A stretch of DNA of 64,000 bases, taken from IMG/VR virus record IMGVR_UViG_3300020183_000053, positions 1-64,000 of that record. The stretch is one strand, 5' to 3'. The notes beneath the pieces were generated by a model, which saw nothing but the letters and a program-made list of their open reading frames with translations, was not told where the DNA came from and did not search any database. Positions 1 to 64,000 of the stretch are shown here, one piece after another. The translations under genes and the position numbers were made by a program. Source of the stretch: a virus. Each line of letters opens with the position of its first letter. Within the stretch, counting starts at the first letter, position 1.

Positions 1-592
1 CCTGCGGTGGTGCTGTGGCGGCACGGTCCAGGGCTTGGTGCGCCGCTGCGGCGCGGCGGTTTGCGGCGGCCTCGGCCTGCACGGCTGCTGCCAGCTGGGC
101 GCGGGCTGCGGACAGGTCCGCGCGCACGCTGGCCAGCTCTGTGGCCGCACCTGTCAGCTGCACCTGCAGCGTACTGGCTCCCAGCTGCGCCTGGGCAGCC
201 GCAAGCTGGGCAGCGTCGCGCTCGGCCTGTGCCGCCTGCAGGTCGGCCTGCAGCGCGTGCAGGTCAGCCTGCAGCTGCACGGCTGCGGCTGCTGCGGTGT
301 CACGCTCGCGGGTCAGCACGGGTAGCTGGCGCAGGTCGCGGGTGGCTTCGCGCAGCTGGGTGCGCAGCTGCTGCGCATCGGCTGCGGCCTGGGCTTCGGC
401 GTCGGTGGCCTTGCGCAGTGCCCACTGCGCGCTGCGCACGTCGGCCAGCAGCGCGATGAACCTGCGCTCTAAGCTCTGCAGGGCGGCGTGGTCGCTGTCT
501 TGCTCCACCGCAGCCGCCACCGCTTGCGCCACCTGCTGGTCTACCGGGATCGCGGGCTTCTTGCTTCGCTTTTTGGGCTTAGTGTCTGTCAT
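1..592 (-). CDS. Coiled-coil hypothetical protein (truncated by window edge)
   Basis: ATG at 592 (MTDTKPKKRSKKPAIPVDQQ...) with an upstream AGGAGG RBS. The A/Q/L-rich heptad frame stays open to base 1. Absent from the ORF track because its stop is outside the window. Confidence 0.7.
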   Translation of the reverse strand, partial: MTDTKPKKRSKKPAIPVDQQVAQAVAAAVEQDSDHAALQSLERRFIALLADVRSAQWALRKATDAEAQAAADAQQLRTQLREATRDLRQLPVLTRERDTAAAAAVQLQADLHALQADLQAAQAERDAAQLAAAQAQLGASTLQVQLTGAATELASVRADLSAARAQLAAAVQAEAAANRRAAAAHQALDRAATAPPQ

Positions 593-879
593 AGCAGCCT
601 CCTGCCTGGGCAGCCCAGGTCGCTGCCACCGCGCATGATGTGGTTCCCCACTGCGGTGGCCAGTGGGTTCTCGGCGCGCAGCAGTGCCTCGCAGTGCGGG
701 CCTGCAGCCCAGCGGCACGCGCACACTGCCGGGTCACGGGGTGCGCTGGGTGCGCTGGGTGCTGGTGCTGGCGCGGGCTGTGCCTGCTGGCCCACTGTGT
801 CCAGCTGCAGGCGCCGCTGCTGTAGCAGCGCCAGCAGCGGCGGCAGGTCGGCCTGCGCGCCACGCTGGGCGCGGGTCAC
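589..879 (-). CDS. Hypothetical protein
   Basis: GTG start overlaps the upstream stop. VTRAQRGAQADLPPLL...CACRW...; tightly coupled to neighbours. Confidence 0.5.
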   Translation of the reverse strand: MTRAQRGAQADLPPLLALLQQRRLQLDTVGQQAQPAPAPAPSAPSAPRDPAVCACRWAAGPHCEALLRAENPLATAVGNHIMRGGSDLGCPGRRLL

Positions 880-1187
880 GACACACCACCAGGGCGGTGC
901 AGGCGGCGCCCATCGGTGGGGCTGTCGGTGGTGTCCTCGGCGGGCTGCACTGCGGGCACGGCCACGGGTGGGTGGGCGTGCGGGTCCACCAGTGCGGCCC
1001 CCAGCACCAGCGGCAGCTGGTCCTGCGTGGCGTACACGCACAGCACCTGCCCGGCGGTTGACAGCACCCGCCAGCCTGCACCCTGCTGCAGCACCAGCAG
1101 CTGGGCGGCGCCACGCAGCAGCAGCACGTGCTCCACGCCGTGCGTGGCCCACGTGTAGGGTGGCGGTACGGTGCAGGGCGGGGTCAC
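876..1187 (-). CDS. Hypothetical protein
   Basis: GTGA overlap with the XF1762-like gene; VTPPCTVPPPYTWATHGVEHVLLL... Confidence 0.55.
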   Translation of the reverse strand: MTPPCTVPPPYTWATHGVEHVLLLRGAAQLLVLQQGAGWRVLSTAGQVLCVYATQDQLPLVLGAALVDPHAHPPVAVPAVQPAEDTTDSPTDGRRLHRPGGVS

Positions 1188-1942
1188 GGCGTGCCGCCTT
1201 GCGGGTCCGCAGCGGGTGCCGCAGGCGGGTCCGACAGTCCGGTGGCCACCAGCAGCGGCAGGGTGCACGGCCCCACCTCCCCGGCTGCCATCATCGCCGC
1301 CCCCCTACCCGGAGCTGCAGGCGCGGCGGGCACCCACCCGCGAGCGAGCGCGGCGGGCAGCGACGCGGGGCTGACCCACCGCCGCTTCGGGTCTGCGACG
1401 ACACCGAGGCGCAGCGTGCGGGTTCGCGAGGGACTCGACCACTGCCGGGGTCCGCGCCGGTCGTGCCGACTCACCACCTCAACCCACCCAGCTGCGCGCA
1501 GGCTGGTCCCGGGCTCAGTGGCGAGCGTGTACGTCACGAGGGGCTGCCCCAGCTTACGCGCCCAGCGGGCCGCTGCGCCAAGGAGTGCTGAGGCGCAGCC
1601 GGGCGGCGCGCCGTCGGGCACAATGCCGCGACTGTACTCCACCCACCCGCCGACCTGCAGTTCGCGCGCGACAGGGCGGCCAATAAGGCCCCAGGCCACC
1701 GGCCAGCGGGTGTCGCGGCGCACCACCACCAGCCCCACAAGGCCGCCCGCTACGCGCGGCAGGTGGCGGTGGTGCTCGGCGCAGCGACGGATAGCCTCGC
1801 CGACACCGATGGTGTGGACGGCGAGGCGGACGGCGCCGGGCGGCTTGTAGCGGGGGGGCGAGTCCACCACCCCGAGCGTAGCACGCGGGGCGCCGTTCAC
1901 GGTGCCTGCCAGCTTTTCCGTTTCTGACTTGCTCACTTGCAA
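1184..1942 (-). CDS. XF1762-family (Mom-like, GNAT-fold) putative DNA-modifying protein
   Basis: Motifs HHRHLP, IGRPVAR, EYSR, ASALLGAAARWA, LVTYTL.TEPGTSLRAAGW match the XF1762/Mom-like pattern. Confidence 0.75.
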   Translation of the reverse strand: MQVSKSETEKLAGTVNGAPRATLGVVDSPPRYKPPGAVRLAVHTIGVGEAIRRCAEHHRHLPRVAGGLVGLVVVRRDTRWPVAWGLIGRPVARELQVGGWVEYSRGIVPDGAPPGCASALLGAAARWARKLGQPLVTYTLATEPGTSLRAAGWVEVVSRHDRRGPRQWSSPSRTRTLRLGVVADPKRRWVSPASLPAALARGWVPAAPAAPGRGAAMMAAGEVGPCTLPLLVATGLSDPPAAPAADPQGGTP

Positions 1943-1949
1943 CCTCGTG

Positions 1950-1966
1950 TAACTGCTGCAGGGTTA
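1950..1966. promoter_or_regulatory. TAAC-N9-GTTA palindromic box (copy upstream of XF1762-like gene)
   Basis: taac tgctgcagg gtta; lacks the flanking elements seen in other copies. Confidence 0.5.
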
Positions 1967-2033
1967 CCCTACACACGCCAGCGGTGCGGCTGTGTGTAGG
2001 GTGGGCGGTGGGTGCGCGCACAGCGTCTGCGCA

Positions 2034-2549
2034 TCACTCTGCTGACGCACGCAGCTCTGCCGCCAGCATACGCCACCGGCTGAAGCCCGGTGCCGTGCGT
2101 GCACCCACCAGCGGGTCCACGTCGCCGCCGCTGGCGTAGTGGTGCGCCACCAGCTCGGCCAGGGCGGTGGCCACCCGGTCGCGGTCCAGCTGTGGCAGGT
2201 TGCGCACGTACCACTGCATGACCGCGTGCAGGTCAGGGTCCGTCATCAGCTCGGGGCGCAGCTGCATCAGCTGCACGGCGGCCACCAGCAGGGTGGCGAT
2301 GTCGCCGTGCTGCACCACGCTGCCCTGCAGCCCGCCCTGCACCAGCTGGGCGCCAGCGGGCACATACACCCGCACCTGCGGGTCCAGCCGGTACAGGCTG
2401 ACGCTGGTGTGCGCCCCGTTCAGATGCAGCAGCCCACCCACAGGCAGCCCCGCACTGTCGCGCACAGCGGGAAAGCTGAACTCCACGGTGCGGTCGTTGG
2501 GTGTGTCCTGTTGGGCGGCGGGTGGGTTCAGCTTGCACTGCGGCTTCAT
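2034..2549 (-). CDS. Hypothetical protein
   Basis: ATG with CAGGAG RBS; MKPQCKLNPPAAQQDTPNDRTVEFSF... Confidence 0.65.
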   Translation of the reverse strand: MKPQCKLNPPAAQQDTPNDRTVEFSFPAVRDSAGLPVGGLLHLNGAHTSVSLYRLDPQVRVYVPAGAQLVQGGLQGSVVQHGDIATLLVAAVQLMQLRPELMTDPDLHAVMQWYVRNLPQLDRDRVATALAELVAHHYASGGDVDPLVGARTAPGFSRWRMLAAELRASAE

Positions 2550-2551
2550 GG

Positions 2552-2773
2552 TTACTCCTGCGTGGTGGTGTGTGTGGTGGGTTCCACCGTGAACTCGTTG
2601 CGGGCGCGGTACACGAACCCGCACGGCCAGTGCGGGCTGCTGAGCCGGTACAGCTGCACGTCGCCAGCGGGCAGCTCGGTGACTTGGCAGCGCACGCTGC
2701 GGGCGTCGGCTTTGAACCAGCTGGCGAAGGTCCACACCCAGGTGCCCAGCGGCACGTGCTGGCGCCGCGTCAC
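2552..2773 (-). CDS. Hypothetical protein
   Basis: GTGA-coupled small ORF VTRRQHVPLGTWVWTFASWF... Confidence 0.5.
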   Translation of the reverse strand: MTRRQHVPLGTWVWTFASWFKADARSVRCQVTELPAGDVQLYRLSSPHWPCGFVYRARNEFTVEPTTHTTTQE

Positions 2774-3327
2774 TGGCCACCGCCTGCGCTGGGCGCGGGC
2801 AGCTGCGCGGCCACCAGCCCCTCGGCGGTGCACACGCACGCACCCAGCGCCAGCACGGTGCTGGCCTGCACGGGCGCGCTGTCCGCCCCATACACGTGCG
2901 CCGGGCGCACCACCACCAGCTGCCCACCACCACCGCCCAGGCTGCCCAGCACCGCGCCCTCACGCAGTGCTGCGTGCACCTGCGCAAGCTCACGCACCGC
3001 TTGCACCTCGTACAGCTGCGGCAGCTGGGTGGCTGGCGCGTCTGCGCCCGCTTGCGGTTGCGTGAGGCGCTGCACGTGCAGCCGGGACAGCGCAGCCTCT
3101 GCCTCTTGCAGCTGGTCGTGGGCACGGTTGATTTCGTCCGTTGCCTCGGCAAGCTCGGCACGCAGCTGGGCGAGCTGTGCCTGCAGCTGCTCGGTGTAGT
3201 GGCGCTCCAGCGCACGGTGCACACTGGTGGCAGACACGCTGAACCGCTGCACACCGGACGCGCACGCTGTCTGCAGCACCCACGGCACGAGATCGGGGTG
3301 CGCACGCTCTACCCTTTGACGGCCCAT
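2770..3327 (-). CDS. Hypothetical protein with coiled coil
   Basis: 185 aa, GGAGG RBS; first gene after the large non-coding region. Confidence 0.65.
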   Translation of the reverse strand: MGRQRVERAHPDLVPWVLQTACASGVQRFSVSATSVHRALERHYTEQLQAQLAQLRAELAEATDEINRAHDQLQEAEAALSRLHVQRLTQPQAGADAPATQLPQLYEVQAVRELAQVHAALREGAVLGSLGGGGGQLVVVRPAHVYGADSAPVQASTVLALGACVCTAEGLVAAQLPAPSAGGGQ

Positions 3328-3371
3328 CGGAACCTCCTGCTGGCGGGCTGCGCCTTGCGCCCTGCATGTGC

Positions 3372-3402
3372 TGTAGTAGGCAGCCGCACACTAACCCGCA
3401 CA
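3372..3402 (-). promoter_or_regulatory. 31-bp repeated upstream element (copy 1; copy 2 at 24720-24750)
   Basis: tgtagtaggcagcc-gca-cactaacccgcaca; 29/31 identical to 24720-24750. Both copies lie just upstream of a minus-strand RBS. Confidence 0.65.
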
Positions 3403-3555
3403 GCGTACCACTACACCACAGGCATCAAGCTGAAAACCCGTGCAGCAGCCGGTGCAGGTGGGCGCAGGTGCGGCTGCATCACTGCGCGGGTGCTGTGGTG
3501 CGGGTAGAAAAAAAACCGCTACGCAGGCTGCGCGGGTGGTGTGGGAAAAATGTGC

Positions 3556-3629
3556 GGGGGGCCATGTGGCCGCCCCCCCTGCCGCCGGGCCTGTTCACGG
3601 GGTACCCCCCCCCTACGGGGTACCCCGTA
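3556..3629. repeat. G/C-run hairpin, direct repeat ACGGGGTACCCC and 16-bp palindrome TACGGGGTACCCCGTA (candidate genome end/packaging site)
   Basis: ACGGGGTACCCC at 3597-3608 and 3615-3626; perfect palindrome at 3614-3629; GGGGGG..CCCCCC hairpin at 3556-3579; all within ~1 kb lacking credible genes. Confidence 0.5.
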
Positions 3630-4340
3630 TGCCGCACCCCGACGCCCAGGATGTCGTGCTGCACGCTATTCCCACGCAGCAGGCAGCGCACGGCGCGCTG
3701 TGCTGGGTGCGGGCTGGGTGCAGCGCGGCCTGCCACCCGTACAGGCGGGCACCCGCCTGCACACCCAGACGCTGCGCGGGTGGGTGCGCCGCAGGGTGCG
3801 CAGCTGCGCGCCACAGGCGGGACCGCTGTGGGGCCGCTGTGGGGCCGCTGGTGCCTCCACAGGCGCGCGCAGCCGTCAGCCGCACCCTGTGCCGCCCACC
3901 TGCCCCGCGCGCGCCTGTGGAGCCTGTAGGCCGACTGTGGGGCAGGCTGCTATGGGCTGCTGGGCAGCCTGCTGCACCCTCGCCCGCCATGCGCTGCACC
4001 CACCCCTCCTCACCACCCCACCACCACCGCAGCACAGCCCCTGCCACGATGCGCCTGCATCCTGCGCTCTGGTGCCCACCAGCACCCCACGCGCTGGGCA
4101 CGCTGCACGTGCTGCGCGGGTGAGCAGCACAGGGTGCGCAGCTGGGCACAGTGGGGCGCAGCTGCAGCGCGGCCCGACCGGCTGGCACCAGCCCGCGAAG
4201 CGGGCTGCAGTGCCCAGCTGTGCGCCGATTGCGGCTCACCCAGGCCCGCGACACTGGGCGCCCGGCTGCGCACCTGCGGCTGGGCCTGCGCGGGTGGTGG
4301 GCCGCACTGTGTGCCAGCTGCGCGGGTGCCGCCGAGATGG

Positions 4341-4371
4341 TAAAGCCCCGCTCGGCTGAACCGGCGGGGCT
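4341..4371 (-). terminator. Putative intrinsic terminator
   Basis: AGCCCCGC/GCGGGGCT stem followed by a short TTTA on the minus strand, just after the stop of 4396..4941. Confidence 0.5.
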
Positions 4372-4395
4372 GTGGGGCTGGTGGCGCTGGATCTG

Positions 4396-4941
4396 TCAGG
4401 CGGCGACGGACAGCACCAGGGTGAAGCCGTCCGCGCTCTTGGTGGTGCTCACCCGGAGGCCAGCGCGGGCGGCGGCCTTGCCGCCAGGGTTGCACGGCGC
4501 CCAGTAGGCGCGGTGAGCCACGCTGCTGGTGGCGAAGCCGAGCGCCATCCGGTCGGCCACGGTGAGAACAGCCACGCCGCTGCCGGCCGTCAGCTGGGCC
4601 AGGGTTGCCGCCATGCTGGCGATGGTGGTGCGGGTGCTGGTGGTGCTGGTCGTCTGGCCAGCCTCGACAGCGGCGCGGGCGGCCTCGGCGCGGTCAGCCT
4701 CCAGCTGCTGCTCGGCGGCGGTGATGGTGTTCGGGGTCACGGGCGCCTCGTATCCGGCATCGCGCAGGGCCTTCACGCGGTCGGCGTAGATGGCGAGGTC
4801 GGCCTTCTTCCAGCCGTCGAAGCGCATGGCGCTGGGCACGCCCGCGATCGCGTTCATGCTGGTCAGGGCGAACTTGATGTCCTCGGTGGTGGCGGTGGCG
4901 ATGGTGGACACGGTGGCGAAGGCGAAGGTGAGCTTGGTCAT
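4396..4941 (-). CDS. Early-type hypothetical protein, paralogue A (HRAYWAPCNPGGK C-terminal domain)
   Basis: MTKLTFAFAT...; GCAGGA RBS; C-terminal ~60 aa homologous to 5186..5776. Confidence 0.8.
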   Translation of the reverse strand: MTKLTFAFATVSTIATATTEDIKFALTSMNAIAGVPSAMRFDGWKKADLAIYADRVKALRDAGYEAPVTPNTITAAEQQLEADRAEAARAAVEAGQTTSTTSTRTTIASMAATLAQLTAGSGVAVLTVADRMALGFATSSVAHRAYWAPCNPGGKAAARAGLRVSTTKSADGFTLVLSVAA

Positions 4942-4995
4942 GGTGGTCGTCCTGCGTGGTGGTGGGCAGCTGCCCGTCTGCTGACACCATCGGTG

Positions 4996-5012
4996 TAACA
5001 CGAGCACGGTTA
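4996..5012. promoter_or_regulatory. TAAC-N9-GTTA box in conserved promoter cassette
   Basis: gctgacacca...taac acgagcacg gtta gacgcgcaa. Confidence 0.8.
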
Positions 5013-5127
5013 GACGCGCAACGAACTTTCTGCTCGCGGCGTGAAGATTGTTGAGAACCGCCGCCACCACGCGCACAGCAGCAGCTGGGCGCGGCCCCTG
5101 GGCGCTCCAGCTGTCCCCACACGTGCG

Positions 5128-5159
5128 AGCGCCCCGCGAGGCGAGGCCAGCGGGGCGCT
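5128..5159 (-). terminator. Putative hairpin terminator
   Basis: 10-bp stem AGCGCCCCGC/GCGGGGCGCT downstream of 5186..5776; no strong U tract. Confidence 0.4.
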
Positions 5160-5185
5160 GCTGCAGTGCGGCGTGGCGAGGGGCG

Positions 5186-5776
5186 TCAGGCCGCCCGCAC
5201 CAGCACCACGTCGAACCCGTCCTCAGACTTGGCGCTGCGCACGGTCAGCCCAGCCAGGGCTGCCGCCTTGCCGCCAGGGTTGCAGGGTGCCCAGTATGCC
5301 CGGTGAACCACGGCGCTGTTTGGCAGGCCCATCGCAAGGCGATCGGCCACGGTGAGCACGGTGATGCTGTAGACCGCCAGGGAGCGCAGCTCGGTGGCGA
5401 AGTCACCCACGCTGGACCGGGTGCGGGTGGTGGTGTCGCCGGTGGCGGCCTTGCGGGTACGGGTGGTGGTGCGCGTGGCCGCAGCCACCTGCGCCTCCAC
5501 CTGCGCCAGCAGCTCCGCAGCCGACAGCGCGGCGGCGGCGGCCTCGGCCTCGGCAGCCACGCGGGCGGCCTCGGCAGCGGCGCGCTCGTCGGCCACCTGC
5601 TGCTCGGCGGCGGCGGTGAGCATCGCGTCGATCGCAACGCGCAACGCGGTGGCCTTGTCGAGCAAGCTGCGGTCAACGGCCACGCCCTGCTCGGTGCAGA
5701 GCGCGCGGTAGGCGGTGCGCAGGGCAGCGCGGTCGAAGGTGGCGATGGTGGCAGTGGTCAGGGTGGTGGTGGTCAT
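5186..5776 (-). CDS. Early-type hypothetical protein, paralogue B (HRAYWAPCNPGGK C-terminal domain)
   Basis: MTTTTLTTAT...; CAGGAG RBS; shares VLTVADR.A.G...HRAYWAPCNPGGKAAA.AGL.V...KS.DGF with paralogue A. Confidence 0.8.
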   Translation of the reverse strand: MTTTTLTTATIATFDRAALRTAYRALCTEQGVAVDRSLLDKATALRVAIDAMLTAAAEQQVADERAAAEAARVAAEAEAAAAALSAAELLAQVEAQVAAATRTTTRTRKAATGDTTTRTRSSVGDFATELRSLAVYSITVLTVADRLAMGLPNSAVVHRAYWAPCNPGGKAAALAGLTVRSAKSEDGFDVVLVRAA

Positions 5777-5834
5777 TGTGGTCTTGCTCCTGCGGGGTGG
5801 TGGGCGGTGCGCCCGTCTGCTGACACCACCTATA

Positions 5835-5851
5835 TAACACCGTGGCAGTTA
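5835..5851. promoter_or_regulatory. TAAC-N9-GTTA box in conserved promoter cassette
   Basis: taac accgtggca gtta gacacgcaa; 5811-5890 is near-duplicate of 4972-5050. Confidence 0.8.
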
Positions 5852-6055
5852 GACACGCAACGAACTTTCTGCTCGCTTGCGAAAGATTTTTCAGATGCCG
5901 CACACGCACTGCGTTCTGGCGCTGCACCTGCTGCGCAGCAGCACCCCACACGCAGCAGCGCCCGCGCAGCACGGGCTGGCGGGCGCGGGCGATGCTCCCC
6001 GAACGCTGCGAGGCCCGCCGAGCTGGGCAGCTGGGCGGGCCTCCCATGCCAGCGT

Positions 6056-6349
6056 TCAGGCTGGCCACTCTGCCAGCGTGGCGCTGTACCACCGCGCCGG
6101 GCTGCTGTGGGTGCCAGCGCCCTCGGCCAGCACCAGCTCGGCGCGCAGCCGTGCGGGCCGACCGGGCGCGCGTGGTGCTGGGCGCAGGTAGACCGCAGCG
6201 GCCCGCCAGCCGGGCGCCCAGCCTGCTGCGTTCGCCAGCAGCTGGCAGCAGCCCACGCTGGCAGGCAGCCCAGGGTGCGGGCGAACGGTGGCGGCCATCG
6301 CCATCTGGCGCAGCTGCGCCACGGTGGGCTGGGTGGTGGTGCTGGTCAT
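6056..6349 (-). CDS. Hypothetical protein
   Basis: MTSTTTQPTVAQLRQM..., CAGGAG RBS. Confidence 0.55.
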   Translation of the reverse strand: MTSTTTQPTVAQLRQMAMAATVRPHPGLPASVGCCQLLANAAGWAPGWRAAAVYLRPAPRAPGRPARLRAELVLAEGAGTHSSPARWYSATLAEWPA

Positions 6350-6378
6350 TGTGCGCTCCTGCGGGGTGGTGGTGGCCA

Positions 6379-6642
6379 TCACGCCACCGTCTTGCGACCG
6401 TCGTGGAAGCCACGCATCCACTCACTGTGATTCTCGCGGGTGGCGGCACAGTACGCGATCCAGTCGTTGTCGTCCCGTCCCCACGAGATGTCGGGGTTGC
6501 ATACCCAGGGGCCACCGGGCACGTAGCTCTCAGTCCAGCGGCGGCCAGTGGCCTTGCCGCTCTCGTAGGACGCCGTCGCAGTGGGAATGCCGCGATTCAG
6601 GTCGTTGGCGGGGTAGGCTCCGAAGCGGCGGGTGGTGGTCAT
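6379..6642 (-). CDS. Small hypothetical protein
   Basis: MTTTRRFGAYPANDLNRG...EWMRGFHDGRKTVA; duplicated RBS/start gives an alternative start at 6669. Confidence 0.7.
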   Translation of the reverse strand: MTTTRRFGAYPANDLNRGIPTATASYESGKATGRRWTESYVPGGPWVCNPDISWGRDDNDWIAYCAATRENHSEWMRGFHDGRKTVA

Positions 6643-6690
6643 CGTGTGCTCCTGCTGGGTGGTGGTCATCGTGTGCTCCTGCTGGGTGGT
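6631..6690. repeat. 27-bp tandem duplication of RBS plus start codon
   Basis: ggtggtggtcatcgtgtgctcctgctg twice (6631-6657, 6658-6684) plus a partial third copy. Confidence 0.9.
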
Positions 6691-6717
6691 GTGCGTCTGC
6701 TGCTGACACCACAGGTG

Positions 6718-6734
6718 TAACACTGTCGCGGTTA
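6718..6734. promoter_or_regulatory. TAAC-N9-GTTA box
   Basis: gctgacaccac...taac actgtcgcg gtta gggccgcaag. Confidence 0.8.
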
Positions 6735-6908
6735 GGGCCGCAAGCGTTTTTCTGCATGACGTGCAAAGATTGTGCAGGCGCTGCACCAGCACGGCGTTCT
6801 GCCGCAGGCCGCCAGCAGCGCGCGCAGCGCCACCCGCGCGCCGCTGTGGCGCACGCCAGCGGTGGCCAGCACAGCGGCGCGATAGCCTGGGTGCACCCTG
6901 GAGGCCCC

Positions 6909-7337
6909 ATGACACCGCTCGCCGCCCTGCTGAACCTGTGGGCGCACCTGCGCGCCGCCCATCACGTCTACTGGACCCTGCACTGGCAGGCCCGTGGCCC
7001 CTCGTTCTACGCCGACCACCAGCTGTTCGGCGGCCTGTACGAAGCTCGCGTCGAAGAGATTGATCACGTGGCCGAGCTGATCGCCGGGCACCACGGCGCC
7101 GACAAGCTGGACCCGCTCGCAGCCTGGACCGCTGCCATCCCGGTGGTCGAGGCCATGCTCGCGGGCAGCAGCCCGGTGGTGGTGGCGCAGCTGGTGGTGG
7201 CGGCAGCAGAGGCCGCGAACACCGCCTGTGCAGGTGCACCTGCACCCGCCAGCACGCAGAACGTGGTGGCCGACATCGGCAGCGCGCACGTGAGGGCGCT
7301 GTACCTGCTCCAGCAGCGGTTCGGGCGCGGCGGGTAG
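6909..7337 (+). CDS. Dps/ferritin-like protein
   Basis: GGAGG RBS; H..YW.LHW..RGPSFYADHQLF..LYE....EIDHVAE resembles the Dps ferroxidase signature. Confidence 0.75.
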   Translation: MTPLAALLNLWAHLRAAHHVYWTLHWQARGPSFYADHQLFGGLYEARVEEIDHVAELIAGHHGADKLDPLAAWTAAIPVVEAMLAGSSPVVVAQLVVAAAEAANTACAGAPAPASTQNVVADIGSAHVRALYLLQQRFGRGG

Positions 7338-7380
7338 CCCAGGCGGCGCGCTGGGCGCCGCGCCGAGCCAGCGCCTGCGG

Positions 7381-7617
7381 TCAGTAGCCGCGCCGCTCAG
7401 TGGCGCGCTGGGCGCGCTCGGCCTTGCGCTGCAGCTGCATCATGCGGGCCAGCCCGGCGTCCTCGGTGGTGTCGGCCTGCTCGGCGGGCAGTGCGGCCAG
7501 CTGCGCCTGCAGCGCGGCCAGCCGCTCCCTGCGGCCAGCCGCGAACGCGCTGGTGGCGTCCCGCTCCAGGCGGCGCTGCAGGTCTGCGATCTCGGCGGTG
7601 ATGATGGTGCGGTTCAT
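7381..7617 (-). CDS. Small helical hypothetical protein
   Basis: MNRTIITAEIADLQRRLE..., CAGGAG RBS. Confidence 0.7.
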   Translation of the reverse strand: MNRTIITAEIADLQRRLERDATSAFAAGRRERLAALQAQLAALPAEQADTTEDAGLARMMQLQRKAERAQRATERRGY

Positions 7618-7665
7618 GGTGTGCTCCTGCTGGGTGGTGTGCGACTGCTGCTCTCACCACCTGTG

Positions 7666-7682
7666 TAACACGGGAGCGGTTA
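7666..7682. promoter_or_regulatory. TAAC-N9-GTTA box
   Basis: taac acgggagcg gtta; the flank cacctaacttttctcaaagaaagttcag is shared with the 8199 copy. Confidence 0.8.
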
Positions 7683-7858
7683 TGCACACAAGGTGGGCAC
7701 CTAACTTTTCTCAAAGAAAGTTCAGAGCACCCACCAGCACGGTGCTTTCAGTGGCCGCCCACTGCAGCAGCGGTTCGGTCGCGCGGCACAGTGGCCCCAC
7801 AGCAGCACAGCCCGCGCAGCTGGTGCTGGCGGGCTGTGCGAGCAGCGCCTGCTGCCTG

Positions 7859-8146
7859 TCAGGCGCTGCAGCCGCGACGCTGGCCGTCGCTGCGGTGCTG
7901 GTACAGCGGCAGGCCCCGATGCGCGAGCAGCATGGCGCCGGACGCGACCGGCTCCTTGGCGCCGAACACCAGCACAGGCTGCAGCCGCCCGTCCGGCAGC
8001 GTGACCACGTCGAGGTTGCCGCGCAGGTCGTGCGCGTCGATGTCGGCGTCCCACTTGGCGAGTGCGGCGCGCAGGGTGCGCTCGTTGGCGTAGCCCTTGA
8101 AGTTCGGGGCGAGGAAGGCGATGACGTTGGCGGTGAGCATGGACAC
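7859..8146 (-). CDS. Hypothetical protein
   Basis: MSMLTANVIAFLAPNFKGYANERTL..., CAGGAG RBS. Confidence 0.7.
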   Translation of the reverse strand: MSMLTANVIAFLAPNFKGYANERTLRAALAKWDADIDAHDLRGNLDVVTLPDGRLQPVLVFGAKEPVASGAMLLAHRGLPLYQHRSDGQRRGCSA

Positions 8147-8198
8147 GGTGAACTCCTGCGTGGTGTGTGGGCGCAGCGCCCTGCTGACACCACGGGTC

Positions 8199-8215
8199 TA
8201 ACGCTGTCGCGGTTA
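8199..8215. promoter_or_regulatory. TAAC-N9-GTTA box
   Basis: gctgacaccac...taac gctgtcgcg gtta cacccacaag. Confidence 0.8.
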
Positions 8216-8280
8216 CACCCACAAGGTAGACACCTAACTTTTCTCAAAGAAAGTTCAGCACACGCACCAGCACGGCGTTT

Positions 8281-8811
8281 TCAGTGGCCCTCTGGCGCAG
8301 GTGGCCATTCGGGCAGGCCACGCACCACCCGCTGCAGGCGCTGCACCAGCGGCACCAGCTCGCGCACCATCCTCCGCGCAGCCGGATGCTGGGCCACCAG
8401 CAGGTACGCCACCGCGTCCAGCAGCTCGGGCAGCGCCTCGTCCAGCCCCTGCGCCCAGGGTGCCCGCAGCACGGTGCCGTACCTGCCACGCCCCAGCTGG
8501 GCGCGCGCCGCAAGGTCGGCCAGCACCTGCGGCGGCAGCCCCTCGTCCAGCGCCAGCTGCAGCGCGGTCGGGCCTGTCAGCTGGTCGCACGGCACCGTGG
8601 CGCGGGTGGCGGCTGGTGTGGGCGGCAGGGTGCACGCAGCCTGCTCGGCACGTGCCTCGGCGCCCGCCTCGGTGCGCAGGCACGCACGGCAGGACACCGC
8701 CAGCAGGTCGGCAGCCAGCCCGTCCTCGTCGGCTGTGCGCCCGCAGGCAGTGGCCCAGGGCGACCACGGGGCGGGTCCGGTCGGGGTGGTGGCAAGGTGC
8801 AGCACGGTCAT
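8281..8811 (-). CDS. Hypothetical protein, possible MazG-like nucleotide pyrophosphatase C-terminus
   Basis: R..LG..RYGT.L....LDEA..ELLDA..YL pattern; adjacent to dUTPase. Confidence 0.4.
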
Positions 8812-9272
8812 GCGCGGCCCGTGCTGCCGAAGCCACCAGCGCCGCGCGTGGTGTCCTGCAGGTCATCGGTGGGCAGGAACACAGCGCGCCGCACAGGTGC
8901 GAGCACCAGCTGGGCCACGCGCTCCCCGCGCGACAGGCGCACCTCTACGCTGCCGTGATTGACCAGCAGCACCTGCACCTCGCCACGGAAGTCCGCGTCA
9001 ATGGTGCCCGGTGCGTTCAGCACGGTGATGCCGTGGCGCAGCGCCAGCCCACTGCGCGGGCGCACCTGCGCCTCCACGTCGGCGGGTAGCTCCAGCCGCA
9101 GCCCGGTGGGCACCAGCGCCCGCGCACCGGGCGGCAGCACCACCTCGGCGGCAGCGTACAGGTCCGCACCTGCGGACAGCTCGGTGGCATAGGTGGGCAG
9201 CGACAGGCCAGCGGCGTGCGGCAGCTGCTGCACCAGCACGTGCGTGGTGGGTGGGCGTTGCGGCAAGTTCAT
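8808..9272 (-). CDS. dut: Trimeric dUTPase
   Basis: All five motifs present: [44 protein letters not shown]. Confidence 0.95.
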
Positions 9273-9529
9273 CCCCCTGCAGCCCTGGCGGCTGCCGTGA
9301 TTGCGCGCTGCGCGCGCGTGAGTGTGCCGTTGAAGCACCTGCGGCACTGTGCACAGGCGCCCGCCGCACTGTCCCTCGGCTTCGCCGGGTCACACAGTTC
9401 GTGCAGCGGGCACACCACTGCGGCGGGCTGTACGGCTCCGCTGGCGTTTCGCTGGCGTGCTGCTCGCGCCACAGCCTGCGCGCCCGCGCGAACCAGCTCT
9501 CGCGCTTGCCGCCTGTCACGGGTGCCCAC
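9269..9529 (-). CDS. Small Cys-containing hypothetical protein
   Basis: Coupled to dut; CPLH..C...CAQCRRC. Confidence 0.4.
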
Positions 9530-9929
9530 CCGGTAGGCAGTGCAGCGCCGCCAGCGCCAGCGCCTCACCCAGCGTGCCAGCACACCACTCGCCCAGCTCG
9601 GGGTCAATGTGCGCCACGTACTGGTCGCACGCGCCTGGATGCGTGTGGGTGTGCCACGCCGTGTCCTGCTCCCACAGCTGGGCCAGGAGCAGGGCTGCGG
9701 TGGCGTGGTCATCCAGCGCGGGCACACACACTGCCGCAGCCATCGTCAGCTGCACCTCGCCGCGCGACACAGCCACCCGCAGGCGCAGGTGCGCACCGCG
9801 CCGCTGCACCTGGGTGTGGCCCACCACCCGCAGCAGGTCGGCGCAGCCTGTGGTGCGCACCGCGCTGCCCACAGGCCAGCGATACCACTCCGCACGTGCC
9901 ACCCTGTCACGCAGTGTCAGCTCCTGCAC
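9516..9929 (-). CDS. Hypothetical protein
   Basis: VQELTLRDRVARAEWYRW..., GGAGG RBS. Confidence 0.55.
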   Translation of the reverse strand: MQELTLRDRVARAEWYRWPVGSAVRTTGCADLLRVVGHTQVQRRGAHLRLRVAVSRGEVQLTMAAAVCVPALDDHATAALLLAQLWEQDTAWHTHTHPGACDQYVAHIDPELGEWCAGTLGEALALAALHCLPGGHP

Positions 9930-10246
9930 CGTACCCTCCGCGCCCGCACCTGCTGCTCGCCCAGGGCGCGCGCCTGGGTGGTGCTGGCCACCAGCAGGTC
10001 CAGGTGCCTGTCTGCTCCTGCCTTGCGCCGGGTGCTCGGCCCCAGCCGGTCGGCCACCTGCACGCTGCGCCAGCGGCCACCTATCTCCACCTCCAGGCAG
10101 GTGCCCAGCGGCCACGCTGTGCTCGTGGCCACCACGCCCAGGCGGTGGTCGGCCTTGCGTCCATCGGCCATCACGCCGCTGCAGCCCGTGCACGTGGCTG
10201 TATAGGCTGTGAGCTTCGCCACGAAAATCAGCCCCATCGCGGTCAT
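9917..10246 (-). CDS. 3D-domain (DPBB) protein, putative cell-wall hydrolase
   Basis: LTAYT..C.GCSG.MADG, VVAT...PLGT, V.VADR.G, HLDLLV...A..LG is the 3D-domain pattern. Confidence 0.7.
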   Translation of the reverse strand: MTAMGLIFVAKLTAYTATCTGCSGVMADGRKADHRLGVVATSTAWPLGTCLEVEIGGRWRSVQVADRLGPSTRRKAGADRHLDLLVASTTQARALGEQQVRARRVRCRS

Positions 10247-10265
10247 GCGCCCTCCAGGCTGACGG

Positions 10266-10685
10266 CTACGCCAGCGGGCCGCTGCGTGCCAGCAGCCCCT
10301 GCACCGTGGCCAGGGTGCCGCGCACCGACTTCGGGTTCAGGTCGCGGGTCATCGCGTAGCTGGCCAGCGCCCAGCACAGCTCGTCCACCACCTGGGCAGG
10401 CTTCGCGCCTGCTGCCTCTGCGGCCTCCACCTGCAGCAGCAGCCGGTGGTGCAGCTGGGCGGCCTGCGCGGGCGGTGCGGGTGCTGGTGCAGGTGCGGCT
10501 GCAGCCGCAGGCGGCGCAGCGGCTGCCCGCAGCCCCTCGGCCACCGCGCCCAGGAACACAGCACCCAGCGCCTGGGCCAGCTGCTGGCGTGCTTCGTCAC
10601 TATCTGGGCGGGCGGCTGTGCCTTCCGCCACTGCCCGCAGGTGGTCCAGGGCGCGCTGGTGCTCGGGGCTGAGGCGGCTACGCAT
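10266..10685 (-). CDS. Hypothetical protein
   Basis: MRSRLSPEHQRALDHL..., GGAGG RBS. Confidence 0.55.
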   Translation of the reverse strand: MRSRLSPEHQRALDHLRAVAEGTAARPDSDEARQQLAQALGAVFLGAVAEGLRAAAAPPAAAAAPAPAPAPPAQAAQLHHRLLLQVEAAEAAGAKPAQVVDELCWALASYAMTRDLNPKSVRGTLATVQGLLARSGPLA

Positions 10686-11103
10686 CGGCCACCTCGCGCT
10701 CGGGCGGCAGGCCGCAGTGGTCGCGCAGCATGGCGCGACGTGCTGGGCCAGGGTCCAGCACCACGAACCCGTGGCCAGCCACCTCGGCGACCACCAGCGG
10801 CACACCAGCCAGCACGTGCCAGCGGGTGCGCTGCTCCAGCCACCACGTGGCGGGCTGGTCGGGGTCTGCCAGCGGGTTCGGCGCCAGACCCACCCAGCAG
10901 CTGCGGTCCACGCGCAGCTGGGCGCCGCCCAGCTCTGGCGGCATCTGCAGCCAGTCGGGCGACAGGCTTGGGTCCATCACCACCTCCCCGCCTGCACCCG
11001 TGCTCACCGCCTCGCCCACTCGCCTGCTCGTCCACACTGTGTCCACCGCTGCCTCCAGCGGGCGCTGGGTGCGCCCGTGCGTACTGGTATAGGGTAGCAC
11101 CAC
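10678..11103 (-). CDS. Hypothetical protein
   Basis: 141-aa ORF between dpdA and the downstream gene; start uncertain. Confidence 0.5.
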   Translation of the reverse strand: MVLPYTSTHGRTQRPLEAAVDTVWTSRRVGEAVSTGAGGEVVMDPSLSPDWLQMPPELGGAQLRVDRSCWVGLAPNPLADPDQPATWWLEQRTRWHVLAGVPLVVAEVAGHGFVVLDPGPARRAMLRDHCGLPPEREVADA

Positions 11104-11115
11104 CGTCCGCGCACG

Positions 11116-12057
11116 TTATGGGTGGTGCGTCTGCACAATGCGCTGCAGCACGGTAGGGTCAGCGGCCCACTGCGCCATCATTGGCAGCACGTGGTGCCCC
11201 ATGCCCCAGTCTGAGACATACAGGGTGCGGAGGGTAGGGTTCCATTCGCTTAGAGCGGTAGCCACAGCCATCAGCCCAGCCCGCAGGAGCTGACCCCACT
11301 GCGGGTGACCGTTGCGGCCCACCACGAAGGCGTTCGCCAGCACGCTCACGTCTACGCCCAGGCGCTGCAGGTGCTCGGCCTGCACACCTGTCAGCTCGCT
11401 CAGCGGCACGTTGCGCAGCTTTCCGTCCCTATAGATGGGGAGCGTTCTGAAACGTGTACCTGACGCAAAGCTGGTCGCGTCTACGCTGTCCCACGTGTAG
11501 CCGCGCACCAGCTTTTCGGCGTTGATGCCGAACCCGTGTGTGCGCAGACCCAGGCGGCAGCACGCTGGCATCACCGCAGCCAGCCACCTGTCCGCGTCAG
11601 CGTCGGTGTAGCCGTGCAGCTTGCGCAGCTGTGACGTGATCCCGCCGATGGCGATGCGTTGCGCACCGATGGCTGCGTACCGCTCCACCCAGGCGGGGTC
11701 TGTTCCGAGGTGAATAGTGGGCATGGCGTTCTCTACGCCCGCTTCAACCATGCTGCGATGGTTCGCATAGGTGACTGCGGGGTTTCCCACCACGTCAAGG
11801 CTGGCACACCAGTCGGCGCACCTCCACTTCTCACCTGCGCGCAGGAAAGACGTGTAGGCGAGCAGAGACACGGGCTGACCAGTGGTGGCCACGCTGAAGG
11901 CACCACTGTCAAAAACAAGCGGCACACCGTCCGTCGCCGCTGTGCGCGCCTGGGTCCACAGCTTTGGGTTCTGGCGAATGGCGGCATAGCTCACCAGCCA
12001 CCCTACCCGCAGCGTATGGACGCCTGTGCGGTCGCTTGGAGTGTGAATAGTGATCAC
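11116..12057 (-). CDS. dpdA: DpdA-like 7-deazaguanine DNA transglycosylase (TGT fold)
   Basis: VFDSGAFS, SLDVVG, PTIHLG, IAIGG, THGFG, DSVDATSF motifs; GTGA-coupled to queC. Confidence 0.85.
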   Translation of the reverse strand: MITIHTPSDRTGVHTLRVGWLVSYAAIRQNPKLWTQARTAATDGVPLVFDSGAFSVATTGQPVSLLAYTSFLRAGEKWRCADWCASLDVVGNPAVTYANHRSMVEAGVENAMPTIHLGTDPAWVERYAAIGAQRIAIGGITSQLRKLHGYTDADADRWLAAVMPACCRLGLRTHGFGINAEKLVRGYTWDSVDATSFASGTRFRTLPIYRDGKLRNVPLSELTGVQAEHLQRLGVDVSVLANAFVVGRNGHPQWGQLLRAGLMAVATALSEWNPTLRTLYVSDWGMGHHVLPMMAQWAADPTVLQRIVQTHHP

Positions 12058-12770
12058 GGACACTGCAGCAGTGGGTCGCGCACCCCGGCCTGCGCGAAGC
12101 CACGAGCGCGCAGGAGGCAGGCATGGCACTGACCACAGGGCGGCGTCTGCCCGGCGTAGCACGTGTGAGACACCGCCAGGGCGTCCATACAGCCCTGCAG
12201 CGTTGTCGCCAGCCGCACCGAGGCGGCCTTGTCCAGCCGCATCAGTGGCGTCAGCACAGGCAGCCAGTGGTCCCGGCCGACCACCGCCTGGGCGATGGCT
12301 TCTTCTGCCGCATCCACGAATGTCCGCCTGCAATCGAAGTATCCCCCGAAGTCTTCCTCGCACACGCCAGTCACCAGCGCGTCCGCCTTCACCGCCGCTG
12401 CCCGATTGGCAGCCAGTGTCAGGAATAGCAGGTTCCGTCCCGGTACGAACGTCGGCTCTACACCACCGGGCAGGTCGTCAGCATTCGCGTACAGACCCAG
12501 CGGCGCGTCACTCACCAGCGGGCTGGTGCCGACCAGCACGCGGCCCATCTGCACCTCCTCGTGCCGCAGCACCACGCGAGGATAGTGCGCCTGCGCCACC
12601 TGCAGCACCGCCCTGGCAGCACGCAGCTCCGCGTCATGGCGCTGGCCGTACCACACCGACAGTGCGTGCACCTCACTGGCGCCAGCGTCCAGCGCCCAGA
12701 ACAGGCACGTGGTGCTATCCTGGCCACCCGACAGCAGCAGCACCACCCGTTTCCCAGTTAGGTCCATCAT
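12054..12770 (-). CDS. queC: 7-cyano-7-deazaguanine synthase
   Basis: LLSGGQDSTT, YGQRH..EL, TFVPGRN, DCR..F, TCY...CGQCHAC.LR. Confidence 0.95.
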   Translation of the reverse strand: MMDLTGKRVVLLLSGGQDSTTCLFWALDAGASEVHALSVWYGQRHDAELRAARAVLQVAQAHYPRVVLRHEEVQMGRVLVGTSPLVSDAPLGLYANADDLPGGVEPTFVPGRNLLFLTLAANRAAAVKADALVTGVCEEDFGGYFDCRRTFVDAAEEAIAQAVVGRDHWLPVLTPLMRLDKAASVRLATTLQGCMDALAVSHTCYAGQTPPCGQCHACLLRARGFAQAGVRDPLLQCP

Positions 12771-13201
12771 TATTCCCCCTTACGCCAGTCTGCCCAGCAG
12801 TTCGGCGTTTCATAGACCCGCACGTGTGTCACCGCGATGCCGTACCCGTGCAGCAGCTGCCCAGCTGTGTGTCCGACCAGCCGGGCTATATTCTCGGCGG
12901 TGGGTTCGCCGTATTCGCGCGGCATCGCATAGGTTTTCTGGCCACGTTCCACCAGAAAGGCCCCCACAGGGTCATCGGGGTGGTGGGCATACCCGTGGTC
13001 CAGCGCCTCGTCCAGCCACGTGCCGACCACCTGCTTCACCACCGAAAAGTCAACCACGCGGCCCACCGCGTCCAGCGCAGGTGCTGCGCACGTGACCTCG
13101 ATACCGTAGCGGTGCCCGTGCACGTGTGCGCACTTGCTTTCATGGCGCATCACACGGTGGCCCACGTCAATCCCGAAAATGCGGGTGCAGGTCGTACCCA
13201 T
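12770..13201 (-). CDS. queD: 6-carboxy-5,6,7,8-tetrahydropterin synthase
   Basis: GHR...HESKC.HVHGHRY, VVDF, LDH, PTAENIA, VYETP. Confidence 0.95.
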   Translation of the reverse strand: MGTTCTRIFGIDVGHRVMRHESKCAHVHGHRYGIEVTCAAPALDAVGRVVDFSVVKQVVGTWLDEALDHGYAHHPDDPVGAFLVERGQKTYAMPREYGEPTAENIARLVGHTAGQLLHGYGIAVTHVRVYETPNCWADWRKGE

Positions 13202-13797
13202 CACGCCCCCCTGGGCAGCGGTTCACACAGGTGCCAGAACTCGGCGCGCACCTCGTGCTGCCGGAAGGCGCCCAGCAGCACCTCGGTGGTCATGGTGCCA
13301 GTCTTGCGCACACCACGGCAGGCCATGCAGTGGTGCACGGCGCGCACACGCACACCCACCCCACGCGCGTGCAGGTGCGCAGCCAGCGCGTCGGCCACCT
13401 GCTGCGTCAGCCGTTCCTGCACCTGCAGGCGCCGTGCATACAGGTCCACCAGTCGGGCCAGCTTGGAAACACCCACCACCAGACCAGTGGTCCCTGGCAG
13501 GTAGCCCACGTCGGCCACACCAGTGAACGGCAGCATATGGTGCTCGCAGACGCTGTGAAACGGAATGTCGGCCAGCACGATCATCTGGTCGTAGCCACCC
13601 ACTTCCGAGAACCCAGCGTCCCCGGTGCTCGTACTGAGCACGTCGCCCGGCTGCAGGTTCATTCCCTCCAGCATCTCGCTCCACGCCTTGGCCACCCGTT
13701 CGGGCGTGCCACGCAGCCCCTCCCGGTGCACGTCCTCACCCACTGCGGTCAGCAGTGCCCGCACCGCGTCGGCGGCAGCTTGTTTGTCACTTGTCAT
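13201..13797 (-). CDS. folE: GTP cyclohydrolase I
   Basis: REGLRGTPERVA, SVCEHHMLPF, GVSKLAR, RRLQVQERLT, HHCMACRGV. Confidence 0.95.
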   Translation of the reverse strand: MTSDKQAAADAVRALLTAVGEDVHREGLRGTPERVAKAWSEMLEGMNLQPGDVLSTSTGDAGFSEVGGYDQMIVLADIPFHSVCEHHMLPFTGVADVGYLPGTTGLVVGVSKLARLVDLYARRLQVQERLTQQVADALAAHLHARGVGVRVRAVHHCMACRGVRKTGTMTTEVLLGAFRQHEVRAEFWHLCEPLPRGA

Positions 13798-14456
13798 GAT
13801 AGCTCCAGCAGCTTGTGAACCTGCGCCGAAACACGCCAGCCCAGGCGTGCAGCCAGCGCCAGCGCGGGCTGCACCGCGCCGGGTCCGGTCCCGATGTCAA
13901 GGGGCTGGACGAAGCGGTGCACGAACGACCACTCACCCATGCGGCGCAGCTCGTCCTCGGACCACTGCGGGTCCACCACCTTCAGGTCAGTGCCTTGCCT
14001 GACCACCACGTGCTGCAGCGTATCAGCGCCGGGCTGGCGCAGTGCTTTCGGGGATACCGTTACGTGCTGAACAGCCTGCAGGGCATCAGCACGCACGGTC
14101 CCGTTCGTTTCCACAGCCACCCACACGCGCGCAGCACGCAGGCCCTCAATCAGTGCTTCGCCCGCCAGCGTGCGCAGCTGCAGGCACGGCTCGCCGCCGG
14201 ATACCACCACGAACGGGCGGCGCCACCCGTCGCACAGGCGCAGCACAGTGTCCACCACCTCCTGCGGCTCGTAGCGCGTGCCACGGGCGAAGTCGGTGTC
14301 ACACCACGCGGCGCACGCACCAGCACCTGCATCCCGAAGGTGCGGCAGCCCGCTCCACAGGTTGCAGCCAGCGAGGCGCACGAACACTGCAGGAACTCCT
14401 GCCATGCTGCCCTCACCCTGCATCGTGGCGAACACCTCCCGAACGTACACAGTCAT
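13794..14456 (-). CDS. queE: 7-carboxy-7-deazaguanine synthase (radical SAM)
   Basis: EVFATMQGEG, FVRLAGCNLW-x-CAAWCDTDF (CX14CX2C-like variant), SGGEP, ETNGT, VSPK, QVHK. Confidence 0.95.
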   Translation of the reverse strand: MTVYVREVFATMQGEGSMAGVPAVFVRLAGCNLWSGLPHLRDAGAGACAAWCDTDFARGTRYEPQEVVDTVLRLCDGWRRPFVVVSGGEPCLQLRTLAGEALIEGLRAARVWVAVETNGTVRADALQAVQHVTVSPKALRQPGADTLQHVVVRQGTDLKVVDPQWSEDELRRMGEWSFVHRFVQPLDIGTGPGAVQPALALAARLGWRVSAQVHKLLELS

Positions 14457-15175
14457 GCGCCCGCCTGTGCGAGCACCGCCCGCTGCACCGTGTCGGTGAT
14501 ATTGTCGGTGCCGTACTGGTCAGCCAGCTTGCGCACGGCCATCTGGAACGGTTCCATCGTCTCGTCGTTGAGGAACAGCTGCACCACGCGCACCGCGCTG
14601 GTGGGCATCGGTGCCGGCGCCGCGCCGGGCGGCAGCACGCTCCCAGCAGCGGCGCCTGCGCCAGTGGGTGCGGCAGCAGGCACAGCTCCACCGGACGGAG
14701 CCAGCGCCGCAGCCTGCGGGTCAGCGACGGGTGCCTCGGCAACGTATGCCGCCACCAGCGCGTCCAGCTCTGCGGTAGAGAACCCGAGGTCGTCCACGTT
14801 GAAGGACGTGTCCAGTGCCGACAGGTCCGCAAGGTGCCGCGCCAGCACAGCCTCGTCCCAGCCCGCCAGCTCCCCGGTGCGGTTCAGCGCGATGGATAGC
14901 TTGCGGGCCTCTGTGTCGCTCACGTCCAGCAGCGCCACGCGGGCAGCCGTCCAGCCCAGGCTGCGCATGGCCTCGGCGCGCCCGTTCCCACCGATCACCA
15001 TCATCGTGGCCTTCTGCACCAGCAGCGGCTCCACCTGCCCGTGGTCGCGCAGGCTGGCGGCGATGGCCGCGAGGTTCCGCTTGTCATGTGTGCGCGGATT
15101 GGCAGGGTCAGGCCGCAGTTCTGCCAGCGGCACGGTGGTCAGGTTCAGCTCGGCGGTGGGCATCGGTTGCTCCAT
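14453..15175 (-). CDS. ParB/Srx N-terminal domain protein
   Basis: L.PDPANPRTH, IAASLRDHGQVEPLLV, IGGNGR..A, ALNRTGELAGWD; directly upstream of queE. Confidence 0.8.
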   Translation of the reverse strand: MEQPMPTAELNLTTVPLAELRPDPANPRTHDKRNLAAIAASLRDHGQVEPLLVQKATMMVIGGNGRAEAMRSLGWTAARVALLDVSDTEARKLSIALNRTGELAGWDEAVLARHLADLSALDTSFNVDDLGFSTAELDALVAAYVAEAPVADPQAAALAPSGGAVPAAAPTGAGAAAGSVLPPGAAPAPMPTSAVRVVQLFLNDETMEPFQMAVRKLADQYGTDNITDTVQRAVLAQAGA

Positions 15176-15462
15176 CAGTGGGTGAGGCTGGCCACCAGCG
15201 CGCCCACAGCCGCGCCAGTGGCGCAGGCCAGCGACGCCAGCAGGTACAGGTGGCGGGGGACCAGCAGGGCGGCCTGCGGGCGAGGCGGTGCCAGCACCAG
15301 CAGCAGCTCGGTGCGGTCACCTCTGGCTGCTGGCAGGCTGGCCACCACGTGCCAGCCCTCGGCCAGCAGGGACGCCAGCGCCGGGCTGCGCACGCTGGCC
15401 TCTGGATCGTCCATCGGCAGTGCCAGCACAGTGGCGCGCTCGGGCACAGCCGGGCCGCTCAC
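15175..15462 (-). CDS. Hypothetical protein with C-terminal hydrophobic segment
   Basis: GTGA-coupled; ...HLYLLASLACATGAAVGALVASL. Confidence 0.5.
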   Translation of the reverse strand: MSGPAVPERATVLALPMDDPEASVRSPALASLLAEGWHVVASLPAARGDRTELLLVLAPPRPQAALLVPRHLYLLASLACATGAAVGALVASLTH

Positions 15463-15734
15463 AGCGGCACCGTGGCGGGCTGGTGGCTGGGCACACAGTC
15501 CTGCCCAGCCACCAGCCCGCGCACCACGCCGTGCACCTGCACCCACACGATGCGCTCGTTTCGGTGCGCAGCGGCGTGCTGCGCCTCCATCCTCTGGTAT
15601 TCCTTGAAGTCGCGGGGTGCCGCCTGGGCCAGCGTGGTGCCTTGCACCACGTCGCCAGCCTCCAGCACCACCTGCTCCCTCGTGCCACCGTTGAGCATGA
15701 ACGTCACCCTCCGCTGCACCCTGTAGGTCGTCAC
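15459..15734 (-). CDS. Hypothetical protein
   Basis: MTTYRVQRRVTFMLNGG...; coupled to the next gene. Confidence 0.6.
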   Translation of the reverse strand: MTTYRVQRRVTFMLNGGTREQVVLEAGDVVQGTTLAQAAPRDFKEYQRMEAQHAAAHRNERIVWVQVHGVVRGLVAGQDCVPSHQPATVPL

Positions 15735-15756
15735 CGCTGCCCCGTTATCACACCGC

Positions 15757-16632
15757 TCACGCCTCTGCCGTTACGCCAGAGAGCTGCGCGATGGCGTGCT
15801 CCAGGGCTGTGTCCCACACTGCGGGAACCAGCTCCCAGCTGTAGTCGGGCAGCGCCTGCAGCTGCTGCTGGGCATACAGGGTGCCGATGGCGGTGATCAC
15901 GTCGTGCCAGCTTGCGCGCACGCCAGCATCTTCGCACCGCTCCACGTACTCCTGCACCAGCGCACCCAGGCTGTCGCCGGGCGGCGCAGTCACGTCCAGC
16001 ACGGTGGCGGGGCGCCCTGCGCCCAGGTCCAGCTCCACCACGGTGTCCAGGCACTCCACCCGCAGCGCGGTGCCGTCCTGGGCCACCACCACACCAGCCA
16101 CCACCTCCGCGCCCTGCTGCACCACCACCAGCCGCCCCACCAGCCCACCAGCCGCAGGGTGCGCACCTGCACCCACCGCCTGGGCCACCGACAGCCGGGC
16201 AGCGTGCTGGGTGCGCAGGCGCACCTGCAGCACCTCGTCCAGCTGGTACACCACGTCGGTGGCAGCACGCTCCAGCAGCCCGTGCACACGCACACGCACC
16301 ACCAGCACCGCCTGCGCTGCTGTCACGCTCACGGTGGCCTGCCGCACCTCGGCGTGGCCACGCGCAAGGTGGCGCCCGTCCTCGGCAGCCAGCTCCACCG
16401 CGCACAGGTCGAACCCGCCGCTGGTGCTGGCCTTGCCCCGCGCACCGTCGCCACCGCTGGCGAACGCACGCGCCGCACCGGGCACGTAGCTGTCCACCAG
16501 TGCAGCGGCCTGCTCGTCAGGCACGTCCAGCGACAGGTCGTAGTCCCACACGATGCCCGCACCATCTCGGCGGGGCGTGGCGCGTACCAGTCGCATCACG
16601 GCGCTGGTCGGCAGGTTGCGCAGGTCAAGCAT
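15757..16632 (-). CDS. Hypothetical protein (291 aa)
   Basis: Long ORF with genome-typical codon usage and GGAG RBS. Confidence 0.7.
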   Translation of the reverse strand: MLDLRNLPTSAVMRLVRATPRRDGAGIVWDYDLSLDVPDEQAAALVDSYVPGAARAFASGGDGARGKASTSGGFDLCAVELAAEDGRHLARGHAEVRQATVSVTAAQAVLVVRVRVHGLLERAATDVVYQLDEVLQVRLRTQHAARLSVAQAVGAGAHPAAGGLVGRLVVVQQGAEVVAGVVVAQDGTALRVECLDTVVELDLGAGRPATVLDVTAPPGDSLGALVQEYVERCEDAGVRASWHDVITAIGTLYAQQQLQALPDYSWELVPAVWDTALEHAIAQLSGVTAEA

Positions 16633-16680
16633 CAGCTCTCCGCGCTTGTCATAGGGCCGAAGCGCCAGCGGCGCACAGGG

Positions 16681-17193
16681 TCAGCCGTTCGGGCTGCGTA
16701 GCAGGCGCACCAGCAGCAGCGACCACAGCAGCCCGCCGACCACCTTGGCGCTCGCCTGCGCGGCCACCAGCAGCGGCGGCGCATCCCCGAACGCTACAAG
16801 CTGAAACACCAGCGAGTCCACCGCCGCCCCTGCCACGTTACTGGCGTTCACCCGCAGCAGGCGCCCCTGCTGCCGCAGGCGGTGCAGCACCACGCTGTCG
16901 GCCACGCCAGCCACAAGGAACGCCGCCGCGCTGGCAGCCGCCACGCGGTCGGCCCGCTCCAGCACCAGCGCGGTCAGCAGCGATCCCGACAGCACCAGCG
17001 CGCCCAGGCGCAGCACCAGCTGCTGCCCGGTCCACCGCTCCTGCAGCACGTCCTTCACCGTCAGGTCAAGGGGAATGACCAGCCAGGACGACACCAGCGC
17101 CGCCGGTCGCCCCCACAGCACCACAGCCACGTTCGCGGCCACGATGCTGGCAAGGTAGGCGGCCACGAGGGGTCTGCTTTGCGGGCTGGTCAT
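16681..17193 (-). CDS. yhhQ: VUT/YhhQ-family queuosine-precursor transporter
   Basis: Multi-TM; YLASIVAAN, DLTVKDVLQE, AASAAAFLVA...D, SN..GAAVDS.VF..VAFG, K..GG..W; close to the que cluster. Confidence 0.8.
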   Translation of the reverse strand: MTSPQSRPLVAAYLASIVAANVAVVLWGRPAALVSSWLVIPLDLTVKDVLQERWTGQQLVLRLGALVLSGSLLTALVLERADRVAAASAAAFLVAGVADSVVLHRLRQQGRLLRVNASNVAGAAVDSLVFQLVAFGDAPPLLVAAQASAKVVGGLLWSLLLVRLLRSPNG

Positions 17194-17199
17194 CGGGTG

Positions 17200-17208
17200 A
17201 CTGTAGCA
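17200..17208 (-). promoter_or_regulatory. Extended -10-like promoter (TGcTACAGT)
   Basis: TGnTAnnnT ending 7 nt upstream of the yhhQ ATG (possibly a leaderless mRNA). Confidence 0.4.
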
Positions 17209-17320
17209 CGCACCGTGCAGCCCCGTTTTCGGGGCTACAGCGCGCGCGGCGCTCCCAGCAGGCCCAGCCACCTCCCCGCGTCCCGCGCGCGCCCTGTGGG
17301 CGGTTTTTGGCCCCTGTAGG

Positions 17321-18049
17321 CTATGCCGCCCGCGCAGCCGCCACCCGTGCAGCCAGCACCACCCGCACGCTGCTGGCGTGCCACGTGCCGCCGCTGCGAG
17401 GCGGGTGCCCAGCCTCGGCCAGCAGCGCGCCCACACGGCGCAGGCTGTGGCCCTCGCCGTGCAGCTGCTGCGCCAGCACGATGGCAGCCTGCTCGGCGGG
17501 CACCGGGTGCAGCTGGCCCTCGGCGTCGGCCTGCCACCCATAGGGTGCGCGCCCGCCAGTGTAGGCGCCCTCGGCCTTCATGTGCGCCATCGCGGCGCTG
17601 GTGCGCTCGCCGATAGTCTCGCGCTCCCACTGCGCCACCGACATCAGCACGTTCAGCACCAGCCGCCCGCCTGCGGTGCGGGTGTCCACCTGCTCCTGCA
17701 CGCTCAGCAGCGCCGGGCCGTCCTTGCGCCCGAACCAGCCGTCCAGCAGCTCGCCCAGGTCGCGCACGCTGCGGGTGAGGCGGTCCAGCTTCGCCACCAG
17801 CAGGGCGTCGGCGGCGCCGCTGTCAAGCATGGCCAGCGCCGCCTGCAGCCCGTCCCGCTGCAGCGTCTTGGCGCTGGCGCCCGCGTCTACCACCACCTCC
17901 ACCAGCTCCACGTCGTACAGCTCGGCGTAGAGCTGCACCTTGGCGCGCTGGGCCTCCAGGCTCACGCCGTGGTCGGCTTGCTTATCGGTGCTCACGCGCA
18001 GGTACGCGACAGCGCGGGTGCGGGTGGTGGTGCTGGTGCTGCGGGCCAT
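17321..18049 (-). CDS. Serine recombinase (resolvase catalytic domain plus short recombinase domain)
   Basis: AVAYLRVSTDKQ, SLEAQ, DAGASAK, R.GL, VAKLDRLTRS, AQWERETIGERT, PYGW; AGGAGG RBS. Confidence 0.9.
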   Translation of the reverse strand: MARSTSTTTRTRAVAYLRVSTDKQADHGVSLEAQRAKVQLYAELYDVELVEVVVDAGASAKTLQRDGLQAALAMLDSGAADALLVAKLDRLTRSVRDLGELLDGWFGRKDGPALLSVQEQVDTRTAGGRLVLNVLMSVAQWERETIGERTSAAMAHMKAEGAYTGGRAPYGWQADAEGQLHPVPAEQAAIVLAQQLHGEGHSLRRVGALLAEAGHPPRSGGTWHASSVRVVLAARVAAARAA

Positions 18050-18075
18050 GTGAACCTCCTGCTGACACCACCTGC

Positions 18076-18092
18076 TAACCGGGCAGCCGTTA
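18076..18092. promoter_or_regulatory. TAAC-N9-GTTA box
   Basis: gctgacaccac...taac cgggcagcc gtta cgcgcgcaag, upstream of the recombinase. Confidence 0.8.
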
Positions 18093-18155
18093 CGCGCGCA
18101 AGGCTGCGCCAGCTCTTTTTTTCTGGCGCCCCGTGATGGTGCTGCAGGCCGCTGT

Positions 18156-18425
18156 TCAGCGCCACGCGCTGGTGCGGTCGCACCAGCTGTGCGCCTCGGC
18201 CAGCTCGGCGTCGGTGGCCTGCCGTGTGGCCCACACGTGCGCCAGCACCTCGTCCACGCACCGCTGCTCGTCTGCCTGCAGCCGCTCCAGCAGGGCGGCG
18301 TGCGCCTCTGCGCCACGTGCCTGCTGAATGGGGTCAGGCTGCAGCAGCCCCCACACCAGCCCAGCACCCAGCACCGCCAGCGTGGCGCCCAGCACGGTGC
18401 CCAGCACAGCGTCAACCCGGCTCAC
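18156..18425 (-). CDS. Small membrane-anchored hypothetical protein
   Basis: N-terminal hydrophobic helix; GGAGG RBS. Confidence 0.55.
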   Translation of the reverse strand: MSRVDAVLGTVLGATLAVLGAGLVWGLLQPDPIQQARGAEAHAALLERLQADEQRCVDEVLAHVWATRQATDAELAEAHSWCDRTSAWR

Positions 18426-18595
18426 CGGGCACCTCCGGTGCGCTCGCGCGCCACCTCGCGCGCCACCTGCGACAGCCGCTCGCTGGCGGCCTCACGCTCG
18501 GCCAGCAGGCGGGCCGCGCACTGTGCCACGGGTCCGTTTCCACGCGCCAGCTGGCGCAGCTCACTGGTGCTCTGGTTGGACAGTTCGTTGTTCAC
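18422..18595 (-). CDS. Small hypothetical protein
   Basis: CAGGAGG RBS; VNNELSNQSTSELRQLA... Confidence 0.5.
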   Translation of the reverse strand: MNNELSNQSTSELRQLARGNGPVAQCAARLLAEREAASERLSQVAREVARERTGGAR

Positions 18596-18640
18596 TGTGA
18601 CCTCCTGGGCCTCGCGGCCTCGCTGCTGACACCACTGGTG

Positions 18641-18657
18641 TAACACTGGCGCGGTTA
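18641..18657. promoter_or_regulatory. TAAC-N9-GTTA box
   Basis: gctgacaccac...taac actggcgcg gtta gccgcgcaag. Confidence 0.8.
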
Positions 18658-18687
18658 GCCGCGCAAGGGGGACGCCTCAGATTTTTT

Positions 18688-20715
18688 CTACCCACCAGCA
18701 GAATGCGCTGCCAGCGCGGACCCGCGCCCTGCCCGCCCTGCTGGCGTGGCCTCCCAGCTGTCGGCGTACACGCAGCTCTCAGGGTCGTAGAACTGCACCA
18801 CGCGGGCGCCCTGCAGGCCGAACTCGCTGCGACACTTGTCCACGTGCACCGCTGTGGCTGGGTTCTGCACTGCGCGACCGGGCAGGATGCGCTCCACCAC
18901 GATGCCCACGTGCGCATCCTGCCGGATGGCGCTCGCACCCTTCAGGTCGCCCAGCATGACGCGCCGCTGCTGGGTGACTGACAGGTTGTTCGGGTGGCAG
19001 ATCAGCACCAGCGTGACCTCGCGCTGAACCGCGAACACAGCCATCTTCCGCACGGCGTCCTCAATGGCGCGGCGCTCGTCCTCGGCGCCTGTGACAAGGA
19101 ACCCCAGGTGGTCAATCACTGCCACCTTGACGCCGCGCCTGCGCACGGCGTAGCCCACCGCCTCCAGCACCTGCTGCGTGCCCAGCTCCCCATAGTGGTC
19201 CAGCACGTAGATCGGCAGCTGGCCCAGCTGCGCCATCGCCGTGCGGCGCTCGTGTTCGCTGGCGTGCGAAAAGTCACCACCCAGCTGCGCACGCAGCAGC
19301 TTCTGCACCGTGCCGATAGGGCGCTGCTCGAAGCTGGTCAGCATCACAGGCACACCACGCAGCGCCTGCTCGCGCGCCACCCAGGTGGTCCACGATGTCT
19401 TTCCTGCTGCCGTGTCGCCGGTCACCACCACCAGCCCAGGCCGCCAGCCACCCAGCGCCTCGTCCAGCTTGGCGCTGCCAGTGGGTAGCCCGCGCAGCTC
19501 GGCGGGCCGCTGCACCAGCTGCTCGATGGCGTCGGCGTAGCTGTCCACCCGCACCAGCTGCACGTCCATCATCGGGCTGGCGGCGTCCAGCGCAGCGTGC
19601 ACCGTGCGCTGCCCCACACAGGCGGCCAGACAGTCAGCGGCATCCTTGGCGGGCAGCTTGACCCGGCTGCACCGTTCCCTGCCCAGCTTCGCCGCCAGCG
19701 CCTGCGCACCCTGCTCGCCAGCATCGTCGGCGTCGTAAGCCAGCAGAAAGCTGCGGTATGGCTCCAGCACGTCCAGCCACTCGTCCAGCCACGTGCCTGC
19801 ACCTGCAGTGCCTGTGACCACGTTGCGCTGCAGCCCGTACTGCCACAGGGCCAGCACGTCCAGCTCGCCCTCGGTGATCACCACCTCGCTGTCGGGGTCG
19901 CCGTCAAGCTGGTGCACACCGAACAGCGTGCTGGGTGCACCTGGGCAGCGCAGGTAGACCTTTTTCACTTGCCCAGCCTTGCACCTGTCGCACCCGGTGC
20001 CACCGCACCGCAGGCACGCGCCGGGCACGCTGCGGAAACGCACGTTCATCGCGGTGCCCTTGGCGTCCAGCACCGGGAGCGCCACGTACTGCTCCAGTAT
20101 CCGCCCGTCCGCACCACGCAGCAGGTGCGCGCCCACCTGCCAGTGCCGCAGCGTGTCCTCGGTGAAGCCGCGCCCCTGCAGGTAGGCGAGCACCTGGGCA
20201 CCGTCAGCTGACCACAGTGCGGCGGCACACTCGGCGGGCAGGTCGGGCCGCCAGCCGAACGGGCCACCCTGCTGCGGTGTGACCGCTGGCGGCGCTGTGG
20301 CTGTCCGTGGCCGCTCCTGGCTGGTGGGTGCAGGTGTGGGCAGCCTGCGCACCGCAGGCGCGCCCCTGGCGGCACCTGTGGCTCCCTGGGTGGCACCAGT
20401 GCACCACCCGTGCTCTGCCGCCCTGTCCCGCAGCTGCGCACGCTGGTCCTGCGACAGCTCGCGGAACCGGCCACCGTACCACGCCAGCGCCAGCAGGTCG
20501 GGCACGTCCCCGCTGGCGTCGCAGCGGAAGCACCGCCAGCCCAGCCCGTCCGTGCGGGCGCCCAGCGGGCCGCGCCTGTCGTCACCGCCCCGCTGCTCTG
20601 CCTTGCACGCGGGGCAAGGCCCCAGCCCAGCCCCGCGCGTGGTGCGCAGCCCACACACCAGCGCAGCCTGCGCCACCGTTGCCGCGCCCTTCACCTCGTC
20701 AATCCAGCTGATCAC
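18688..20715 (-). CDS. Primase-helicase (T7 gp4/Twinkle-like: Zn finger, TOPRIM, SF4 helicase)
   Basis: CPAC...CFRC; ITEGELD and AYDADDAG (TOPRIM); GDTAAGKT Walker A, VIDHL, ICHP, LKGASAIRQDA. Confidence 0.9.
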   Translation of the reverse strand: MISWIDEVKGAATVAQAALVCGLRTTRGAGLGPCPACKAEQRGGDDRRGPLGARTDGLGWRCFRCDASGDVPDLLALAWYGGRFRELSQDQRAQLRDRAAEHGWCTGATQGATGAARGAPAVRRLPTPAPTSQERPRTATAPPAVTPQQGGPFGWRPDLPAECAAALWSADGAQVLAYLQGRGFTEDTLRHWQVGAHLLRGADGRILEQYVALPVLDAKGTAMNVRFRSVPGACLRCGGTGCDRCKAGQVKKVYLRCPGAPSTLFGVHQLDGDPDSEVVITEGELDVLALWQYGLQRNVVTGTAGAGTWLDEWLDVLEPYRSFLLAYDADDAGEQGAQALAAKLGRERCSRVKLPAKDAADCLAACVGQRTVHAALDAASPMMDVQLVRVDSYADAIEQLVQRPAELRGLPTGSAKLDEALGGWRPGLVVVTGDTAAGKTSWTTWVAREQALRGVPVMLTSFEQRPIGTVQKLLRAQLGGDFSHASEHERRTAMAQLGQLPIYVLDHYGELGTQQVLEAVGYAVRRRGVKVAVIDHLGFLVTGAEDERRAIEDAVRKMAVFAVQREVTLVLICHPNNLSVTQQRRVMLGDLKGASAIRQDAHVGIVVERILPGRAVQNPATAVHVDKCRSEFGLQGARVVQFYDPESCVYADSWEATPAGRAGRGSALAAHSAGG

Positions 20716-21799
20716 TGTCCCCTCCCAGCAGATGCTGCACGTGCTGCGGGTTCAGCAGCGCGTACAGGTTGTCGCCGTCGTCACTGCGTTCCACCACCAC
20801 GATGTCAGCACCCCAGCCACGCAGCTCGCTGATACGGCTGGAATACTTCAGGGCAAGCTCGGCCAGCTCGTGCGTGCGCACGCCCTGGTCACCACGGCGC
20901 ACGAACAGCTGCAGCATCGCCTCGCACTGTGCCGCCAGCCGCGCAGGGCGCGGGTCCACGGTGGTCTGCGTGCCAGCTGGGCCACGTCGCCGGTAGGCAG
21001 CCAGCGGCCCCAGGTCGGTGCCGTCACCACCACCCGCTGGCTGCTGCGTGGCCAGCCACTGCTCCACCAGCTGCAGCCTGTCGGCCAGCTTGCCCAGCCG
21101 CAGCAGGTTGTCGAGGCCCAGGTACGTGCGGCGATGGTCGTTCTGGCCACGCCAGAACCGGGCGGCAGGTTCGTCGGCGTCATAGGCGAACGCCACCAGC
21201 TGCACCAGCTGGTCGGCGGTGGCCTGCTGCAGCGCGCCCCGCACCAGCCGCTGCACCGGCTCGGCCAGCACACACGCACCAGGGCGCGCCTGCCTGTCGC
21301 GCCACGCAGCCCACACGCGCTCCACGTCCTGGGCGGCGCTGGGTGCAGCCGGGCGCACCAGACCCCAGCTGCGCGGGCTGGCGCGCCTGCCCTCGGCAGC
21401 GGTGGCGGGCCGCCCCAGCTGCCGCCCCAGCACAGCCAGCACCAGCTCGCGCGGTGGTGCTGGGCGGTCGCTGCACCGTGGCAGCGCCAGCGCGCCGCTG
21501 CTGGGCTGGTCCTCGTGCTGCCGCACCAGCCACGCCCAGGTCTGCGTGCCCAGCAGCAGGTCAGCGTGCTGCCACAGGCCCAGCAGCCCACGCTGCTCCA
21601 GCGCCCGCACCTGCTGCACGGCGTGCAGCCGGTCGGCACCGTCCCGCAGCTGCGGCACCAGCTGCGCGCTAACCACCTGCACGATGCCGTCCCTGTCGGC
21701 CTGCGCCTGCAGGTACAGCAGCAGCAGCCGCTGCTCGGCGTCAAGCGCCTGCACACGGGCATCAGCCCACCACGCGGCGCGCAGCACAGTGTCACGCAT
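20699..21799 (-). CDS. Putative replication initiator with C-terminal winged HTH
   Basis: N-terminal LLLLYL...ADRDG replisome-organiser-like segment; C-terminal THELAELALKYSSRISELR wHTH; directly upstream of the primase-helicase. Confidence 0.5.
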   Translation of the reverse strand: MRDTVLRAAWWADARVQALDAEQRLLLLYLQAQADRDGIVQVVSAQLVPQLRDGADRLHAVQQVRALEQRGLLGLWQHADLLLGTQTWAWLVRQHEDQPSSGALALPRCSDRPAPPRELVLAVLGRQLGRPATAAEGRRASPRSWGLVRPAAPSAAQDVERVWAAWRDRQARPGACVLAEPVQRLVRGALQQATADQLVQLVAFAYDADEPAARFWRGQNDHRRTYLGLDNLLRLGKLADRLQLVEQWLATQQPAGGGDGTDLGPLAAYRRRGPAGTQTTVDPRPARLAAQCEAMLQLFVRRGDQGVRTHELAELALKYSSRISELRGWGADIVVVERSDDGDNLYALLNPQHVQHLLGGDSDQLD

Positions 21800-21862
21800 C
21801 GGAACCCTCCCACGACAACGCCCGCCCGGTGGTGTGCCGGGCGGGCGTGTCGGTTGCGCAGC

Positions 21863-22423
21863 TTAGAACGGGATGTCGTCATCCTGGGCGGGTGCGCCAC
21901 CACGCACACCACCACCGCCACCACCACCACCGCCCGCAGCGCGCTTCTGGCGGCCATCGCGGCACCACTGCTCGGCCTCGGTGATGGTGTCCTCCATCGC
22001 CTCGGTGATCTCGCCACCGTACAGCGCGAACTCCTGCACCTTCACGCGGGTCTTGCCGTTGTACGTGTCGTCCACCAGCGTCACCCACACAGGGCGGCGG
22101 GTCAGCACGGTCCACGTGGCCTCGGGGTCCATCGCATCCCAGGGTGCGGTCTGGCCCAGCGCCTTGGCCAGCTGCTGCACGCGCCACACAGCCCGCTGCG
22201 ACAGCGTGAGCGTGTCGTAGAACAGCCCGCGCACGTCGGCACCGTTTCCCTGCGGGTCGTCCACCACACACCACCGGGCGTCGATTTTGTCATTCCCGGC
22301 GTTGCTTCGCCCGTACTCCATGTCGGCGCACCACACCAGCTTCCTGCCCGGCTGCACCTCGGGCCGCCGCTTGCCACCACCACCGCCCTGCTGCGGGGCG
22401 TTCGGGTCTACCATGAATGCCAT
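21863..22423 (-). CDS. Single-stranded DNA-binding protein (DUF669-like)
   Basis: OB-like core, Gly-rich linker and acidic DDDIPF tail; follows the AAA_24 ATPase. Confidence 0.75.
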   Translation of the reverse strand: MAFMVDPNAPQQGGGGGKRRPEVQPGRKLVWCADMEYGRSNAGNDKIDARWCVVDDPQGNGADVRGLFYDTLTLSQRAVWRVQQLAKALGQTAPWDAMDPEATWTVLTRRPVWVTLVDDTYNGKTRVKVQEFALYGGEITEAMEDTITEAEQWCRDGRQKRAAGGGGGGGGGVRGGAPAQDDDIPF

Positions 22424-22451
22424 CGTACTGTCCTCCTTGATTGTTGTGGGG

Positions 22452-23279
22452 TCACTGCGCCGTGCGGCGGCGGCGTGCGGGCTGGGTGGGGTCAGGTGCC
22501 TCGGTGCGCGCAGGTGCAGGTGCTGCTGCCTGTGCCGCAGCTGCCACCGGGCGCTCGCCGTGCAGCTTGGCGAGCCATGCACAGATGTCGGGCGGCTCCA
22601 CCGGGTCAAGGCCGGGCAGCGCCTTCGTCAGCAGGGTGGGCGGCCCCTGCAGCAGCACCCGGTGCTGCACGGTCACGGTGCCGTCCTCACCCTTGGCGCG
22701 CTCGCGGTACACGTACCCGACGAGCGAAAAGTAGCCCGCGATCTCATTGGGCAGCTTCTTGCCGTCAAAAGACGGCTGCGTGTACCGCTGGCCGGTGCCT
22801 TCGTCGTTGTCGCTGGCCGACAGGGCGATGCAGACCACGTGAAACGGCAGGTCACGCACGGTGCGCACCAGCTTGCGCATCCGGTCAGTCAGTGTGCCCC
22901 AGTCCTGCAGGCTGAACGCCTCGCCGCCCGGTTGCCCCTTGCGGCTGGCGATGATCTCGTCCCGCAGCATACGCTGCAGCTCGGTGAGGCTGTCCAGCAC
23001 GATGGTCTCGCAGCCGGTTTCCCGCGCCAGCGAACCGTCCAGCGCCGCTTTGAAGAACGCGCGCACCACGTCCATATCGTGCGCCTGCACCACCACCGCG
23101 TCGGGGTTCGCCGCCTTGATGGTGGGCAGCCCGTTCGCCTCGGTCAGCAGGTAGCACGGGCGGGGTGCAGTGCTGGCTGCGTGTGTTTTGCCTGCGCCAC
23201 TGTCCCCGTACAGCAGCGCCTTCACCTTCACGTCCTGGGCGGCCATCTCACCCACACGGCTCCAGCTCAAAACGGACAC
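22452..23279 (-). CDS. AAA_24 / Sak4-like ATPase
   Basis: LLYGDSGAGKT, TIVLDSLTE, QDWG; nuclease-ATPase-SSB gene order. Confidence 0.8.
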   Translation of the reverse strand: MSVLSWSRVGEMAAQDVKVKALLYGDSGAGKTHAASTAPRPCYLLTEANGLPTIKAANPDAVVVQAHDMDVVRAFFKAALDGSLARETGCETIVLDSLTELQRMLRDEIIASRKGQPGGEAFSLQDWGTLTDRMRKLVRTVRDLPFHVVCIALSASDNDEGTGQRYTQPSFDGKKLPNEIAGYFSLVGYVYRERAKGEDGTVTVQHRVLLQGPPTLLTKALPGLDPVEPPDICAWLAKLHGERPVAAAAQAAAPAPARTEAPDPTQPARRRRTAQ

Positions 23280-24691
23280 TCGACACCCCCTGCCGCTGCT
23301 GCGGCCTTCACGTTGTTCTGCTTCACGGCGTCAGCGGTCAGCCAGCGCACAGGGTGCCGCTGCTGGAACGCCGCACGCCCCACTGCGCTGTCCTCCTGGC
23401 AGATGCCAGTGAACGGACAGCTGCCACCGGGCTGGCGGCACAGCGGCACCCGGTGCCACTGTGCAGCCACCTGCTCGTCGTTGGTCACCGTGCCACCCTC
23501 TGCAGTGGCAGTGCCCACCACCGCCCGGCGCCACGTGGCCAGCCGGGTGGCCTCCGCGAACAGCTCCACCTCGTACCTGCGCAGCTGCTCGGGCGTGTAG
23601 CGCCCGAACTCGCGGTGGTACAGGCTGCCGTCCACGCTCTCGCGCAGGTGCTGCAGCAGGTCGCGCAGCCCCTGCAGCTCGTCGGGCTTGTACCGGCTCG
23701 CGTCCTCGTCCTGCAGCACCTGCTCCAGCTCCCAGCTGGGCACGCGCTGACGCTTGTCGGTGCTCAGCTTGCCGCTGGCCAGCCGCTTCGGTTCACGCTG
23801 GTGGCCACTGCCAGCCACGTCCCAGACGTAGCCCTCCACCTGCCGCCCCTCGCCCCACTTCCCGGTGCCCACGAGATACCACAGCGCCCGCAGGTAGCCG
23901 GGCAGCTGGGTGTCCAGGCCCAGGTTCTCGCCATAGGTGCTCGGGCTGGCGCTGGTCTTGGTTTCCCACAGCCACAGGTTCCCGCTGCGCCGGTTTGCCA
24001 CCACCGCGTCCAGCTGCGCCAGCTGGAACCACGGCAGCACCACCTCCTGCACCTGCGCAGGGCTGTCGCCCGCGCTGGCCAGCCGCCAGCCGTCGCCCGT
24101 GGTCACCACAGGCACCCGGCTGCGGTACGTTTCCCCGGTGGTGGGGCTGGTGATGGGCGCTGCCACCGCCAGCTCGGTGGCCAGCACCTGCCAGTCGTCG
24201 CGCATCCCGCTGCCGTACACGTGCAGCCAGCCCAGCACGGCGCGGCGCAGGCGGTCCACCTCGGCCTCCACGCCACCGTCCTCGGCCTCGTAGACCTCGG
24301 GCTGCTTCCGCAGCCCTGCGGCCACGTACTCCACCGCGCCCAGGCCGGTGCCATCGCACAGCGGGCAGGTGGGGTCAGCACCGTGGCAGTGCAGGCAGCG
24401 GTCCAGGCCCTCGGACGGGTACAGCTCGCCGTCGTGGTGCTGCAGCCAGCCCAGCACCCGCTCCAGGATGCGGTGGTAGGCAGTGCCGAACCGCATCGCA
24501 CCCGTGGCCTCACCACTTAGGCCGGTGCCGTACTCGTACCACCAGCGGCGCGGACACCACGCAGCACGCCGCTCGCTGTTCGTCATCACCATCGCGCCGG
24601 GCGGCAGCCCCAGCACGCCGCTCTCGTATCGCGGGGCGATTGTCGCTGCAGCGCGGAACCGCTGCCTCTGTCTCTGGACACGCTGGGCCAC
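23267..24691 (-). CDS. PD-(D/E)XK (Cas4/RecB-like) exonuclease
   Basis: TNSE...WCPRRWWYEY, GTAYH..LE, QLDAVV, WETKTS, QL..Y, C-terminal C...CPFTGIC. Confidence 0.8.
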   Translation of the reverse strand: MAQRVQRQRQRFRAAATIAPRYESGVLGLPPGAMVMTNSERRAAWCPRRWWYEYGTGLSGEATGAMRFGTAYHRILERVLGWLQHHDGELYPSEGLDRCLHCHGADPTCPLCDGTGLGAVEYVAAGLRKQPEVYEAEDGGVEAEVDRLRRAVLGWLHVYGSGMRDDWQVLATELAVAAPITSPTTGETYRSRVPVVTTGDGWRLASAGDSPAQVQEVVLPWFQLAQLDAVVANRRSGNLWLWETKTSASPSTYGENLGLDTQLPGYLRALWYLVGTGKWGEGRQVEGYVWDVAGSGHQREPKRLASGKLSTDKRQRVPSWELEQVLQDEDASRYKPDELQGLRDLLQHLRESVDGSLYHREFGRYTPEQLRRYEVELFAEATRLATWRRAVVGTATAEGGTVTNDEQVAAQWHRVPLCRQPGGSCPFTGICQEDSAVGRAAFQQRHPVRWLTADAVKQNNVKAAAAAGGVECPF

Positions 24692-24719
24692 TGTGCACCT
24701 CCTGTGTGGGTGGCTGCTG

Positions 24720-24750
24720 TGTAGTAGGCAGCCACCCACTAACCCGCACA
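24720..24750 (-). promoter_or_regulatory. 31-bp repeated upstream element (copy 2)
   Basis: 29/31 match to 3372-3402; upstream of the recombination/replication operon. Confidence 0.65.
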
Positions 24751-24761
24751 CGGGTGGGGTG

Positions 24762-26255
24762 CTATTCCTGTGGCCGAACCCACAGCACCCTGCGCAGCGC
24801 GTCCACAGCGTGCGCACGCGCCACTGGCGGCGGCACCTGCAGGCCCAGCGCCTCGCGGTACGCCTGCTCGCGGGCGCGCCACTGGCCACGGAACGGCGTA
24901 CCGTCCACGATGTCCACCACCACCGGCTGCACCTTTTCGTCGGCCACGCGCATCACGCGCCCGATGCGCTGCACGGCGCGCCCTGCTGCCCGCCCTGTGC
25001 TGGCCACCACCAGACAGTCGAGCGCAGGCACGTCCAGCCCCTCGTCGGCCAGCTGCGTGGCCACCAGCACCTGCAGCTGGCGCGCCCGCAGCTGGCGCAG
25101 CTGGGCCACGCGCTGCACCTTGCCCGTGGCGCTGGTGGCGTCCGCAGCCAGCACACCACGCGCACGCAGGTGCTGGGCGAGCACCTGCGCCTGCTCCACG
25201 CGCGGCACCAGCAGCAGGGTGGTGCGGCCAGCCTGCGCTGCCACCGTGGCCAGCTGCAGCAGCAGCTGGTGCCGCTCGGGGTCGTCCACCAGCTGCTGCA
25301 CGGCGCGGGAGATCACCAGCTGCCCGCTCGCGCTCGTGCACCGCTGCAGGTCCACCTGGGTGGCGCTGAACACTGGCAGGATGGCGGGCTGCATCAAGTA
25401 GCCGCCCGCCAGCAGCTGCTGGGTGGTGATCTCGTAGAGCTGCTCACCCAGCGCCAGCTCCAGCATCCCCGTCAGCCCGTCGCCGCGCTCTGGCGTGGCG
25501 GTCACGCCCCACCGATGCCGCGCAGGCACGCGGTCCAGCAGCTCGCGGAACGTGCTGGCTGGTGCGTGGTGGCATTCGTCCAGCACCACAGCGCCCGCGC
25601 TGGCCAGCAGCGGGTCAGCCGCTGCACCAGCCCGGCTTAGGGTCTGAACCATCGCCACGCACAGCTCGGGGCCAGTGGCGTACACACCCAGCGGCCCCAG
25701 GCGCGCCTGCCCACCCACCACCGCACGCACCCGGTATCCCCAGCCCCGCAGCAGCCGCACCCACTGCTCCAGCAGGTCGTGGGTGTGCACCAGCACCAGC
25801 CCAGGCTCACCGCTGGCAGCCAGCGCGCTGCACGCGATCACTGTCTTGCCAGCCCCGCAGGGCGCCACCACGTGCCCCTGCACGCCGAACAGCATCGCCT
25901 CCACGGCATCTCGCTGGTAGGCACGCAGCTGCACAGGCAGGTCGGCCAGCGGCACCCGCTGCACAGCGCGGGACACCACCGCACTGCCCCAGGTCAGCTC
26001 GGCACCGTGCAGCGCAGCCTGCTGCCGCACCCGCTTCACCGCACCACGTGGCACGTGCAGCCAGTCGCCACGCTGCTCCCAGAGCGCCAGGGTGGCGGGT
26101 AGGTGCCCACCGGACAGCCCAGCCCGCACCAGCTGCTCACGCTCAGGGTTCGGCACGGTCAGCAGCTGCTGCACCGCTTGGACGAACCGCAGCGGCACCC
26201 GCTGCAGGTGCAGCGCCAGCGTGGCGGCGACGTGTGCGTTCGGTGTGGTGGTCAT
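24762..26255 (-). CDS. Superfamily 2 DEXH helicase
   Basis: LRAYQ, APCGAGKT, LDECHH, GVTATPER.DG, DEGLDVP, QRIGRVMR. Confidence 0.9.
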   Translation of the reverse strand: MTTTPNAHVAATLALHLQRVPLRFVQAVQQLLTVPNPEREQLVRAGLSGGHLPATLALWEQRGDWLHVPRGAVKRVRQQAALHGAELTWGSAVVSRAVQRVPLADLPVQLRAYQRDAVEAMLFGVQGHVVAPCGAGKTVIACSALAASGEPGLVLVHTHDLLEQWVRLLRGWGYRVRAVVGGQARLGPLGVYATGPELCVAMVQTLSRAGAAADPLLASAGAVVLDECHHAPASTFRELLDRVPARHRWGVTATPERGDGLTGMLELALGEQLYEITTQQLLAGGYLMQPAILPVFSATQVDLQRCTSASGQLVISRAVQQLVDDPERHQLLLQLATVAAQAGRTTLLLVPRVEQAQVLAQHLRARGVLAADATSATGKVQRVAQLRQLRARQLQVLVATQLADEGLDVPALDCLVVASTGRAAGRAVQRIGRVMRVADEKVQPVVVDIVDGTPFRGQWRAREQAYREALGLQVPPPVARAHAVDALRRVLWVRPQE

Positions 26256-26437
26256 ATTGAAGAAAGGGGAACCGGCTGCAGGCCAGGAGCACAGTGTCAG
26301 CAGCGCAGGAGGAACGCGCAGCCGGTCCCCGCCCAGTCTTAGGCCCACCGGGTGCTTTCCGCACACCGCCGGGCTATACCGGGGTGCCGCAGGCGCCACC
26401 ACGCGCCTGCAGCTGCCACCACGGACCCATCACGATC

Positions 26438-27907
26438 ATGGCGACAGCCGCACCCTACCACGCCACCAGCGTGGTGTCGAGCCTTGCCCTGCCCGCCGAC
26501 GCGCTGGCTACCGCTGCGCGCCGCCTGGAGGCTGGGCTGCTGGCTGCGGCAGCTGGCTGCGGTGCGCTGGGTGTGGGGCTGCGTGCCGCCCTGTACGGCT
26601 GGGCGGTGCAGCTGCAGCACGCACAGCGGCTCCCCTGCGGGCGGTGGTACGTCGAGAGCTGCCCCAGCTACGTCGCCACCGTGCAAGGCTGCACGCGCTG
26701 GGCGGCCACGCTGGCGTGGCGCTGTGCCCAGCAGCTGGTGGGCTGGTCAGAGGTCGCCACCGACCACGCGCGGGCGCTGGGCGCCCAGCTGCGCCGGGTG
26801 CGATGGGGCACCCGGTACGGGCGGCACCTGCTGCTGGACGGGTGGCAGCTGGCTGGGCTGCGCGCCGCAGCTGGTGTGCCCGCAGGCGCCGCTGGCGAAC
26901 TGCTGGTGGATGCTGACGAGGCGCTGGCGCGCCTGCGCGGTGGCGCCCGCACCGCCACAGTGCGGTGCCCACTGCACGATGACCGCACGCCGTCGCTGGT
27001 GCTGTGGGCCAGCGGCGGCGCGCAGTGCATGGCCTGCCAGCAGCAGGATGGCACCGCGCCCCGCTGGGCGTGGCTGGCGGCAGGCCAGCAGGTGCGCCTG
27101 CTGCCTGCTACCCGCACCAGCACGGCACAGCAGCGCCACCAGCACAATAAAAGCCCCCAGGTAGCCCAGGCGGCCACCGTGCAGCCGGTCGGGGTGCCTG
27201 TGGGTGGGTGTGTGGTGCGCGGTGCTGTGCACAGCGGGCACACGGCTGCACTGCTGCGGGCAGCCACCACACACTGCGGGCGGGTGGCCACGTGGCGCAC
27301 AGCGGGCAGCCGGGCGGCTGGTGGTGTGCTGGCTGCGCTGCAGCGGGCCGACGCCAGCAGCTGCACGCCAGCGGCCACACAGCGCGCCCACGACGCGGCG
27401 CTGTTCGGGGCTGGGCTGCCCGGTCGGGCGGTGCTGCCCGACAGGCTGCTCAGCGTGTCCACGATGGGGCGCGCACCGGGTGGCGGCTGGGCCACGCCGC
27501 AGGTGCCACGGTGCCAGCAGTGGGTGCTGCTGGACATTGATGACGTGCAGCTGCCTGCTGCGTGCGGTGGGCTGGGCCACGCCATCGCGGCAGTGGTGGC
27601 GGCAGACGGCGAGGCCAGCGGGCGCTGCGCTGTGGTGCGCACCGGCCCCGCTGGGCTGCAGGTGTGGGTGCAGCTGGCGCACGCGCGCCACAGCGCCACC
27701 ACGTGGCACCAGCACCCTGCGGTGCGCAGGTGGTACACCACGCTCGGGGCGCGGGTGTTGGCGGCTGCACGCGCGCACGGCGCGCAGGGTGGCCACGTAG
27801 ACACCAGCGCCTGCGCTGCGGGGCGGTTCGGGCGGCGCCCAGGCTGGCGGCTGGTGGGCGGCGCACCCTACCGGGCGCACCTGCTGCACGTGGTCAGCGG
27901 TGCGTGA
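26438..27907 (+). CDS. CHC2-like Zn finger plus RepB/AEP-type primase domain protein
   Basis: VRCPLHDDRTPSL...CMAC; C-terminal LLDIDD, VVRTGPAGLQVW, VDTSA...RFGRRPGW. Confidence 0.6.
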   Translation: MATAAPYHATSVVSSLALPADALATAARRLEAGLLAAAAGCGALGVGLRAALYGWAVQLQHAQRLPCGRWYVESCPSYVATVQGCTRWAATLAWRCAQQLVGWSEVATDHARALGAQLRRVRWGTRYGRHLLLDGWQLAGLRAAAGVPAGAAGELLVDADEALARLRGGARTATVRCPLHDDRTPSLVLWASGGAQCMACQQQDGTAPRWAWLAAGQQVRLLPATRTSTAQQRHQHNKSPQVAQAATVQPVGVPVGGCVVRGAVHSGHTAALLRAATTHCGRVATWRTAGSRAAGGVLAALQRADASSCTPAATQRAHDAALFGAGLPGRAVLPDRLLSVSTMGRAPGGGWATPQVPRCQQWVLLDIDDVQLPAACGGLGHAIAAVVAADGEASGRCAVVRTGPAGLQVWVQLAHARHSATTWHQHPAVRRWYTTLGARVLAAARAHGAQGGHVDTSACAAGRFGRRPGWRLVGGAPYRAHLLHVVSGA

Positions 27908-27924
27908 GCACCAGCGGGCGCTCG

Positions 27925-28200
27925 CTACGCTCCGAGCTGCTGCCGCTGCACCGCGCCACGCGGGCCGATGAACCAACGGCTATCGAACAGGAACGCAGGT
28001 TCGCCCATGAAGTCGGCGCCCAGGTGGCGCAGGTCCACGCCGAACGAACGACCAGCCGGGTGCATCTCCACGTCCAGCTGCAGGGTGCAGGCATCGCCAT
28101 AGCGTTCGCGGAGCACGCCGTACACTGCGCGTGCGATCGGGAGTGGGAACTGGCGCAGCTGCTGGCTGATGCTGTCGATGGTGCCGGTGAACTTGTGCAT
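27925..28200 (-). CDS. Hypothetical protein
   Basis: MHKFTGTIDSISQQL..., CAGGAGG RBS, TAAC box upstream. Confidence 0.7.
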   Translation of the reverse strand: MHKFTGTIDSISQQLRQFPLPIARAVYGVLRERYGDACTLQLDVEMHPAGRSFGVDLRHLGADFMGEPAFLFDSRWFIGPRGAVQRQQLGA

Positions 28201-28227
28201 GGGTGCCTCCTGGTGGCACGCTCGACA

Positions 28228-28244
28228 TAACGCCGCAGCAGTTA
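28228..28244. promoter_or_regulatory. TAAC-N9-GTTA box
   Basis: taac gccgcagca gtta cacacgcaag. Confidence 0.75.
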
Positions 28245-28273
28245 CACACGCAAGGGGCATCAGGTGTTTTTTT

Positions 28274-28795
28274 TCATAACGCGGCCAGAAGCACAGGCAG
28301 GTGGCCGTTCTGCGCGCAGAACGGCACGCCCAGCTGGTGCAGCTGCGGCAGCGACAGGCTGGCGCTGCCCCGTGGCAGATCACGCCCTGCCTGGGCGGCC
28401 TCGTGCCACCGCTCCCACACTGGCGCAAGCTGGCTCCACGGCAGCACCCACTGCGTGCTGCTGGGCTGGTGGCGCAGCAGCACCACGCCCAGCCCGCCCT
28501 GCGCCTGCCACGCAGACAGGCGGCGCGCTTGATGGGCGTGCAGCTTGGCCAGCTGCCAGCGGTCAGCCACGCAGTCCTTCGCCTCGGCGGCGATGGCACG
28601 GCCACCAGCGAGCAGCACATAGTCGGGTGGCCCCTCGGTGGCGTACACAGCCACGAACTGCCCGCCCGACAGCGCACGCAGGATGCGCATCGGTGGCGGG
28701 GTGCGCAGCACCACCGCCTGCCCGGTGGCCTCGTAGCGTGCGTGATGCAGCTCCAGCAGCTGCTCCCAGGCGCGCCCTCGGTTCGCGTGGCTCAC
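28274..28795 (-). CDS. RecU-like Holliday junction resolvase
   Basis: ANRGRAWE, PPDY, AAEAKD, LHAHQ...L.....GG.G.VL. Confidence 0.8.
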   Translation of the reverse strand: MSHANRGRAWEQLLELHHARYEATGQAVVLRTPPPMRILRALSGGQFVAVYATEGPPDYVLLAGGRAIAAEAKDCVADRWQLAKLHAHQARRLSAWQAQGGLGVVLLRHQPSSTQWVLPWSQLAPVWERWHEAAQAGRDLPRGSASLSLPQLHQLGVPFCAQNGHLPVLLAAL

Positions 28796-29124
28796 GCCGT
28801 GCGCTGGCGCCGCAGCTGCGCAAGGTGCAGCCCATCGGGCCGCACCACCACCTGCCTGCGGCACAGGTGGCACAGCAGCACGATGGCGCTCCAGGGCGGC
28901 CTGCGGTCATCGGTCCCCGTTTTCCACTGGCTGCACAGCTGCGGGCGCACGCCCAGCAGCGCCGCAAGGTCTTTCGACCGGGTGCCAGGGTTCCGGCGGT
29001 GCCACTCCGCTGCCAGCTCGGCGAACACCTCCACCAGCGGCAGCTCCTGCCCAGCCTGCAGCTCGCGCAGCAGCTGCGCGTCGTGCTGCGGTGCCTCGTG
29101 TGCCTCGTCTTGCTCGTCGCTCAT
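28792..29124 (-). CDS. XRE-type HTH protein
   Basis: SKDLAALLGVRPQLCSQWKTG helix-turn-helix. Confidence 0.7.
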   Translation of the reverse strand: MSDEQDEAHEAPQHDAQLLRELQAGQELPLVEVFAELAAEWHRRNPGTRSKDLAALLGVRPQLCSQWKTGTDDRRPPWSAIVLLCHLCRRQVVVRPDGLHLAQLRRQRTA

Positions 29125-29612
29125 GCCACACCCTCCAGGCGCGCCCGCAGGCGCGCCACACGTCGCCGGGCAGAGAACGGCGCACAGCCGCACGCCTCGC
29201 CCAGTTCGTCACCGCTCAGCCCGTCCGCGTATGCAGTGGCTGCTGCCCACTCGTCAGGGCGGGCCATGCGCCGCGCCTGCGCCGCCAGCACCCAGGCCTC
29301 GGCCACCGGGTGCACCGCAGGGTGCAGGGCGTCCTCCAGCTCCACCTCGCCCTGCCTGCGGCGCCGCTGGTCCATCATCGCGCTGCGCACCGCACGCGCC
29401 TGCCACCACACCCAGGTGCTGGGCTTCGCGACAGTGGCATCGTATGCGCGCCATCGCTCCACCAGCCGCACCAGCAGGCTGCTGTGCAGGTCGTCCGCGT
29501 CCAGCCCCGTGCCGCTGGCCATGCGCCACGCTGCGCACCGCACCACCTGTGCGTGCTGCAGCACCCAGCCCCAGGCCGCTGCACTGTCCTCGTTCTGTGT
29601 CCCGTGTGCCAT
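29121..29612 (-). CDS. Phage-encoded ECF-like sigma70-family factor
   Basis: Region 2: DADDL...LLVRL.ERW..YD....KPSTW.W..AR. Region 4 HTH: DGLSGDELGEACG.....ARRRVARLRARL. 163 aa. Confidence 0.75.
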   Translation of the reverse strand: MAHGTQNEDSAAAWGWVLQHAQVVRCAAWRMASGTGLDADDLHSSLLVRLVERWRAYDATVAKPSTWVWWQARAVRSAMMDQRRRRQGEVELEDALHPAVHPVAEAWVLAAQARRMARPDEWAAATAYADGLSGDELGEACGCAPFSARRRVARLRARLEGVA

Positions 29613-29656
29613 TCTGTCCTCCTGCGGCTGTGCCGCTGCTGCTGACTGTTACCGGC

Positions 29657-29673
29657 TAACCGCTGCCAGGGTA
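29657..29673. promoter_or_regulatory. TAAC-N9-GGTA variant box upstream of the sigma gene
   Basis: gctgac...taac cgctgccag ggta gcgcgcaag (one mismatch). Confidence 0.65.
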
Positions 29674-29682
29674 GCGCGCAAG

Positions 29683-30318
29683 CTACCCGTCGCGCGAACG
29701 TCGCCACAGGTATCCCACGCCGTCGAACGGTCCTGCGTGCGCGTCCCTGCGCCACTCGTCGGTGCCGTCGTACTCGATGGACACTGCGTTCAGCACCACC
29801 GCCTCACCGTAGCCGGGCAGCGCCATCCACCCGTGCGCCCAGCCGGGCGGCACCACCACCTGCGCAGGGTTCCGCTGCGGGTGCAGCACCACCTCGTGCA
29901 CCTGCAGGCCCACAGTGTGCCCCAGACGCTGCGCCCGCTCGGCGGCGATCACGTCGTAGAGCGCCAGCAGCACAGCACCCTGCACCACCACGAACCTGTC
30001 GTGCTGGCGGGCGTGCAGGTGCCACCCCTTCACGACGCCCTCGGCGGTGGTGCTCAGGTAGACCTGCGCCACCTCGCCGCGCCTGGGCATCGGCACAGCG
30101 CCGGGCTGCACGTCCCTGTGCCAGCTCTCGCGGTGTGCCTCCACCAGCGCGCCACGCGCGTCCACGTGCCAGCGCAGCGGGCGCAGCTCCACCGGCTGGG
30201 CGTGGTACGGCTGGTCGCCGCCCAGGGTGCGCAGGGTGGGCGGTGTGGGTGCCTGCGGGGTGTGTGCGTGTCTGGTGTAGCCAGCCCGGTGGTAGATTTC
30301 GTCAGCGTCGTAGATCAC
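29683..30318 (-). CDS. rmlC: dTDP-4-dehydrorhamnose 3,5-epimerase-like cupin
   Basis: D.RG.L.E, Q.Y.S....GVVKGWHLH..Q, VVQG.V...LYD, VPPGWAHG. Confidence 0.8.
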   Translation of the reverse strand: MIYDADEIYHRAGYTRHAHTPQAPTPPTLRTLGGDQPYHAQPVELRPLRWHVDARGALVEAHRESWHRDVQPGAVPMPRRGEVAQVYLSTTAEGVVKGWHLHARQHDRFVVVQGAVLLALYDVIAAERAQRLGHTVGLQVHEVVLHPQRNPAQVVVPPGWAHGWMALPGYGEAVVLNAVSIEYDGTDEWRRDAHAGPFDGVGYLWRRSRDG

Positions 30319-30701
30319 GGGTGCTCCTTGATTGTGGGGAGTAGTTCGATGCTGGGCGGGTAGCCGTACACGCGCACCCACAGGTCGCGCAGGGTGCCGT
30401 AGACCGCCCCGCTGGGCTGCCCAGCGCGGCGCTCCAGCACGTGCCACAGGGCGGCGTCCACCGCCCCCACAGCGGGGTGCTGGGCGTACAGGGCGCGCAG
30501 GCGCGGGTCCAGGCGCTGCCAGCGGGCGGCCCACAGCAGCAGCCGCTGCAGCTGGGCATCGTCCAGCCCGCCCAGCCCTGCCAGCGCCAGCTGGGCGCCC
30601 TCCACCAGCGCGCCAGCCGGTGGCCACCAGCCAGCCAGATCGTGCAGGCGGGCGCACGCGCCCAGCACCTGCGCGGTGGCCAGCACCGGGTGCGGCGGCA
30701 C
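30315..30701 (-). CDS. Hypothetical protein
   Basis: Fills the gap between the vWA gene and rmlC; start uncertain. Confidence 0.5.
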   Translation of the reverse strand: MPPHPVLATAQVLGACARLHDLAGWWPPAGALVEGAQLALAGLGGLDDAQLQRLLLWAARWQRLDPRLRALYAQHPAVGAVDAALWHVLERRAGQPSGAVYGTLRDLWVRVYGYPPSIELLPTIKEHP

Positions 30702-30714
30702 CGGGCCGCCCTGG

Positions 30715-32199
30715 CTACGGGATCGCACCAGCCACCACCTTCCCGTCGTTAGCCCCGCTGGCGCTGTCCAGGTCCACCACGTGGTCGGCCAGCTGCTGCA
30801 CGGCGTGGCCCAGGCTGCCACCACCCACCGTGAGGCCGAACACCCGCAGCCCGCCACGCTTGGCGGCCTGCAGGCGCTCCATCACGCTGGTGGGCGCCTC
30901 TGCGTGGCCATCGGTCACCAGCACGAGATCGGCGCGCTCTCGGGTCACGCCGTCCTCCAGCTCCAGCGCGGCCAGCAGCGGCGGCGCGAACCGGGTGCCG
31001 CCATCGGGGCGGCTGCTGGCCACGTGCAGCGCCACCTCGGCGCAGCCGCCCATCGCGGTGGCCTGCGCCACGTCGTGGGTGCTGTGCGACCACGCGCGCC
31101 CCTGCGCGTCCAGGCGCACCACGTAGCGCACCGCGCCATTGAAGCCGATCACGGTGCAGGCGCGGCGCTCACGGGCGGCGGTGCCGAGACAGGCGAGGGC
31201 GACCGCCGCAGCCCACAGACTGCGTTCACCCTCCATCGACCCGCTCTCGTCGAGCAGCACGACCACGGGGCCGCGACCCTGCGGAACCTGCCCGACCACG
31301 TGATACTGCTGCAGGCGGCGGTCGGCCAGCTTGGCAAGCTGCACCCGGCGCAGGCGCGGGTGGCGCAGCAGGCCCAGCTCGGTGGGCAGGGCGCGCGGCA
31401 GGTCGCCGCCGATGGTGGTGCCCACCAGCGTGTCCGCGCCCAGCTCGTCGCGCACCTTGCGGCCCTCGCTCGCAAGGCGGCGCAGGCGGCCCGCCAGCTT
31501 CATCACGCGCTTCAGCCGGGCGTCAGCAGCTACGCGCTCAGCCAGCGCCATGCGCGCGGCGCCGTCCTGCTGGTGCTGCGCGGGCGTGGCGCCCAGCCCA
31601 GGCGCCAGCCCCTCCAGGCCATCGGCGGCCTCGGCAGCAGCCTGGGCTGCATCGCTGCAGGCGGCCCGCAGGGCGCGGCGCAGGGCGCCGTCACCATCGG
31701 CAGCCGGGCCACGCTGGGCGCGCGCACCCAGCGCCTGCTGGGCCTGCTGCTGGGCCTGCTGGCGGTCCTGCTCGGCCACCTGCGGCAGCGCACCAGCCAC
31801 ACCACGCAGCAGCTGGGCAGTGGCCAGCGCCGCAAGGTCGGGGTCGCCCGCCACCTGCGCCTGCAGCTGCGCGAACTCGGGCAGCTGCTGCAGCTGGGCG
31901 TGCACGCGGGAAATCAGCTCGGTGTCGGGCGCGGGCTTCTCCAGCAGCTGCGCCTCGTCGGCGTCGTACAGGCCAGCGAACACTTCGCGGGCGGTGGCGG
32001 TGGCCAGCGCGTCCATCCGGCGCGCCTCGGCGGCGTCGGCGGTCTTGCCGTGCTGACGGTAAGCGCCCGCCAGGGTGCTGCGGGCACCGCGCAGCTCGGT
32101 GCTGGCGGCCTCACGGGTGGTGAACAGATAGTCGGCCCAGCGCGACACGGTGCGGGTGGCGTCGGTGTGGCGGGCGGTGGTGTAGGCTGCGGCGGTCAT
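30715..32199 (-). CDS. vWA-domain protein (ViaA/CoxE-like)
   Basis: G.DL.R.LP.EL; MIDAS motif LLDESGSM; GGT.F..PL; DLVLVTDG. Confidence 0.85.
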   Translation of the reverse strand: MTAAAYTTARHTDATRTVSRWADYLFTTREAASTELRGARSTLAGAYRQHGKTADAAEARRMDALATATAREVFAGLYDADEAQLLEKPAPDTELISRVHAQLQQLPEFAQLQAQVAGDPDLAALATAQLLRGVAGALPQVAEQDRQQAQQQAQQALGARAQRGPAADGDGALRRALRAACSDAAQAAAEAADGLEGLAPGLGATPAQHQQDGAARMALAERVAADARLKRVMKLAGRLRRLASEGRKVRDELGADTLVGTTIGGDLPRALPTELGLLRHPRLRRVQLAKLADRRLQQYHVVGQVPQGRGPVVVLLDESGSMEGERSLWAAAVALACLGTAARERRACTVIGFNGAVRYVVRLDAQGRAWSHSTHDVAQATAMGGCAEVALHVASSRPDGGTRFAPPLLAALELEDGVTRERADLVLVTDGHAEAPTSVMERLQAAKRGGLRVFGLTVGGGSLGHAVQQLADHVVDLDSASGANDGKVVAGAIP

Positions 32200-32226
32200 G
32201 CGGTCCTCCTGCTGACGCATAGCCTG

Positions 32227-32243
32227 TAACCGGGCAGCGGTTA
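32227..32243. promoter_or_regulatory. TAAC-N9-GTTA box
   Basis: gctgac...taac cgggcagcg gtta ggcgcgcaag. Confidence 0.8.
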
Positions 32244-32338
32244 GGCGCGCAAGGCGGCGTGTGCAGATTGTGCGCAGAAAAGTGGAAGCGCCCGCACCGG
32301 GTGGGCGCGGGCGCGTGCAGGGTGGCCTGCTGGTGCGG

Positions 32339-33475
32339 TTAGGCGCCCAGCCCGCTGCCCAGCCCGCTGGCGGTCATGAAGCGCCGGGCCAGCCCCTTTC
32401 GCAGCTCAGCCACCTGCGCGTGGCAGGCGGCCACGTCCACGTCGGCCAGCCCCAGCTGCACCAGCTCGGCCTCCACCGCCTTGATCCGCTGCAGGGCGCG
32501 TGCACCGTCCGCAGCCACGTCTCGCACGGCGTCGTACACCTCGCGGGCGCTGTCGGCCAGCTTGGTCGCGGCGGCCAGCTGCGGAGCGGCCACCGCCAGC
32601 ACCGTGGCCAGCACAGCGGGGCGCTGCTCGTGGCGGTGCCACACGCTGTCGGCCAGCACCAGCAGGTCGCGGGCGGTGGCCACGTCGCGCCCGTCCAGCG
32701 CGGCGCTGGCCTGCAGCAGCCGCACCATCCCGCGCAGGCGGCGGTCGGACACCGTGATGCCGTTGTCGCGCGCCAGCGCGTCGGCCACGTCGCACAGCAG
32801 CTCCAGCACCTGCTGCGGCACCACCACGTCGCGCACCGCCTGCTGCAGCAGCTGCACGCTGTCGGTGGGCAGCTTGGCGGTCACCACCTGCGCCGGGTCA
32901 GCAGCGGTCAGCAGCGCCAGCCGCCCCGCACGGGTGGGCACGTACTGCGTCCAGTAACGCAAGGTGAAGCGGTCGTAGAGCGCCTCCAGGCTGGCGTCCT
33001 CGGGGTATTCGTTGCTCGCCCCCACGCACAGCTCCAGCGGCAGCTGCAGGCGGGCGGTGCCGTTGTCGAACTGGCGCTCGTTCAGCACGGTCAGCAGGCT
33101 GTTCAGGATGGCGCTGTTCGCCTTGAACACTTCGTCGCAGAACGCCACCGTGGCGGTGGGCAGGTAGCCCTGCACGGCGCGCTCGTAGCGGCCCGCGTCC
33201 AGGGCGCCCAGGTCATAGGGTCCGAACAGCTCCTCGGGCGCGGTGAACGCGGTCAGCAGGCGCTGGAAGTATTCGCCGCCCAGGGCGCTGGCGAACACCT
33301 GGGTCACCAGCGACTTGGCGGTGCCAGGAGGCCCCAGCAGCAGCACGTGCGTGCGGGCCAGCAGGGCGAGCAGCAGCCCGTCAATCTCGGCGTCGCGGGC
33401 AACGAACGCGCCCTTCATCTGCGTGCGGAGGGTGGACAGCTGGGTGCGGGCGGTGGCGAGGGTGGTGGTGGTCAC
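32339..33475 (-). CDS. MoxR-family AAA+ ATPase (RavA-like)
   Basis: LLGPPGTAKS, F..LLT.FT.PEELFGP, FCDEVFKANSAILNSLL, GASNE, ALYDRF, SDRR. Confidence 0.9.
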   Translation of the reverse strand: MTTTTLATARTQLSTLRTQMKGAFVARDAEIDGLLLALLARTHVLLLGPPGTAKSLVTQVFASALGGEYFQRLLTAFTAPEELFGPYDLGALDAGRYERAVQGYLPTATVAFCDEVFKANSAILNSLLTVLNERQFDNGTARLQLPLELCVGASNEYPEDASLEALYDRFTLRYWTQYVPTRAGRLALLTAADPAQVVTAKLPTDSVQLLQQAVRDVVVPQQVLELLCDVADALARDNGITVSDRRLRGMVRLLQASAALDGRDVATARDLLVLADSVWHRHEQRPAVLATVLAVAAPQLAAATKLADSAREVYDAVRDVAADGARALQRIKAVEAELVQLGLADVDVAACHAQVAELRKGLARRFMTASGLGSGLGA

Positions 33476-33540
33476 GTGGTGCTCCTGCGGTGGTGTGGCT
33501 GCGGTGGTGGTGGGCGGCTGCCCTGCTGACACCACCTGTG

Positions 33541-33557
33541 TAACGCCTTCGCGGTTA
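33541..33557. promoter_or_regulatory. TAAC-N9-GTTA box
   Basis: gctgacaccac...taac gccttcgcg gtta ggcgcgcaag. Confidence 0.8.
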
Positions 33558-33640
33558 GGCGCGCAAGGTGCAGCACGCAAAAAAGAGCGACGCCGTGCTG
33601 GCGGTGCACCAGCACGGCGTTCTGGGCGCGCGCCGCGCCG

Positions 33641-34729
33641 TTAGGCGGCCTGCGCTTCCATGGCGCTGGCCAGCGCCTCCACCAGCGCCTCGCGGTCGCT
33701 GGGCTGCTCGCCGCTGCCCAGGGCGTCCCACAGCGTGCCCAGCTGCGCGGCGCTCATGGCACGCAGCGCGGCGCGGCGGGCGGCCTGCGGGGTGGCTGCA
33801 GGTGCGGCCACCTGCTCGGCCTTGCGGGTGCTGGTGCGGCTGTCGGCCTCCACGTCCTTGGCGGCGATGATGTCCTCGGCCAGCGCTTGCATCTCGGCCA
33901 CGTCTGCCTCGATGTCCTCCACGGCCACCTGCAGCGCCTCGCGGTACAGCGCGGCGCGCTGGGCGATGGTGCTGAACCGGGCCAGCACGTGCTCCTGCGT
34001 GTCGGTGCGCACGCGCTTGGCCATGTCGCGCCAGCCCTCAATCTGCACGCGCAGCTCGTCAAGGTCGTTGCGCAGCTCGGTGCGGCTGGCCTCGGCCAGC
34101 GGCTGCTCCCAGCCCTGCCCAGCCTGCACCTGGGCCACCTGCACGCGGAAGCTGTCCAGGCCAGCCAGCGCACGCTGGGCCTCCACCACCGGGCCGCAGC
34201 TCACGTGCGGCACCACGTGCATCCCGCGCCGCAGGGTGAAGCTGCGGGCGCGCTCCAGGGCGGGCACCACCAGCAGGTCGCGCACGCTGTTCCCGTCCAG
34301 GTACGCCATCAGCTCGGCGGCGTTGGCGCGCAGGGTGGCGGCCTCCTGGGTCAGCCCGGTGGTGTGCCACGTGGCGGCCACCTTGTCCCACACCAGCTCG
34401 TCGGTGGGCAGCTTGGCCACGCGCTCGCGGGCCTGCTGGGTCAGGGTCAGCAGGTTCACCACCACGTGCGTGTCGTTCTCGTGGGCGATGGCGGCCTCCA
34501 TCGTCACCCGCTTGCCCTCGTGCACGCGGAACTCGCGCACTGCACGGCGCACCGCGTCGGTGGGGTCAATGTCCTTGACGGTGGCGGGGTTGCCACCAGC
34601 GGCGGCCACGCGGGTGCGCAGCTCGGCGGGCGTGATGGCGGTGCCGCTGAACTCCCACCAGACAAGGCTGGCGAGGCCGCTGGTCACGGTGGCGAGGCTG
34701 TCGGTGGTGGTGGCGAGGGTGGTGGTCAT
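33641..34729 (-). CDS. Hypothetical protein, DUF6744-like partner of the AAA/vWA pair
   Basis: LA.LVWW, P.DA.RRA, G.HVVP and a C-terminal coiled coil; directly upstream of MoxR-vWA. Confidence 0.6.
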   Translation of the reverse strand: MTTTLATTTDSLATVTSGLASLVWWEFSGTAITPAELRTRVAAAGGNPATVKDIDPTDAVRRAVREFRVHEGKRVTMEAAIAHENDTHVVVNLLTLTQQARERVAKLPTDELVWDKVAATWHTTGLTQEAATLRANAAELMAYLDGNSVRDLLVVPALERARSFTLRRGMHVVPHVSCGPVVEAQRALAGLDSFRVQVAQVQAGQGWEQPLAEASRTELRNDLDELRVQIEGWRDMAKRVRTDTQEHVLARFSTIAQRAALYREALQVAVEDIEADVAEMQALAEDIIAAKDVEADSRTSTRKAEQVAAPAATPQAARRAALRAMSAAQLGTLWDALGSGEQPSDREALVEALASAMEAQAA

Positions 34730-34798
34730 GTGCTGCTCCTGCTGCTGGCCTGCTGTGGTGGTTGCTGACTGCGGTGCACCAGCACCGTGCACAGCCAC

Positions 34799-34815
34799 TA
34801 ACCGGGTGCCAGTTA
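34799..34815. promoter_or_regulatory. TAAC-N9-GTTA box
   Basis: taac cgggtgcca gtta cgcgcaag. Confidence 0.75.
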
Positions 34816-34841
34816 CGCGCAAGGCAGAAAGCTGCAGAAAG

Positions 34842-35549
34842 TTAGAGCGAGCGCCACGCAGTATCGGCAGGCTGCACTGGAAGCCGCCGCAGCTCGGCAT
34901 CCTTGCGCGATGTGACGATGCGCTGCAGCGCCGGGTGCTGCGGGTAGCGCGTGGCCAGCAGCTGGGCGGGCGTGACCGGGTGCGGGCCGCCCAGCTCCAC
35001 CACCCGCTGCAGCTGGTGCGCAGGGTAGCCTGCCCAGGTGCCCAGCAGCGGCACCAGCTCGTCCACCCAGCAGCGGTGAGCGTAGCTGTAGCCGTTGGCC
35101 CACTGCCAGCCTGCCACCTGCTCGGGCGTGGTGAACGCCACCCGCGCCACGTAGCCACCCGCCAGCAGCACCAGCTGCTCGGCCACCAGCTTAGCGGCGG
35201 CGTACACTCCAGCGGCATCCTGGCGCAGCACGGCGTGCACGTAGTCGGTGGACACGTACAGCAGCGGCACCTGCGCGTCGGTGGCCGCAGCGATGGCGTG
35301 CTGCGTGGTGAGCACCGTGTCGCGCACGCAGGCGCCCGGCTGCAGCTGGGCACGTGCCACGTCGGTCCAGCTGGCCAGCAGCAGCAGCCGGTGCGGCTGG
35401 TGCTGTGCCACTGCTGCCTGCACCTGTGTGGGTTCCGCCCAGTCCACCTCGTCGCGGGGCGGTGCCACCACGTCGTGGTCACGCTCGCGCAGCCACGCCA
35501 CCAGCAGGCGCCCCAGGCGCCCACCACCACCGCTCATCAGCACACGCAT
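34842..35549 (-). CDS. rmlD: dTDP-4-dehydrorhamnose reductase-like SDR (short, divergent)
   Basis: GGGGRLG, A.WTDV..A, YVSTDYV, YAAAKL..E. Confidence 0.75.
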   Translation of the reverse strand: MRVLMSGGGGRLGRLLVAWLRERDHDVVAPPRDEVDWAEPTQVQAAVAQHQPHRLLLLASWTDVARAQLQPGACVRDTVLTTQHAIAAATDAQVPLLYVSTDYVHAVLRQDAAGVYAAAKLVAEQLVLLAGGYVARVAFTTPEQVAGWQWANGYSYAHRCWVDELVPLLGTWAGYPAHQLQRVVELGGPHPVTPAQLLATRYPQHPALQRIVTSRKDAELRRLPVQPADTAWRSL

Positions 35550-35584
35550 CGGCCACCTCCGCAGCGGGCGTAGCCTGCCGCCTG

Positions 35585-35992
35585 TCAATCGTCCTCGATA
35601 GCCAGCTCTGCCAGCGCGGCAGCCTCCACGGCCCGACACTCGGGGCGCTGCGCGGTGCTCTGGCCGAACTGCAGGCAGGTGGCCCAGGCGCACAGCGCGG
35701 TGCGCGGGTCGCCGCCTGCATCCCTGCGGCACTGCACAGGGACGCGCGCCAGCTCGCTGCGCGTCTCCGCGTCCAGCACCACCGGGCGGGCGCTGGCTTC
35801 CGCCAGCTGCACCTGCCCAGCCACCAGCTGCGCCTGCCCAGCCTGCAGCGTGGCCAGCGCCGCCCCCTGCGCCTCCAGCGCGTCGGCGGTGCCGTCTGGC
35901 TTCAGTCCCCAGCCAGCACCGAACCCTGCGGCCAGCGCCGCCACCACAGCCACCACCACCAGAGACACAGGCTCCACGCGCACCTCACTCAC
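35585..35992 (-). CDS. Membrane protein after endolysin (spanin candidate)
   Basis: N-terminal TM helix, coiled coil, four C-terminal Cys; position within the lysis cassette. Confidence 0.45.
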   Translation of the reverse strand: MSEVRVEPVSLVVVAVVAALAAGFGAGWGLKPDGTADALEAQGAALATLQAGQAQLVAGQVQLAEASARPVVLDAETRSELARVPVQCRRDAGGDPRTALCAWATCLQFGQSTAQRPECRAVEAAALAELAIEDD

Positions 35993-36795
35993 GCAGCGGG
36001 CAGCGCCAGCAGGCGCGGCCACACGGTTACGTCCTCACGCTGCACCAGGGTGCGCGCTTGCTCGTCGTTCAGCAGCAGCGCCGTGCACAGGGCGGCGCGT
36101 GTCTTGGCGCCCACAGCCCCGTCGATGGTGCCGATGTCGTGGCCAGCCCGCTGCAGCAGCGCCTGCGTGACGCTGGCCCAGCTTGTCCCGGTGCCTGCGT
36201 GCCCCACCAGCAGCGCGCCAGCGAACCCTGCCTGCTCGTACCCCAGGCGGTTCCGCACGCCCCGCAGGTCGCCCCAGCAGTCCAGGTGCCACGCCTCGCT
36301 GGCGCGCTCGTCCGGCTGGCGGATCACCGGGGTCCACCCACAGGCCGCAGCCAGATCCCACAGCCTGTCCAGCTGCCTGTCGGCAGCCACCCCAGGGAAC
36401 TTGAGCGCACCCAGGTTCACGTCAATGGCGCGGCCTGCGTTGTGTAGGCTTCGCCCAGGCATGGCCACGAACGCCGACTTCATGGTGGTCGAATCGAACC
36501 CTGGGCTGCCCGCTGCCGGGCGGCCAGCAGCGAGCCAACGATCATATTTTGCACGTGCAGCCTGCTGCACGGCCACGTCACGGTGCAGCTCGGTCACCCT
36601 GAAGTCCCCACCAGCCGCCTGCACCGCTTCGTGCAGTGCCAGCAGCGCGGCAGCAGTGTCGGCAGTGGCTACCCCAGCACGCCCCAGCTGGGCAAGCGGG
36701 CGCAGGTCCGCACGCGGGCCGCTGGTGCCTCCCTTGCGGCTGTAGCTGGAGAGGATGCGCGGGTCCACGGCCACAAGGCTGACGGGTGCGGTCAT
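35989..36795 (-). CDS. Endolysin: M15 Zn-peptidase plus peptidoglycan-binding domain
   Basis: R....Q, PGRSLHNAGRAID, EAWHLD; C-terminal Q.LL...G..IG.IDG.VG.KT..AL. Confidence 0.85.
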   Translation of the reverse strand: MTAPVSLVAVDPRILSSYSRKGGTSGPRADLRPLAQLGRAGVATADTAAALLALHEAVQAAGGDFRVTELHRDVAVQQAARAKYDRWLAAGRPAAGSPGFDSTTMKSAFVAMPGRSLHNAGRAIDVNLGALKFPGVAADRQLDRLWDLAAACGWTPVIRQPDERASEAWHLDCWGDLRGVRNRLGYEQAGFAGALLVGHAGTGTSWASVTQALLQRAGHDIGTIDGAVGAKTRAALCTALLLNDEQARTLVQREDVTVWPRLLALPAA

Positions 36796-37265
36796 GTGTC
36801 CCCCTGGGTGGGCGGTGGCAGCGGTGCCTGCGGTGGCGGCACCGCGCGCGTGCCGAAGTAGTACGAAAAGACCATCAAGCACGTGTCTTTCACGAACGCC
36901 AGGATGCTGGTGTGGTCACTCTCTGCCAGCAGGCTGGTGTCAGGCCCAGCCACCAGCAGGTCGGCGATGAACGCACCCACCACCAGCGCCACCATCGTGG
37001 TGACGAACTGTGTGAGGGCAGCGTGCTCGTCCCTGCTGCGCGCGTAGATGCGGGCTACCGCCCACAGCACCCCACCGATAATCGCGGCGGCCAGCGCGAT
37101 GGCCAGCAGTGTGCCGCCCTGGCTGTCGTACAGGCTCGGATAAGACCGCACGTGCGGCGGCTCCACCACCTCAGCCTGCTGCCCGCTGGGTGCGGGTTCT
37201 GGTGTGGGTGCGGTTAGGGTCGGGTCAGGAACCATCTGCCAGTCTGTCGGCGGCACCGGGTCCAT
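36792..37265 (-). CDS. Putative holin
   Basis: Three hydrophobic segments ending VFSYYFGT; directly upstream of the endolysin. Confidence 0.6.
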   Translation of the reverse strand: MDPVPPTDWQMVPDPTLTAPTPEPAPSGQQAEVVEPPHVRSYPSLYDSQGGTLLAIALAAAIIGGVLWAVARIYARSRDEHAALTQFVTTMVALVVGAFIADLLVAGPDTSLLAESDHTSILAFVKDTCLMVFSYYFGTRAVPPPQAPLPPPTQGDT

Positions 37266-37486
37266 CACACCCTCAATCGCGCCACAGCTACCTGCAGCAC
37301 AGGCTGCGGGGCTGGCGCGTGTGTGGGTGTGGGCACGGCGGTGGGTGTGGGTGGTGCAGCCTGCAGGGCGTCCTGCGGTGCCCGCAGCAGCGGCGGCGCG
37401 CTGCCCAGCTCCACGCGGCAGGTGCGCACGTCATCACGTGCAGCCAGCACCAGGGCGAGCAGCTGCTCGCGCACGCTTGCGGTCAT
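37265..37486 (-). CDS. Hypothetical protein
   Basis: Small coupled ORF. Confidence 0.4.
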   Translation of the reverse strand: MTASVREQLLALVLAARDDVRTCRVELGSAPPLLRAPQDALQAAPPTPTAVPTPTHAPAPQPVLQVAVARLRV

Positions 37487-37785
37487 GGCAGGCGCTCCAG
37501 TGTGTTGTGGATCTGCTGCAGGTTGTGATCCACGCTGGTCAGGCGCTGGTCGATACGCGCCAGCAGCTGCTGGTCGGCACGCTGGTGCTGCTCCAGGGTG
37601 GCCACACGGGTGACAAGCTGGGCGCCCTCGGTGCGGTCACTCACCGTTTTCAGCTCGTCAAGCCTGCGGTGCAGGGTGGCCACGTGTTCGCGGGTGCGGT
37701 CGCTGGCGCGTGTCCACACCCGCTCCAGCATCACCAGCACCGACAGCCCCAGGCCCAGCCAGGGAACCGCGTCGGCGGCGGTCAC
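37483..37785 (-). CDS. TM plus coiled-coil protein (lysis-associated)
   Basis: N-terminal TM WLGLGLSVLVML followed by a coiled coil. Confidence 0.55.
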   Translation of the reverse strand: MTAADAVPWLGLGLSVLVMLERVWTRASDRTREHVATLHRRLDELKTVSDRTEGAQLVTRVATLEQHQRADQQLLARIDQRLTSVDHNLQQIHNTLERLP

Positions 37786-38081
37786 GGCTGCGCCCTGCGC
37801 CGTGCTGGCGGCACTGCTTCGGGCGGTGGTGTGGCCGCTGTGGCTGCCAGCACGGCAGGCGCCAGCGCGTCGGTGGTGGCCTCACGGCCCTCCACCACGT
37901 AGCGCAGGTCAGCCTGCCGTACCGTCAGCGTGTGCACGTGCACGTCGGGGTGCTCGGGGTCGTTGACACCCTGCACACCCAGCAGCACCACCATCCCCTG
38001 GAGGAACGGGTGCCGCCCCAGGGAAGTGGCGCGCAGCGTCACCTCCCCGGTGGGGCTGGCCCAGCGTGCGAGCACAGGCAC
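37782..38081 (-). CDS. Hypothetical protein
   Basis: Coupled ORF after the fibre gene. Confidence 0.5.
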   Translation of the reverse strand: MPVLARWASPTGEVTLRATSLGRHPFLQGMVVLLGVQGVNDPEHPDVHVHTLTVRQADLRYVVEGREATTDALAPAVLAATAATPPPEAVPPARRRAQP

Positions 38082-38083
38082 TA

Positions 38084-39406
38084 TCAGCCCAGATAGTTAG
38101 CGAGAATGGTGTCCGTTACGCTGGGCGCGGTGCCACCCAGCGTGATGCGGGTTTTGCTCGTGCCGCTGTTCCGGTCGACCACGAACTGGCCATCGGTGGG
38201 GTTCGACGCCACCTTGACCAGCATCTGGCCGTTCAGCGCCACGAGCACGCCAGGGAAGAACTCTGTGCGAATGTCCTGCCCCAGATCGTAGGCGAGCGCC
38301 GTGCCGCCAGAGAAGCTCTCGGCGAAGGGCCGGAAGCCAGCCTTCAGCAGCGTGACGGCGTTGTCAGCCAGCTTGGTCGTGGTCACAGCGGTGCCAGCGA
38401 TCTGCGTGGTGCCGACACCGCCATCAGCGATCTTCACGCCGCTGGCGTCCTGCGAGAGCGTAACGCCGTTGAGCCGCAGCGTGACGAACCCGCTGCCGTC
38501 CACCTGCACGCCGTTCGTTGCCTTGACCGCAAGGCCACCACCAGCCCCGAACTCCAGCCCCTTGTTCGCTTCCAGGCTGACGAACAGCCCGTTCACGTCG
38601 CGGGTGAGGCCGCTGTTCGACTTCGTGAGCACCTGCAAGCCGCCGCCGCCATCGACGCCGAGCGCGGGGTTCGAACCAGCGAACTTGACGGCGACCGCGT
38701 CCGACGAGATCTGGATGCCGCTGCCCACGTTCACGTTCAGCGTGTTTCCGGACTTGCTCAGACCGTCGCCCGCGACAATCGTCCCCAGCCCCGTGAACTG
38801 CACGAAGGTGATCGCGGTCGTGCCGAGGGTCACGCTGTCGTTCGTACAGACGAAGCCAGTATCGGCGTTGGAACCCTCCGACACGAAAATGGCGGCGCTG
38901 GGGAACTCGCTGCCAGCGTCCAGGTCGGGCGAGCGGGACGCTGCACCAGACGACGGCGCGACATACACGCCGTTTTGACTGCCGGTGGACTGGTTGACCA
39001 GCAGGATGCGGTCGCCCGCAGCCAGGGTCACGCCGTCCACCGTCTGGCCAGCGGCGAGGCCGGTGCTGATGTCCACGTTGACGGTGGACAGCACGCGGGC
39101 GGGCTGCTTCCACTTGATGCCCTGCGCCACGCCATCGACGTATGCCTTGGTCGCCACGTCGCTGTCGGCGCTGGGTGCAGCCGCCCGCAGCACGGCGCCG
39201 GTGAACGCCCAGGTGCCAGTCAGGTCGGCCTTCGCGGCGGTGACCGCGTTGGCCGCCAGCTTCCCGGTGGTGACGTTGCCATCGGCAATCGCGGCAGTAT
39301 CCACCGCGTTGTTCGCCAGCTTGTCGGCGGTGACGGCGTCGTTCGCCAGCTTGGCGGTGGTGATGATGCTATCGACGAGCTGCCGGGTAACGAACTGCAG
39401 GGCCAT
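38084..39406 (-). CDS. Virion fibre/decoration protein
   Basis: AVT..KLA repeats, DVATKAYVD, DGVTL..GDRILL.NQ...QNGVY and Gly-rich beta repeats. Confidence 0.75.
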   Translation of the reverse strand: MALQFVTRQLVDSIITTAKLANDAVTADKLANNAVDTAAIADGNVTTGKLAANAVTAAKADLTGTWAFTGAVLRAAAPSADSDVATKAYVDGVAQGIKWKQPARVLSTVNVDISTGLAAGQTVDGVTLAAGDRILLVNQSTGSQNGVYVAPSSGAASRSPDLDAGSEFPSAAIFVSEGSNADTGFVCTNDSVTLGTTAITFVQFTGLGTIVAGDGLSKSGNTLNVNVGSGIQISSDAVAVKFAGSNPALGVDGGGGLQVLTKSNSGLTRDVNGLFVSLEANKGLEFGAGGGLAVKATNGVQVDGSGFVTLRLNGVTLSQDASGVKIADGGVGTTQIAGTAVTTTKLADNAVTLLKAGFRPFAESFSGGTALAYDLGQDIRTEFFPGVLVALNGQMLVKVASNPTDGQFVVDRNSGTSKTRITLGGTAPSVTDTILANYLG

Positions 39407-39447
39407 GACGTTGCTCCGTTCTGGTGTGGGTTGCGGTGCTGGCCCGT

Positions 39448-39822
39448 CTATGCAGGTCGGTATGCGGCCTCTATAGCAGACGGCGCCGCTGGCGCATAGG
39501 GCAGCGTGAAGGTGGAGGGCGATGCCTGCGTGAAGTCGGTTAGCAGCAGCCGCTGCCCGCTGTCGTATACCTGCAGGCTTCCAGGGAAGTACGCCTCTGG
39601 CAGCGTGAAGGTGGTGCGCACGCCGTCCACCTGTGCGGTGAGGTCCACCCGCAGCAGCGCGGCGCGCACGGCGCGCGTGGCCACCACCACCGGCTGCGTG
39701 TAGTCCTGCGCCGGGCTGGGCGCGTTCGGCGCTGCCAGGGTGGGGTCAGGATCATCCTCGGTTGTCCAGTAGACCAGCACGCCGTCAGCGGTGCGCCGGG
39801 CGCGGTTCACGTACTGCAGCAC
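39448..39822 (-). CDS. Small virion protein
   Basis: DG.RTTFTL..Y..GSLQVY..G.RL, typical of fibre-associated domains. Confidence 0.55.
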   Translation of the reverse strand: MLQYVNRARRTADGVLVYWTTEDDPDPTLAAPNAPSPAQDYTQPVVVATRAVRAALLRVDLTAQVDGVRTTFTLPEAYFPGSLQVYDSGQRLLLTDFTQASPSTFTLPYAPAAPSAIEAAYRPA

Positions 39823-39841
39823 GAGTTCACCTGTAGATGGT

Positions 39842-39994
39842 TCATGGGCATGGCAGCCCTAAGATGCGCGCCACCACGTGCGTCACGCAGTGAAGGCCGC
39901 CCGCGACCGCTGCCGCCCATAATGCAGCCGACGATACCCGAAGCGCGATAACCCTGGCCGCCTGTGTGCTTCTGTCCTTCACTATGCGCTCCAT
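39842..39994 (-). CDS. Possible 50-aa membrane peptide
   Basis: MERIVKDRSTQAARVIALRVSSAALWAAAVAGGLHCVTHVVARILGLPCP; fills an intergenic gap; atypical codons. Confidence 0.3.
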   Translation of the reverse strand: MERIVKDRSTQAARVIALRVSSAALWAAAVAGGLHCVTHVVARILGLPCP

Positions 39995-40014
39995 AAGTGT
40001 GGCGATCGAACTCG

Positions 40015-40833
40015 TCACTCGATGCGCAGGCCAGCGAACCCGACGATGCCCAGGTCATCGCTGGCATCGGCGCCCACCACGTCGGCGTGCACCTCGTAGA
40101 CCCTGCTGGTGGTGCGCAGGTTACCCGCCTGCCCGCCCACAGTCAGCCCCGCGCTGGTCACAGCCGCAGGCACCGCCCCACTGCGCAGCACGGTGCCGCC
40201 TGTCACGTACTCGGCGTCGGTCGCGTTGTAGAGCCGCACGCGCACCTGCCAGCCGCCTGCGGTAGCCAGCACCGCCTGCAGGCGCACCGTGCGCCCCGCA
40301 GGGTAATCCTGCGGGTTCCACGGCACCGCAGCCAGCACCCGCACGCCGTCGCGCTTGGTCACCAGCTGCTGCCCGCACCAGACCATCGGCTGGTGCAGCG
40401 GCGCCTGCACGTAGCTGGGCAGCTCGCCACCGCCCTGCGCCTGCAGCACACGCCCAGCAGCACCGGCTGCCAGCCGTGTCCACGTCTGGCCACTGCGCAC
40501 CAGCAGGTCGCCGGTGGTCTGCCCAGCCACACCCACCGCCAGCGTGGCGGTGCTGCCCGCACCAGCGTCTGCCAGGGTAAGACCTGCGCCTGCTGCCAGC
40601 ACTCGCTCAGCGGTTAGTCCCGCACTGGTGGCGAGCACCACGTAGCTGGCATCAGCAGGCGCGCCACCACCACCCTGCCCACCGGGCACGAGATCGAACG
40701 ACAACGTGGTGGGGTTCCACGCCAGGGTGCTGCCCTGTGCTGTCTGGGCGGTTGCGCTGGCGCTCAGCTTCGGGGCGTGCCCCGAAAAGTTCAGCAGGCT
40801 GATGCGTTCTGCTGGGCTGCCTGCTCCCGCCAT
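40015..40833 (-). CDS. Tail fibre/tip protein
   Basis: APADASYVV...LT.ERVL.AG.G.TL.D.G and GDLL......W.RL..G..G.VL fibre motifs. Confidence 0.65.
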   Translation of the reverse strand: MAGAGSPAERISLLNFSGHAPKLSASATAQTAQGSTLAWNPTTLSFDLVPGGQGGGGAPADASYVVLATSAGLTAERVLAAGAGLTLADAGAGSTATLAVGVAGQTTGDLLVRSGQTWTRLAAGAAGRVLQAQGGGELPSYVQAPLHQPMVWCGQQLVTKRDGVRVLAAVPWNPQDYPAGRTVRLQAVLATAGGWQVRVRLYNATDAEYVTGGTVLRSGAVPAAVTSAGLTVGGQAGNLRTTSRVYEVHADVVGADASDDLGIVGFAGLRIE

Positions 40834-42488
40834 CAGCCACTCCCCGCCACGCTCGCGGTGGCGCTGCCGCCCCCGAGCATGTAGTAGCGCGCCCACACAC
40901 GCAGCCCCAGGGTGCAGGCCGCTGGCGTGTACGTGATGGCCTCCACCGTGGCGCGCTGTTCGGCCCACCCGAACTCGGCATCGGTTAGCAGCACCGTGTC
41001 ACCGCGCCGCAGGTGCAGCAGCACCCAGGGCGAAGCCAGATAGTCCACCCTGTAGCTGGGCAGGGTGGTGTGCTCCACCAGCCAGTCCACCACAGATTCG
41101 GCCACCTGCTGGTCGGTTATCCACAGGCTCTCAACCACGTCTCCCTGCCGCTCGCCCACCATCTGGCGGCTGATGCTGCACAGCAGGCTATTCGTCGGGT
41201 TGCGCTGCACCACGCCTGCATAGCTGTCGGCCAGCGGATCATAGCCGAACTGCAGGGTGAACGTGTTCCGCAGGTCCGCACGTGCGCTCTCGCTCACGCT
41301 GGATGCGCGGTCCAGCAGCGGCCACTGGTCAGCCACCAGCGAAGCCACAGGCGGCGCCCGCCGGTCGGTGATGATGGGGCCATAGCCACCACCCTCCCAG
41401 ACCATCGACACCATCGGGAAGCTGGCCAGCAGCTCGCCCTCGATGAACGCCAGCACCGTGGTATTCGCGCTGCCGCTGGCGTTGACGGCGCAGCGGGCGC
41501 CCATACGGGTGCCCAGCTTCGCCTGCGCCTCGGCGAACAGGCCAGCGGCGGCACCCGCAGCACCGAGCGTGGTGTAGCCCTGCACCAGCTCCCGCACGAT
41601 GGTGATGGGTGTGCCGTCGCTGCGGCCACCACTGACGGCCACGTACACAGCCTCGTCACCACTGAACCCTGACAGGCCGCCCGTGAAGTCAAGGCGGGTG
41701 AACGGTTCGCCCTGCAGGTCCACAGCGTGCGTTTCGGCCCACGGGTAGAACAACGATGCAGCAGGGTAGGCGGTGCCATCCACGTAGACCGTGTCAATGG
41801 TGAGATGCCCGTGGCAGACGGCATACCGTGGCACAGTGCTGGACGAAGCCACCAGTATCGCAGGGATGGCGCCGAACTGCGGCAGCACCACAGGCAGGCG
41901 CTGGCCCTCGCTCTCGGCGGGCAGGGCGGTCAGGCGGTCGGTGGTGAGCACGTATGGCGGCAGCTGCTGGTCACAGCTGCCCAGCGGGTCGCTCACCGTG
42001 CAGGACACCACCTGGGTGCGGGCACCGAACTCCACCTCGTCCATATCGCCGCGAATAAGCACCAGCCGCTGATCGTAGTCACCGCCATCCACGTTCAGCG
42101 ACACCTCGGCCACGCCAGACAGCAGCCGCCCGGCTGCCACCAGCTCGGCGGCGTTGACCAGCACGTTGGGCACGGTAACGGTCAGCGTCTTGGCTGTGCT
42201 GGACGCGCTTCCCAGCTGATAGTCCAGGGTGATGCTGATGTCGTCACTCAGCAGCCCGTGCCACGCTTGCTCGGTGCCGTCGAACCCGCTGCGGGTGCCG
42301 CACTGTCGGCTGGCCACCCGCACCACGTGGTCATCCCCGAATACCAGCTCCACGCACACCACCAGCCCCTGCAGCTGCGGGTCGCGCTGCAGCACGCCCT
42401 GCCAGTAGCTGCTGGACAAGCCACGCGCACCGAACCGCCCGGTGCGCCACCGTGTGAACGCTGGGTGCTGCAGGTACAGGGTGCTCAC
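40833..42488 (-). CDS. Tail tip/hub protein
   Basis: Position after the distal tail gene; C-terminal L.RGD.V.L.D hub-like motif. Confidence 0.6.
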   Translation of the reverse strand: MSTLYLQHPAFTRWRTGRFGARGLSSSYWQGVLQRDPQLQGLVVCVELVFGDDHVVRVASRQCGTRSGFDGTEQAWHGLLSDDISITLDYQLGSASSTAKTLTVTVPNVLVNAAELVAAGRLLSGVAEVSLNVDGGDYDQRLVLIRGDMDEVEFGARTQVVSCTVSDPLGSCDQQLPPYVLTTDRLTALPAESEGQRLPVVLPQFGAIPAILVASSSTVPRYAVCHGHLTIDTVYVDGTAYPAASLFYPWAETHAVDLQGEPFTRLDFTGGLSGFSGDEAVYVAVSGGRSDGTPITIVRELVQGYTTLGAAGAAAGLFAEAQAKLGTRMGARCAVNASGSANTTVLAFIEGELLASFPMVSMVWEGGGYGPIITDRRAPPVASLVADQWPLLDRASSVSESARADLRNTFTLQFGYDPLADSYAGVVQRNPTNSLLCSISRQMVGERQGDVVESLWITDQQVAESVVDWLVEHTTLPSYRVDYLASPWVLLHLRRGDTVLLTDAEFGWAEQRATVEAITYTPAACTLGLRVWARYYMLGGGSATASVAGSG

Positions 42489-45400
42489 AACTCTTCCTCG
42501 AACCGCACAGACAGGTCGCCCACCTGCACCCACCGCTGGGTGGTGGTGTCATACCTCCAGGCAGCGTTCTCCAGCTCGGTGGATTCCAGGAACCGCGCGT
42601 AGAGCATGGACCCGTTCTGCTGCTGGTCGTCAGTGCACAGCACCAGCGGCTGCGCACCGTAGCGCCCCAGGTGGCGCACCGTGGCGCGGAAGGCTTCGCG
42701 CCACCGCTCCACGTCGCCCTCGCTGGTGCCTGTGATGGTGCGGCGCGGGGTGCCAGCCACGTATGCGCTGCGCGCGCCAGATACTGCAGTGGTCACCTGC
42801 ACGTTTCCGGCCTGCTCGTCAGTGCCGCGCCAGTCCAGCGGCACGGTGATCGGCAGCGTCATCCCCGCCACCAGTGCACCCACCCGCCAGTAACCCTCGG
42901 GCGGTGCACCCTGCGCAGTGCTGGACGGGATGGTGATGCGCAGGTAGCGCGGGAAGTCGTTGTCGGCGCGCCGGGTGCCCGAACTGGTCGGGTCAGCGAT
43001 AACTCGCACACCCTGCGGATAGTCATCGAAGGCCAGCAGGTGCCTGTCACCCCATATGTCCAGGGTCACGCCGCTGGTGATGCCGTAACTGAAAAGCCCC
43101 TGCGTCAAGCCAGCGAAGTGAATGGTGTCGCCGTGGTTAGTGGCGATGCGCACGATGCCGGGGTTCGTGCTCAGCGCGTGCACCTGCGCGCGGCAGTAGT
43201 GGCCAGCCAGCTCCCCATCACGCCACGCTGCACAGTCAGCTGGGTTCACCCGAACGCTGTTACTGGCCAGCGTCTGTGACTGCAGTGTAGTGGTGTAGCG
43301 CCGTCCGTCCACGTAGATGCGCGACGGTGCCGAAAGACCAGCATCGTCCCCGTATTCCAGCACCAGATACCGGCTATTCGTGCCCACAACGGCGAGGCCG
43401 CTGTGCTTGAACCGCACCACCTCGTTCGCCGCCACTGCAGCACGCTGCGCGTCCAGCAGCAGCTGCTGCTCCCCGGTGGTGGTGCTGCGCCATTCACTGT
43501 CGGGGCTGGGTGTGGCCAGCTGGTCACCACCGTACTCGTACCGCACAGGCGCAGCGAACTTGTCCCCCGCGAAGCCACCACCGCCTCCCCACCGCACGGC
43601 GACGCCCTGCGCCACGTGCTGCGGCTCGGCGGCAGCCAGCCACCCGCGCAGGTCGCCGGGGCTGCTGGGTGCATACTGCCCCAGGCTGCTCACCCTGGAC
43701 CACCACGCCTCGCGCCACTCGTGCGTGAAGGTGGCGCCTGCCTGGACGGACAGGTGACCCCAGTCCACGCGCTGGAACGCAGTGGGCAGCACGCCGCTGG
43801 TGAGGGTGAGCGGACCCGTGCTCGTCCACACGTTGTCGCCAGCGCGGGACCACGCAAGGTCGGCACGGGTGGTGCCACCCGCTGTCTGCAGCCCCACGCG
43901 GAAGTCGTACCAGATGCCGGTGGTGATACCCGCCAGCGTGTTCTGCGGGGCCAGGAACAGCGTGGTCACGGCGTTGGGGTCATAGATGCCCACCCTGCCA
44001 TCGTTAGACAGGTGAACGCCCACTGCGAACGATAGCCCCGCACTGCTCAGCGCCTGCAGGCCCACGCCCCACCTGGGTGCGCGCATCGCTGGTGCACTGA
44101 CAGCGGACGGCTGGGTGCCACCAGTGCCTGCAGTGGCGCGGCAGGTCCAGCCCAGCACGCCGTCCTCGGCCATGAACTGCGTGACACCAGCGGCGGCCTG
44201 CGACACGCTGAACGCCAGCCTGCTGGCAGTGCCCACCGTCACCTGGGTGGCGTCGGTGGCCCAGGTGAGCAGCGGGGTGCCAGCGAACGACGCGCCCCAG
44301 GGTGTGAACGCGCTGGCGCCGCTGTAGGCTGGCGGCCCGTACTGTGTGGACCAGTAGTTAGTGAACAGGCTGCCGAACTCGTCTGTCAGCACACCAGCAT
44401 CGCGGTGCACGGGGCGGCGGCTGTATGCCGACCAGTAGGACAGCGTCCCCGGCTTCCAGTTAGCAGTGCCAGTCCCGGTTTCGCGGTCGATGCCGCCCGC
44501 CAGCAGGCCCACACGGTCGCCCAGCCACGCCAGCGTGCCACCCTTCGGGGCGTAGCGCATGGACCCGGTATGGCCCAGGATGTCGTCACCCCACAGCAGC
44601 CACTCCCCCACACGGGGCGCCGCAGCACTCCACCCTGCCTGCAGGCGGTCCAGAGGTATCAGAAAGCTGTAGTTCCCGAAACGATTGTCTCCTGCGCCGT
44701 TATCGGTGTGCACCAGCAGGTAGACGAACGCGCCACCACGCGCAAGGAATAACGACTTTGAGTTACCCACTGAAGGGATGAACCCCACAGGGGACCCCAT
44801 CGGTGACCATGCTCCGTCACGACTTGCGAACTCATACCTCCAAATCCCAGCGGCAGTAGCCCGCACACGGAAAAAGGCGCCGTCAAGCGTGCCGAGGCCC
44901 ACGATTGCGAACCGTTCTTGCTTATTCGCGCTGTCACTGTTCCCGAGGTCGTCCAGCCCATCCGGCTCGGCCACCGACAGGCCCCAGGTAGCGCCCCTGT
45001 CGGCGCTATACGCGCTTGCGATGCCCTGCGTGACTGTGCTGCCCAGCCACAGCTCCAGGCGCAGCCAGTCCCCACTGACAGCGGCCTGCATCCGGTAGAT
45101 ATCATGGGTGGTGCCGTAGGCTGCAGACACGATGCCCGGCGTTGCAAGCGTCCACGTCGCACCGCCATCCCGGCTCGTTAGCATGTCAACGTCGTGGCTG
45201 AACACTGCAGGGTTGGGACGGTACACATAAAACCAGCGCAGGCTGCCGTCAGGCAGCTCCACGATAGACGAATAGTCCGCAAACGTCGGCAGGCGGCCCA
45301 CAGGCGGCGAATAGCTGGTGGTGGTGTACCCTGCAGCCGGGTCCGTGGTGGCGAGGCTGCGGTATGCCACGTCGAAGGTGGTGGTGCCTTGTCGCAGGCG

Positions 45401-45919
45401 AACCGCGACCACCCGGTTGAACGCCGTGCTGTACGCCAGCGCATAGTGCCCGGCTGCGACCTTGGCGGTGCTCCACGGGTGGTGCGCGCCCTGCTGATAC
45501 CGCAGGTCGTGCGCGCCCCGCGTTTCGGTGGCGGGGTCAGTCTCGTAACGCCAGCCCCATTCAGCACCTTCGAACAGCCCACCAGTGGACAGCAGCTGCA
45601 GCACCACGCCAGTCGGCCCAGGCTGCGGGGTGCCGGGCGTGGTGTCCCACGCGCCCGCCAGGAACGGCAGCAGGTCGCCCTCGTTCGCGCTGTCAGGGTA
45701 GGCAGTGCCCAGCCGGGCACCGCGCTGGCTGGTGGCCCCGGACAGCACGTTGCCCCGCAGCGGGGCGTCCTGCGTCAGCAGGAACGCACGCGGCTCGGCG
45801 CGCTCTGCCTGCGGGTCGCGGTCGGCCCACACCACCTCGGCCACCGCACCGAACGCCGTGCCAGTGGTCACACCACGGTGCACCACAGCAGCGACACCGC
45901 CTGCAGCCTTCGCAGCCAT
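42485..45919 (-). CDS. Large tail-tip protein with Asp-box repeats and a Dit-like C-terminus
   Basis: SRDGGATW and SADRGATW Asp boxes; C-terminal TAVSG.R...RR.I ... LSVRFEE. Confidence 0.65.
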   Translation of the reverse strand: MAAKAAGGVAAVVHRGVTTGTAFGAVAEVVWADRDPQAERAEPRAFLLTQDAPLRGNVLSGATSQRGARLGTAYPDSANEGDLLPFLAGAWDTTPGTPQPGPTGVVLQLLSTGGLFEGAEWGWRYETDPATETRGAHDLRYQQGAHHPWSTAKVAAGHYALAYSTAFNRVVAVRLRQGTTTFDVAYRSLATTDPAAGYTTTSYSPPVGRLPTFADYSSIVELPDGSLRWFYVYRPNPAVFSHDVDMLTSRDGGATWTLATPGIVSAAYGTTHDIYRMQAAVSGDWLRLELWLGSTVTQGIASAYSADRGATWGLSVAEPDGLDDLGNSDSANKQERFAIVGLGTLDGAFFRVRATAAGIWRYEFASRDGAWSPMGSPVGFIPSVGNSKSLFLARGGAFVYLLVHTDNGAGDNRFGNYSFLIPLDRLQAGWSAAAPRVGEWLLWGDDILGHTGSMRYAPKGGTLAWLGDRVGLLAGGIDRETGTGTANWKPGTLSYWSAYSRRPVHRDAGVLTDEFGSLFTNYWSTQYGPPAYSGASAFTPWGASFAGTPLLTWATDATQVTVGTASRLAFSVSQAAAGVTQFMAEDGVLGWTCRATAGTGGTQPSAVSAPAMRAPRWGVGLQALSSAGLSFAVGVHLSNDGRVGIYDPNAVTTLFLAPQNTLAGITTGIWYDFRVGLQTAGGTTRADLAWSRAGDNVWTSTGPLTLTSGVLPTAFQRVDWGHLSVQAGATFTHEWREAWWSRVSSLGQYAPSSPGDLRGWLAAAEPQHVAQGVAVRWGGGGGFAGDKFAAPVRYEYGGDQLATPSPDSEWRSTTTGEQQLLLDAQRAAVAANEVVRFKHSGLAVVGTNSRYLVLEYGDDAGLSAPSRIYVDGRRYTTTLQSQTLASNSVRVNPADCAAWRDGELAGHYCRAQVHALSTNPGIVRIATNHGDTIHFAGLTQGLFSYGITSGVTLDIWGDRHLLAFDDYPQGVRVIADPTSSGTRRADNDFPRYLRITIPSSTAQGAPPEGYWRVGALVAGMTLPITVPLDWRGTDEQAGNVQVTTAVSGARSAYVAGTPRRTITGTSEGDVERWREAFRATVRHLGRYGAQPLVLCTDDQQQNGSMLYARFLESTELENAAWRYDTTTQRWVQVGDLSVRFEEEL

Positions 45920-46956
45920 CACGACGCCCCGTAGCGGAGGGCAAGGTTGTCCAGATCGGCGGCTGCCCACCCGCTGCCGCCGGGCTTATCGGTGCGCAGC
46001 AGGCTGCACAGGCCGCCACCAGTGTTCATCCCGGTGGCGCTGCTGCTGGCAATACTGGCGCCCAGCGCCATCCCTGCGGTGCCATTCGGCAAGGCACCGT
46101 CACCAGCGCCAGCCACCTCCACCTGCACCGCCTGCACGGCGGGCGAAGTCCACGCAGCGTTGACAGCGTTGCGGTTCTGCAGGTTCACCTGCAGGGTGCT
46201 GGCGGTGGTGGTGCGACAATCGCTGGCGTCTGCCGCGTCCAGCAGCGCGGAATGAATACTGGCGGCGCCGAATGGCACCCACGCGCCGCTGATGTCGTCG
46301 GCGTTGGGGCGCAGCCCCTGCACCCAGGTGGTGCGGTCCACCGGGTCCGCACTGCTGCCCCACACCACCGTGTGGTCGTGGTAGCAGGTGGCACCAGCGC
46401 CGGACATCGGCGCACCCCATCGGGCAGTGTCCACCGCGTCGGCGGTGGTCTTTGCCACGCTGCGGCTGAGCACCTGCACGCCGTCCACCCACAGGGTGCA
46501 GGTGATGCTGCCGCCTGTGTAGCTCCACCGCAGCGCCAGCCGGAGCCACCTGCCCGTGGTCACCAGCGCGCTGGTGGTGCCCACTGTGGCGCCGTTATGC
46601 TTGACGGTGAGGCGGGTGCTGTTCCCGGTGTCGGCGGCGTAGATGCCAGCCACCTCCAGGCCGCCAGTGTCGTACACAGCCAGCAGCGGGACCGTGCTGG
46701 CTGCCGCGAACGGCTGCGCGGCGCGGAAGGTGCTGTTGATGCCGCCCCCGCTGGGCACCGAAAACGCTGGTCCAGTCCGCAGCCACCCGTCAGCTGTCAG
46801 CGACAGGCTGGTGTCGCCGCCACCGTAGCCTGCGGGGTGCTGGTGGGTCACCGTGCGTTCGTTCGGGTCAGCGGTGCCTGCGCTTGACCACGCCGAGCCA
46901 GTGTAGAACGCCAGCGGCGCCCGCACTTCCCATCCCCACGTCCACACGATGGCCAT
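45919..46956 (-). CDS. Minor tail protein (LamG/concanavalin-like beta domain)
   Basis: Directly after the tape measure gene; G.W..LAL.W....LWVDG. Confidence 0.6.
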   Translation of the reverse strand: MAIVWTWGWEVRAPLAFYTGSAWSSAGTADPNERTVTHQHPAGYGGGDTSLSLTADGWLRTGPAFSVPSGGGINSTFRAAQPFAAASTVPLLAVYDTGGLEVAGIYAADTGNSTRLTVKHNGATVGTTSALVTTGRWLRLALRWSYTGGSITCTLWVDGVQVLSRSVAKTTADAVDTARWGAPMSGAGATCYHDHTVVWGSSADPVDRTTWVQGLRPNADDISGAWVPFGAASIHSALLDAADASDCRTTTASTLQVNLQNRNAVNAAWTSPAVQAVQVEVAGAGDGALPNGTAGMALGASIASSSATGMNTGGGLCSLLRTDKPGGSGWAAADLDNLALRYGAS

Positions 46957-46973
46957 GCTGCCTCCCGCCTGCC

Positions 46974-49900
46974 TTAGAACCTGCCACGGTCGAACCCGAC
47001 GTGCACGCCCGCCCGCAGTGTAGTGCGGCGCAGCTCTCGCTGCAGCCTCGGGGCCTCGCCCCGCTGGCCAGCCGTGAACAGCGCCTCGTCCAGCGTGCGC
47101 CCGTTGGCCTGCACCACCACCTGCAGCTGCTGCCCAGCGGCTGCGCCTGCACCACCAGCCACCGCGCCCTGCATCGCCGTGGCGGCCTGCAGCATCGCGC
47201 TGGCCAGCCCCGCAGCTGCAGGCACCTCCAGCTCGCCGGGCGTGTAGCCACGCGCCGCTGGTGCCAGCCCAGCAGCCAGCTGCCCACCCATAGCGTCCAG
47301 TGCCTGCCGTAGCAGGTCGGCGGGGCGCTGCGCAGCGATCACATAGTCACCCGGTGCAAACCGGGCGCTCAGCCCATCGGTGCCTGCCTTCACGGCACCG
47401 GGCGTGTCGCCGAACGATGAAGTCTCCGCGCGGCCCAGCGTGAAAATCTCGGTCAGCACGTCCTTGAAGAACTGCACCAGCCGCTGCAGGCCCGCCACGA
47501 CAGCCTCACCGATGCCCCGCGCCAGTGTGGCCAGCGCCTCACCGAGAGCCAGCACCAGCCCCACAGTCAGCTCGTACAGAATGGCAGGCAGGCTCTTGAT
47601 GATAGCGGGCACCAGCTCGGTGATGAACGCCACCACCAGGGTGGGGACAAGCCCGATGAGCGCGGTCACAATCTGCGGCAGTGCGTTAGCGACACCACCG
47701 ATAACCGCAGGAATAAGCCGAACAATCGCTGAGATAAGCTGCGGCAGCATCGTGATGATGGCCACAATCAAGTCGGGCAGCATGGCCACCACACCCACCA
47801 CGATGTCGGTCACGGCCAGCAGCAGCGCCTCCACGATGGACGGCAGCTGCAGTATCAGCTCCTCCACCAGCAGGGTGACCGCCTGCAGCAGTGCCGCCAC
47901 CAGCTGCGGCAGCTGCTGCACCACGCCCGTGATCAAGCGCGGCACCTCGGCCACCAGCACAGTCACCACCTGCAGCGCGCCCTGGGTGAGCGCCTGCACG
48001 ATGGTGGGCAGCTGGGCGATGACCACCTGCACCAGCCCCAGGGCGGCGTCCACCAGTGCGGGCACCAGCGCCTGCACCACCTGCACCAGCGCCTGCACCA
48101 GCTGCGGCACAGCGCGCAGCACGGTGTCCACCAGCACAGGCACCAGATCAATCAACGCCACCACCGCCTGCAGCAGTGCGGGCAGCGCGGCCTGCAGCGC
48201 GGCCACCAGCGCCTGCACCAGCGCGGGCAGCTGCTCCACCAGCGCCTGCACCAGCACGCCCACACTGTCGGCCAGCGCCTGCACCACAGTGGGCAGCTCG
48301 GCCACCAGGGCGGCCACCAGGGCGCCCGCAGCCTGGGCCAGCGTGCCAGCCAGCCCAGGCAGCGCAGCGGCGAACTGCTGCACCAGGGCGGGCAGCTCGG
48401 CAGCCAGCGCCTGCAGCGCCGCAGGTGCTGCCTCCACGAACGTGGCCAGCAGGTCGCTGGCGCCGCCCAGCAGCTCCTGCACGTACAGCACCGCACCCTC
48501 TGCTGCCGTGGCGGGAAGCCCAGCCAGCGCGGCCTCGTAGTCGGCGGGCGACAGCTCACCGGCTGCCAGCTGCTCCTGCAGTGCGGCGGCGTCGGCCATG
48601 CCGCTGGCAGCAGCGTCCACCGCACCGGACAGGCTGAACGCGAACCCGGTCAGCTGCCCGAACAGGTCCACCACACCACGCGCGGCGCTGGCGATACCCA
48701 CACCGATGGCGCGGGCCACCGCCAGCGCGGCGCGTTGCACAGCGCCGAAGGCTGCGGCCATCACCTGGGCGGCCTTGCTCGTTTCTTCGGCAGTATCCTC
48801 GCCCGCTGCAATGATGGCAGCGGCATAGTGTGCCACCACTGCCTGCCGCTCGGCCAGCTGGTCCTCACCCAGCCGTGCCAGCAGGGCGTCCCGCTCACGC
48901 TCCAGCTCGATCACCTTGCGGTTCTGGCCAGCGGTCAGCAGCACCACCTCTTCAGTGAGCTTGCGTTTCTGCTCCAGCACCCGCGCGTCATACACTGCAT
49001 TGATTTCGGCTATCTGCTGCTCGGTTGCCTCGCTGTTCGCCGCCAGGGTGCGCAGCCGGTCCAGCTCGATGCGCTCCAGCTCATTCATCCTGCCTTCCGC
49101 GTCGGACAGCTGCAGCTGCTCGATCTCGGCGTTGATGGCTGTGTATGTCTCACGCACCCGCGCCAGCGTTTCGGCAGCCTCCACCTCTTCCAGCCGGGCG
49201 CGCGCCTGCATGAACCTCAGCATCACGTCCAGCCGCTCGGCGCTGCCCGCCTCATACAGTGCCAGCTCCTGCTGGAACTCCAGCTCCAGGGCGGCGCGCC
49301 GGGCGGTGGTGCGCGCCTGCAGGTCGGCCCGCTCACGCTCAGCGGCGGTGCGCCCTGCGGCGGCCAGCGCATCGTCCAGCTGCTGCACCAGTGCCTGCTG
49401 CTCCTGCTGCTGCTGCGCCGCAGCGTCGGCACGCACCACCGCCACCACGCGGGCGCGCTCCTGCTCGGCGGCGCGCACCTTGGCAGTCTGCCGACCATAT
49501 GCGGCCACCTCCGCGTCGAATACCTTGTTCAGATCTGCCAGCTCGTTTTGAAGCTCCAGGGCGGCCTGCTGGGCGGCCTGTACCTGCCGCCGGGCGATTG
49601 CGTCCTCGACCCGCTCCACAGCTTTCAGTCGCGCCTCGTATGCCTTCTTTGCCTCGTCCGCGCCAGCCTTGGCCGCCTTGCCTGCCCCCTCGTCCTCGTC
49701 GGCCATGCGCCCGGTGCTGGCCGCCGCAAGGTGTGCGGCGATCTCTTTTTTGGCCAGTGCCTGCGTTGCCAGGGTGGCACCCTGCGCCAGCCCCTCGGCC
49801 TTCTCGCGCGCGTCATCGACACGTGCCGCAAGCTCTTGCGCCCGCGCCCGTGCCTCCTCTATGCTGCCCGCCAGCCCCTGGATCTGCGTTTTGAACGCCA

Positions 49901-51887
49901 CCGTGGCCTGCCCACCAGCCTGGGTGAACGTGTCATAGGTGTCGATAGCCTTAGTGTACCGGGCCAGCTCGCGGTTCAGGGTGGCCACCTCCCCACGCGC
50001 CGCGCCCTGCGCCTGCTGCAGTGCCGCAGCGGCGTCAGCTGCCTGGGTGCTGGTGTCGTATTGCAGCTGCAGTGCGGTGGCGTGGTCCAGCACCACCTCG
50101 GTGCCGCCCAGCGTGGCGACGAACAGATTGCCGCTCGCCAGCCCAGCCTGCACACTGGCAGTGTCCAGCGCCTGCAGGCGCTCCAGCTGCTGGTCCAGCG
50201 TGCTGGTCAGCTCGCCCTCGGCCTGCAGCTGCAGCTGCAGCTGGCCCAGGCGCACGCCCTGCTGCGCCGCCAGGGCGTCGGCGGCGGCACGCTGCGCCTG
50301 CGCCCGCGCCTCTTGGTCCGCTGCCAGTGCCGCCTCGGCGGCGCGCAGCCGTTCGGCTGCGGCCTCGGCCTCGTTGGTGGTGGAAACAAGGTAGATGAGG
50401 CCAGCCACCAGCGTGCCGACAGCAGCTACCACTGCGTAGATGCCACCAGTGGCAGCGGTCAGTGCCAGCATCACCGCGCGAATGCTGCCGCCCATCGCGG
50501 TCAGCGCGGTGATGCCGCCCTGCACAGCGATAGTGAACACGCGCACCTTGTCGGCCACCCATACCAGCAGCATCGTTTTCGCAAGCGTGTCCAGCGTTGG
50601 AATCATGCGCACCAGCAGAACCACGGCGTCCCGCAGGCCAGCCACGAAGTCCACGAAGGTGGTGGCAATCATGGCGCGGTTCTCGCGCAGGAACTTGACC
50701 GCCTGCCCCACCATCTGCTCAAAGCTGTTACCGATGGTGCCAGCTGATCGGTTGAAAACAGCGGCCACGTAAGCGATAGTGCTGGCAAGCTCGTCAAGCA
50801 GGTCGCCCAGCGGCCCCTTCATGGTGTCGAACAGCGACAGCATGAGTTCTTGGAACGCTGACAGGGCAATATCGAACCGCCCTTGCACCGTGTCCGTCAT
50901 CCTGTTGTAGAGCACCTCGGCCTGCCCGGCGCTGTTTTCCACTTGATCGAGCAGTGTATAGTATCCTGTAGTGCTGTCCCCGAACTGTCGCGCAATCTGC
51001 GCCACGTTGGCACCACTGCGCTGCCCGAACACGTCGAGGGCGTCGCTGGTGGTCATGGACACACGCCCCACCGTCGTCATGATTTCAGCGAAGCTGTGCA
51101 GTTCGGGGTTGATGTCCTGCGCCGTCAGCCCATACTTGGCCAGCGTGCGCTGCGCGTCCTCGGTTACGTTGGCTGCGGCAGACAGCGCCATGCGAAAGTT
51201 CGTGCCCGCCATCGAGCCTTCGAGGCCCAGGTTTCGGAACTGCGCCACCGCTGCCGTCGTTTCCTCAAGCGAGTACCCGAAGCCTGCGCCAACGGTGCCA
51301 GCGTATTTCATGGCCTCGCGCAAGCTCTCCACGTCAAAAAGCGACTTGCGCAGTGCAGTGCTGAACACGTCGGCCACTCGGCCCGCCTGTGTAGCGTCAA
51401 GCTGAAACTGCGACAGGGTGGCAGCGGTGAGCGAGGTCGCCGTGGCCATGTCGGTGCCCGCGCCAGCCGCGAACAGCAGCGCCGGGCCGCTGCTGTTCAG
51501 AATGGCGTTCACGCTCATGCCAGCGCGCGCGAAGTCCTGCATCGCCGTGGCGGCCTCGGTCGCCGTGAACTTTGTGCTGGCTCCAAGCTCGCGCGCGCGC
51601 GCGGTCAGCTGCGCCAGCTCGGTGTCGCTGGCACCAGCCACGGCGCCCACCGTGGTGATGGCCTGCTCAAAATCGGCGCCCACCTTGACCGCAGCCACAC
51701 CGAACGCGGCTAACGCTGCACCAGCCGCAGCCAGTGCACCCGTCACAGCTGTGTCGAGACTGTCCGCGAACTTTACGCCAGCCCCCTGCATCTGCTCCAG
51801 CGCGCTGGTGGCGCCCTTGATACCACCACGGAACTGGCTGTCCTCCAGTCCCAGCTCGACCAGCAGCTTGCCGATGGTTGACGCCAT
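46974..51887 (-). CDS. Tape measure protein
   Basis: TP901-type core (AR.LG.ST.FTA.E.A; G..GS.AGT), long coiled coils and 11-residue amphipathic repeats; ~1640 aa. Confidence 0.95.
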   Translation of the reverse strand: MASTIGKLLVELGLEDSQFRGGIKGATSALEQMQGAGVKFADSLDTAVTGALAAAGAALAAFGVAAVKVGADFEQAITTVGAVAGASDTELAQLTARARELGASTKFTATEAATAMQDFARAGMSVNAILNSSGPALLFAAGAGTDMATATSLTAATLSQFQLDATQAGRVADVFSTALRKSLFDVESLREAMKYAGTVGAGFGYSLEETTAAVAQFRNLGLEGSMAGTNFRMALSAAANVTEDAQRTLAKYGLTAQDINPELHSFAEIMTTVGRVSMTTSDALDVFGQRSGANVAQIARQFGDSTTGYYTLLDQVENSAGQAEVLYNRMTDTVQGRFDIALSAFQELMLSLFDTMKGPLGDLLDELASTIAYVAAVFNRSAGTIGNSFEQMVGQAVKFLRENRAMIATTFVDFVAGLRDAVVLLVRMIPTLDTLAKTMLLVWVADKVRVFTIAVQGGITALTAMGGSIRAVMLALTAATGGIYAVVAAVGTLVAGLIYLVSTTNEAEAAAERLRAAEAALAADQEARAQAQRAAADALAAQQGVRLGQLQLQLQAEGELTSTLDQQLERLQALDTASVQAGLASGNLFVATLGGTEVVLDHATALQLQYDTSTQAADAAAALQQAQGAARGEVATLNRELARYTKAIDTYDTFTQAGGQATVAFKTQIQGLAGSIEEARARAQELAARVDDAREKAEGLAQGATLATQALAKKEIAAHLAAASTGRMADEDEGAGKAAKAGADEAKKAYEARLKAVERVEDAIARRQVQAAQQAALELQNELADLNKVFDAEVAAYGRQTAKVRAAEQERARVVAVVRADAAAQQQQEQQALVQQLDDALAAAGRTAAERERADLQARTTARRAALELEFQQELALYEAGSAERLDVMLRFMQARARLEEVEAAETLARVRETYTAINAEIEQLQLSDAEGRMNELERIELDRLRTLAANSEATEQQIAEINAVYDARVLEQKRKLTEEVVLLTAGQNRKVIELERERDALLARLGEDQLAERQAVVAHYAAAIIAAGEDTAEETSKAAQVMAAAFGAVQRAALAVARAIGVGIASAARGVVDLFGQLTGFAFSLSGAVDAAASGMADAAALQEQLAAGELSPADYEAALAGLPATAAEGAVLYVQELLGGASDLLATFVEAAPAALQALAAELPALVQQFAAALPGLAGTLAQAAGALVAALVAELPTVVQALADSVGVLVQALVEQLPALVQALVAALQAALPALLQAVVALIDLVPVLVDTVLRAVPQLVQALVQVVQALVPALVDAALGLVQVVIAQLPTIVQALTQGALQVVTVLVAEVPRLITGVVQQLPQLVAALLQAVTLLVEELILQLPSIVEALLLAVTDIVVGVVAMLPDLIVAIITMLPQLISAIVRLIPAVIGGVANALPQIVTALIGLVPTLVVAFITELVPAIIKSLPAILYELTVGLVLALGEALATLARGIGEAVVAGLQRLVQFFKDVLTEIFTLGRAETSSFGDTPGAVKAGTDGLSARFAPGDYVIAAQRPADLLRQALDAMGGQLAAGLAPAARGYTPGELEVPAAAGLASAMLQAATAMQGAVAGGAGAAAGQQLQVVVQANGRTLDEALFTAGQRGEAPRLQRELRRTTLRAGVHVGFDRGRF

Positions 51888-51934
51888 GATCACGCTCCCG
51901 CCTGCATCCTATCGCACGGGTGGCCTGGGCGGGG

Positions 51935-52321
51935 CTACACGTCCTCGACAGGCAGGCCCAGGGCGGCCAGCTGTGCAGCCACGTCACGGTGGCCACCTGC
52001 TGGCGGCGGCTGTGCAGCTGCCTGGGCTGCCTGCGCCGCACGTGCGCGGGCTGGCTTCTTCACCTTGCCACCCAGCGCGCTGCTGATGGCACCCAGCACC
52101 AGATTCGCCTGCTCGGCTTTGTACGCCACCACGCACTGCGACACCACGTGCAGCTGCTGCCACGTGAGGCCCAGCACGTCGTCAAGCGTCCACCCGCTGC
52201 CGAACAGCATCCCCAGCCCCTGCTGCAGCTGCTCGATGGTTAGCCCGGCTGCGGCCCCACTCCGCTCGCCAGCACCTGCACTCCCTGCCCCAGCCTCCGC
52301 ACGAACCGCTCCGAGAAAGGG
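51935..52321 (-). CDS. Tail assembly chaperone, -1 frameshift extension (gpGT-like)
   Basis: Open -1 frame from the slippery site into MLFGSGWTLDDVLGLTW. Confidence 0.7.
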   Translation of the reverse strand, partial: PFLGAVRAEAGAGSAGAGERSGAAAGLTIEQLQQGLGMLFGSGWTLDDVLGLTWQQLHVVSQCVVAYKAEQANLVLGAISSALGGKVKKPARARAAQAAQAAAQPPPAGGHRDVAAQLAALGLPVEDV

Positions 52322-52707
52322 ACGAGGGACACAGCCAGCTCCTCGATAGGCAGCACGTCCAGCGGGTCGCGCCCCTGCAGGGCGTCGGGGTAGGCAGCGG
52401 CGAACGCCTTGCCCAGCAGCTCAGCCACCTGCTCGTCCGTTGCCAGCTGCACCACCGCGTCCACCAGCCCAGCGGTGCCAGTGCCACGCACCAGCCCGAT
52501 GGCTTCACCCAGCTGCGGCAGCTCGGCCAGTGCCTTGATGAGACGAAATACCTGCACCTGACGCCGCGCCGGGATTGCGCCGGGCAGTGTCACCTGGGTG
52601 CCGTCCACGGTGCGCACCTGCACCTGCTCGGGCGGCACCAGCTTGTCCAGCAGTGCAGTCAGCTGAGCGTTGAAGTCGGGGTTGATGGCGTTGTCGGGCT
52701 GGCTCAC
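52240..52707 (-). CDS. Tail assembly chaperone (gpG-like)
   Basis: Between tail tube and tape measure; GGAGG RBS. Confidence 0.8.
   Translation of the reverse strand: MSQPDNAINPDFNAQLTALLDKLVPPEQVQVRTVDGTQVTLPGAIPARRQVQVFRLIKALAELPQLGEAIGLVRGTGTAGLVDAVVQLATDEQVAELLGKAFAAAYPDALQGRDPLDVLPIEELAVSLVPFSERFVRRLGQGVQVLASGVGPQPG
52315..52321 (-). other. -1 ribosomal slippery heptamer C CCT TTC
   Basis: XXXYYYZ heptamer in the correct phase near the 3' end of the chaperone gene. Confidence 0.7.
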
Positions 52708-52733
52708 GGTGCACCTCCTGCGGCGTCGTGGTT

Positions 52734-52742
52734 ACTGTATCA
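52734..52742 (-). promoter_or_regulatory. Extended -10-like element TGATACAGT
   Basis: Identical to 61958-61966; intergenic, upstream of an RBS. Confidence 0.5.
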
Positions 52743-52832
52743 CGCCACCAGCCGCACCGGAACGCACGAACGGCGCAGCGTGGCGGTGCTCGCCTCACTG
52801 CGCCGCAGGGCGGCAGGTGCTGCCAGTAGCCG

Positions 52833-53384
52833 TCAGAGCTGGCGCTCCAGCTTGATCAGCTGCACGCGGGGCGCCAGGGCGTTGCCGTTCCAGTCGGTCG
52901 CCGAGCGGAGCGCGGTGTAGGAATACTCGAACTGATGCTCGTCCTGGCCCAGCGGCAGGGTGAGGCCCATGTCGCTGGTGGCCTTCCAGACGTACACGTT
53001 CATCGTATTGCCCGTGACCGCCATGTGGTGCTGGACCCATAGCGCACACTGTGTCACGATGGGGTCGCCGCCGAAGCTGAACGTCTCGGCGCTGCCCGAC
53101 ACGGTGGTGGTGCCAGCACCCATCGCCCGCGCGAAGTTATCGAAGTTCCACTCGATGCCGCTCACGGTCACCTTCGCGCCCTGGGTCTGCGCGAAGTTAT
53201 AGACAGGGATCTTGGGGTTTCCCTGGCTGATGTACCGCTTTTCGCTGGTGATCTCGATGCTGACACCATCCTCGGTGATGCTGCCCACGTCCACGGTGGG
53301 CGTGGCGCCAGCCACTCCCAGGTAGAGCACGGCGGGGCCGAAGCTGATGTCGTTGGTGGTTACGGTGGGGACGTTGAACGGCAC
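52833..53384 (-). CDS. Major tail tube protein
   Basis: ISFGPA.LY, G..T.DGV.I; siphovirus tube size and position. Confidence 0.85.
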   Translation of the reverse strand: MPFNVPTVTTNDISFGPAVLYLGVAGATPTVDVGSITEDGVSIEITSEKRYISQGNPKIPVYNFAQTQGAKVTVSGIEWNFDNFARAMGAGTTTVSGSAETFSFGGDPIVTQCALWVQHHMAVTGNTMNVYVWKATSDMGLTLPLGQDEHQFEYSYTALRSATDWNGNALAPRVQLIKLERQL

Positions 53385-53485
53385 GGGTGCCTCCGGTGCA
53401 CTGTGGGTGTTGGGCGTGGCACCGCTCGCGCCTCTCAGCGTCTGCTGCGGGATGCGCGCAGGGTATCACAGGCCACCCGGCTGGG

Positions 53486-53833
53486 CTACGGTCGGCGCGC
53501 GTCCTCCAGCCGGTTCCGCTGCCCGCAGCGGCGGCACGGCACCTCCACCACACCACCCGCACCTGGGCGCACGTAGCACACGAAGTCTTTGTAGCGCACC
53601 CGCAGCTCGTCTGTCTTTTCGTCGTATATGCCCAGGCGCGCGGCGCAGCTGGTGCAGCTCCACACGGTGTCACGCATCGTGGTGGCCTCGTCCCCGTCGC
53701 CGCTGCCGCTACCGCTGCTGGCGGCTGCTGCGGCCAGCACCGCCAGCTGCCCGGTCAGCGCCTGCACGGCAGCCTCCAGCTCGTGCAGGCCCACCTCCAG
53801 GCGGTGCAGCCGGGCGTCAGCGGGGGCTGCCAT
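53486..53833 (-). CDS. Zn-ribbon protein (Mu Com-like pattern)
   Basis: CTSCAARL ... VEVPCRRCGQRN. Confidence 0.55.
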   Translation of the reverse strand: MAAPADARLHRLEVGLHELEAAVQALTGQLAVLAAAAASSGSGSGDGDEATTMRDTVWSCTSCAARLGIYDEKTDELRVRYKDFVCYVRPGAGGVVEVPCRRCGQRNRLEDARRP

Positions 53834-54020
53834 CGCGCACCTCCAGCCGCACGGTGCGCCCGCAGGCACCGCAGCCCAGGATGGTGTCGCTGCCATCGCC
53901 ACGCGCCCGCCCGGCTGCAGCCTGGGCGGGCAGTGTGGCCAGCGTGGCGCCGCAGGTGCACCGCACCCGCAGCGGCGGTCCAGCCGGTGCGTTCCCGGCC
54001 TGCCAGTCCTGTGTCCTCAC
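53817..54020 (-). CDS. Small Zn-ribbon protein
   Basis: VRCTCGATLA ... CGACG; CAGGAG RBS. Confidence 0.5.
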   Translation of the reverse strand: MRTQDWQAGNAPAGPPLRVRCTCGATLATLPAQAAAGRARGDGSDTILGCGACGRTVRLEVRDGSPR

Positions 54021-54454
54021 TGTCCGCTCCTGTAACTGGCGCGCACAGCCCACTGACCGCGCGCAAAGTATGCCCTCGTCGCCTCGTTCCAGCCATCCTC
54101 GGGGCGCTCGGTTTCCACACAGTAGCCAGCCAGCGCGATGCCATTCCGGCGCAGCAGCTGGTGCTGCAGCGCGGCGGTGCACGCATCGTAGATCCGCGCT
54201 GCCGTGCCAGAGCTTTCCCGGTCATAGCAGAACAAGTCCATCGTAACGACTTGGAACGTGCTGGTGGGGCTGGTGCGGCCAGCCACCAGATCGAACACCA
54301 CCAGCGGATAGGTGGCGCCGCCCGCGTCTGGTGTGAGCAGGTGCGCGCCGTGCACCTGCGCACCCACCAGTGCGGCCACACCAGCGTCGGCCAGCAGGTG
54401 GCTGCGGACCAGCAGCTTCAGCTGCTCGATACTTGGCGCAGGGTTCAGTGGCAT
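54017..54454 (-). CDS. Tail terminator/completion protein
   Basis: L.AD..V.ALVG.....YP.VVF pattern (DUF3168-like). Confidence 0.75.
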   Translation of the reverse strand: MPLNPAPSIEQLKLLVRSHLLADAGVAALVGAQVHGAHLLTPDAGGATYPLVVFDLVAGRTSPTSTFQVVTMDLFCYDRESSGTAARIYDACTAALQHQLLRRNGIALAGYCVETERPEDGWNEATRAYFARGQWAVRASYRSGQ

Positions 54455-54993
54455 CACGGTCCTCCAGCGCCGAAGCGAATACCCGCCTGCGTGCGCAGCT
54501 CTGCACCCATCACCAGCACGAACGCGCGCAGCATCTGCGGGCGCACGTGTGGGGCGCTGGCTGTCAGCCACAGCACGTCGCGCGGCAGCATCTTTCGCGT
54601 GCCTTCCACCACCCAGGACACGTGAGGCGGCACGTTAGCCCACCATCCGAGCAGGTAGTACGGGCGGGCGCCGCCACCAGCGCCACCAGCGCGGAACTTG
54701 ACTTCGCCCTGCAGCGCGGCGGCCATGCGCCCGGTGCGCGTGTGCACCACGTGCGTTTCGCCAGCGTGCACTCTGATAGTGCCGTGCCGCTTGGCATACG
54801 GGTGATCCATCCGGCGCAGCTGCTGCAGTGTGTGGTCGGTGCGGGTAAGGTTGGCGTAGACCGCGCCCTTCGCCACCTCGCCCGCCTTGCCCATCGCCCG
54901 GCCAGCGGCATCGCGCAGCACCCGGTCGGACAGCTGGCGCAGGTTGATCACCGTCGCCTCAATGCCGACCACCCGTGTGCGGTTCGCTGCCAT
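54454..54993 (-). CDS. HK97 gp10-like neck/tail completion protein
   Basis: V.G.E.....L; RTG.M; VEGTRKM.PR. Confidence 0.7.
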   Translation of the reverse strand: MAANRTRVVGIEATVINLRQLSDRVLRDAAGRAMGKAGEVAKGAVYANLTRTDHTLQQLRRMDHPYAKRHGTIRVHAGETHVVHTRTGRMAAALQGEVKFRAGGAGGGARPYYLLGWWANVPPHVSWVVEGTRKMLPRDVLWLTASAPHVRPQMLRAFVLVMGAELRTQAGIRFGAGGP

Positions 54994-57818
54994 CAGCCCA
55001 CCTCGCAGCCACTATCCGCCAGCGGGGCCGCAGGGTCAAGCGCATCCAGCTGCAGCTCCAGCAGCGCGTCCAGGTCAACCTCTGCGGGTACCGCAGAACG
55101 CCCCGCGCCCAGCTTCGGCTGGTCAGGTGCGTGCTCGGCCAGCCACTGGTGCATCTGCTGCACCTGCCCGTGCAGCGTGTGGCTGGGTGCCAGCCGCCGC
55201 TGCGCTTCACCCAGCAGCAGCCGCCCGATGCGCAGGTGGTACAGCGCGGCCTCGCGGAATGGCAGGTACCCGTTCCCCGCGCAGCGCATCGCTGCCTCAT
55301 AGCACGCCCACTGTTCCTCGCGGCGGTTATCGTTGCCGTATTGCAGGCCCAGGCTCACCCATGCGCCTGGGCTGGTGGGGTCGTCCTGCAGCTGCTTCAC
55401 GAGCAGGCGCGTGTACCGTGCCAGCTTGGCCTGCATGGCCTCGGGGCCGCCGCTCAGGCCACGGTGGTCCACGGTGAACGGGGCATAGCGCACCTGCGGG
55501 TGGATGCCGCGCTCACCCAGGGCGGCCATTCCCTTTTCCAGTGTCTCGTGCACCCTGTAGCTGAACCGCAGGATGCCACCTGCCAGCCGGAACAGCCGGG
55601 TGTTTTCGGACCAGTTCCAGGCGCCGTCTGCCCGCCAGTTACGGAACCGGAACAGCCACGCCCAGCTGTCGGTGACCTCGACCATGCGGCGCAGCGCAAT
55701 CGTGGCCAGGAACGTGCTCTCATACTGCTCGTCGGGGTCCATCACAAGGCACCACGCGCAGCCCAGCTCGCGCAGCCGGTCCACGCCCGCGTTCCGCGCT
55801 GTGCCCAGGTCGTCATTCAGCGGGTGGTACACCCACTCCGCACCGTACCGGGCGGCCACGTACTGCACGTCGGCGCTGGGCGCGGTGCCCTCGGGGCCGG
55901 TCCACACCAGCACCACGTGGTCAGCCAGCGCATACAGGCTGTCAAGGTGGCGGTGCAGGTCGTACAGCTGCTCGCCATCGTGCCACAGCATGGTGAACCC
56001 CAGCCCGTTGTCAGGCTGCCAGGGTGCCAGCTGCATCCCCTCCTCGCGCACGATGTGGTCGTACCCGCCCGCGCCACTGGTGCGTCCCTGGGTGAGCACA
56101 CTATCGGGGTTCTTGTCTTTGCCACGGTAGAACGCCACTTTCCGCAGCCGGTCAGCGTGGCGCAGGTATCCATAGTGACGGAACCGCAGAGCGGCCACGC
56201 GCTTGGCGTTCTCCCCCGCATCGGGCACGTTCCCGCAGTGCAGCCCGATGTCGTTGCCCGCCAGCACGTTCTGCACGCTGGGGTGGGTCACACGCCACAG
56301 GCGGAACCCGCGCATCGAGCTGCGATAGTCGGGGCCGCACCACGGCACGTCCACGCGGCACAGGCGCGGGCTGTCCCAGTGGTTCGCCCAGCCCACGTCA
56401 TAGTGGGTCACCAGCGGGTCGGGGTTGCGCATCCACTTCTGCAGCAGGGCGCGGTCCACCCGTTCCTCCACCACCTCGTCGTGGTCAACGCTCAGCAGCC
56501 AGTCGGGCGCAAGCTGCAGCGCCAGCCGGATGGCGGCGTTGCGCTCGTCGCGCTCGTTCCACTCGCCCACCCAGCTGCGCACCAGCACAGGCACGTCACG
56601 CTGGCTGCAGGCACTGGCCAGCCGCTCGGCCCACACCTGCAGCACGGCGGCCTGCTCGTCTGGCGTGGCGTCACGGCAGGCCTCCAGCAGCGCCTGCTCT
56701 GCAGGCTCGAACAAGCCAGCACGCCACTCGGGTGTGGTGGTAACCTCCGCAGGGTTGCCGGTGAGCAGGATAGCGATGCCGTCCACCAGCTGGCTGGTGC
56801 GCCCGATGCTGGCGCGCAGCATCGCAAGGTCGTTCGGCACGTGCAGCTTCACGCGCCACAGCGCCACCAGCCGCTGCTCGCGGTCGGTGTAGCCCTCCCA
56901 GGTGCGCAGGTACGTCGGCAGGTTCGCCAGCCCGCGCTGCGCATCGGGGAACACAGCGTCCAGCGTCTGGTGGCCCAGGTGGTGAACGTAGCAGTTAGTC
57001 GCGATGGCCATACGCCAGCCCAGCAGCTGCACACGCGCGGCGATGTCGTTGTCATCGTACCCGCCGATACCGTACTGCGGGCGGATCAGACACGGCTGGC
57101 CCTCGTGCTGCTCCAGCAGCTGCAGCAGGCACTCGCGGCCATACAGCACGCACAGCCCTGACAGGAAGCTGGCGGCCATCGGTGTCCACCCGTTCTGCTC
57201 GGCGTAGTCAGCAGCGAAACGGTCCAGCATGGCGTCTGCATCTGCCGTGAAGGCGCTGCCTGTCGCCATCTTTACGTCGGGCGCACGCACCTGCTGCATA
57301 CCCGCCACCACGTTTGACACGGGGCCGACCATGCCGATGCGCCCGTAGCCACCCACAGGGTGCGCGGGCGCCTGCTGACCGTAGCCCGCCACCTCACCCT
57401 GCAGCCGAACGTCGGGCGTGTGCAGCGCACCGTGCATCCGGTGCAGCCAGCCGGGCGTCACGCGCACGTCGTCGTTCATGATCACCACAGCGGGCGGCAG
57501 CCCACCGTGCTCCAGCGCCACCTGCACCCCTGCGTTCACAGCGCCAGCCCAGCCCGCAGGCCCAGGCATCTGCACCCACTGCAGCAGCACCTGCTGGCGC
57601 TCGCCGCTCGCCGCCTGGACCATCGCCGCCACCTGCTGCTGCAGCTGGTCGATACTGCCGTCTGCCAGCCCCTGCGGCAGCGGGTTCACGACCAGCATCA
57701 GCCGCCAGCGGTCCACCTGTGTGCAGGTGAGCAGGCGCTGCACGCACGGCAGCACCAGATCGGCGCGCCCCATCGTGGGCACAATGACGAGGCAGTGGTG
57801 TTCGTTGTCGTGGTGCAT
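54993..57818 (-). CDS. Multidomain glycosyltransferase (three GT-A/GT2-like domains plus TPR-like end)
   Basis: GT#1 IVPT...N.G...MNDDV..TPGWL...GGYDDND; GT#2 NERDERN...DWLLSVDHDE...HYGY; GT#3 LG.ARN......W.LVMDPDE...RVHE; helical C-terminus. Confidence 0.85.
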   Translation of the reverse strand: MHHDNEHHCLVIVPTMGRADLVLPCVQRLLTCTQVDRWRLMLVVNPLPQGLADGSIDQLQQQVAAMVQAASGERQQVLLQWVQMPGPAGWAGAVNAGVQVALEHGGLPPAVVIMNDDVRVTPGWLHRMHGALHTPDVRLQGEVAGYGQQAPAHPVGGYGRIGMVGPVSNVVAGMQQVRAPDVKMATGSAFTADADAMLDRFAADYAEQNGWTPMAASFLSGLCVLYGRECLLQLLEQHEGQPCLIRPQYGIGGYDDNDIAARVQLLGWRMAIATNCYVHHLGHQTLDAVFPDAQRGLANLPTYLRTWEGYTDREQRLVALWRVKLHVPNDLAMLRASIGRTSQLVDGIAILLTGNPAEVTTTPEWRAGLFEPAEQALLEACRDATPDEQAAVLQVWAERLASACSQRDVPVLVRSWVGEWNERDERNAAIRLALQLAPDWLLSVDHDEVVEERVDRALLQKWMRNPDPLVTHYDVGWANHWDSPRLCRVDVPWCGPDYRSSMRGFRLWRVTHPSVQNVLAGNDIGLHCGNVPDAGENAKRVAALRFRHYGYLRHADRLRKVAFYRGKDKNPDSVLTQGRTSGAGGYDHIVREEGMQLAPWQPDNGLGFTMLWHDGEQLYDLHRHLDSLYALADHVVLVWTGPEGTAPSADVQYVAARYGAEWVYHPLNDDLGTARNAGVDRLRELGCAWCLVMDPDEQYESTFLATIALRRMVEVTDSWAWLFRFRNWRADGAWNWSENTRLFRLAGGILRFSYRVHETLEKGMAALGERGIHPQVRYAPFTVDHRGLSGGPEAMQAKLARYTRLLVKQLQDDPTSPGAWVSLGLQYGNDNRREEQWACYEAAMRCAGNGYLPFREAALYHLRIGRLLLGEAQRRLAPSHTLHGQVQQMHQWLAEHAPDQPKLGAGRSAVPAEVDLDALLELQLDALDPAAPLADSGCEVG

Positions 57819-57896
57819 CTTCTGCGCTCCCCGCCTCTCGGGCGTGTGTGTGGGGTGCGCAGTGTATCGCGGGCGGGCTACCTTGGGGAGCCAGCG

Positions 57897-58526
57897 TCAG
57901 GGCGCGTACCTGTCAGCCCGCAGCTGCCAGTGGTGTGGGCGCACGCCGAAGCCCACACGCACCTCACGCACGCCACCCACCAGCCACTGGTCGCCAGTGG
58001 CCTGCTCCACGATGTAGTCCTGCGGGCTGGGCGCCCAGGTTTCCTCATAGTCCAGCAGGAACGTGGCGGCGTCCATCGCCTGCACGCCCTGGTTCTGCGC
58101 TGGTGCGCGCATGAACCCAGACCACCCCAGCACGGCGAGCTTCGCCTCGGCCACTGTCACCAGCATGAACTGCGGCGTGCCGTCCGCACTCACCGCCTGC
58201 ACCGCCACTGTCGGCACGGTGGCCTCGTTCGCCAGCCCGGTGGTGGCCACGCTGGTCAGTGTGGCGAAACGCTTGGTCGTCACCTGGGTTCCGTTTGCCG
58301 CGAAGGTTAGCGTTTCGCTCTGTGCCGCACCACCGGGTGCCGTGCCCACCAGCTCCACGGTGCCGCTGCCTGTGGTGCCGCCAGCCACAGTCACCTGCAG
58401 GAACGCCTGCCCCAGCAGGGCGCGGGTCGGCGTCAGCGTAGCTGCTGCGGTGGTGGCCACCAGCGCGAACGCCGTCTTTCGGCGCACGTCCACCACCGTG
58501 TTCGCGCTGCTGGTGACCGTGCTCAT
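57897..58526 (-). CDS. Head-closure (stopper)-like protein with an extra beta-rich insert
   Basis: C-terminal D.IV....W.V..V......HHW.L pattern; Thr/Gly-rich N-terminal half. Confidence 0.5.
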   Translation of the reverse strand: MSTVTSSANTVVDVRRKTAFALVATTAAATLTPTRALLGQAFLQVTVAGGTTGSGTVELVGTAPGGAAQSETLTFAANGTQVTTKRFATLTSVATTGLANEATVPTVAVQAVSADGTPQFMLVTVAEAKLAVLGWSGFMRAPAQNQGVQAMDAATFLLDYEETWAPSPQDYIVEQATGDQWLVGGVREVRVGFGVRPHHWQLRADRYAP

Positions 58527-59032
58527 GCCTTGGTGCCCCACACGAACGTGTCCAGCCCATTCCGCTCCAGCCGCCCCTGCAGGCTGGCCCACCCACAGGC
58601 GGCGCGCAGCACCTGCAGCATTTCGTCGGGGTCGCGCCCCCCGTAGTAGCCGGGCGTCGGGCTGTCCTCCAGGTGGTGCTCGGGCCGCAGCCTGCTGGCA
58701 CAGCTGAACGCCAGCAGGCCACCGGGCCGCAGGTGCTGCGCCGCTGCCTGCAGTGTCTGCTGCCAGAACGGGTCATGCTCCAGCATCTCGGTGCTCACCA
58801 CCACGTCCACCGGGCCACCCACAGGTGGGTGCTCGTGGGCGATGCCCACCACGTCCACGCCAGCGCCAGCGTATGCGTCGATACCCAGGTAGTACGACGG
58901 CGCCGGGAACAGGCGGCGCGGGCTGCCGTTGATGTCGCGGCTGCCATACTCCAGCACTCGCGCACCAGCGGCGAACAGGTGGGGATGGTTCAGGCGCAGC
59001 CCGCTCAGCCAGTCCATGACGGTGGCGTGCAT
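58523..59032 (-). CDS. SAM-dependent methyltransferase (glycan-associated type)
   Basis: VLEYGSRDING, Y.GID...G.GVD.V, DVVVSTEMLEHD, LRPGG. Confidence 0.85.
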   Translation of the reverse strand: MHATVMDWLSGLRLNHPHLFAAGARVLEYGSRDINGSPRRLFPAPSYYLGIDAYAGAGVDVVGIAHEHPPVGGPVDVVVSTEMLEHDPFWQQTLQAAAQHLRPGGLLAFSCASRLRPEHHLEDSPTPGYYGGRDPDEMLQVLRAACGWASLQGRLERNGLDTFVWGTKA

Positions 59033-59652
59033 CAGCTCTCCAGGCTGGGCGGCGCCAGCGTTTCCGTGGTGGGGTCTGCCGCTGGCGCGTCGGCCTGCGC
59101 CTGCGTGTCGTGCGCTGTGGGCGCCTGTGCGGCCTGTGGGGGCGCCTCGGGCTGCGGGGCGGCGTCGGTGCGGACGGTGCGCTTGCGGGCCGCCTGCGGG
59201 GCGCTGGCGGGCGCCTGCAGCGTGTGCTGCGGCTCCCACGCACCGGCTGCCAGTGCCTGCACCTGCACCTGCGCTGCATCAGTCACCACCACCCGCAGCG
59301 CCGCATCGGCCACTGTCAGCGCGTGCACCTCGTGGTGCGTGGCCAGTACCTGCAGGGTGGCGGCCAGCTCGTCCACGGGGCCAGCCACCAGCACCACCAC
59401 GGCAGCGCGCAGGTCCGCGCTGCCCAGCTGCGCGCCCAGGTAGGCAGGGTCACCCGCCAGCAGGGTGGCACGCCCCACGTGCGCGCGCCAGCCGCCCGCT
59501 GCAGCCACCGCACGGCCACGCCCCACAGGCGGCAGGGTTGCGCCCGGTGGCTGGTCCAGCAGCAGCACGTGGCGCGCATAGTGCAGCCCAGGCTGGGCGC
59601 TGGGCAGCAGGTCCATCGTCGGCAGCACGCCCACCACGTCGTTCTGGCTCAC
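59032..59652 (-). CDS. Hypothetical protein
   Basis: Coupled between the dehydratase and the methyltransferase; low-complexity tail. Confidence 0.6.
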   Translation of the reverse strand: MSQNDVVGVLPTMDLLPSAQPGLHYARHVLLLDQPPGATLPPVGRGRAVAAAGGWRAHVGRATLLAGDPAYLGAQLGSADLRAAVVVLVAGPVDELAATLQVLATHHEVHALTVADAALRVVVTDAAQVQVQALAAGAWEPQHTLQAPASAPQAARKRTVRTDAAPQPEAPPQAAQAPTAHDTQAQADAPAADPTTETLAPPSLES

Positions 59653-60638
59653 GATGCCTCCATTTCAGTGAACGGCGCCAGCTCAACGCTGGAGCCATGG
59701 TATTCGCTCAGCAGGGCGCGCAGGTTTTCGGGCGCCAGCAGGTCGGCGGTGGCTTCCCAGCCCAGGGCGCGCAGGCGGCTGCCGTCCACGCGGTAGGCTG
59801 CATCCTGCCCAGGCCGGTCAGGGCTGGTGACCACAGCCTCGTCCTCGTGCACGCCCAGCTGGGAGGCCAGCGCCAGCACCACCTCGCGCACGCTTGCCAC
59901 ACGTGGTCCGGCGATATTGAAGGTGGCACCAGTGTTCACCGCGCCCGCAGCCAGCCACGCGGCCACGTTGCACAGCGCGTCCGCGAACTCGTGCACCGCC
60001 ACCCACTGTCGCAGCTGGGTGCCGCCACCGTGCAGTGGCACAGGGCGGCCCGCCTGCAGCAGCGCGCAGGCAATCGGCAGCAGCTTCTCGCCCAGCTGTC
60101 CCGCCCCCCATGCGTTGCACCCGCGCGTGATGGCGTACTGCAGCCCGGCGCTGGTGCCCATCGCGCGCACCGCCAGCTCCCCGGCTGCCTTGCCTGCGCT
60201 GTAGGGGCTGCTCGGGCGCAGCACGCTCCACTCTGGATAGGGGCCACTCAACGCAGGGCCATACACCTCGTCGGTGCTGCAGTAGACCAGCGGCACACCA
60301 GCCGACGCGCACGCAGCGGCCACCACCTGGGTGCCGTAGCCGTTGACCAGCATAGCCTCGCCCGGCTGCTGCAGGCTGCGGTCCACGTGCGACTGCGCCG
60401 CAAGGTGCAGCACTACGTCGGGGCGCGCGCCTGCCAGTGCCACCCGCACGTCGTCGGGCGAGCACACGTCACCCAGCCACAGCTGGTCGCCCAGCGCGCT
60501 CTCCACAGCGCCCCACCCGGTGGCGGCACGGGTGCGCGCGTCCAGCACGGTGACACTGCGCGCGCCGTGCGCCTGCGCCAGCTGGCGCACCACGTGCTGC
60601 CCGATGAACCCTGCACCACCTGTGACCAGCGTGCGCAT
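59649..60638 (-). CDS. rmlB: dTDP-glucose 4,6-dehydratase-like SDR
   Basis: LVTGGAGFIG, HLAAQSHVDRS, STDEVYG, PSSPYSAGKA, EKLLP, DRPGQD..Y. Confidence 0.9.
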   Translation of the reverse strand: MRTLVTGGAGFIGQHVVRQLAQAHGARSVTVLDARTRAATGWGAVESALGDQLWLGDVCSPDDVRVALAGARPDVVLHLAAQSHVDRSLQQPGEAMLVNGYGTQVVAAACASAGVPLVYCSTDEVYGPALSGPYPEWSVLRPSSPYSAGKAAGELAVRAMGTSAGLQYAITRGCNAWGAGQLGEKLLPIACALLQAGRPVPLHGGGTQLRQWVAVHEFADALCNVAAWLAAGAVNTGATFNIAGPRVASVREVVLALASQLGVHEDEAVVTSPDRPGQDAAYRVDGSRLRALGWEATADLLAPENLRALLSEYHGSSVELAPFTEMEAS

Positions 60639-60862
60639 CACCGCCCCCTCGTGCGCCGTGTGCGGCGCGGCTCCGCTGCTGGCAGTTCCACCTGCTGCCA
60701 GCGTTTGCGCTGCAGCACCACCGCAGCCGTGGCGGTGTGTGCCTGGGCCAGCCACCCGCCTGCGGTGCGCTGGCAGGTCACCGCCTCTTCTGGCGTGTGT
60801 ACCACCAGCCCCTCGTCAGGGTCGCCGTCAACGTGTGGGCGTGTCCAGTGCGTGGTGGTCAT
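60638..60862 (-). CDS. Small hypothetical protein
   Basis: Coupled ORF. Confidence 0.5.
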   Translation of the reverse strand: MTTTHWTRPHVDGDPDEGLVVHTPEEAVTCQRTAGGWLAQAHTATAAVVLQRKRWQQVELPAAEPRRTRRTRGR

Positions 60863-61428
60863 GCGGTGGCGTCCGCAGGGAACGCCCGCACGTACCGAGC
60901 CAGGATTGCAAGCGCGGCGGCTGGCAGCGCGCTCTCGTCCAGCGTGTACCTGTAGCCGGAAGCGCCCTCACTGCTCATTCCAGCGTGCCGCGCCCGATTG
61001 AACTCTGCCACAGCGCACAGCGTGGCGGCGTGCTGCAGGTCCGCAGGCGGCTGCGCGTACCCGAACGTGTACGTGACCGCCACCTGCTGGCGCCCCTCGG
61101 GGAAGTAATACCCCAGCGGGGCCAGCCGCACGATGCCGGGTCGGTTGTCCACGTACCACTGCGTGGCCTGCAGTGTGCTGCCCGTACACACCACTGCCGC
61201 CACACTCTCCACAGGGAAGCCACGCAGGCGCAGCTCGCTGGTTCCTGCGTTTTCGATGTCGTACAGCTCAGTCACGGTGGTAGCGGTCAGCGCGGCCATG
61301 CCGCAGTAAGCCAGCACCTGCTGCTCGCCCACGTCCACGAGATCGTCCAGCAGGGCGTCGTGCATGGTGACGCCCGCCGGGATGCCGAGAACCCGCTTGC
61401 AGCGGGCGGTGCTGGTCAGTGTCGCCAT
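60859..61428 (-). CDS. Head-tail adaptor (gp6/gp15-like)
   Basis: D.LL..L......V..YCG, E.YD, L...PV.SV, V.VTY..GY...P.DL..A. Confidence 0.8.
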   Translation of the reverse strand: MATLTSTARCKRVLGIPAGVTMHDALLDDLVDVGEQQVLAYCGMAALTATTVTELYDIENAGTSELRLRGFPVESVAAVVCTGSTLQATQWYVDNRPGIVRLAPLGYYFPEGRQQVAVTYTFGYAQPPADLQHAATLCAVAEFNRARHAGMSSEGASGYRYTLDESALPAAALAILARYVRAFPADATA

Positions 61429-61429
61429 C

Positions 61430-61936
61430 TCACACCTCGGCAGCGCGGGGTCCGCGCCGGTAGCGATAACCGACATTCCCATGCGCTGCTGCGTGGCGCC
61501 GCTGGCGCGGGGTCAGGTTGCACTCGGCCAGCCCCCGTTCCTCCAGCAGCCGGATGGTGGTGCGCCACTCGCCGTCCGTGATGCCGCTGGCCTGGACGAG
61601 CGCCCGCTTGTCCTGCCACTGGTCGGTGAGCGCCGCGAAGATAGCGCGCTGGCTGGGTGTGCTGATGCGTGGTTTCGCGTCCTCAAGCGCCTGCAGCCAC
61701 TCGGCGGTGCAGTCCTGCCAGCCCAGGCACAGCGCCCGCGCGTGTGCAGCCTCACCCTGCAGGAACAGGGTATGTGCCACCTCACCACCCAGCTCAATGG
61801 CGCGGCTGTCGGTGGCCTCGTCATACGTGGCGAAGGCGATAGGCTGCGCGTCGTGGTGCGCTGCATCCCGGTCGTAACGCCGCAGGACGAACCGATAGGT
61901 GCCTGCAGCTGGCGGGGTGTCGTCGATTGCACTCAT
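61430..61936 (-). CDS. Hypothetical protein with C-terminal winged HTH
   Basis: IFAAL.....K..LV..SGI....W..TI..L.E.G; AGGAGG RBS. Confidence 0.6.
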   Translation of the reverse strand: MSAIDDTPPAAGTYRFVLRRYDRDAAHHDAQPIAFATYDEATDSRAIELGGEVAHTLFLQGEAAHARALCLGWQDCTAEWLQALEDAKPRISTPSQRAIFAALTDQWQDKRALVQASGITDGEWRTTIRLLEERGLAECNLTPRQRRHAAAHGNVGYRYRRGPRAAEV

Positions 61937-61957
61937 GGGGTGCGCCCTCCTGCGCGG

Positions 61958-61966
61958 ACTGTATCA
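61958..61966 (-). promoter_or_regulatory. Extended -10-like element TGATACAGT
   Basis: Intergenic, just upstream of the AGGAGG RBS of 61430..61936. Confidence 0.5.
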
Positions 61967-62111
61967 CGCGCGCAGTGTGGGTGCGCAGCACAGCCCTGCA
62001 GGGTGCGCAGCTGCACCTGCGCTGCGCACCACCCGCGCAGCAGAACGCCCGCCCAGCCGGGCGGCTGGTGCGGGCGCTGTGTGCCGCCGGGTGGCGGCGC
62101 GGTGCCGTCGC

Positions 62112-63119
62112 TTAGGTGGCGGCGATACCGGCCAGCACGCTGGCGCCCTTGGTGTTCGCGAGCACCACAGCGCCGTCCCAGTAGATGTCGAACTGGTCGA
62201 ACTGGCTGTCGGTGGTGGCCAGCGGCATCATGGTCATCGGGGTCAGCTCTTCCAGGTAGGCGAAACGCTTGTTCACCACCACCAGCGCGGTGGTGGGGTT
62301 GGTGGCTTCGCCCGCGAACGCCGTGATGCTGGTGCCGCTCCAGCTCATGGCGTCAGACATGCCGGTGGACACCACCAGGGGGATGCCGTCGTAGGTCCGC
62401 ACGCGGAACCCAGCGGCGATCTCCACCTCATTGATGAACTGCTGCTGCGCCTGCAGGGCGGCGTTCAGCTTGCGGATACCCTTGAACGAACCGTAGATAA
62501 CGAGATCGCTGCGGTTACCGCTGCCGCGCACGCTGTCGATGGTTTCGTCCAGCTTCGCCAGGGTGAGACTGCCGCCTGCGCTGGCGCTGGTCTGCGCCAC
62601 CACCTGCCCGCCGACCGCGTTGATGAGGGTCAGCAGACCGTTCATCATATTCGCGTCGCCGCCCGCGCCGTTGTTCCCGACGAAGATGCACGCCTCCAGC
62701 GCCTCGTTGAAGTCGTCAGCCTTCTGCATCATTTCTTCGGCGAGGATGTCGATGTAGCTGCGGCCACGTGCCCGCATCTTGCGGGTGACGCGCCCACGGG
62801 TGGCGAGCGTGGCGTAGGTGAACGTCGCCTGCGCGTAGCTGCCAGTGCTCTCCACCACGCTGTCGGTGTCAGCCACCCACACGTCGCCCACGCTCATGGA
62901 GCTGGCGGTGCGGCGGTTGATGATGGCTGCCGAACCGCTGCCCGGCTTGCGGTCCATCGTCCCCAGGGCGCCGAACTCGCGGATCGACAGCTGCTGGATG
63001 ATGCGGTTGGTGAAGTTCTGGACCAGCGTGCTGCCAGCGCCAGCGACGTTGATGGCGCGGGCGAACGCCTCGCGCTTCGACGGGTCGAGGCCCGCCCACA
63101 CGGTAGGGGTGGTGCTCAT
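62112..63119 (-). CDS. Major capsid protein (HK97 fold)
   Basis: 335 aa downstream of protease/scaffold; F.G.......GL, L..LDE.ID, TYDGIP.V; strong codon bias. Confidence 0.85.
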   Translation of the reverse strand: MSTTPTVWAGLDPSKREAFARAINVAGAGSTLVQNFTNRIIQQLSIREFGALGTMDRKPGSGSAAIINRRTASSMSVGDVWVADTDSVVESTGSYAQATFTYATLATRGRVTRKMRARGRSYIDILAEEMMQKADDFNEALEACIFVGNNGAGGDANMMNGLLTLINAVGGQVVAQTSASAGGSLTLAKLDETIDSVRGSGNRSDLVIYGSFKGIRKLNAALQAQQQFINEVEIAAGFRVRTYDGIPLVVSTGMSDAMSWSGTSITAFAGEATNPTTALVVVNKRFAYLEELTPMTMMPLATTDSQFDQFDIYWDGAVVLANTKGASVLAGIAAT

Positions 63120-63122
63120 GGC

Positions 63123-64000
63123 TCAGGCCTCCATGCTGTCAGTGATGACGCCGTCCGCGAAGGCAGCGGCGAGGATGCTGCGCAGGTCAGCCTCCAGCTG
63201 GGCGCGGGTCTGCACCACGGTGCTGTCCCGCCGGTCAGCCTGCGCGCGCGCCACCTGCACCAGCGCAGAGCCAGCACCCAGGGTGCGCTCCACGGTGCGG
63301 ATCAGCGTGCCGTGGCCACCGACATCGGTGTGGCGGTGCGCGTGCGGGCTGTGGGCCACACCCTGGCGGCTCGCAGCGGCCAGGGCGCGGTTCAGCTGGG
63401 CTTCCTTGGCGTCCAGCTGGGCACGCAGCTGGGCGGCCTCGTCGGCAGCCGGGGCGGTGGTGGTGGTCGGTGCGACGCGCTCCACCAGCTTGGCGAGAAC
63501 ACCGTTCAGCTCGCCGATGGCGCGCTCCAGAGTGTCCAGCCGCTGGGTGTCGGTCGCCGTGCGGTTGTCGGGCATGGCGTTGTCCTCGCTGTGGGTTGAT
63601 TGCAGTGCTGCGCTCTGCACGGCGTCCGACTGGCTGTTCGCAGTAGAACCCTGCGCGCCTGCCGTGTCAATAGCCGTATCACCCGCGCGCAGCTCGGGCG
63701 GTTCCTTGTCGAAGCGCGTGTATAGCGCCACGATGCGCTCGTACACTTCGGGGCGGTCGCTGTCGGGAATGTCCACACCACCGCGCGCGCCGTTCAGTGC
63801 ACCCATAGCTGCGGCCACACCACGGAACACGATGTGCAGCTCGCCATTCACCATCTTGGCGAATGGCAGCTTGTAGCTGGCGCGGCGCTCGGGGTTCGCA
63901 GTGTCCACCCACAGGTGGGCCATCGCGTAGCGTTCCCAGTCGGGCGGGTCGCCCAGCACCTCGTTCGCGGCGTCGGTGTCCCAGCCCCAGGCGGTGTCCT
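63123..64000 (-). CDS. Prohead protease/scaffold C-terminal part (5' end outside window)
   Basis: Frame open past the window end; SYKLPF......L....RGV.AA..AL.GARGGV.IP domain then a coiled-coil scaffold; directly upstream of the capsid gene. Confidence 0.65.
   Translation of the reverse strand, partial: DTAWGWDTDAANEVLGDPPDWERYAMAHLWVDTANPERRASYKLPFAKMVNGELHIVFRGVAAAMGALNGARGGVDIPDSDRPEVYERIVALYTRFDKEPPELRAGDTAIDTAGAQGSTANSQSDAVQSAALQSTHSEDNAMPDNRTATDTQRLDTLERAIGELNGVLAKLVERVAPTTTTAPAADEAAQLRAQLDAKEAQLNRALAAASRQGVAHSPHAHRHTDVGGHGTLIRTVERTLGAGSALVQVARAQADRRDSTVVQTRAQLEADLRSILAAAFADGVITDSMEA

Follow-up and report, generated by a model that had tools for sequence, protein, structure and literature searches.

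Dinucleotide signature of the phage

The genome of this siphovirus is scarce in GA/TC and rich in CA/TG, a bias that is real, very strong, strand-symmetric and expressed at the level of DNA. We read it, at a probability of about 0.6, as an exaggerated copy of the signature of freshwater high-GC Burkholderiales (the family of Hydrogenophaga, Aquincola, Ideonella and Aquabacterium). The window (the whole stretch of DNA analysed) comprises 64 kb of a complete 74.9-kb genome whose source is lake metagenomes, and the signature extends past it through the rest of the 74,873-bp genome.

1..64000, no strand: genome-wide dinucleotide signature, followed through odds ratios, codon-aware shuffles, codon junctions and non-coding DNA

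The window has a GC content of 70.4%, and its symmetrised odds ratios (rho*) are 0.70 for GA/TC, 1.63 for CA/TG, 0.67 for AA/TT, 0.53 for TA and 1.29 for GC; CT/AG, at 1.10, is not depleted. Put simply, T goes before G rather than before C, T or A or, equivalently, A comes after C. The hand counts from which the original prediction had started were all reproduced, with 3 GA+TC at 3661-3840 (16.1 expected, 76.7% GC), 2 at 27181-27360 (16.2 expected), 13 at 38101-38220 (13.5 expected) and 7 at 11701-11760 (7.3 expected).

In the codon-aware shuffles that had been proposed as a check, which keep the protein and the per-gene codon counts, GA/TC did not return to about 1, being 0.823 in the shuffles and 0.716 as observed (z = -28), and CA/TG was 1.443 expected against 1.624 observed (z = +41). 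When only the protein sequence was fixed and codon choice ignored context, the expected values were 1.05 for GA/TC and 1.10 for CA/TG, against 0.72 and 1.62 observed. Codon junctions carry the same bias (observed/expected, O/E: GA 0.61, TC 0.35, CA 1.58 and TG 1.74), as does non-coding DNA, where GA/TC is 0.51 and CA/TG 1.64 and the strands agree (GA 0.55 and TC 0.47; CA 1.62 and TG 1.66). Synonymous sites, codon junctions and non-coding DNA thus all carry the bias, in keeping with the claim that it affects coding and non-coding DNA alike. The accompanying claim of AA/TT depletion held for coding DNA only, with non-coding AA/TT at 0.93-0.99. A proteome shift had also been suggested, and a modest one is present (Q up; E, I, K and F down); the supposed enrichment of W and C fell away, being equal in a 46% GC relative, and the loss of I, K and F is a generic consequence of high GC.

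The most depleted patch named in the original prediction lies in a region that is non-coding, so that the bias is visible there where protein constraint is absent:

3253..4395, minus strand: 1.1-kb non-coding region with no gene called; GA/TC 0.39, CA/TG 1.82

This region holds six exact copies of the 11-mer CACCCGCGCAG, together with short inverted repeats.

Patchiness among genes

The bias had been described as patchy, and it is: the standard deviation of GA+TC per kb is 15.1, compared with 7.4 +/- 0.7 in first-order Markov simulations (z = 11). The genes that mark its extremes, with two segments related to DNA modification, are as follows.

1184..1936, minus strand: Mom-like DNA-modification protein candidate (phrog_1384, 1.3e-13), weakly depleted (GA/TC 0.84)
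11116..14456, minus strand: dpdA-queC-queD-folE-queE segment, assigned with PHROGs; GC3 0.76-0.80 against about 0.85 elsewhere; GA/TC 0.74-0.83
26438..27907, plus strand (the minority strand): 489-aa open reading frame, the most GA/TC-depleted gene (rho 0.32, CA/TG 2.06)
38084..39406, minus strand: virion structural gene, decoration/fibre-like (phrog_2647, 5.9e-35), non-depleted (GA/TC 1.06)
52833..53384, minus strand: probable major tail protein with an Ig-like domain (weak PHROG matches), non-depleted (GA/TC 1.04)
62112..63119, minus strand: major capsid protein gene, non-depleted (GA/TC 1.02)

The 489-aa reading frame spans the patch at 27181-27360, and D, E, I and F together make up only 5% of its residues. 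It has no Pfam match and a single borderline PHROG match at the E = 0.001 limit, and it is kept in the closest complete relative (G306) with 75% amino acid identity. At the other extreme, GTC and CTC account for 38% of the G/C-ending Val/Leu codons of the decoration/fibre-like gene, and its junction O/E is 0.86. A regression of per-gene GA/TC on the share of D, E, I and F, the C-ending share of Val/Leu codons and junction O/E gave an R2 of 0.95; per-gene GC3 had no predictive value (r = 0.02). Every D, E, I or F codon brings a GA or a TC with it, and patchiness is in this respect a matter of protein constraint. It is also conserved, with per-gene GA/TC correlating with that of the G306 orthologues at r = 0.75.

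Non-depleted genes had been put down to strong constraint or recent import. Strongly constrained genes do escape the bias, and import was rejected for the three virion genes, whose orthologues in G306 are equally non-depleted: GA/TC is 1.02 for the decoration/fibre-like gene, 1.12 for the probable major tail protein and 1.17 for the major capsid protein (94% amino acid identity). The Mom-like candidate has no orthologue in G306. Only the dpdA segments look recently acquired. Besides protein constraint, patchiness would also stem from abundant virion proteins that choose their codons differently and from a few segments of recent origin.

The bias in related phages

The phage is a member of a large family, so far uncultured, whose genomes measure 65-82 kb and come from lakes and seas. 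G306 (79 kb, 64% GC, rated 100% complete) is biased in the same way but less strongly (CA/TG 1.41, GA/TC 0.84), as is G308 (67% GC; CA/TG 1.52, GA/TC 0.82). CA/TG exceeds 1.1 in all 23 relatives, which span 46-70% GC, and climbs with GC (1.14, 1.41, 1.52 and then 1.63). GA/TC varies by GC group, from 0.69-0.82 through 1.08-1.17 to 0.76-0.94. Relatives share the graded bias, those with a dpdA match and those without one alike. A megablast search with 12 kb of the phage against the phage collection gave no match, and tblastn with the large terminase subunit (TerL) gave nothing above 31% identity. We also polarised substitutions at four-fold sites with G308 as outgroup, which placed most changes on the G306 branch and was uninformative, because the phage and G308 have the same codon preference, and convergence and saturation bias parsimony.

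Comparison with bacteria

We compared the phage with 146 bacterial samples, each a single 20-kb stretch, in a set that does not include the picocyanobacteria (another high-GC lake group). In the Hydrogenophaga-family samples (Aquincola, Ideonella and Aquabacterium), codon junctions are biased as in the phage (GA 0.59-0.88, TC 0.45-0.98, CA 1.19-1.57 and TG 1.31-1.64). GTG supplies 54-81% of their Val codons, CTG 55-81% of Leu and GGA 1-5% of Gly, and Q makes up 5-7% of residues; the habits common to phage and family are CTG, GTG, AGC and CAG, with Q at least as frequent as E. This junction bias and these codon habits are reversed in most other high-GC taxa (Actinomycetota, Alphaproteobacteria, Planctomycetota and most sampled Gammaproteobacteria), where junction GA/TC is 0.9-1.56 and GTC and CTC are favoured; a few, such as Stenotrophomonas and a Thermoleophilia MAG, resemble the phage in part.

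The smallest signature distances (delta*) all fell in the Hydrogenophaga family, at 0.075 for G306, 0.108 for G308 and 0.161 for the phage itself, the last a large value for a phage-host pair. Tetranucleotide correlations were likewise highest on average with this family. That phage signatures follow those of their hosts is an established phenomenon (PMC2917420), and the present bias resembles such a Karlin-type signature in being pervasive, strand-symmetric, present in coding and non-coding DNA, common to relatives and closest to one bacterial family. It differs in degree, as the CA/TG of 1.63 exceeds that of all 146 samples (maximum 1.43).

Searches for a more direct link to a host were negative. 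No prophage relative was found with TerL in 401 Hydrogenophaga-family genomes, where matches reached at most 31% identity, and exact-pattern searches of 185,579 species genomes found no TerL relative. RmlB was tried as a host clue and set aside, as its best 120 matches were mostly phage-sized metagenome contigs and bacterial RmlBs were just 31-40% identical. The phage S-CBP4, considered as a stand-in for picocyanobacterial composition, was uninformative at 44% GC.

How the phage might have come by this accent can be outlined. Neither a family A nor a family B DNA polymerase (PolA, PolB) was matched in the complete genome, and a search for tRNA genes found none. Host enzymes probably replicate and repair the phage DNA, and translation would draw on the tRNAs of the host. 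Mutation or repair biases that depend on context, along with codon adaptation (NTG, CAG and AGC), would then pull the phage towards the host signature, and in a compact genome with a GC3 of 85% the few remaining A/T bases would land mostly in CA/TG. Mutation bias and selection are inseparable with these data.

Alternative explanations

The signature may instead be the phage lineage's own, with phage-encoded replication, recombination or repair, or biased gene conversion, enriching T before G, and the likeness to Burkholderiales partly a coincidence. The rise of CA/TG with GC throughout the relatives is consistent with this, as are the position of the phage above every bacterial sample and two departures from the candidate hosts (AT 0.79 against 1.0-1.5, and AC/GT 1.14 against 0.8-1.0). 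The phage also encodes its own primase-helicase, SF2 helicase, PD-(D/E)XK nuclease, AAA_24 protein and resolvase. However, it has no DNA polymerase that we could find, the unevenness of GA/TC between GC groups of the phage family fits host-specific signatures, and the 46% GC relative lies close to low-GC Gammaproteobacteria (delta* 0.054-0.064). On balance we regard a lineage-borne origin as unlikely.

The part of the bias that goes beyond the sampled bacteria, with CA/TG above all of them and the lowest share of dipyrimidine steps seen (0.410), could be a separate layer, in which selection on the phage DNA (against T-containing dipyrimidines in the sunlit virion, or by a host enzyme reading TC or GA) acts atop a host-type baseline; we hold this to be rather improbable.

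Sunlight as the cause of the whole bias had been raised in the original prediction. TT and TC are the main sites of UV photoproducts, and selection on the virion against them would leave the TG excess as an arithmetic complement. The lake-water origin and the strand symmetry agree with such selection. TT and TC together make up 0.104 of steps in the phage, against about 0.16 in the candidate host family, and total dipyrimidine steps lie below all 75 high-GC bacterial samples (0.427-0.513). The order of depletion (TT and TC about equal, then CC, then CT) resembles that of photoproduct yields. Against this, CT/AG is enriched, TT shows no deficit in non-coding DNA (0.93-1.06) or in G306 (0.98), and the Hydrogenophaga family is biased in the same direction. 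Abundant virion genes relax the bias, and selection per site would be tiny. We consider sunlight a quite improbable cause.

A further proposal was that the phage escapes a host defence aimed at TC or GA, be it restriction, a deaminase or DarT-like ADP-ribosylation, and restriction pressure on the phage is heavy: 55% of 6-mer palindromes have an O/E below 0.25, compared with 0.4% of non-palindromes, and GANTC occurs at 14 sites where 53-105 are expected. As in other cases of restriction-site avoidance by phages, many palindromes of 4 to 6 bp and GANTC are nearly absent, and close relatives avoid different sets, which is what hosts with differing restriction-modification repertoires would produce. 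Such avoidance acts on specific words, however, whereas the dinucleotide bias is symmetric, independent of motif and present in words that are not avoided and in bacteria. Given the dinucleotide frequencies, GATC and TCGA have an O/E of 1.2 and TNTC of 1.02, and the missing GANTC sites amount to less than one-tenth of the missing GA/TC. The avoided words do not account for the missing GA/TC, and palindrome avoidance is not supported as the cause of the bias. CpG avoidance in vertebrate RNA viruses is an example of defence-driven dinucleotide suppression, and the parallel would hold if the host had a factor that recognises TC or GA; we know of no such factor, or of any indication of one, for this phage. 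Here the bacteria of the presumed host type carry the same bias, which a defence against foreign DNA does not predict. We judge this explanation very doubtful.

That the phage avoids the target of its own DpdA (GA, GGC), or that the GA/TC deficit is some by-product of that target, is the least credible proposal, and we found no link between DpdA and the bias. The phage does carry two dpdA-like genes and the full preQ0 pathway (folE, queD, queE and queC), and it is the most GA-poor of the family members examined. In the phages iggy and CAjan, DpdA has been proven to act at GA, which is modified and protected there, and in iggy the modification reaches 97% of GA sites and is protective (PMC10484667, PMC7544227). 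Avoiding GA would therefore cut protection, and here only 10.5% of all G stands in a GA context. The characterised dpdA phages are not GA-poor to match (GA/TC 0.87 in Skure, 1.03 in Rosebush and 1.10 in PaMx25). The comparison of relatives with and without dpdA that had been suggested also went against the proposal, as the bias does not track dpdA: searches for dpdA and queC in G306 gave no match, blastn of 10247-14471 against G306 found no nucleotide match, and G306 is biased nonetheless. Moreover, GC3 is lowest in the dpdA segments, which seem to have joined the genome late, and the phage DpdA is only 25-30% identical to characterised DpdAs, so that a GA target is no more than presumed for it.

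Biological meaning

A dinucleotide bias that lies beside a DNA-modification cluster invites a story of defence, and caution is warranted, as the bias here also occurs where no dpdA was found and agrees with the usual accent of one bacterial family. For the phage itself, the comparison gives a lead to its host, with freshwater high-GC Burkholderiales as candidates. The residual excess over bacteria, together with a very strong, lineage-specific avoidance of palindromes, makes this phage family useful for studying restriction pressure and compositional drift on one genome.

Genome and gene content

The 74,873 bp record carries direct terminal repeats and is rated complete. At least seven lake-water metagenome runs contain the phage nearly whole and others contain part of it, ten or more lake metagenomes in all, which rules out an assembly artefact. 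It has 23 relatives in IMG/VR, of which the closest complete one (G306; 79 kb, 64% GC) shares 92% TerL identity and is collinear at 72–78% nucleotide identity. The GC content of the window is 70.4%. Gene calling gave about 91 genes, of which nearly all lie on the minus strand; among them are those for a tape-measure protein, portal, large terminase, major capsid protein, primase-helicase, SF2 helicase, PD-(D/E)XK nuclease and resolvase. Replication-type genes of the complete genome comprise the primase-helicase, SF2 helicase, nuclease, an AAA_24 protein and the resolvase, and searches of this genome for family A and family B DNA polymerases found none; replication would therefore, as a reasonable inference, rely on host enzymes. 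Three further loci were annotated.

Further annotated loci (position, strand, description)
30715–33475, minus: bpMoxR-type AAA+ ATPase (E = 3.8e-59) and adjoining VWA-domain protein
17321–18049, minus: serine recombinase (Resolvase N-terminal domain, E = 2.9e-35)
59649–60641, minus: phage-type RmlB, with homologues on many metagenome contigs

Neighbouring MoxR-type ATPase and VWA genes are typical of bacterial MoxR-VWA systems. The serine recombinase lies inside the DNA segment best conserved with G306 (87% nucleotide and 91% amino acid identity), and the phage carrying it is apparently lytic. Homologues of RmlB are found on many 65–82 kb metagenome contigs from lake and Tara ocean samples, a distribution that indicates a large phage family yet to be cultured; NCBI lists one of these contigs as a ‘Euryarchaeota archaeon’ MAG (MBT61186.1), probably a binning error.

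Size of the dinucleotide bias

The bias acts at the DNA level. Across the window, the symmetrised odds ratios were 0.70 for GA/TC, 1.63 for CA/TG, 0.67 for AA/TT, 0.53 for TA and 1.29 for GC, and the four GA+TC hand counts behind the original prediction were reproduced exactly. CA/TG was at least 1.19 in every 1-kb window, while GA/TC ranged from 0.31 to 1.11, double the spread that a homogeneous first-order Markov chain gives (z = 11), bearing out the patchiness. When codons were shuffled with each protein and the per-gene codon counts preserved, the bias remained (z = −28 for GA/TC and +41 for CA/TG). Shuffles preserving only the proteins gave expected values of 1.05 and 1.10, respectively, and the bias is therefore almost wholly synonymous or between codons rather than a product of amino acid content. 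Codon usage is correspondingly extreme, with CTG at 86% of Leu, GTG at 85% of Val, AGC at 65% of Ser, CAG at 96% of Gln and GGA at only 4% of Gly, and at codon junctions the ratios to position-specific base frequencies were 0.61 for GA, 0.35 for TC, 1.58 for CA and 1.74 for TG. The 5.2 kb of non-coding DNA is biased too, as had been proposed, and strand-symmetrically (GA 0.55, TC 0.47; CA 1.62, TG 1.66); AA/TT depletion holds in coding DNA but not in non-coding DNA. The CA/TG excess is the arithmetic complement of T seldom preceding C, T or A.

We counted amino acid replacements in alignments with the 64% GC relative and a 46% GC relative. Most were the usual high-GC drift (Ile to Val or Leu, Lys to Arg, Ser to Ala, Met to Leu). 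Of the proteome shift previously suggested, the gain of Gln is real (Lys to Gln 67 against 8, Glu to Gln 96 against 34; share rising from 3.5% to 5.6%), whereas Trp and Cys are unchanged relative to the relatives.

Variation among genes

Per-gene GA/TC ranged from 0.32 to 1.06 and mirrored CA/TG (r = −0.91); it was unrelated to per-gene GC3 (r = 0.02) and correlated with the value of the G306 orthologue (r = 0.75). The share of Asp, Glu, Ile and Phe accounted for 53% of the variance, because at high GC3 their codons must contain GA or TC; adding the share of C-ending Val and Leu codons and the junction observed/expected ratio raised this to 95%. The non-depleted genes encode the major capsid protein, the probable major tail protein and a decoration/fibre-like virion protein, and all three are equally non-depleted in G306. 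Of the two explanations offered for such genes, recent import thus fails here, and constraint or expression-linked codon choice is favoured. The only genes that appear to have arrived later are the dpdA genes (GC3 0.66–0.80) and a Mom-like gene, which lack G306 counterparts.

DNA-modification genes and most depleted patches (position, strand, description)
11116–14456: dpdA-queC-queD-folE-queE block
11116–12063, minus: dpdA-like gene 1, GC3 0.76
Genome 71308–72120 (L001:11308–12120, in the stretch beyond the window), minus: dpdA-like gene 2, GC3 0.66
1184–1936, minus: candidate Mom-like DNA modification protein, 250 aa (phrog_1384, E = 1.3e-13)
3253–4395: most depleted patch, non-coding, 1.1 kb
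26438–27907: most depleted patch, ORF with only 5% Asp/Glu/Ile/Phe

The two dpdA-like genes have the lowest GC3 of the genome and lie in segments with no nucleotide match in G306. The Mom-like candidate, with no Pfam match and no G306 orthologue, may represent a second DNA-modification system alongside DpdA.

The non-coding patch contains six exact minus-strand copies of the 11-mer CACCCGCGCAG between 3482 and 4328, a duplicated 12-mer around a GGTACC core (3597–3626), a perfect 16-nt inverted repeat (3855–3870 and 3907–3922) and T-runs. The region could be an origin or regulatory hub.

Origin of the bias

In a set of 66 loci from diverse bacteria, high-GC genomes showed the opposite of the phage pattern (GA/TC 1.0–1.46, CA/TG about 1.0). 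Across 40 Gammaproteobacteria-class genomes, the highest CA/TG (1.37) belonged to Hydrogenophaga, assigned by exact protein match, and 40 further samples from its family spanned 1.02–1.43 for CA/TG and 0.64–1.23 for GA/TC. The samples nearest to the phages in dinucleotide signature distance (delta*) were all from this family, including Aquincola, Ideonella/Pseudaquabacterium and Aquabacterium; genes of the family share the junction bias and codon habits of the phage and, on average, tetranucleotide correlations point the same way. Actinomycetota, Alphaproteobacteria, Planctomycetota and most other Gammaproteobacteria sampled show the reverse pattern. Most likely, the bias is a compositional signature of host type that has become exaggerated in the compact, GC-rich genome of this phage, the match being to the sampled family. 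The phage lies beyond all 146 bacterial samples in bias, and its dipyrimidine content (0.410) is under that of all 75 high-GC samples; some additional pressure on the phage DNA, beyond the host-type signature, is conceivable.

Defence evasion has left a clear trace of another kind, an extreme avoidance specific to palindromes. Of the hexamer palindromes expected eight or more times, 55% had an observed/expected ratio below 0.25, against 0.4% of non-palindromic hexamers; among 4-mers, there is a single CTAG, and AATT and TTAA are absent.

Palindromes in the phage (G000) and in two relatives, G306 and the further relative G308 (67% GC), observed/expected
CCGCGG: G000 0/53
CGGCCG: G000 2/53
AGCGCT: G000 1/45
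CCCGGG: G000 1/38
GCCGGC: G000 2/33; G306 73/93; G308 0/5
CTGCAG: G000 202/211; G306 87/95; G308 1/44

CAGCTG, CTGCAG, GCGCGC, GGCGCC, TGCGCA, TGGCCA, CACGTG and GTGCAC are not avoided. GANTC, the HinfI or CcrM-type site, occurs 14 times, where dinucleotide frequencies predict 105 sites and the highest-order Markov model predicts 53. G306 avoids it as well (23 sites, with 187 and 95 predicted), whereas G308 and the 46% GC relative do not. This is classical restriction avoidance, the near absence of many palindromes being as in other phages under such pressure. Close relatives avoid different sets (GCCGGC, CGGCCG, GACGTC, CTGCAG and GGCGCC vary), which suggests different host restriction repertoires. 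As a source of the dinucleotide bias, restriction avoidance is a separate effect and far too small.

Avoidance of a DpdA target, the first cause proposed, is not supported. Protein and family searches that used G000 as positive control found neither dpdA nor queC in G306, which is still biased (CA/TG 1.41, GA/TC 0.84), and characterised dpdA phages are not GA-poor (GA/TC 0.87 in Skure, of the CAjan genus, 1.03 in Rosebush and 1.10 in PaMx25). The CAjan modification motifs are GA plus GGC, and in phage iggy dPreQ0 occupies 97% of GA sites and is protective (PMC10484667, PMC7544227), so avoiding GA would cut protection. Only 10.5% of G in G000 lies within GA, and the window DpdA, at 25–30% identity to known DpdAs, may have a target motif other than GA.

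The dinucleotide bias of this phage is thus real and unusually strong, and its nature is likely ordinary.

Follow-up and report, generated by a model that had tools for sequence, protein, structure and literature searches.

Mycobacteriophages attach sugars to the proteins of their capsid and tail tube with glycosyltransferases (GTs) of their own (Freeman 2023, as cited in PMC12363180), the examples relayed by the citing papers being Che8 gp110, Corndog gp38 and Myrna (Freeman et al. 2023, cited in PMC12363180 and PMC12582341). The chlorovirus PBCV-1, a eukaryotic giant virus, encodes A064R, with two rhamnosyltransferase domains and a methyltransferase domain, A111/114R, with three predicted GT domains, and its own sugar dehydratases, e.g., GMD (UGD is found in the chlorovirus ATCV-1); its methyltransferases O-methylate rhamnose, and the machinery serves capsid-protein glycosylation in the cytoplasm (PMC9614988). 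Among bacterial enzymes, GmaR of Listeria monocytogenes (PDB 22ao) is a flagellin O-GlcNAc transferase in which a GT2 domain is followed by a TPR proposed to bind flagellin (PMC9638930), and the glycocin S-glycosyltransferases SunS and ThuS (PDB 7msn, 7msp, 7msk) have a single catalytic domain, act on a small Cys-containing peptide and belong to a bacteriocin cluster. Dual GT-A polymerases, e.g., the E. coli K4 chondroitin polymerase (2z86), the Pasteurella heparosan synthase (8vh7) and LARGE1 (7ui6), carry tandem GT-A domains on one chain and build repeating polysaccharides without a TPR.

Against these systems may be set a module in the 75-kb genome of an uncultured phage from lake water, of which the window covers the first 64,000 nt. 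The module occupies 54993-60638 on the minus strand, and translations together with GC3 frame analysis bear out every gene that the original prediction had placed there: an RmlB-like NDP-hexose 4,6-dehydratase of the extended SDR type (59649..60638), a 206-aa protein of no assigned function with an Ala/Pro/Gln-rich tail (59032..59652), a class I SAM methyltransferase of 169 aa (58523..59032) and a triple glycosyltransferase of 941 aa (54993..57818). Between the last two lies p209, a Thr-rich neck-module protein of 209 aa (57897..58526, minus strand). The genes are, as had been proposed, mostly coupled translationally: the junctions are ATGA, GTGA or TGATG overlaps, with a 78-nt gap 5' of the GT as the exception, and p74, a 74-aa ORF of no assigned function (60638..60862, minus strand), is coupled at both ends. 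No promoter- or terminator-like sites above chance were found in 52-64 kb. The longest ORFs, 58045-58776 and 58773-59279, lie in the wrong frame; they are rich in Arg and are artefacts of the 70% GC DNA.

The 941-aa GT is the sole GT2 gene of the genome, which has no GT-B genes. Pfam sees only its first domain (D1, residues 9-295 of the protein), the second and third (D2 and D3) being recognised through structure prediction, fold search and profile searches; the AlphaFold model has a mean pLDDT of 94, and residues 931-941 form a disordered tail. This parsing by fold and profile recovers the three DxD-type GT-A domains and the helical end that had been read from the sequence, the helical end being a TPR. 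D1 (residues 1-312; 56883..57818, minus strand) is a classic GT2 domain by Pfam (PF13641 at 42.8 bits, cut-off 27), fold match and conservation, and its model matches ppGalNAc-T2, WrtF, RmlT and TarP at Z of about 17-18. Foldseek aligns the whole enzyme with the dual GT-A polymerases over at least 600 columns spanning two domains (E about 1e-12), but the domain arrangement differs, because the two-domain RMSD is at least 12 Å.

D1 matches teichoic-acid GTs (TarP, RmlT) as well as polypeptide GalNAc transferases, which counts against a virion target and leads to a different reading, namely that the target is a glycopolymer of the host cell envelope (teichoic acid, LPS or capsule precursors), which the module would alter late in infection, perhaps so that progeny do not adsorb to debris or so that other phages are kept out. 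In its favour, D1 aligns at Z ~17 with TarP, a prophage-encoded GlcNAc transferase for wall teichoic acid, and with RmlT, a rhamnosyltransferase of Listeria; a rhamnose-type donor pathway, as typically serves cell-wall polymers, favours it too. Enzymes of the TarP type work as soluble proteins in the cytoplasm. This target nonetheless seems unlikely: a polypeptide acceptor is what the SunS/GmaR-like D2 and D3 and the TPR suggest, the GT is without a membrane-spanning stretch (no hydrophobic 19-residue window above 1.4), its gene is invariably placed among neck genes and not in a region of morons or lysogeny functions, a tyrosine integrase was looked for and none found, and the scan of 185,579 species genomes turned up no prophage copy.

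The evidence for a polypeptide acceptor comes from the remainder of the chain. D2 (residues 313-600; 56019..56882, minus strand) is a SunS-like GT-A domain by fold match, hhalign and conservation; modelled by itself (pLDDT 89.5), it has SunS as its top fold match (7msp_B, Z 14.8, 202 residues aligned at 3.0 Å), with dozens of further GT-A enzymes ranked below. D3 (residues 601-800; 55419..56018, minus strand) is GmaR/SunS-like by profile and conservation: its family profile run against the PDB retrieves GmaR (1e-12) and SunS (2.5e-8) in alignments that keep the DxD and HE motifs in register, and a compact member of the GT family reaches GmaR at 9.5e-26 in a single-sequence search. Judged by profile comparison, D2 is a paralogue of D3 (hhalign probability 91%). 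The active sites are not degenerate: the NDD motif of D1 (D116-D117), the SVDHDE motif of D2 (D445/D447/E448) and the DPDE and VHE motifs of D3 (D694/D696/E697 and H757/E758) are invariant or nearly so in 105 homologues. The C-terminal region (residues 801-about 900; 54996..55418, minus strand) is at the profile level a true TPR, its family profile matching consensus TPR proteins in the PDB at 1e-52 to 1e-16 and the TPRs of SPINDLY and OGT at 3e-14 to 3e-8. It is short, with one to two repeats by profile; Pfam TPR_2 is matched by 14/34 family members, and the window's own helical end searched alone against Pfam gives no match.

Thus, D3 and GmaR are homologous, have the GT-then-TPR order in common and are both soluble; unlike GmaR, the phage enzyme has two extra GT-A domains in front, a short TPR, no anti-repressor domain and a location in a phage neck operon. 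GmaR, the closest characterised relative, acts on flagellin, and a TPR implies that some protein is bound, whichever it may be; both lend some colour to the idea that the GT glycosylates a protein outside the virion, be it a surface protein of the host that serves as receptor (e.g., flagellin or pilin), one of the host's defence proteins or a non-structural protein of the phage. Structurally, too, SunS and ThuS come out on top for D2 and for D3 with the helical end (in the latter case Z 18.7 for ThuS and 17.2 for SunS, the match running through the helical region), and their layout resembles that of D3, a helical part that binds the substrate coming after the GT-A domain. This, along with the small ORFs close by (p74 and the Cys-rich p138), is what would recommend a role in making a glycocin-like product, a small peptide encoded by the phage and S- or O-glycosylated in the manner of SunS. 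Such a role is highly improbable here: the phage has no bacteriocin cluster, no genes for a precursor peptide, transporter or thiol-disulfide oxidoreductase were recognised, and the adjacent small ORFs are not conserved alongside the GT, p74 being confined to close relatives.

The setting of the GT is widely conserved. The order capsid, adaptor, sugar genes, p209, GT, p179, terminator and tube is kept across 50 non-redundant loci of uncultured phages that span 31-72% GC, with the tube gene downstream of the GT in 45/50, p179 directly downstream in 43/50, and the capsid gene and p209 each upstream in 38/50. A neck placement held over such a range agrees with a target carried along by the phage, not with one specific to a host, which makes a non-virion protein a doubtful acceptor. 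Clustered at 50% identity, the GT family forms at least 204 clusters; 58 of its loci are in viral contigs and it also occurs on metagenome DNA, whereas the scan of 185,579 species genomes turned up no full-length relative, a distribution that again speaks against a non-virion protein. A tblastn search with the whole protein and with D3-TPR against 50,697 GenBank phage records was blank and lends no support to kinship with the mycobacteriophage enzymes. The mycobacteriophages serve as a functional precedent for phage-encoded GTs acting on capsid and tail-tube proteins; unlike them, this phage has one fused three-domain GT with a TPR and its own supply of activated sugar.

That supply is wider than had been claimed. 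The RmlB-like protein (PF01370 at 3e-47; best solved relatives all dTDP-glucose 4,6-dehydratases, 8shh at 3.5e-45) carries GGAGFIG, STDEVYG and YxxxK, with the catalytic TDE and YxxxK kept, and elsewhere in the genome are an RmlC-like cupin of the dTDP-sugar epimerase family (29683..30318, minus strand; PF00908 at 37.7 bits, cut-off 27), also present in 3/5 complete relatives, and a short RmlD-like SDR of the 4-ketoreductase type (34842..35549, minus strand; PF04321 at 61.7 bits) whose translation shows GxxGxxG, STDYV and YxxxK. An RmlA gene is absent. The sugar product is uncertain, because the RmlB-, RmlC- and RmlD-like proteins all score under the NCBIfam equivalog cut-offs. The suggestion that such enzymes are out of the ordinary in a phage with this genome size is not supported: in 29/36 related loci the dehydratase lies between adaptor and GT, and the PHROG family to which it belongs (phrog_540) is labelled nucleotide-sugar epimerase. 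The slot beside it varies: here it holds the methyltransferase (PF13489 at 36.1 bits, cut-off 27; phrog_32762 at 1e-23; weak likeness to the O-methyltransferase UbiG), which occurs in 11/36 loci, in another locus (L040) a DegT aminotransferase and a second SDR, and in two more (L028 and L036) a GDSL/SGNH esterase. Swapping of methyltransferase, aminotransferase and esterase is expected if the slot genes tailor a sugar. The 206-aa protein has no match in Pfam, PHROG or NCBIfam and is confined to close relatives (6/36 loci). PBCV-1 parallels this equipment in its virus-encoded multi-domain transferases, methyltransferases and NDP-sugar 4,6-dehydratases, a comparison by function; it differs in being a eukaryotic giant virus with N-linked glycans and in having a methyltransferase fused to transferases, where here it is a separate gene.

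Taken together, sequence and models support a coherent glycosylation system in the neck operon, and its best reading, at a probability of roughly 0.55, is glycosylation of the phage's own virion proteins, owing to the intact GT domains, the kinship with protein and peptide GTs, the neck position, the tailoring slot and the sugar genes. The system would be soluble, its genes expressed late and transcribed with those for capsid, neck and tail. The RmlB-like enzyme would draw on the host for its NDP-hexose (dTDP-glucose being the likeliest), since the phage has no RmlA, and with the distant RmlC- and RmlD-like enzymes would make a rhamnose-type 6-deoxyhexose donor. The 941-aa enzyme would bind a structural protein via its TPR; D3, perhaps also its paralogue D2, would put the first sugar on Ser, Thr or Cys, the other GT-A domains may extend it with more sugars, and the methyltransferase may O-methylate the glycan. 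Alternatively, D2 and D3 could each glycosylate protein directly, instead of building one oligosaccharide. The nearest solved relatives of both (SunS/ThuS and Listeria GmaR) glycosylate proteins or peptides, and this, with the TPR, weighs against the use of phage DNA as acceptor to give a hypermodified base. Phage DNA glycosyltransferases are known (bioRxiv 10.1101/2023.12.21.572611), but no thymidylate-synthase-like hydroxymethylase that would make a hydroxymethyl-pyrimidine acceptor was found, 7-deazaguanines carrying a sugar are not known to have been described, and such a function is barely credible for this GT. A Tet/JBP search was blank, with an uninformative control.

Of the proposal of virion glycosylation, then, the coherent module and the neck position conserved in 50 loci stand, while an acceptor or sequon did not emerge: in the structural proteins G-x-T-[GA] is not enriched (z -0.3), [ST]-G-[ST] is marginal (z 1.8), and neither capsid nor tube has a Ser/Thr-rich terminal extension as reported for mycobacteriophages. 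The late-operon position indicates timing, not target.

The claimed interleaving with neck genes is solid for the head-tail adaptor (60859..61482, minus strand; phrog_442 at 7.7e-26), and the stopper and gp10-like labels are weakly supported. The former is given by position to p209, of whose family 1/28 members match Phage_H_T_join_3 and whose alignment shows a conserved GGTTGSGT motif, with no relatives in the PDB; the latter, HK97 gp10-like, falls to p179 (54454..54993, minus strand), directly downstream of the GT, through a match of 2/29 family members to PF04883. Next to it lies a gp17-like tail completion protein (54017..54454, minus strand; PF11367 at 28 bits, cut-off 24.5), the start of which is placed at M40 by a TGATG overlap.

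The 941-aa glycosyltransferase (GT) encoded at 54993-57818 on the minus strand has one domain that Pfam recognizes, of the GT2 type and spanning residues 9-295 (PF13641 at 42.8 bits, cut-off 27; PF00535 at 38.2 bits, cut-off 23.3), and the names of its 109 full-length homologs, recovered in a search of 5.8 billion proteins, offer nothing functional beyond "GT2 family glycosyltransferase", with a mention of "TPR" in one of them. Three conserved acidic motifs can be discerned in the alignment of these homologs: N115-D116-D117, S443-x-D445-H-D447-E448, and D694-P-D696-E697 together with H757-E758. An AlphaFold2 model computed with this alignment as input is very confident (pLDDT 94, pTM 0.91) and sets each motif immediately behind strand four of a Rossmann-like domain, i.e., at the position expected for the DxD motif of GT-A enzymes. 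In the first domain (D1, residues 1-312), the motif follows strand 110-114, with D116 and D117 invariant in 105 sequences, and the fold superposes at Z ~18 on GT-A enzymes that include polypeptide GalNAc-transferase 2, WrtF, RmlT and TarP. The second domain (D2, residues 313-600), when folded alone, reaches a pLDDT of 89.5; its motif follows strand 440-444, with the Asp residues at least 90% conserved and E448 invariant, and its best fold match among 48,161 representative chains is SunS (Z 14.8, with 202 residues superposed at 3.0 A), after which come several dozen other GT-A enzymes, among them ~25 unrelated ones at Z 10-12. The third domain (D3, residues 601-800), taken with the helical end, matches ThuS (Z 18.7) and SunS (Z 17.2), with the match extending to residue ~875. 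D2 and D3 are related in profile-profile comparison (91% probability, E 1e-6), and D1 is weakly so to D3 (40%). The family profile of D3 matches GmaR at 9.9e-13 and SunS at 2.5e-8, such that DPDE aligns to DADE of GmaR and DADN of SunS, and VHE to IHE and VHE, respectively; D694, D696, E697, H757 and E758 are all invariant in the homolog alignment. A compact member of the family (P0204, 780 aa) matches Listeria GmaR at 9.5e-26 by single sequence. The notion that the relatives of 750-880 aa lack domain 1 is ruled out, as P0204 can be aligned from end to end and retains all three of the domains.

A profile of the C-terminal 140 residues of the GT matches consensus TPR proteins as well as the TPRs of OGT and SPINDLY, and Pfam TPR_2 is matched by 14 of 34 family members, with the window's own copy taken alone having no Pfam match; judged by these profiles, the helical end is a genuine TPR at the level of the family. 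No part of the GT is hydrophobic enough for a membrane-spanning segment. The original prediction, a helical end behind three GT-A domains that each have a DxD-type motif, was therefore correct by motifs, structure model and fold search alike, and the degeneration of the active sites that it had named as a point against itself was not seen, all three acidic motifs being conserved among the homologs.

By descent, the closest characterized enzymes to the GT are GmaR and SunS/ThuS, whose acceptors are polypeptides: flagellin for the former and glycocins for the latter. GmaR glycosylates flagellin, and its TPR has been proposed to hold the protein substrate (PMC9638930). Thus, a polypeptide acceptor is indicated for the GT, both because two of its three catalytic domains fall in a GT-A branch whose characterized members glycosylate polypeptides and because they are followed by the same module with which GmaR is proposed to hold its substrate. 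The kinship with SunS and ThuS brings to mind a glycocin-like peptide product, which we consider very improbable. Glycosylation of DNA can be given equally little credence because no hydroxymethylase was found in the genome, the homologs are of the protein type and a TPR is present; a Tet/JBP search was also blank, and its control was likewise without a match, so that this search is uninformative. Modification of a host wall polymer would be in keeping with D1, which resembles TarP and RmlT as well as it does polypeptide GalNAc-transferase 2; set beside the polypeptide-directed branch to which the other two domains belong, we regard it as unlikely.

The genes around the GT belong to the head-tail region of the phage. 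As the DNA is so GC-rich, the longest ORFs mislead, and the real frames were picked by third-position GC profiles; these show the ATG-started longest ORFs at 58045-58776 and 58773-59279, with their Arg/Pro-rich translations, to be in the wrong frame. The frames so chosen and their translations recover exactly the set of genes originally proposed. In 5' to 3' order on the minus strand, the capsid gene (62112-63119) and that of p168 are followed by the head-tail adaptor (60859-61482; phrog_442 at 8e-26), a 74-aa ORF, the RmlB-like gene (59649-60638; PF01370 at 3e-47), a gene for a 206-aa protein (59032-59652), the methyltransferase (58523-59032; PF13489 and phrog_32762), the Thr-rich neck-module protein p209 (57897-58526) directly upstream of the GT, the GT itself, and the neck protein p179 (54454-54993) directly downstream of it. 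Beyond these lie the gp17-type tail completion protein or terminator (PF11367), p138 (53486-53902), the tube (52833-53384), which has a weak match to a major-tail PHROG, and then p155 and a 1639-aa tape measure. The genes between the adaptor and p209 all overlap their neighbors by ATGA, GTGA or TGATG, as do those that run from the GT through to the terminator, and the sole gap, of 78 nt, is the one before the GT; hence, the description of these genes as mostly translationally coupled holds throughout except at this gap. No promoter- or terminator-like sites above chance were found in the 52-64 kb interval. Flanked by the genes for tail completion and for the tube, p138 is unusual for that position in having seven cysteines, including two CxxC pairs, in a zinc-ribbon-like arrangement.

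The RmlB-like protein belongs to the extended SDRs. The ten solved structures closest to it are without exception dTDP-glucose 4,6-dehydratases (top match 8shh at 3.5e-45), and its GGAGFIG, STDEVYG (with the catalytic Thr-Asp-Glu) and YSAGK (YxxxK) motifs align with those of 8shh. Its best-scoring NCBIfam model is TIGR01181, at 204.4 bits against an equivalog cut-off of 365.1; therefore, it is a divergent dehydratase, which may act on dTDP-glucose or on another NDP-hexose. Two further genes on the minus strand, situated 25-30 kb away among early and lysis genes, are an RmlC-like cupin at 29683-30318 (PF00908 at 37.7 bits, cut-off 27; TIGR01221 at 32 bits, far under 155.75) and a short RmlD-like SDR of 235 aa at 34842-35549, which has STDYV and YxxxK motifs and matches PF04321 at 61.7 bits (cut-off 27) over positions 1-137 of 287 only and TIGR01214 at 50.8 bits, below the cut-off of 224. 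Together, the RmlB-, RmlC- and RmlD-like proteins would make a 6-deoxyhexose. No RmlA-family nucleotidyltransferase is present in the complete 74.9-kb genome; therefore, any such pathway must begin from a host NDP-hexose. The 169-aa methyltransferase is a class I SAM-dependent enzyme (PF13489 at 36.1 bits, cut-off 27; phrog_32762 at 1.2e-23) with weak similarity to UbiG-type O-methyltransferases, and the 206-aa protein matches nothing in Pfam, PHROGs or NCBIfam.

An exhaustive HMMER search of 1.84 billion cluster representatives places 204 clusters in the GT family at E <=1e-30 and 570 at <=1e-10. IMG/VR contributes 58 GT loci; their contigs are 40-100 kb long in most cases, and GC contents range from 31 to 72%. 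Across 50 non-redundant loci, the surroundings of the GT are strongly retained: 38 have the capsid gene and 36 the adaptor on the upstream side, and on the downstream side the tube gene is present in 45 and p179 is the immediate neighbor in 43. Between the adaptor and the GT, 29 of the 36 loci have an RmlB-like gene, 11 a methyltransferase and 6 the gene for the 206-aa protein. The gene slot beside the dehydratase varies among relatives. Two of them (L028 and L036) have an SDR and a GDSL/SGNH esterase in this slot, and a third (L040, of 38% GC) has an MT-A70 methyltransferase (L040:3173-3718) right after the adaptor, before two SDRs and a DegT/DnrJ/EryC1 aminotransferase. The MT-A70 gene indicates that the slot takes non-sugar genes too. 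RmlC-like genes occur in three of five complete relatives, and one complete relative has the GT and no SDR at all. In two loci (L036:7381-8721 and L033:5489-6886), the RmlB-like SDR is 446-465 aa long, with its Pfam matches in two separated stretches.

In a scan of 185,579 species genomes, no full-length relative of the GT was found, be it as a prophage or a host copy, and the partial matches were confined to D1-like ones in three Actinomycetes MAGs and a D3-like one in a Kapaibacterium MAG. Uncultured phages and giant viruses also encode proteins with several GT-A domains, which are members of other families. The fixation of the GT among neck genes across very different hosts, and the finding of its family only on viral contigs and metagenome DNA, are most simply read as a sign of an acceptor that is carried along by the phage. 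Beside these patterns, a non-virion protein, which would equally suit the polypeptide-directed kinship of the GT, appears an improbable target, and a virion protein is the most straightforward acceptor to propose, a reading to which we assign a probability of roughly 0.55. The virion-glycosylation system originally proposed is thus upheld in part: gene content, intact active sites and co-varying sugar-tailoring genes together show what is predicted to be a working glycosylation system, while a virion protein as its acceptor is what we infer with sequons showing no enrichment. Counted against shuffles in 20 structural proteins and 50 non-structural ones, G-x-T-[GA], G-x-[ST]-[GA] and [ST]-G-[ST] had z-scores of -0.3, -0.1 and 1.8, and the Gly-x-Thr motif that has been reported from T4-like phages is accordingly not applicable here. 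Ser/Thr-rich extensions of the mycobacteriophage kind are absent from the capsid and tube proteins. By proximity, p209 is a candidate acceptor; it is rich in Thr and has a conserved GGTTGSGT motif in its family alignment. That motif and SETLTF lie in a conserved N-terminal domain of ~120 residues, without a solved or Pfam relative, that precedes a head-tail-joining-like C-terminus; the p209 profile matches nothing significantly in the PDB (top, vault protein at 0.086). Another candidate, possibly exposed on the virion, is a 440-aa protein at 38084-39406 (minus strand) that matches head-decoration and tail-fiber families of PHROGs (phrog_2647 at 6e-35). As for the three catalytic domains, they may either build one joint oligosaccharide or serve separate sites.

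In terms of function, the closest precedents are virion glycosylation in mycobacteriophages and the capsid glycosylation machinery of chloroviruses, which includes three-domain transferases, rhamnose O-methyltransferases and virus-encoded sugar dehydratases. To our knowledge, a few mycobacteriophages are to date the only phages shown to glycosylate their particles with enzymes of their own, and there the modification shields the virions from antibodies. Kinship with the mycobacteriophage enzymes is not supported: there is no detectable sequence similarity to those of the Che8 gp110 or Corndog gp38 type, and tblastn of either the whole GT (E 1e-5) or its D3-TPR part (E 1e-2) gave no hit in 50,697 GenBank phage records. 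Phage self-glycosylation itself is already known, whereas the architecture of three GT-A domains and a TPR in one chain is uncharacterized. We tentatively propose, as a scenario that may well prove too broad, that in a widespread uncultured clade of tailed phages of 70-100 kb (at least 204 protein clusters, from hosts of 31-72% GC) glycosylation of the neck or tail is obligatory, with one fused enzyme using its GmaR-like domain and TPR to prime a virion protein, two further domains of it extending the glycan, and a swappable methyl/amino/acetyl tailoring cassette diversifying it from phage to phage as an O-antigen-like variable coat. If the module works as read here, phage self-glycosylation would be general, and in a large clade of environmental phages it would be an ancient, conserved step in assembling the virion; the variable sugar-tailoring genes would suggest diversifying selection on the particle surface. 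Likewise, the GT, being compact, would be a candidate for use in protein glycoengineering, and its conserved place beside defined neck proteins would yield a short list of acceptors.

The phage genome itself is an IMG/VR record of 74,873 bp, with direct terminal repeats and estimated to be complete; the window spans its bases 1-64000 and has ~70% GC and nearly all its genes on the minus strand. The DNA was found whole in 8 lake-water metagenome runs, which may be its source, and partly (55-74% of words) in 3 more, with no RNA runs among the sequencing runs listed. The large terminase is ~27% identical to those of SPO1-like Bacillus phages, and the capsid protein, of the SU10 type (PF17236), has 1 marginal match in the search for cultured relatives; on such comparisons, no close cultured relative exists. 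This capsid (62112-63119), of a family named after a podovirus, occurs alongside a siphovirus-like tail with a tube and the tape measure of 1639 aa (46974-51893). No tyrosine integrase was found in the genome, and a serine recombinase of ~364 aa is encoded at 17321-18415 on the minus strand (PF00239 at 4e-37). A VanY-type D-Ala-D-Ala carboxypeptidase domain (PF02557) at 35989-36882, also on the minus strand, is probably that of the endolysin.
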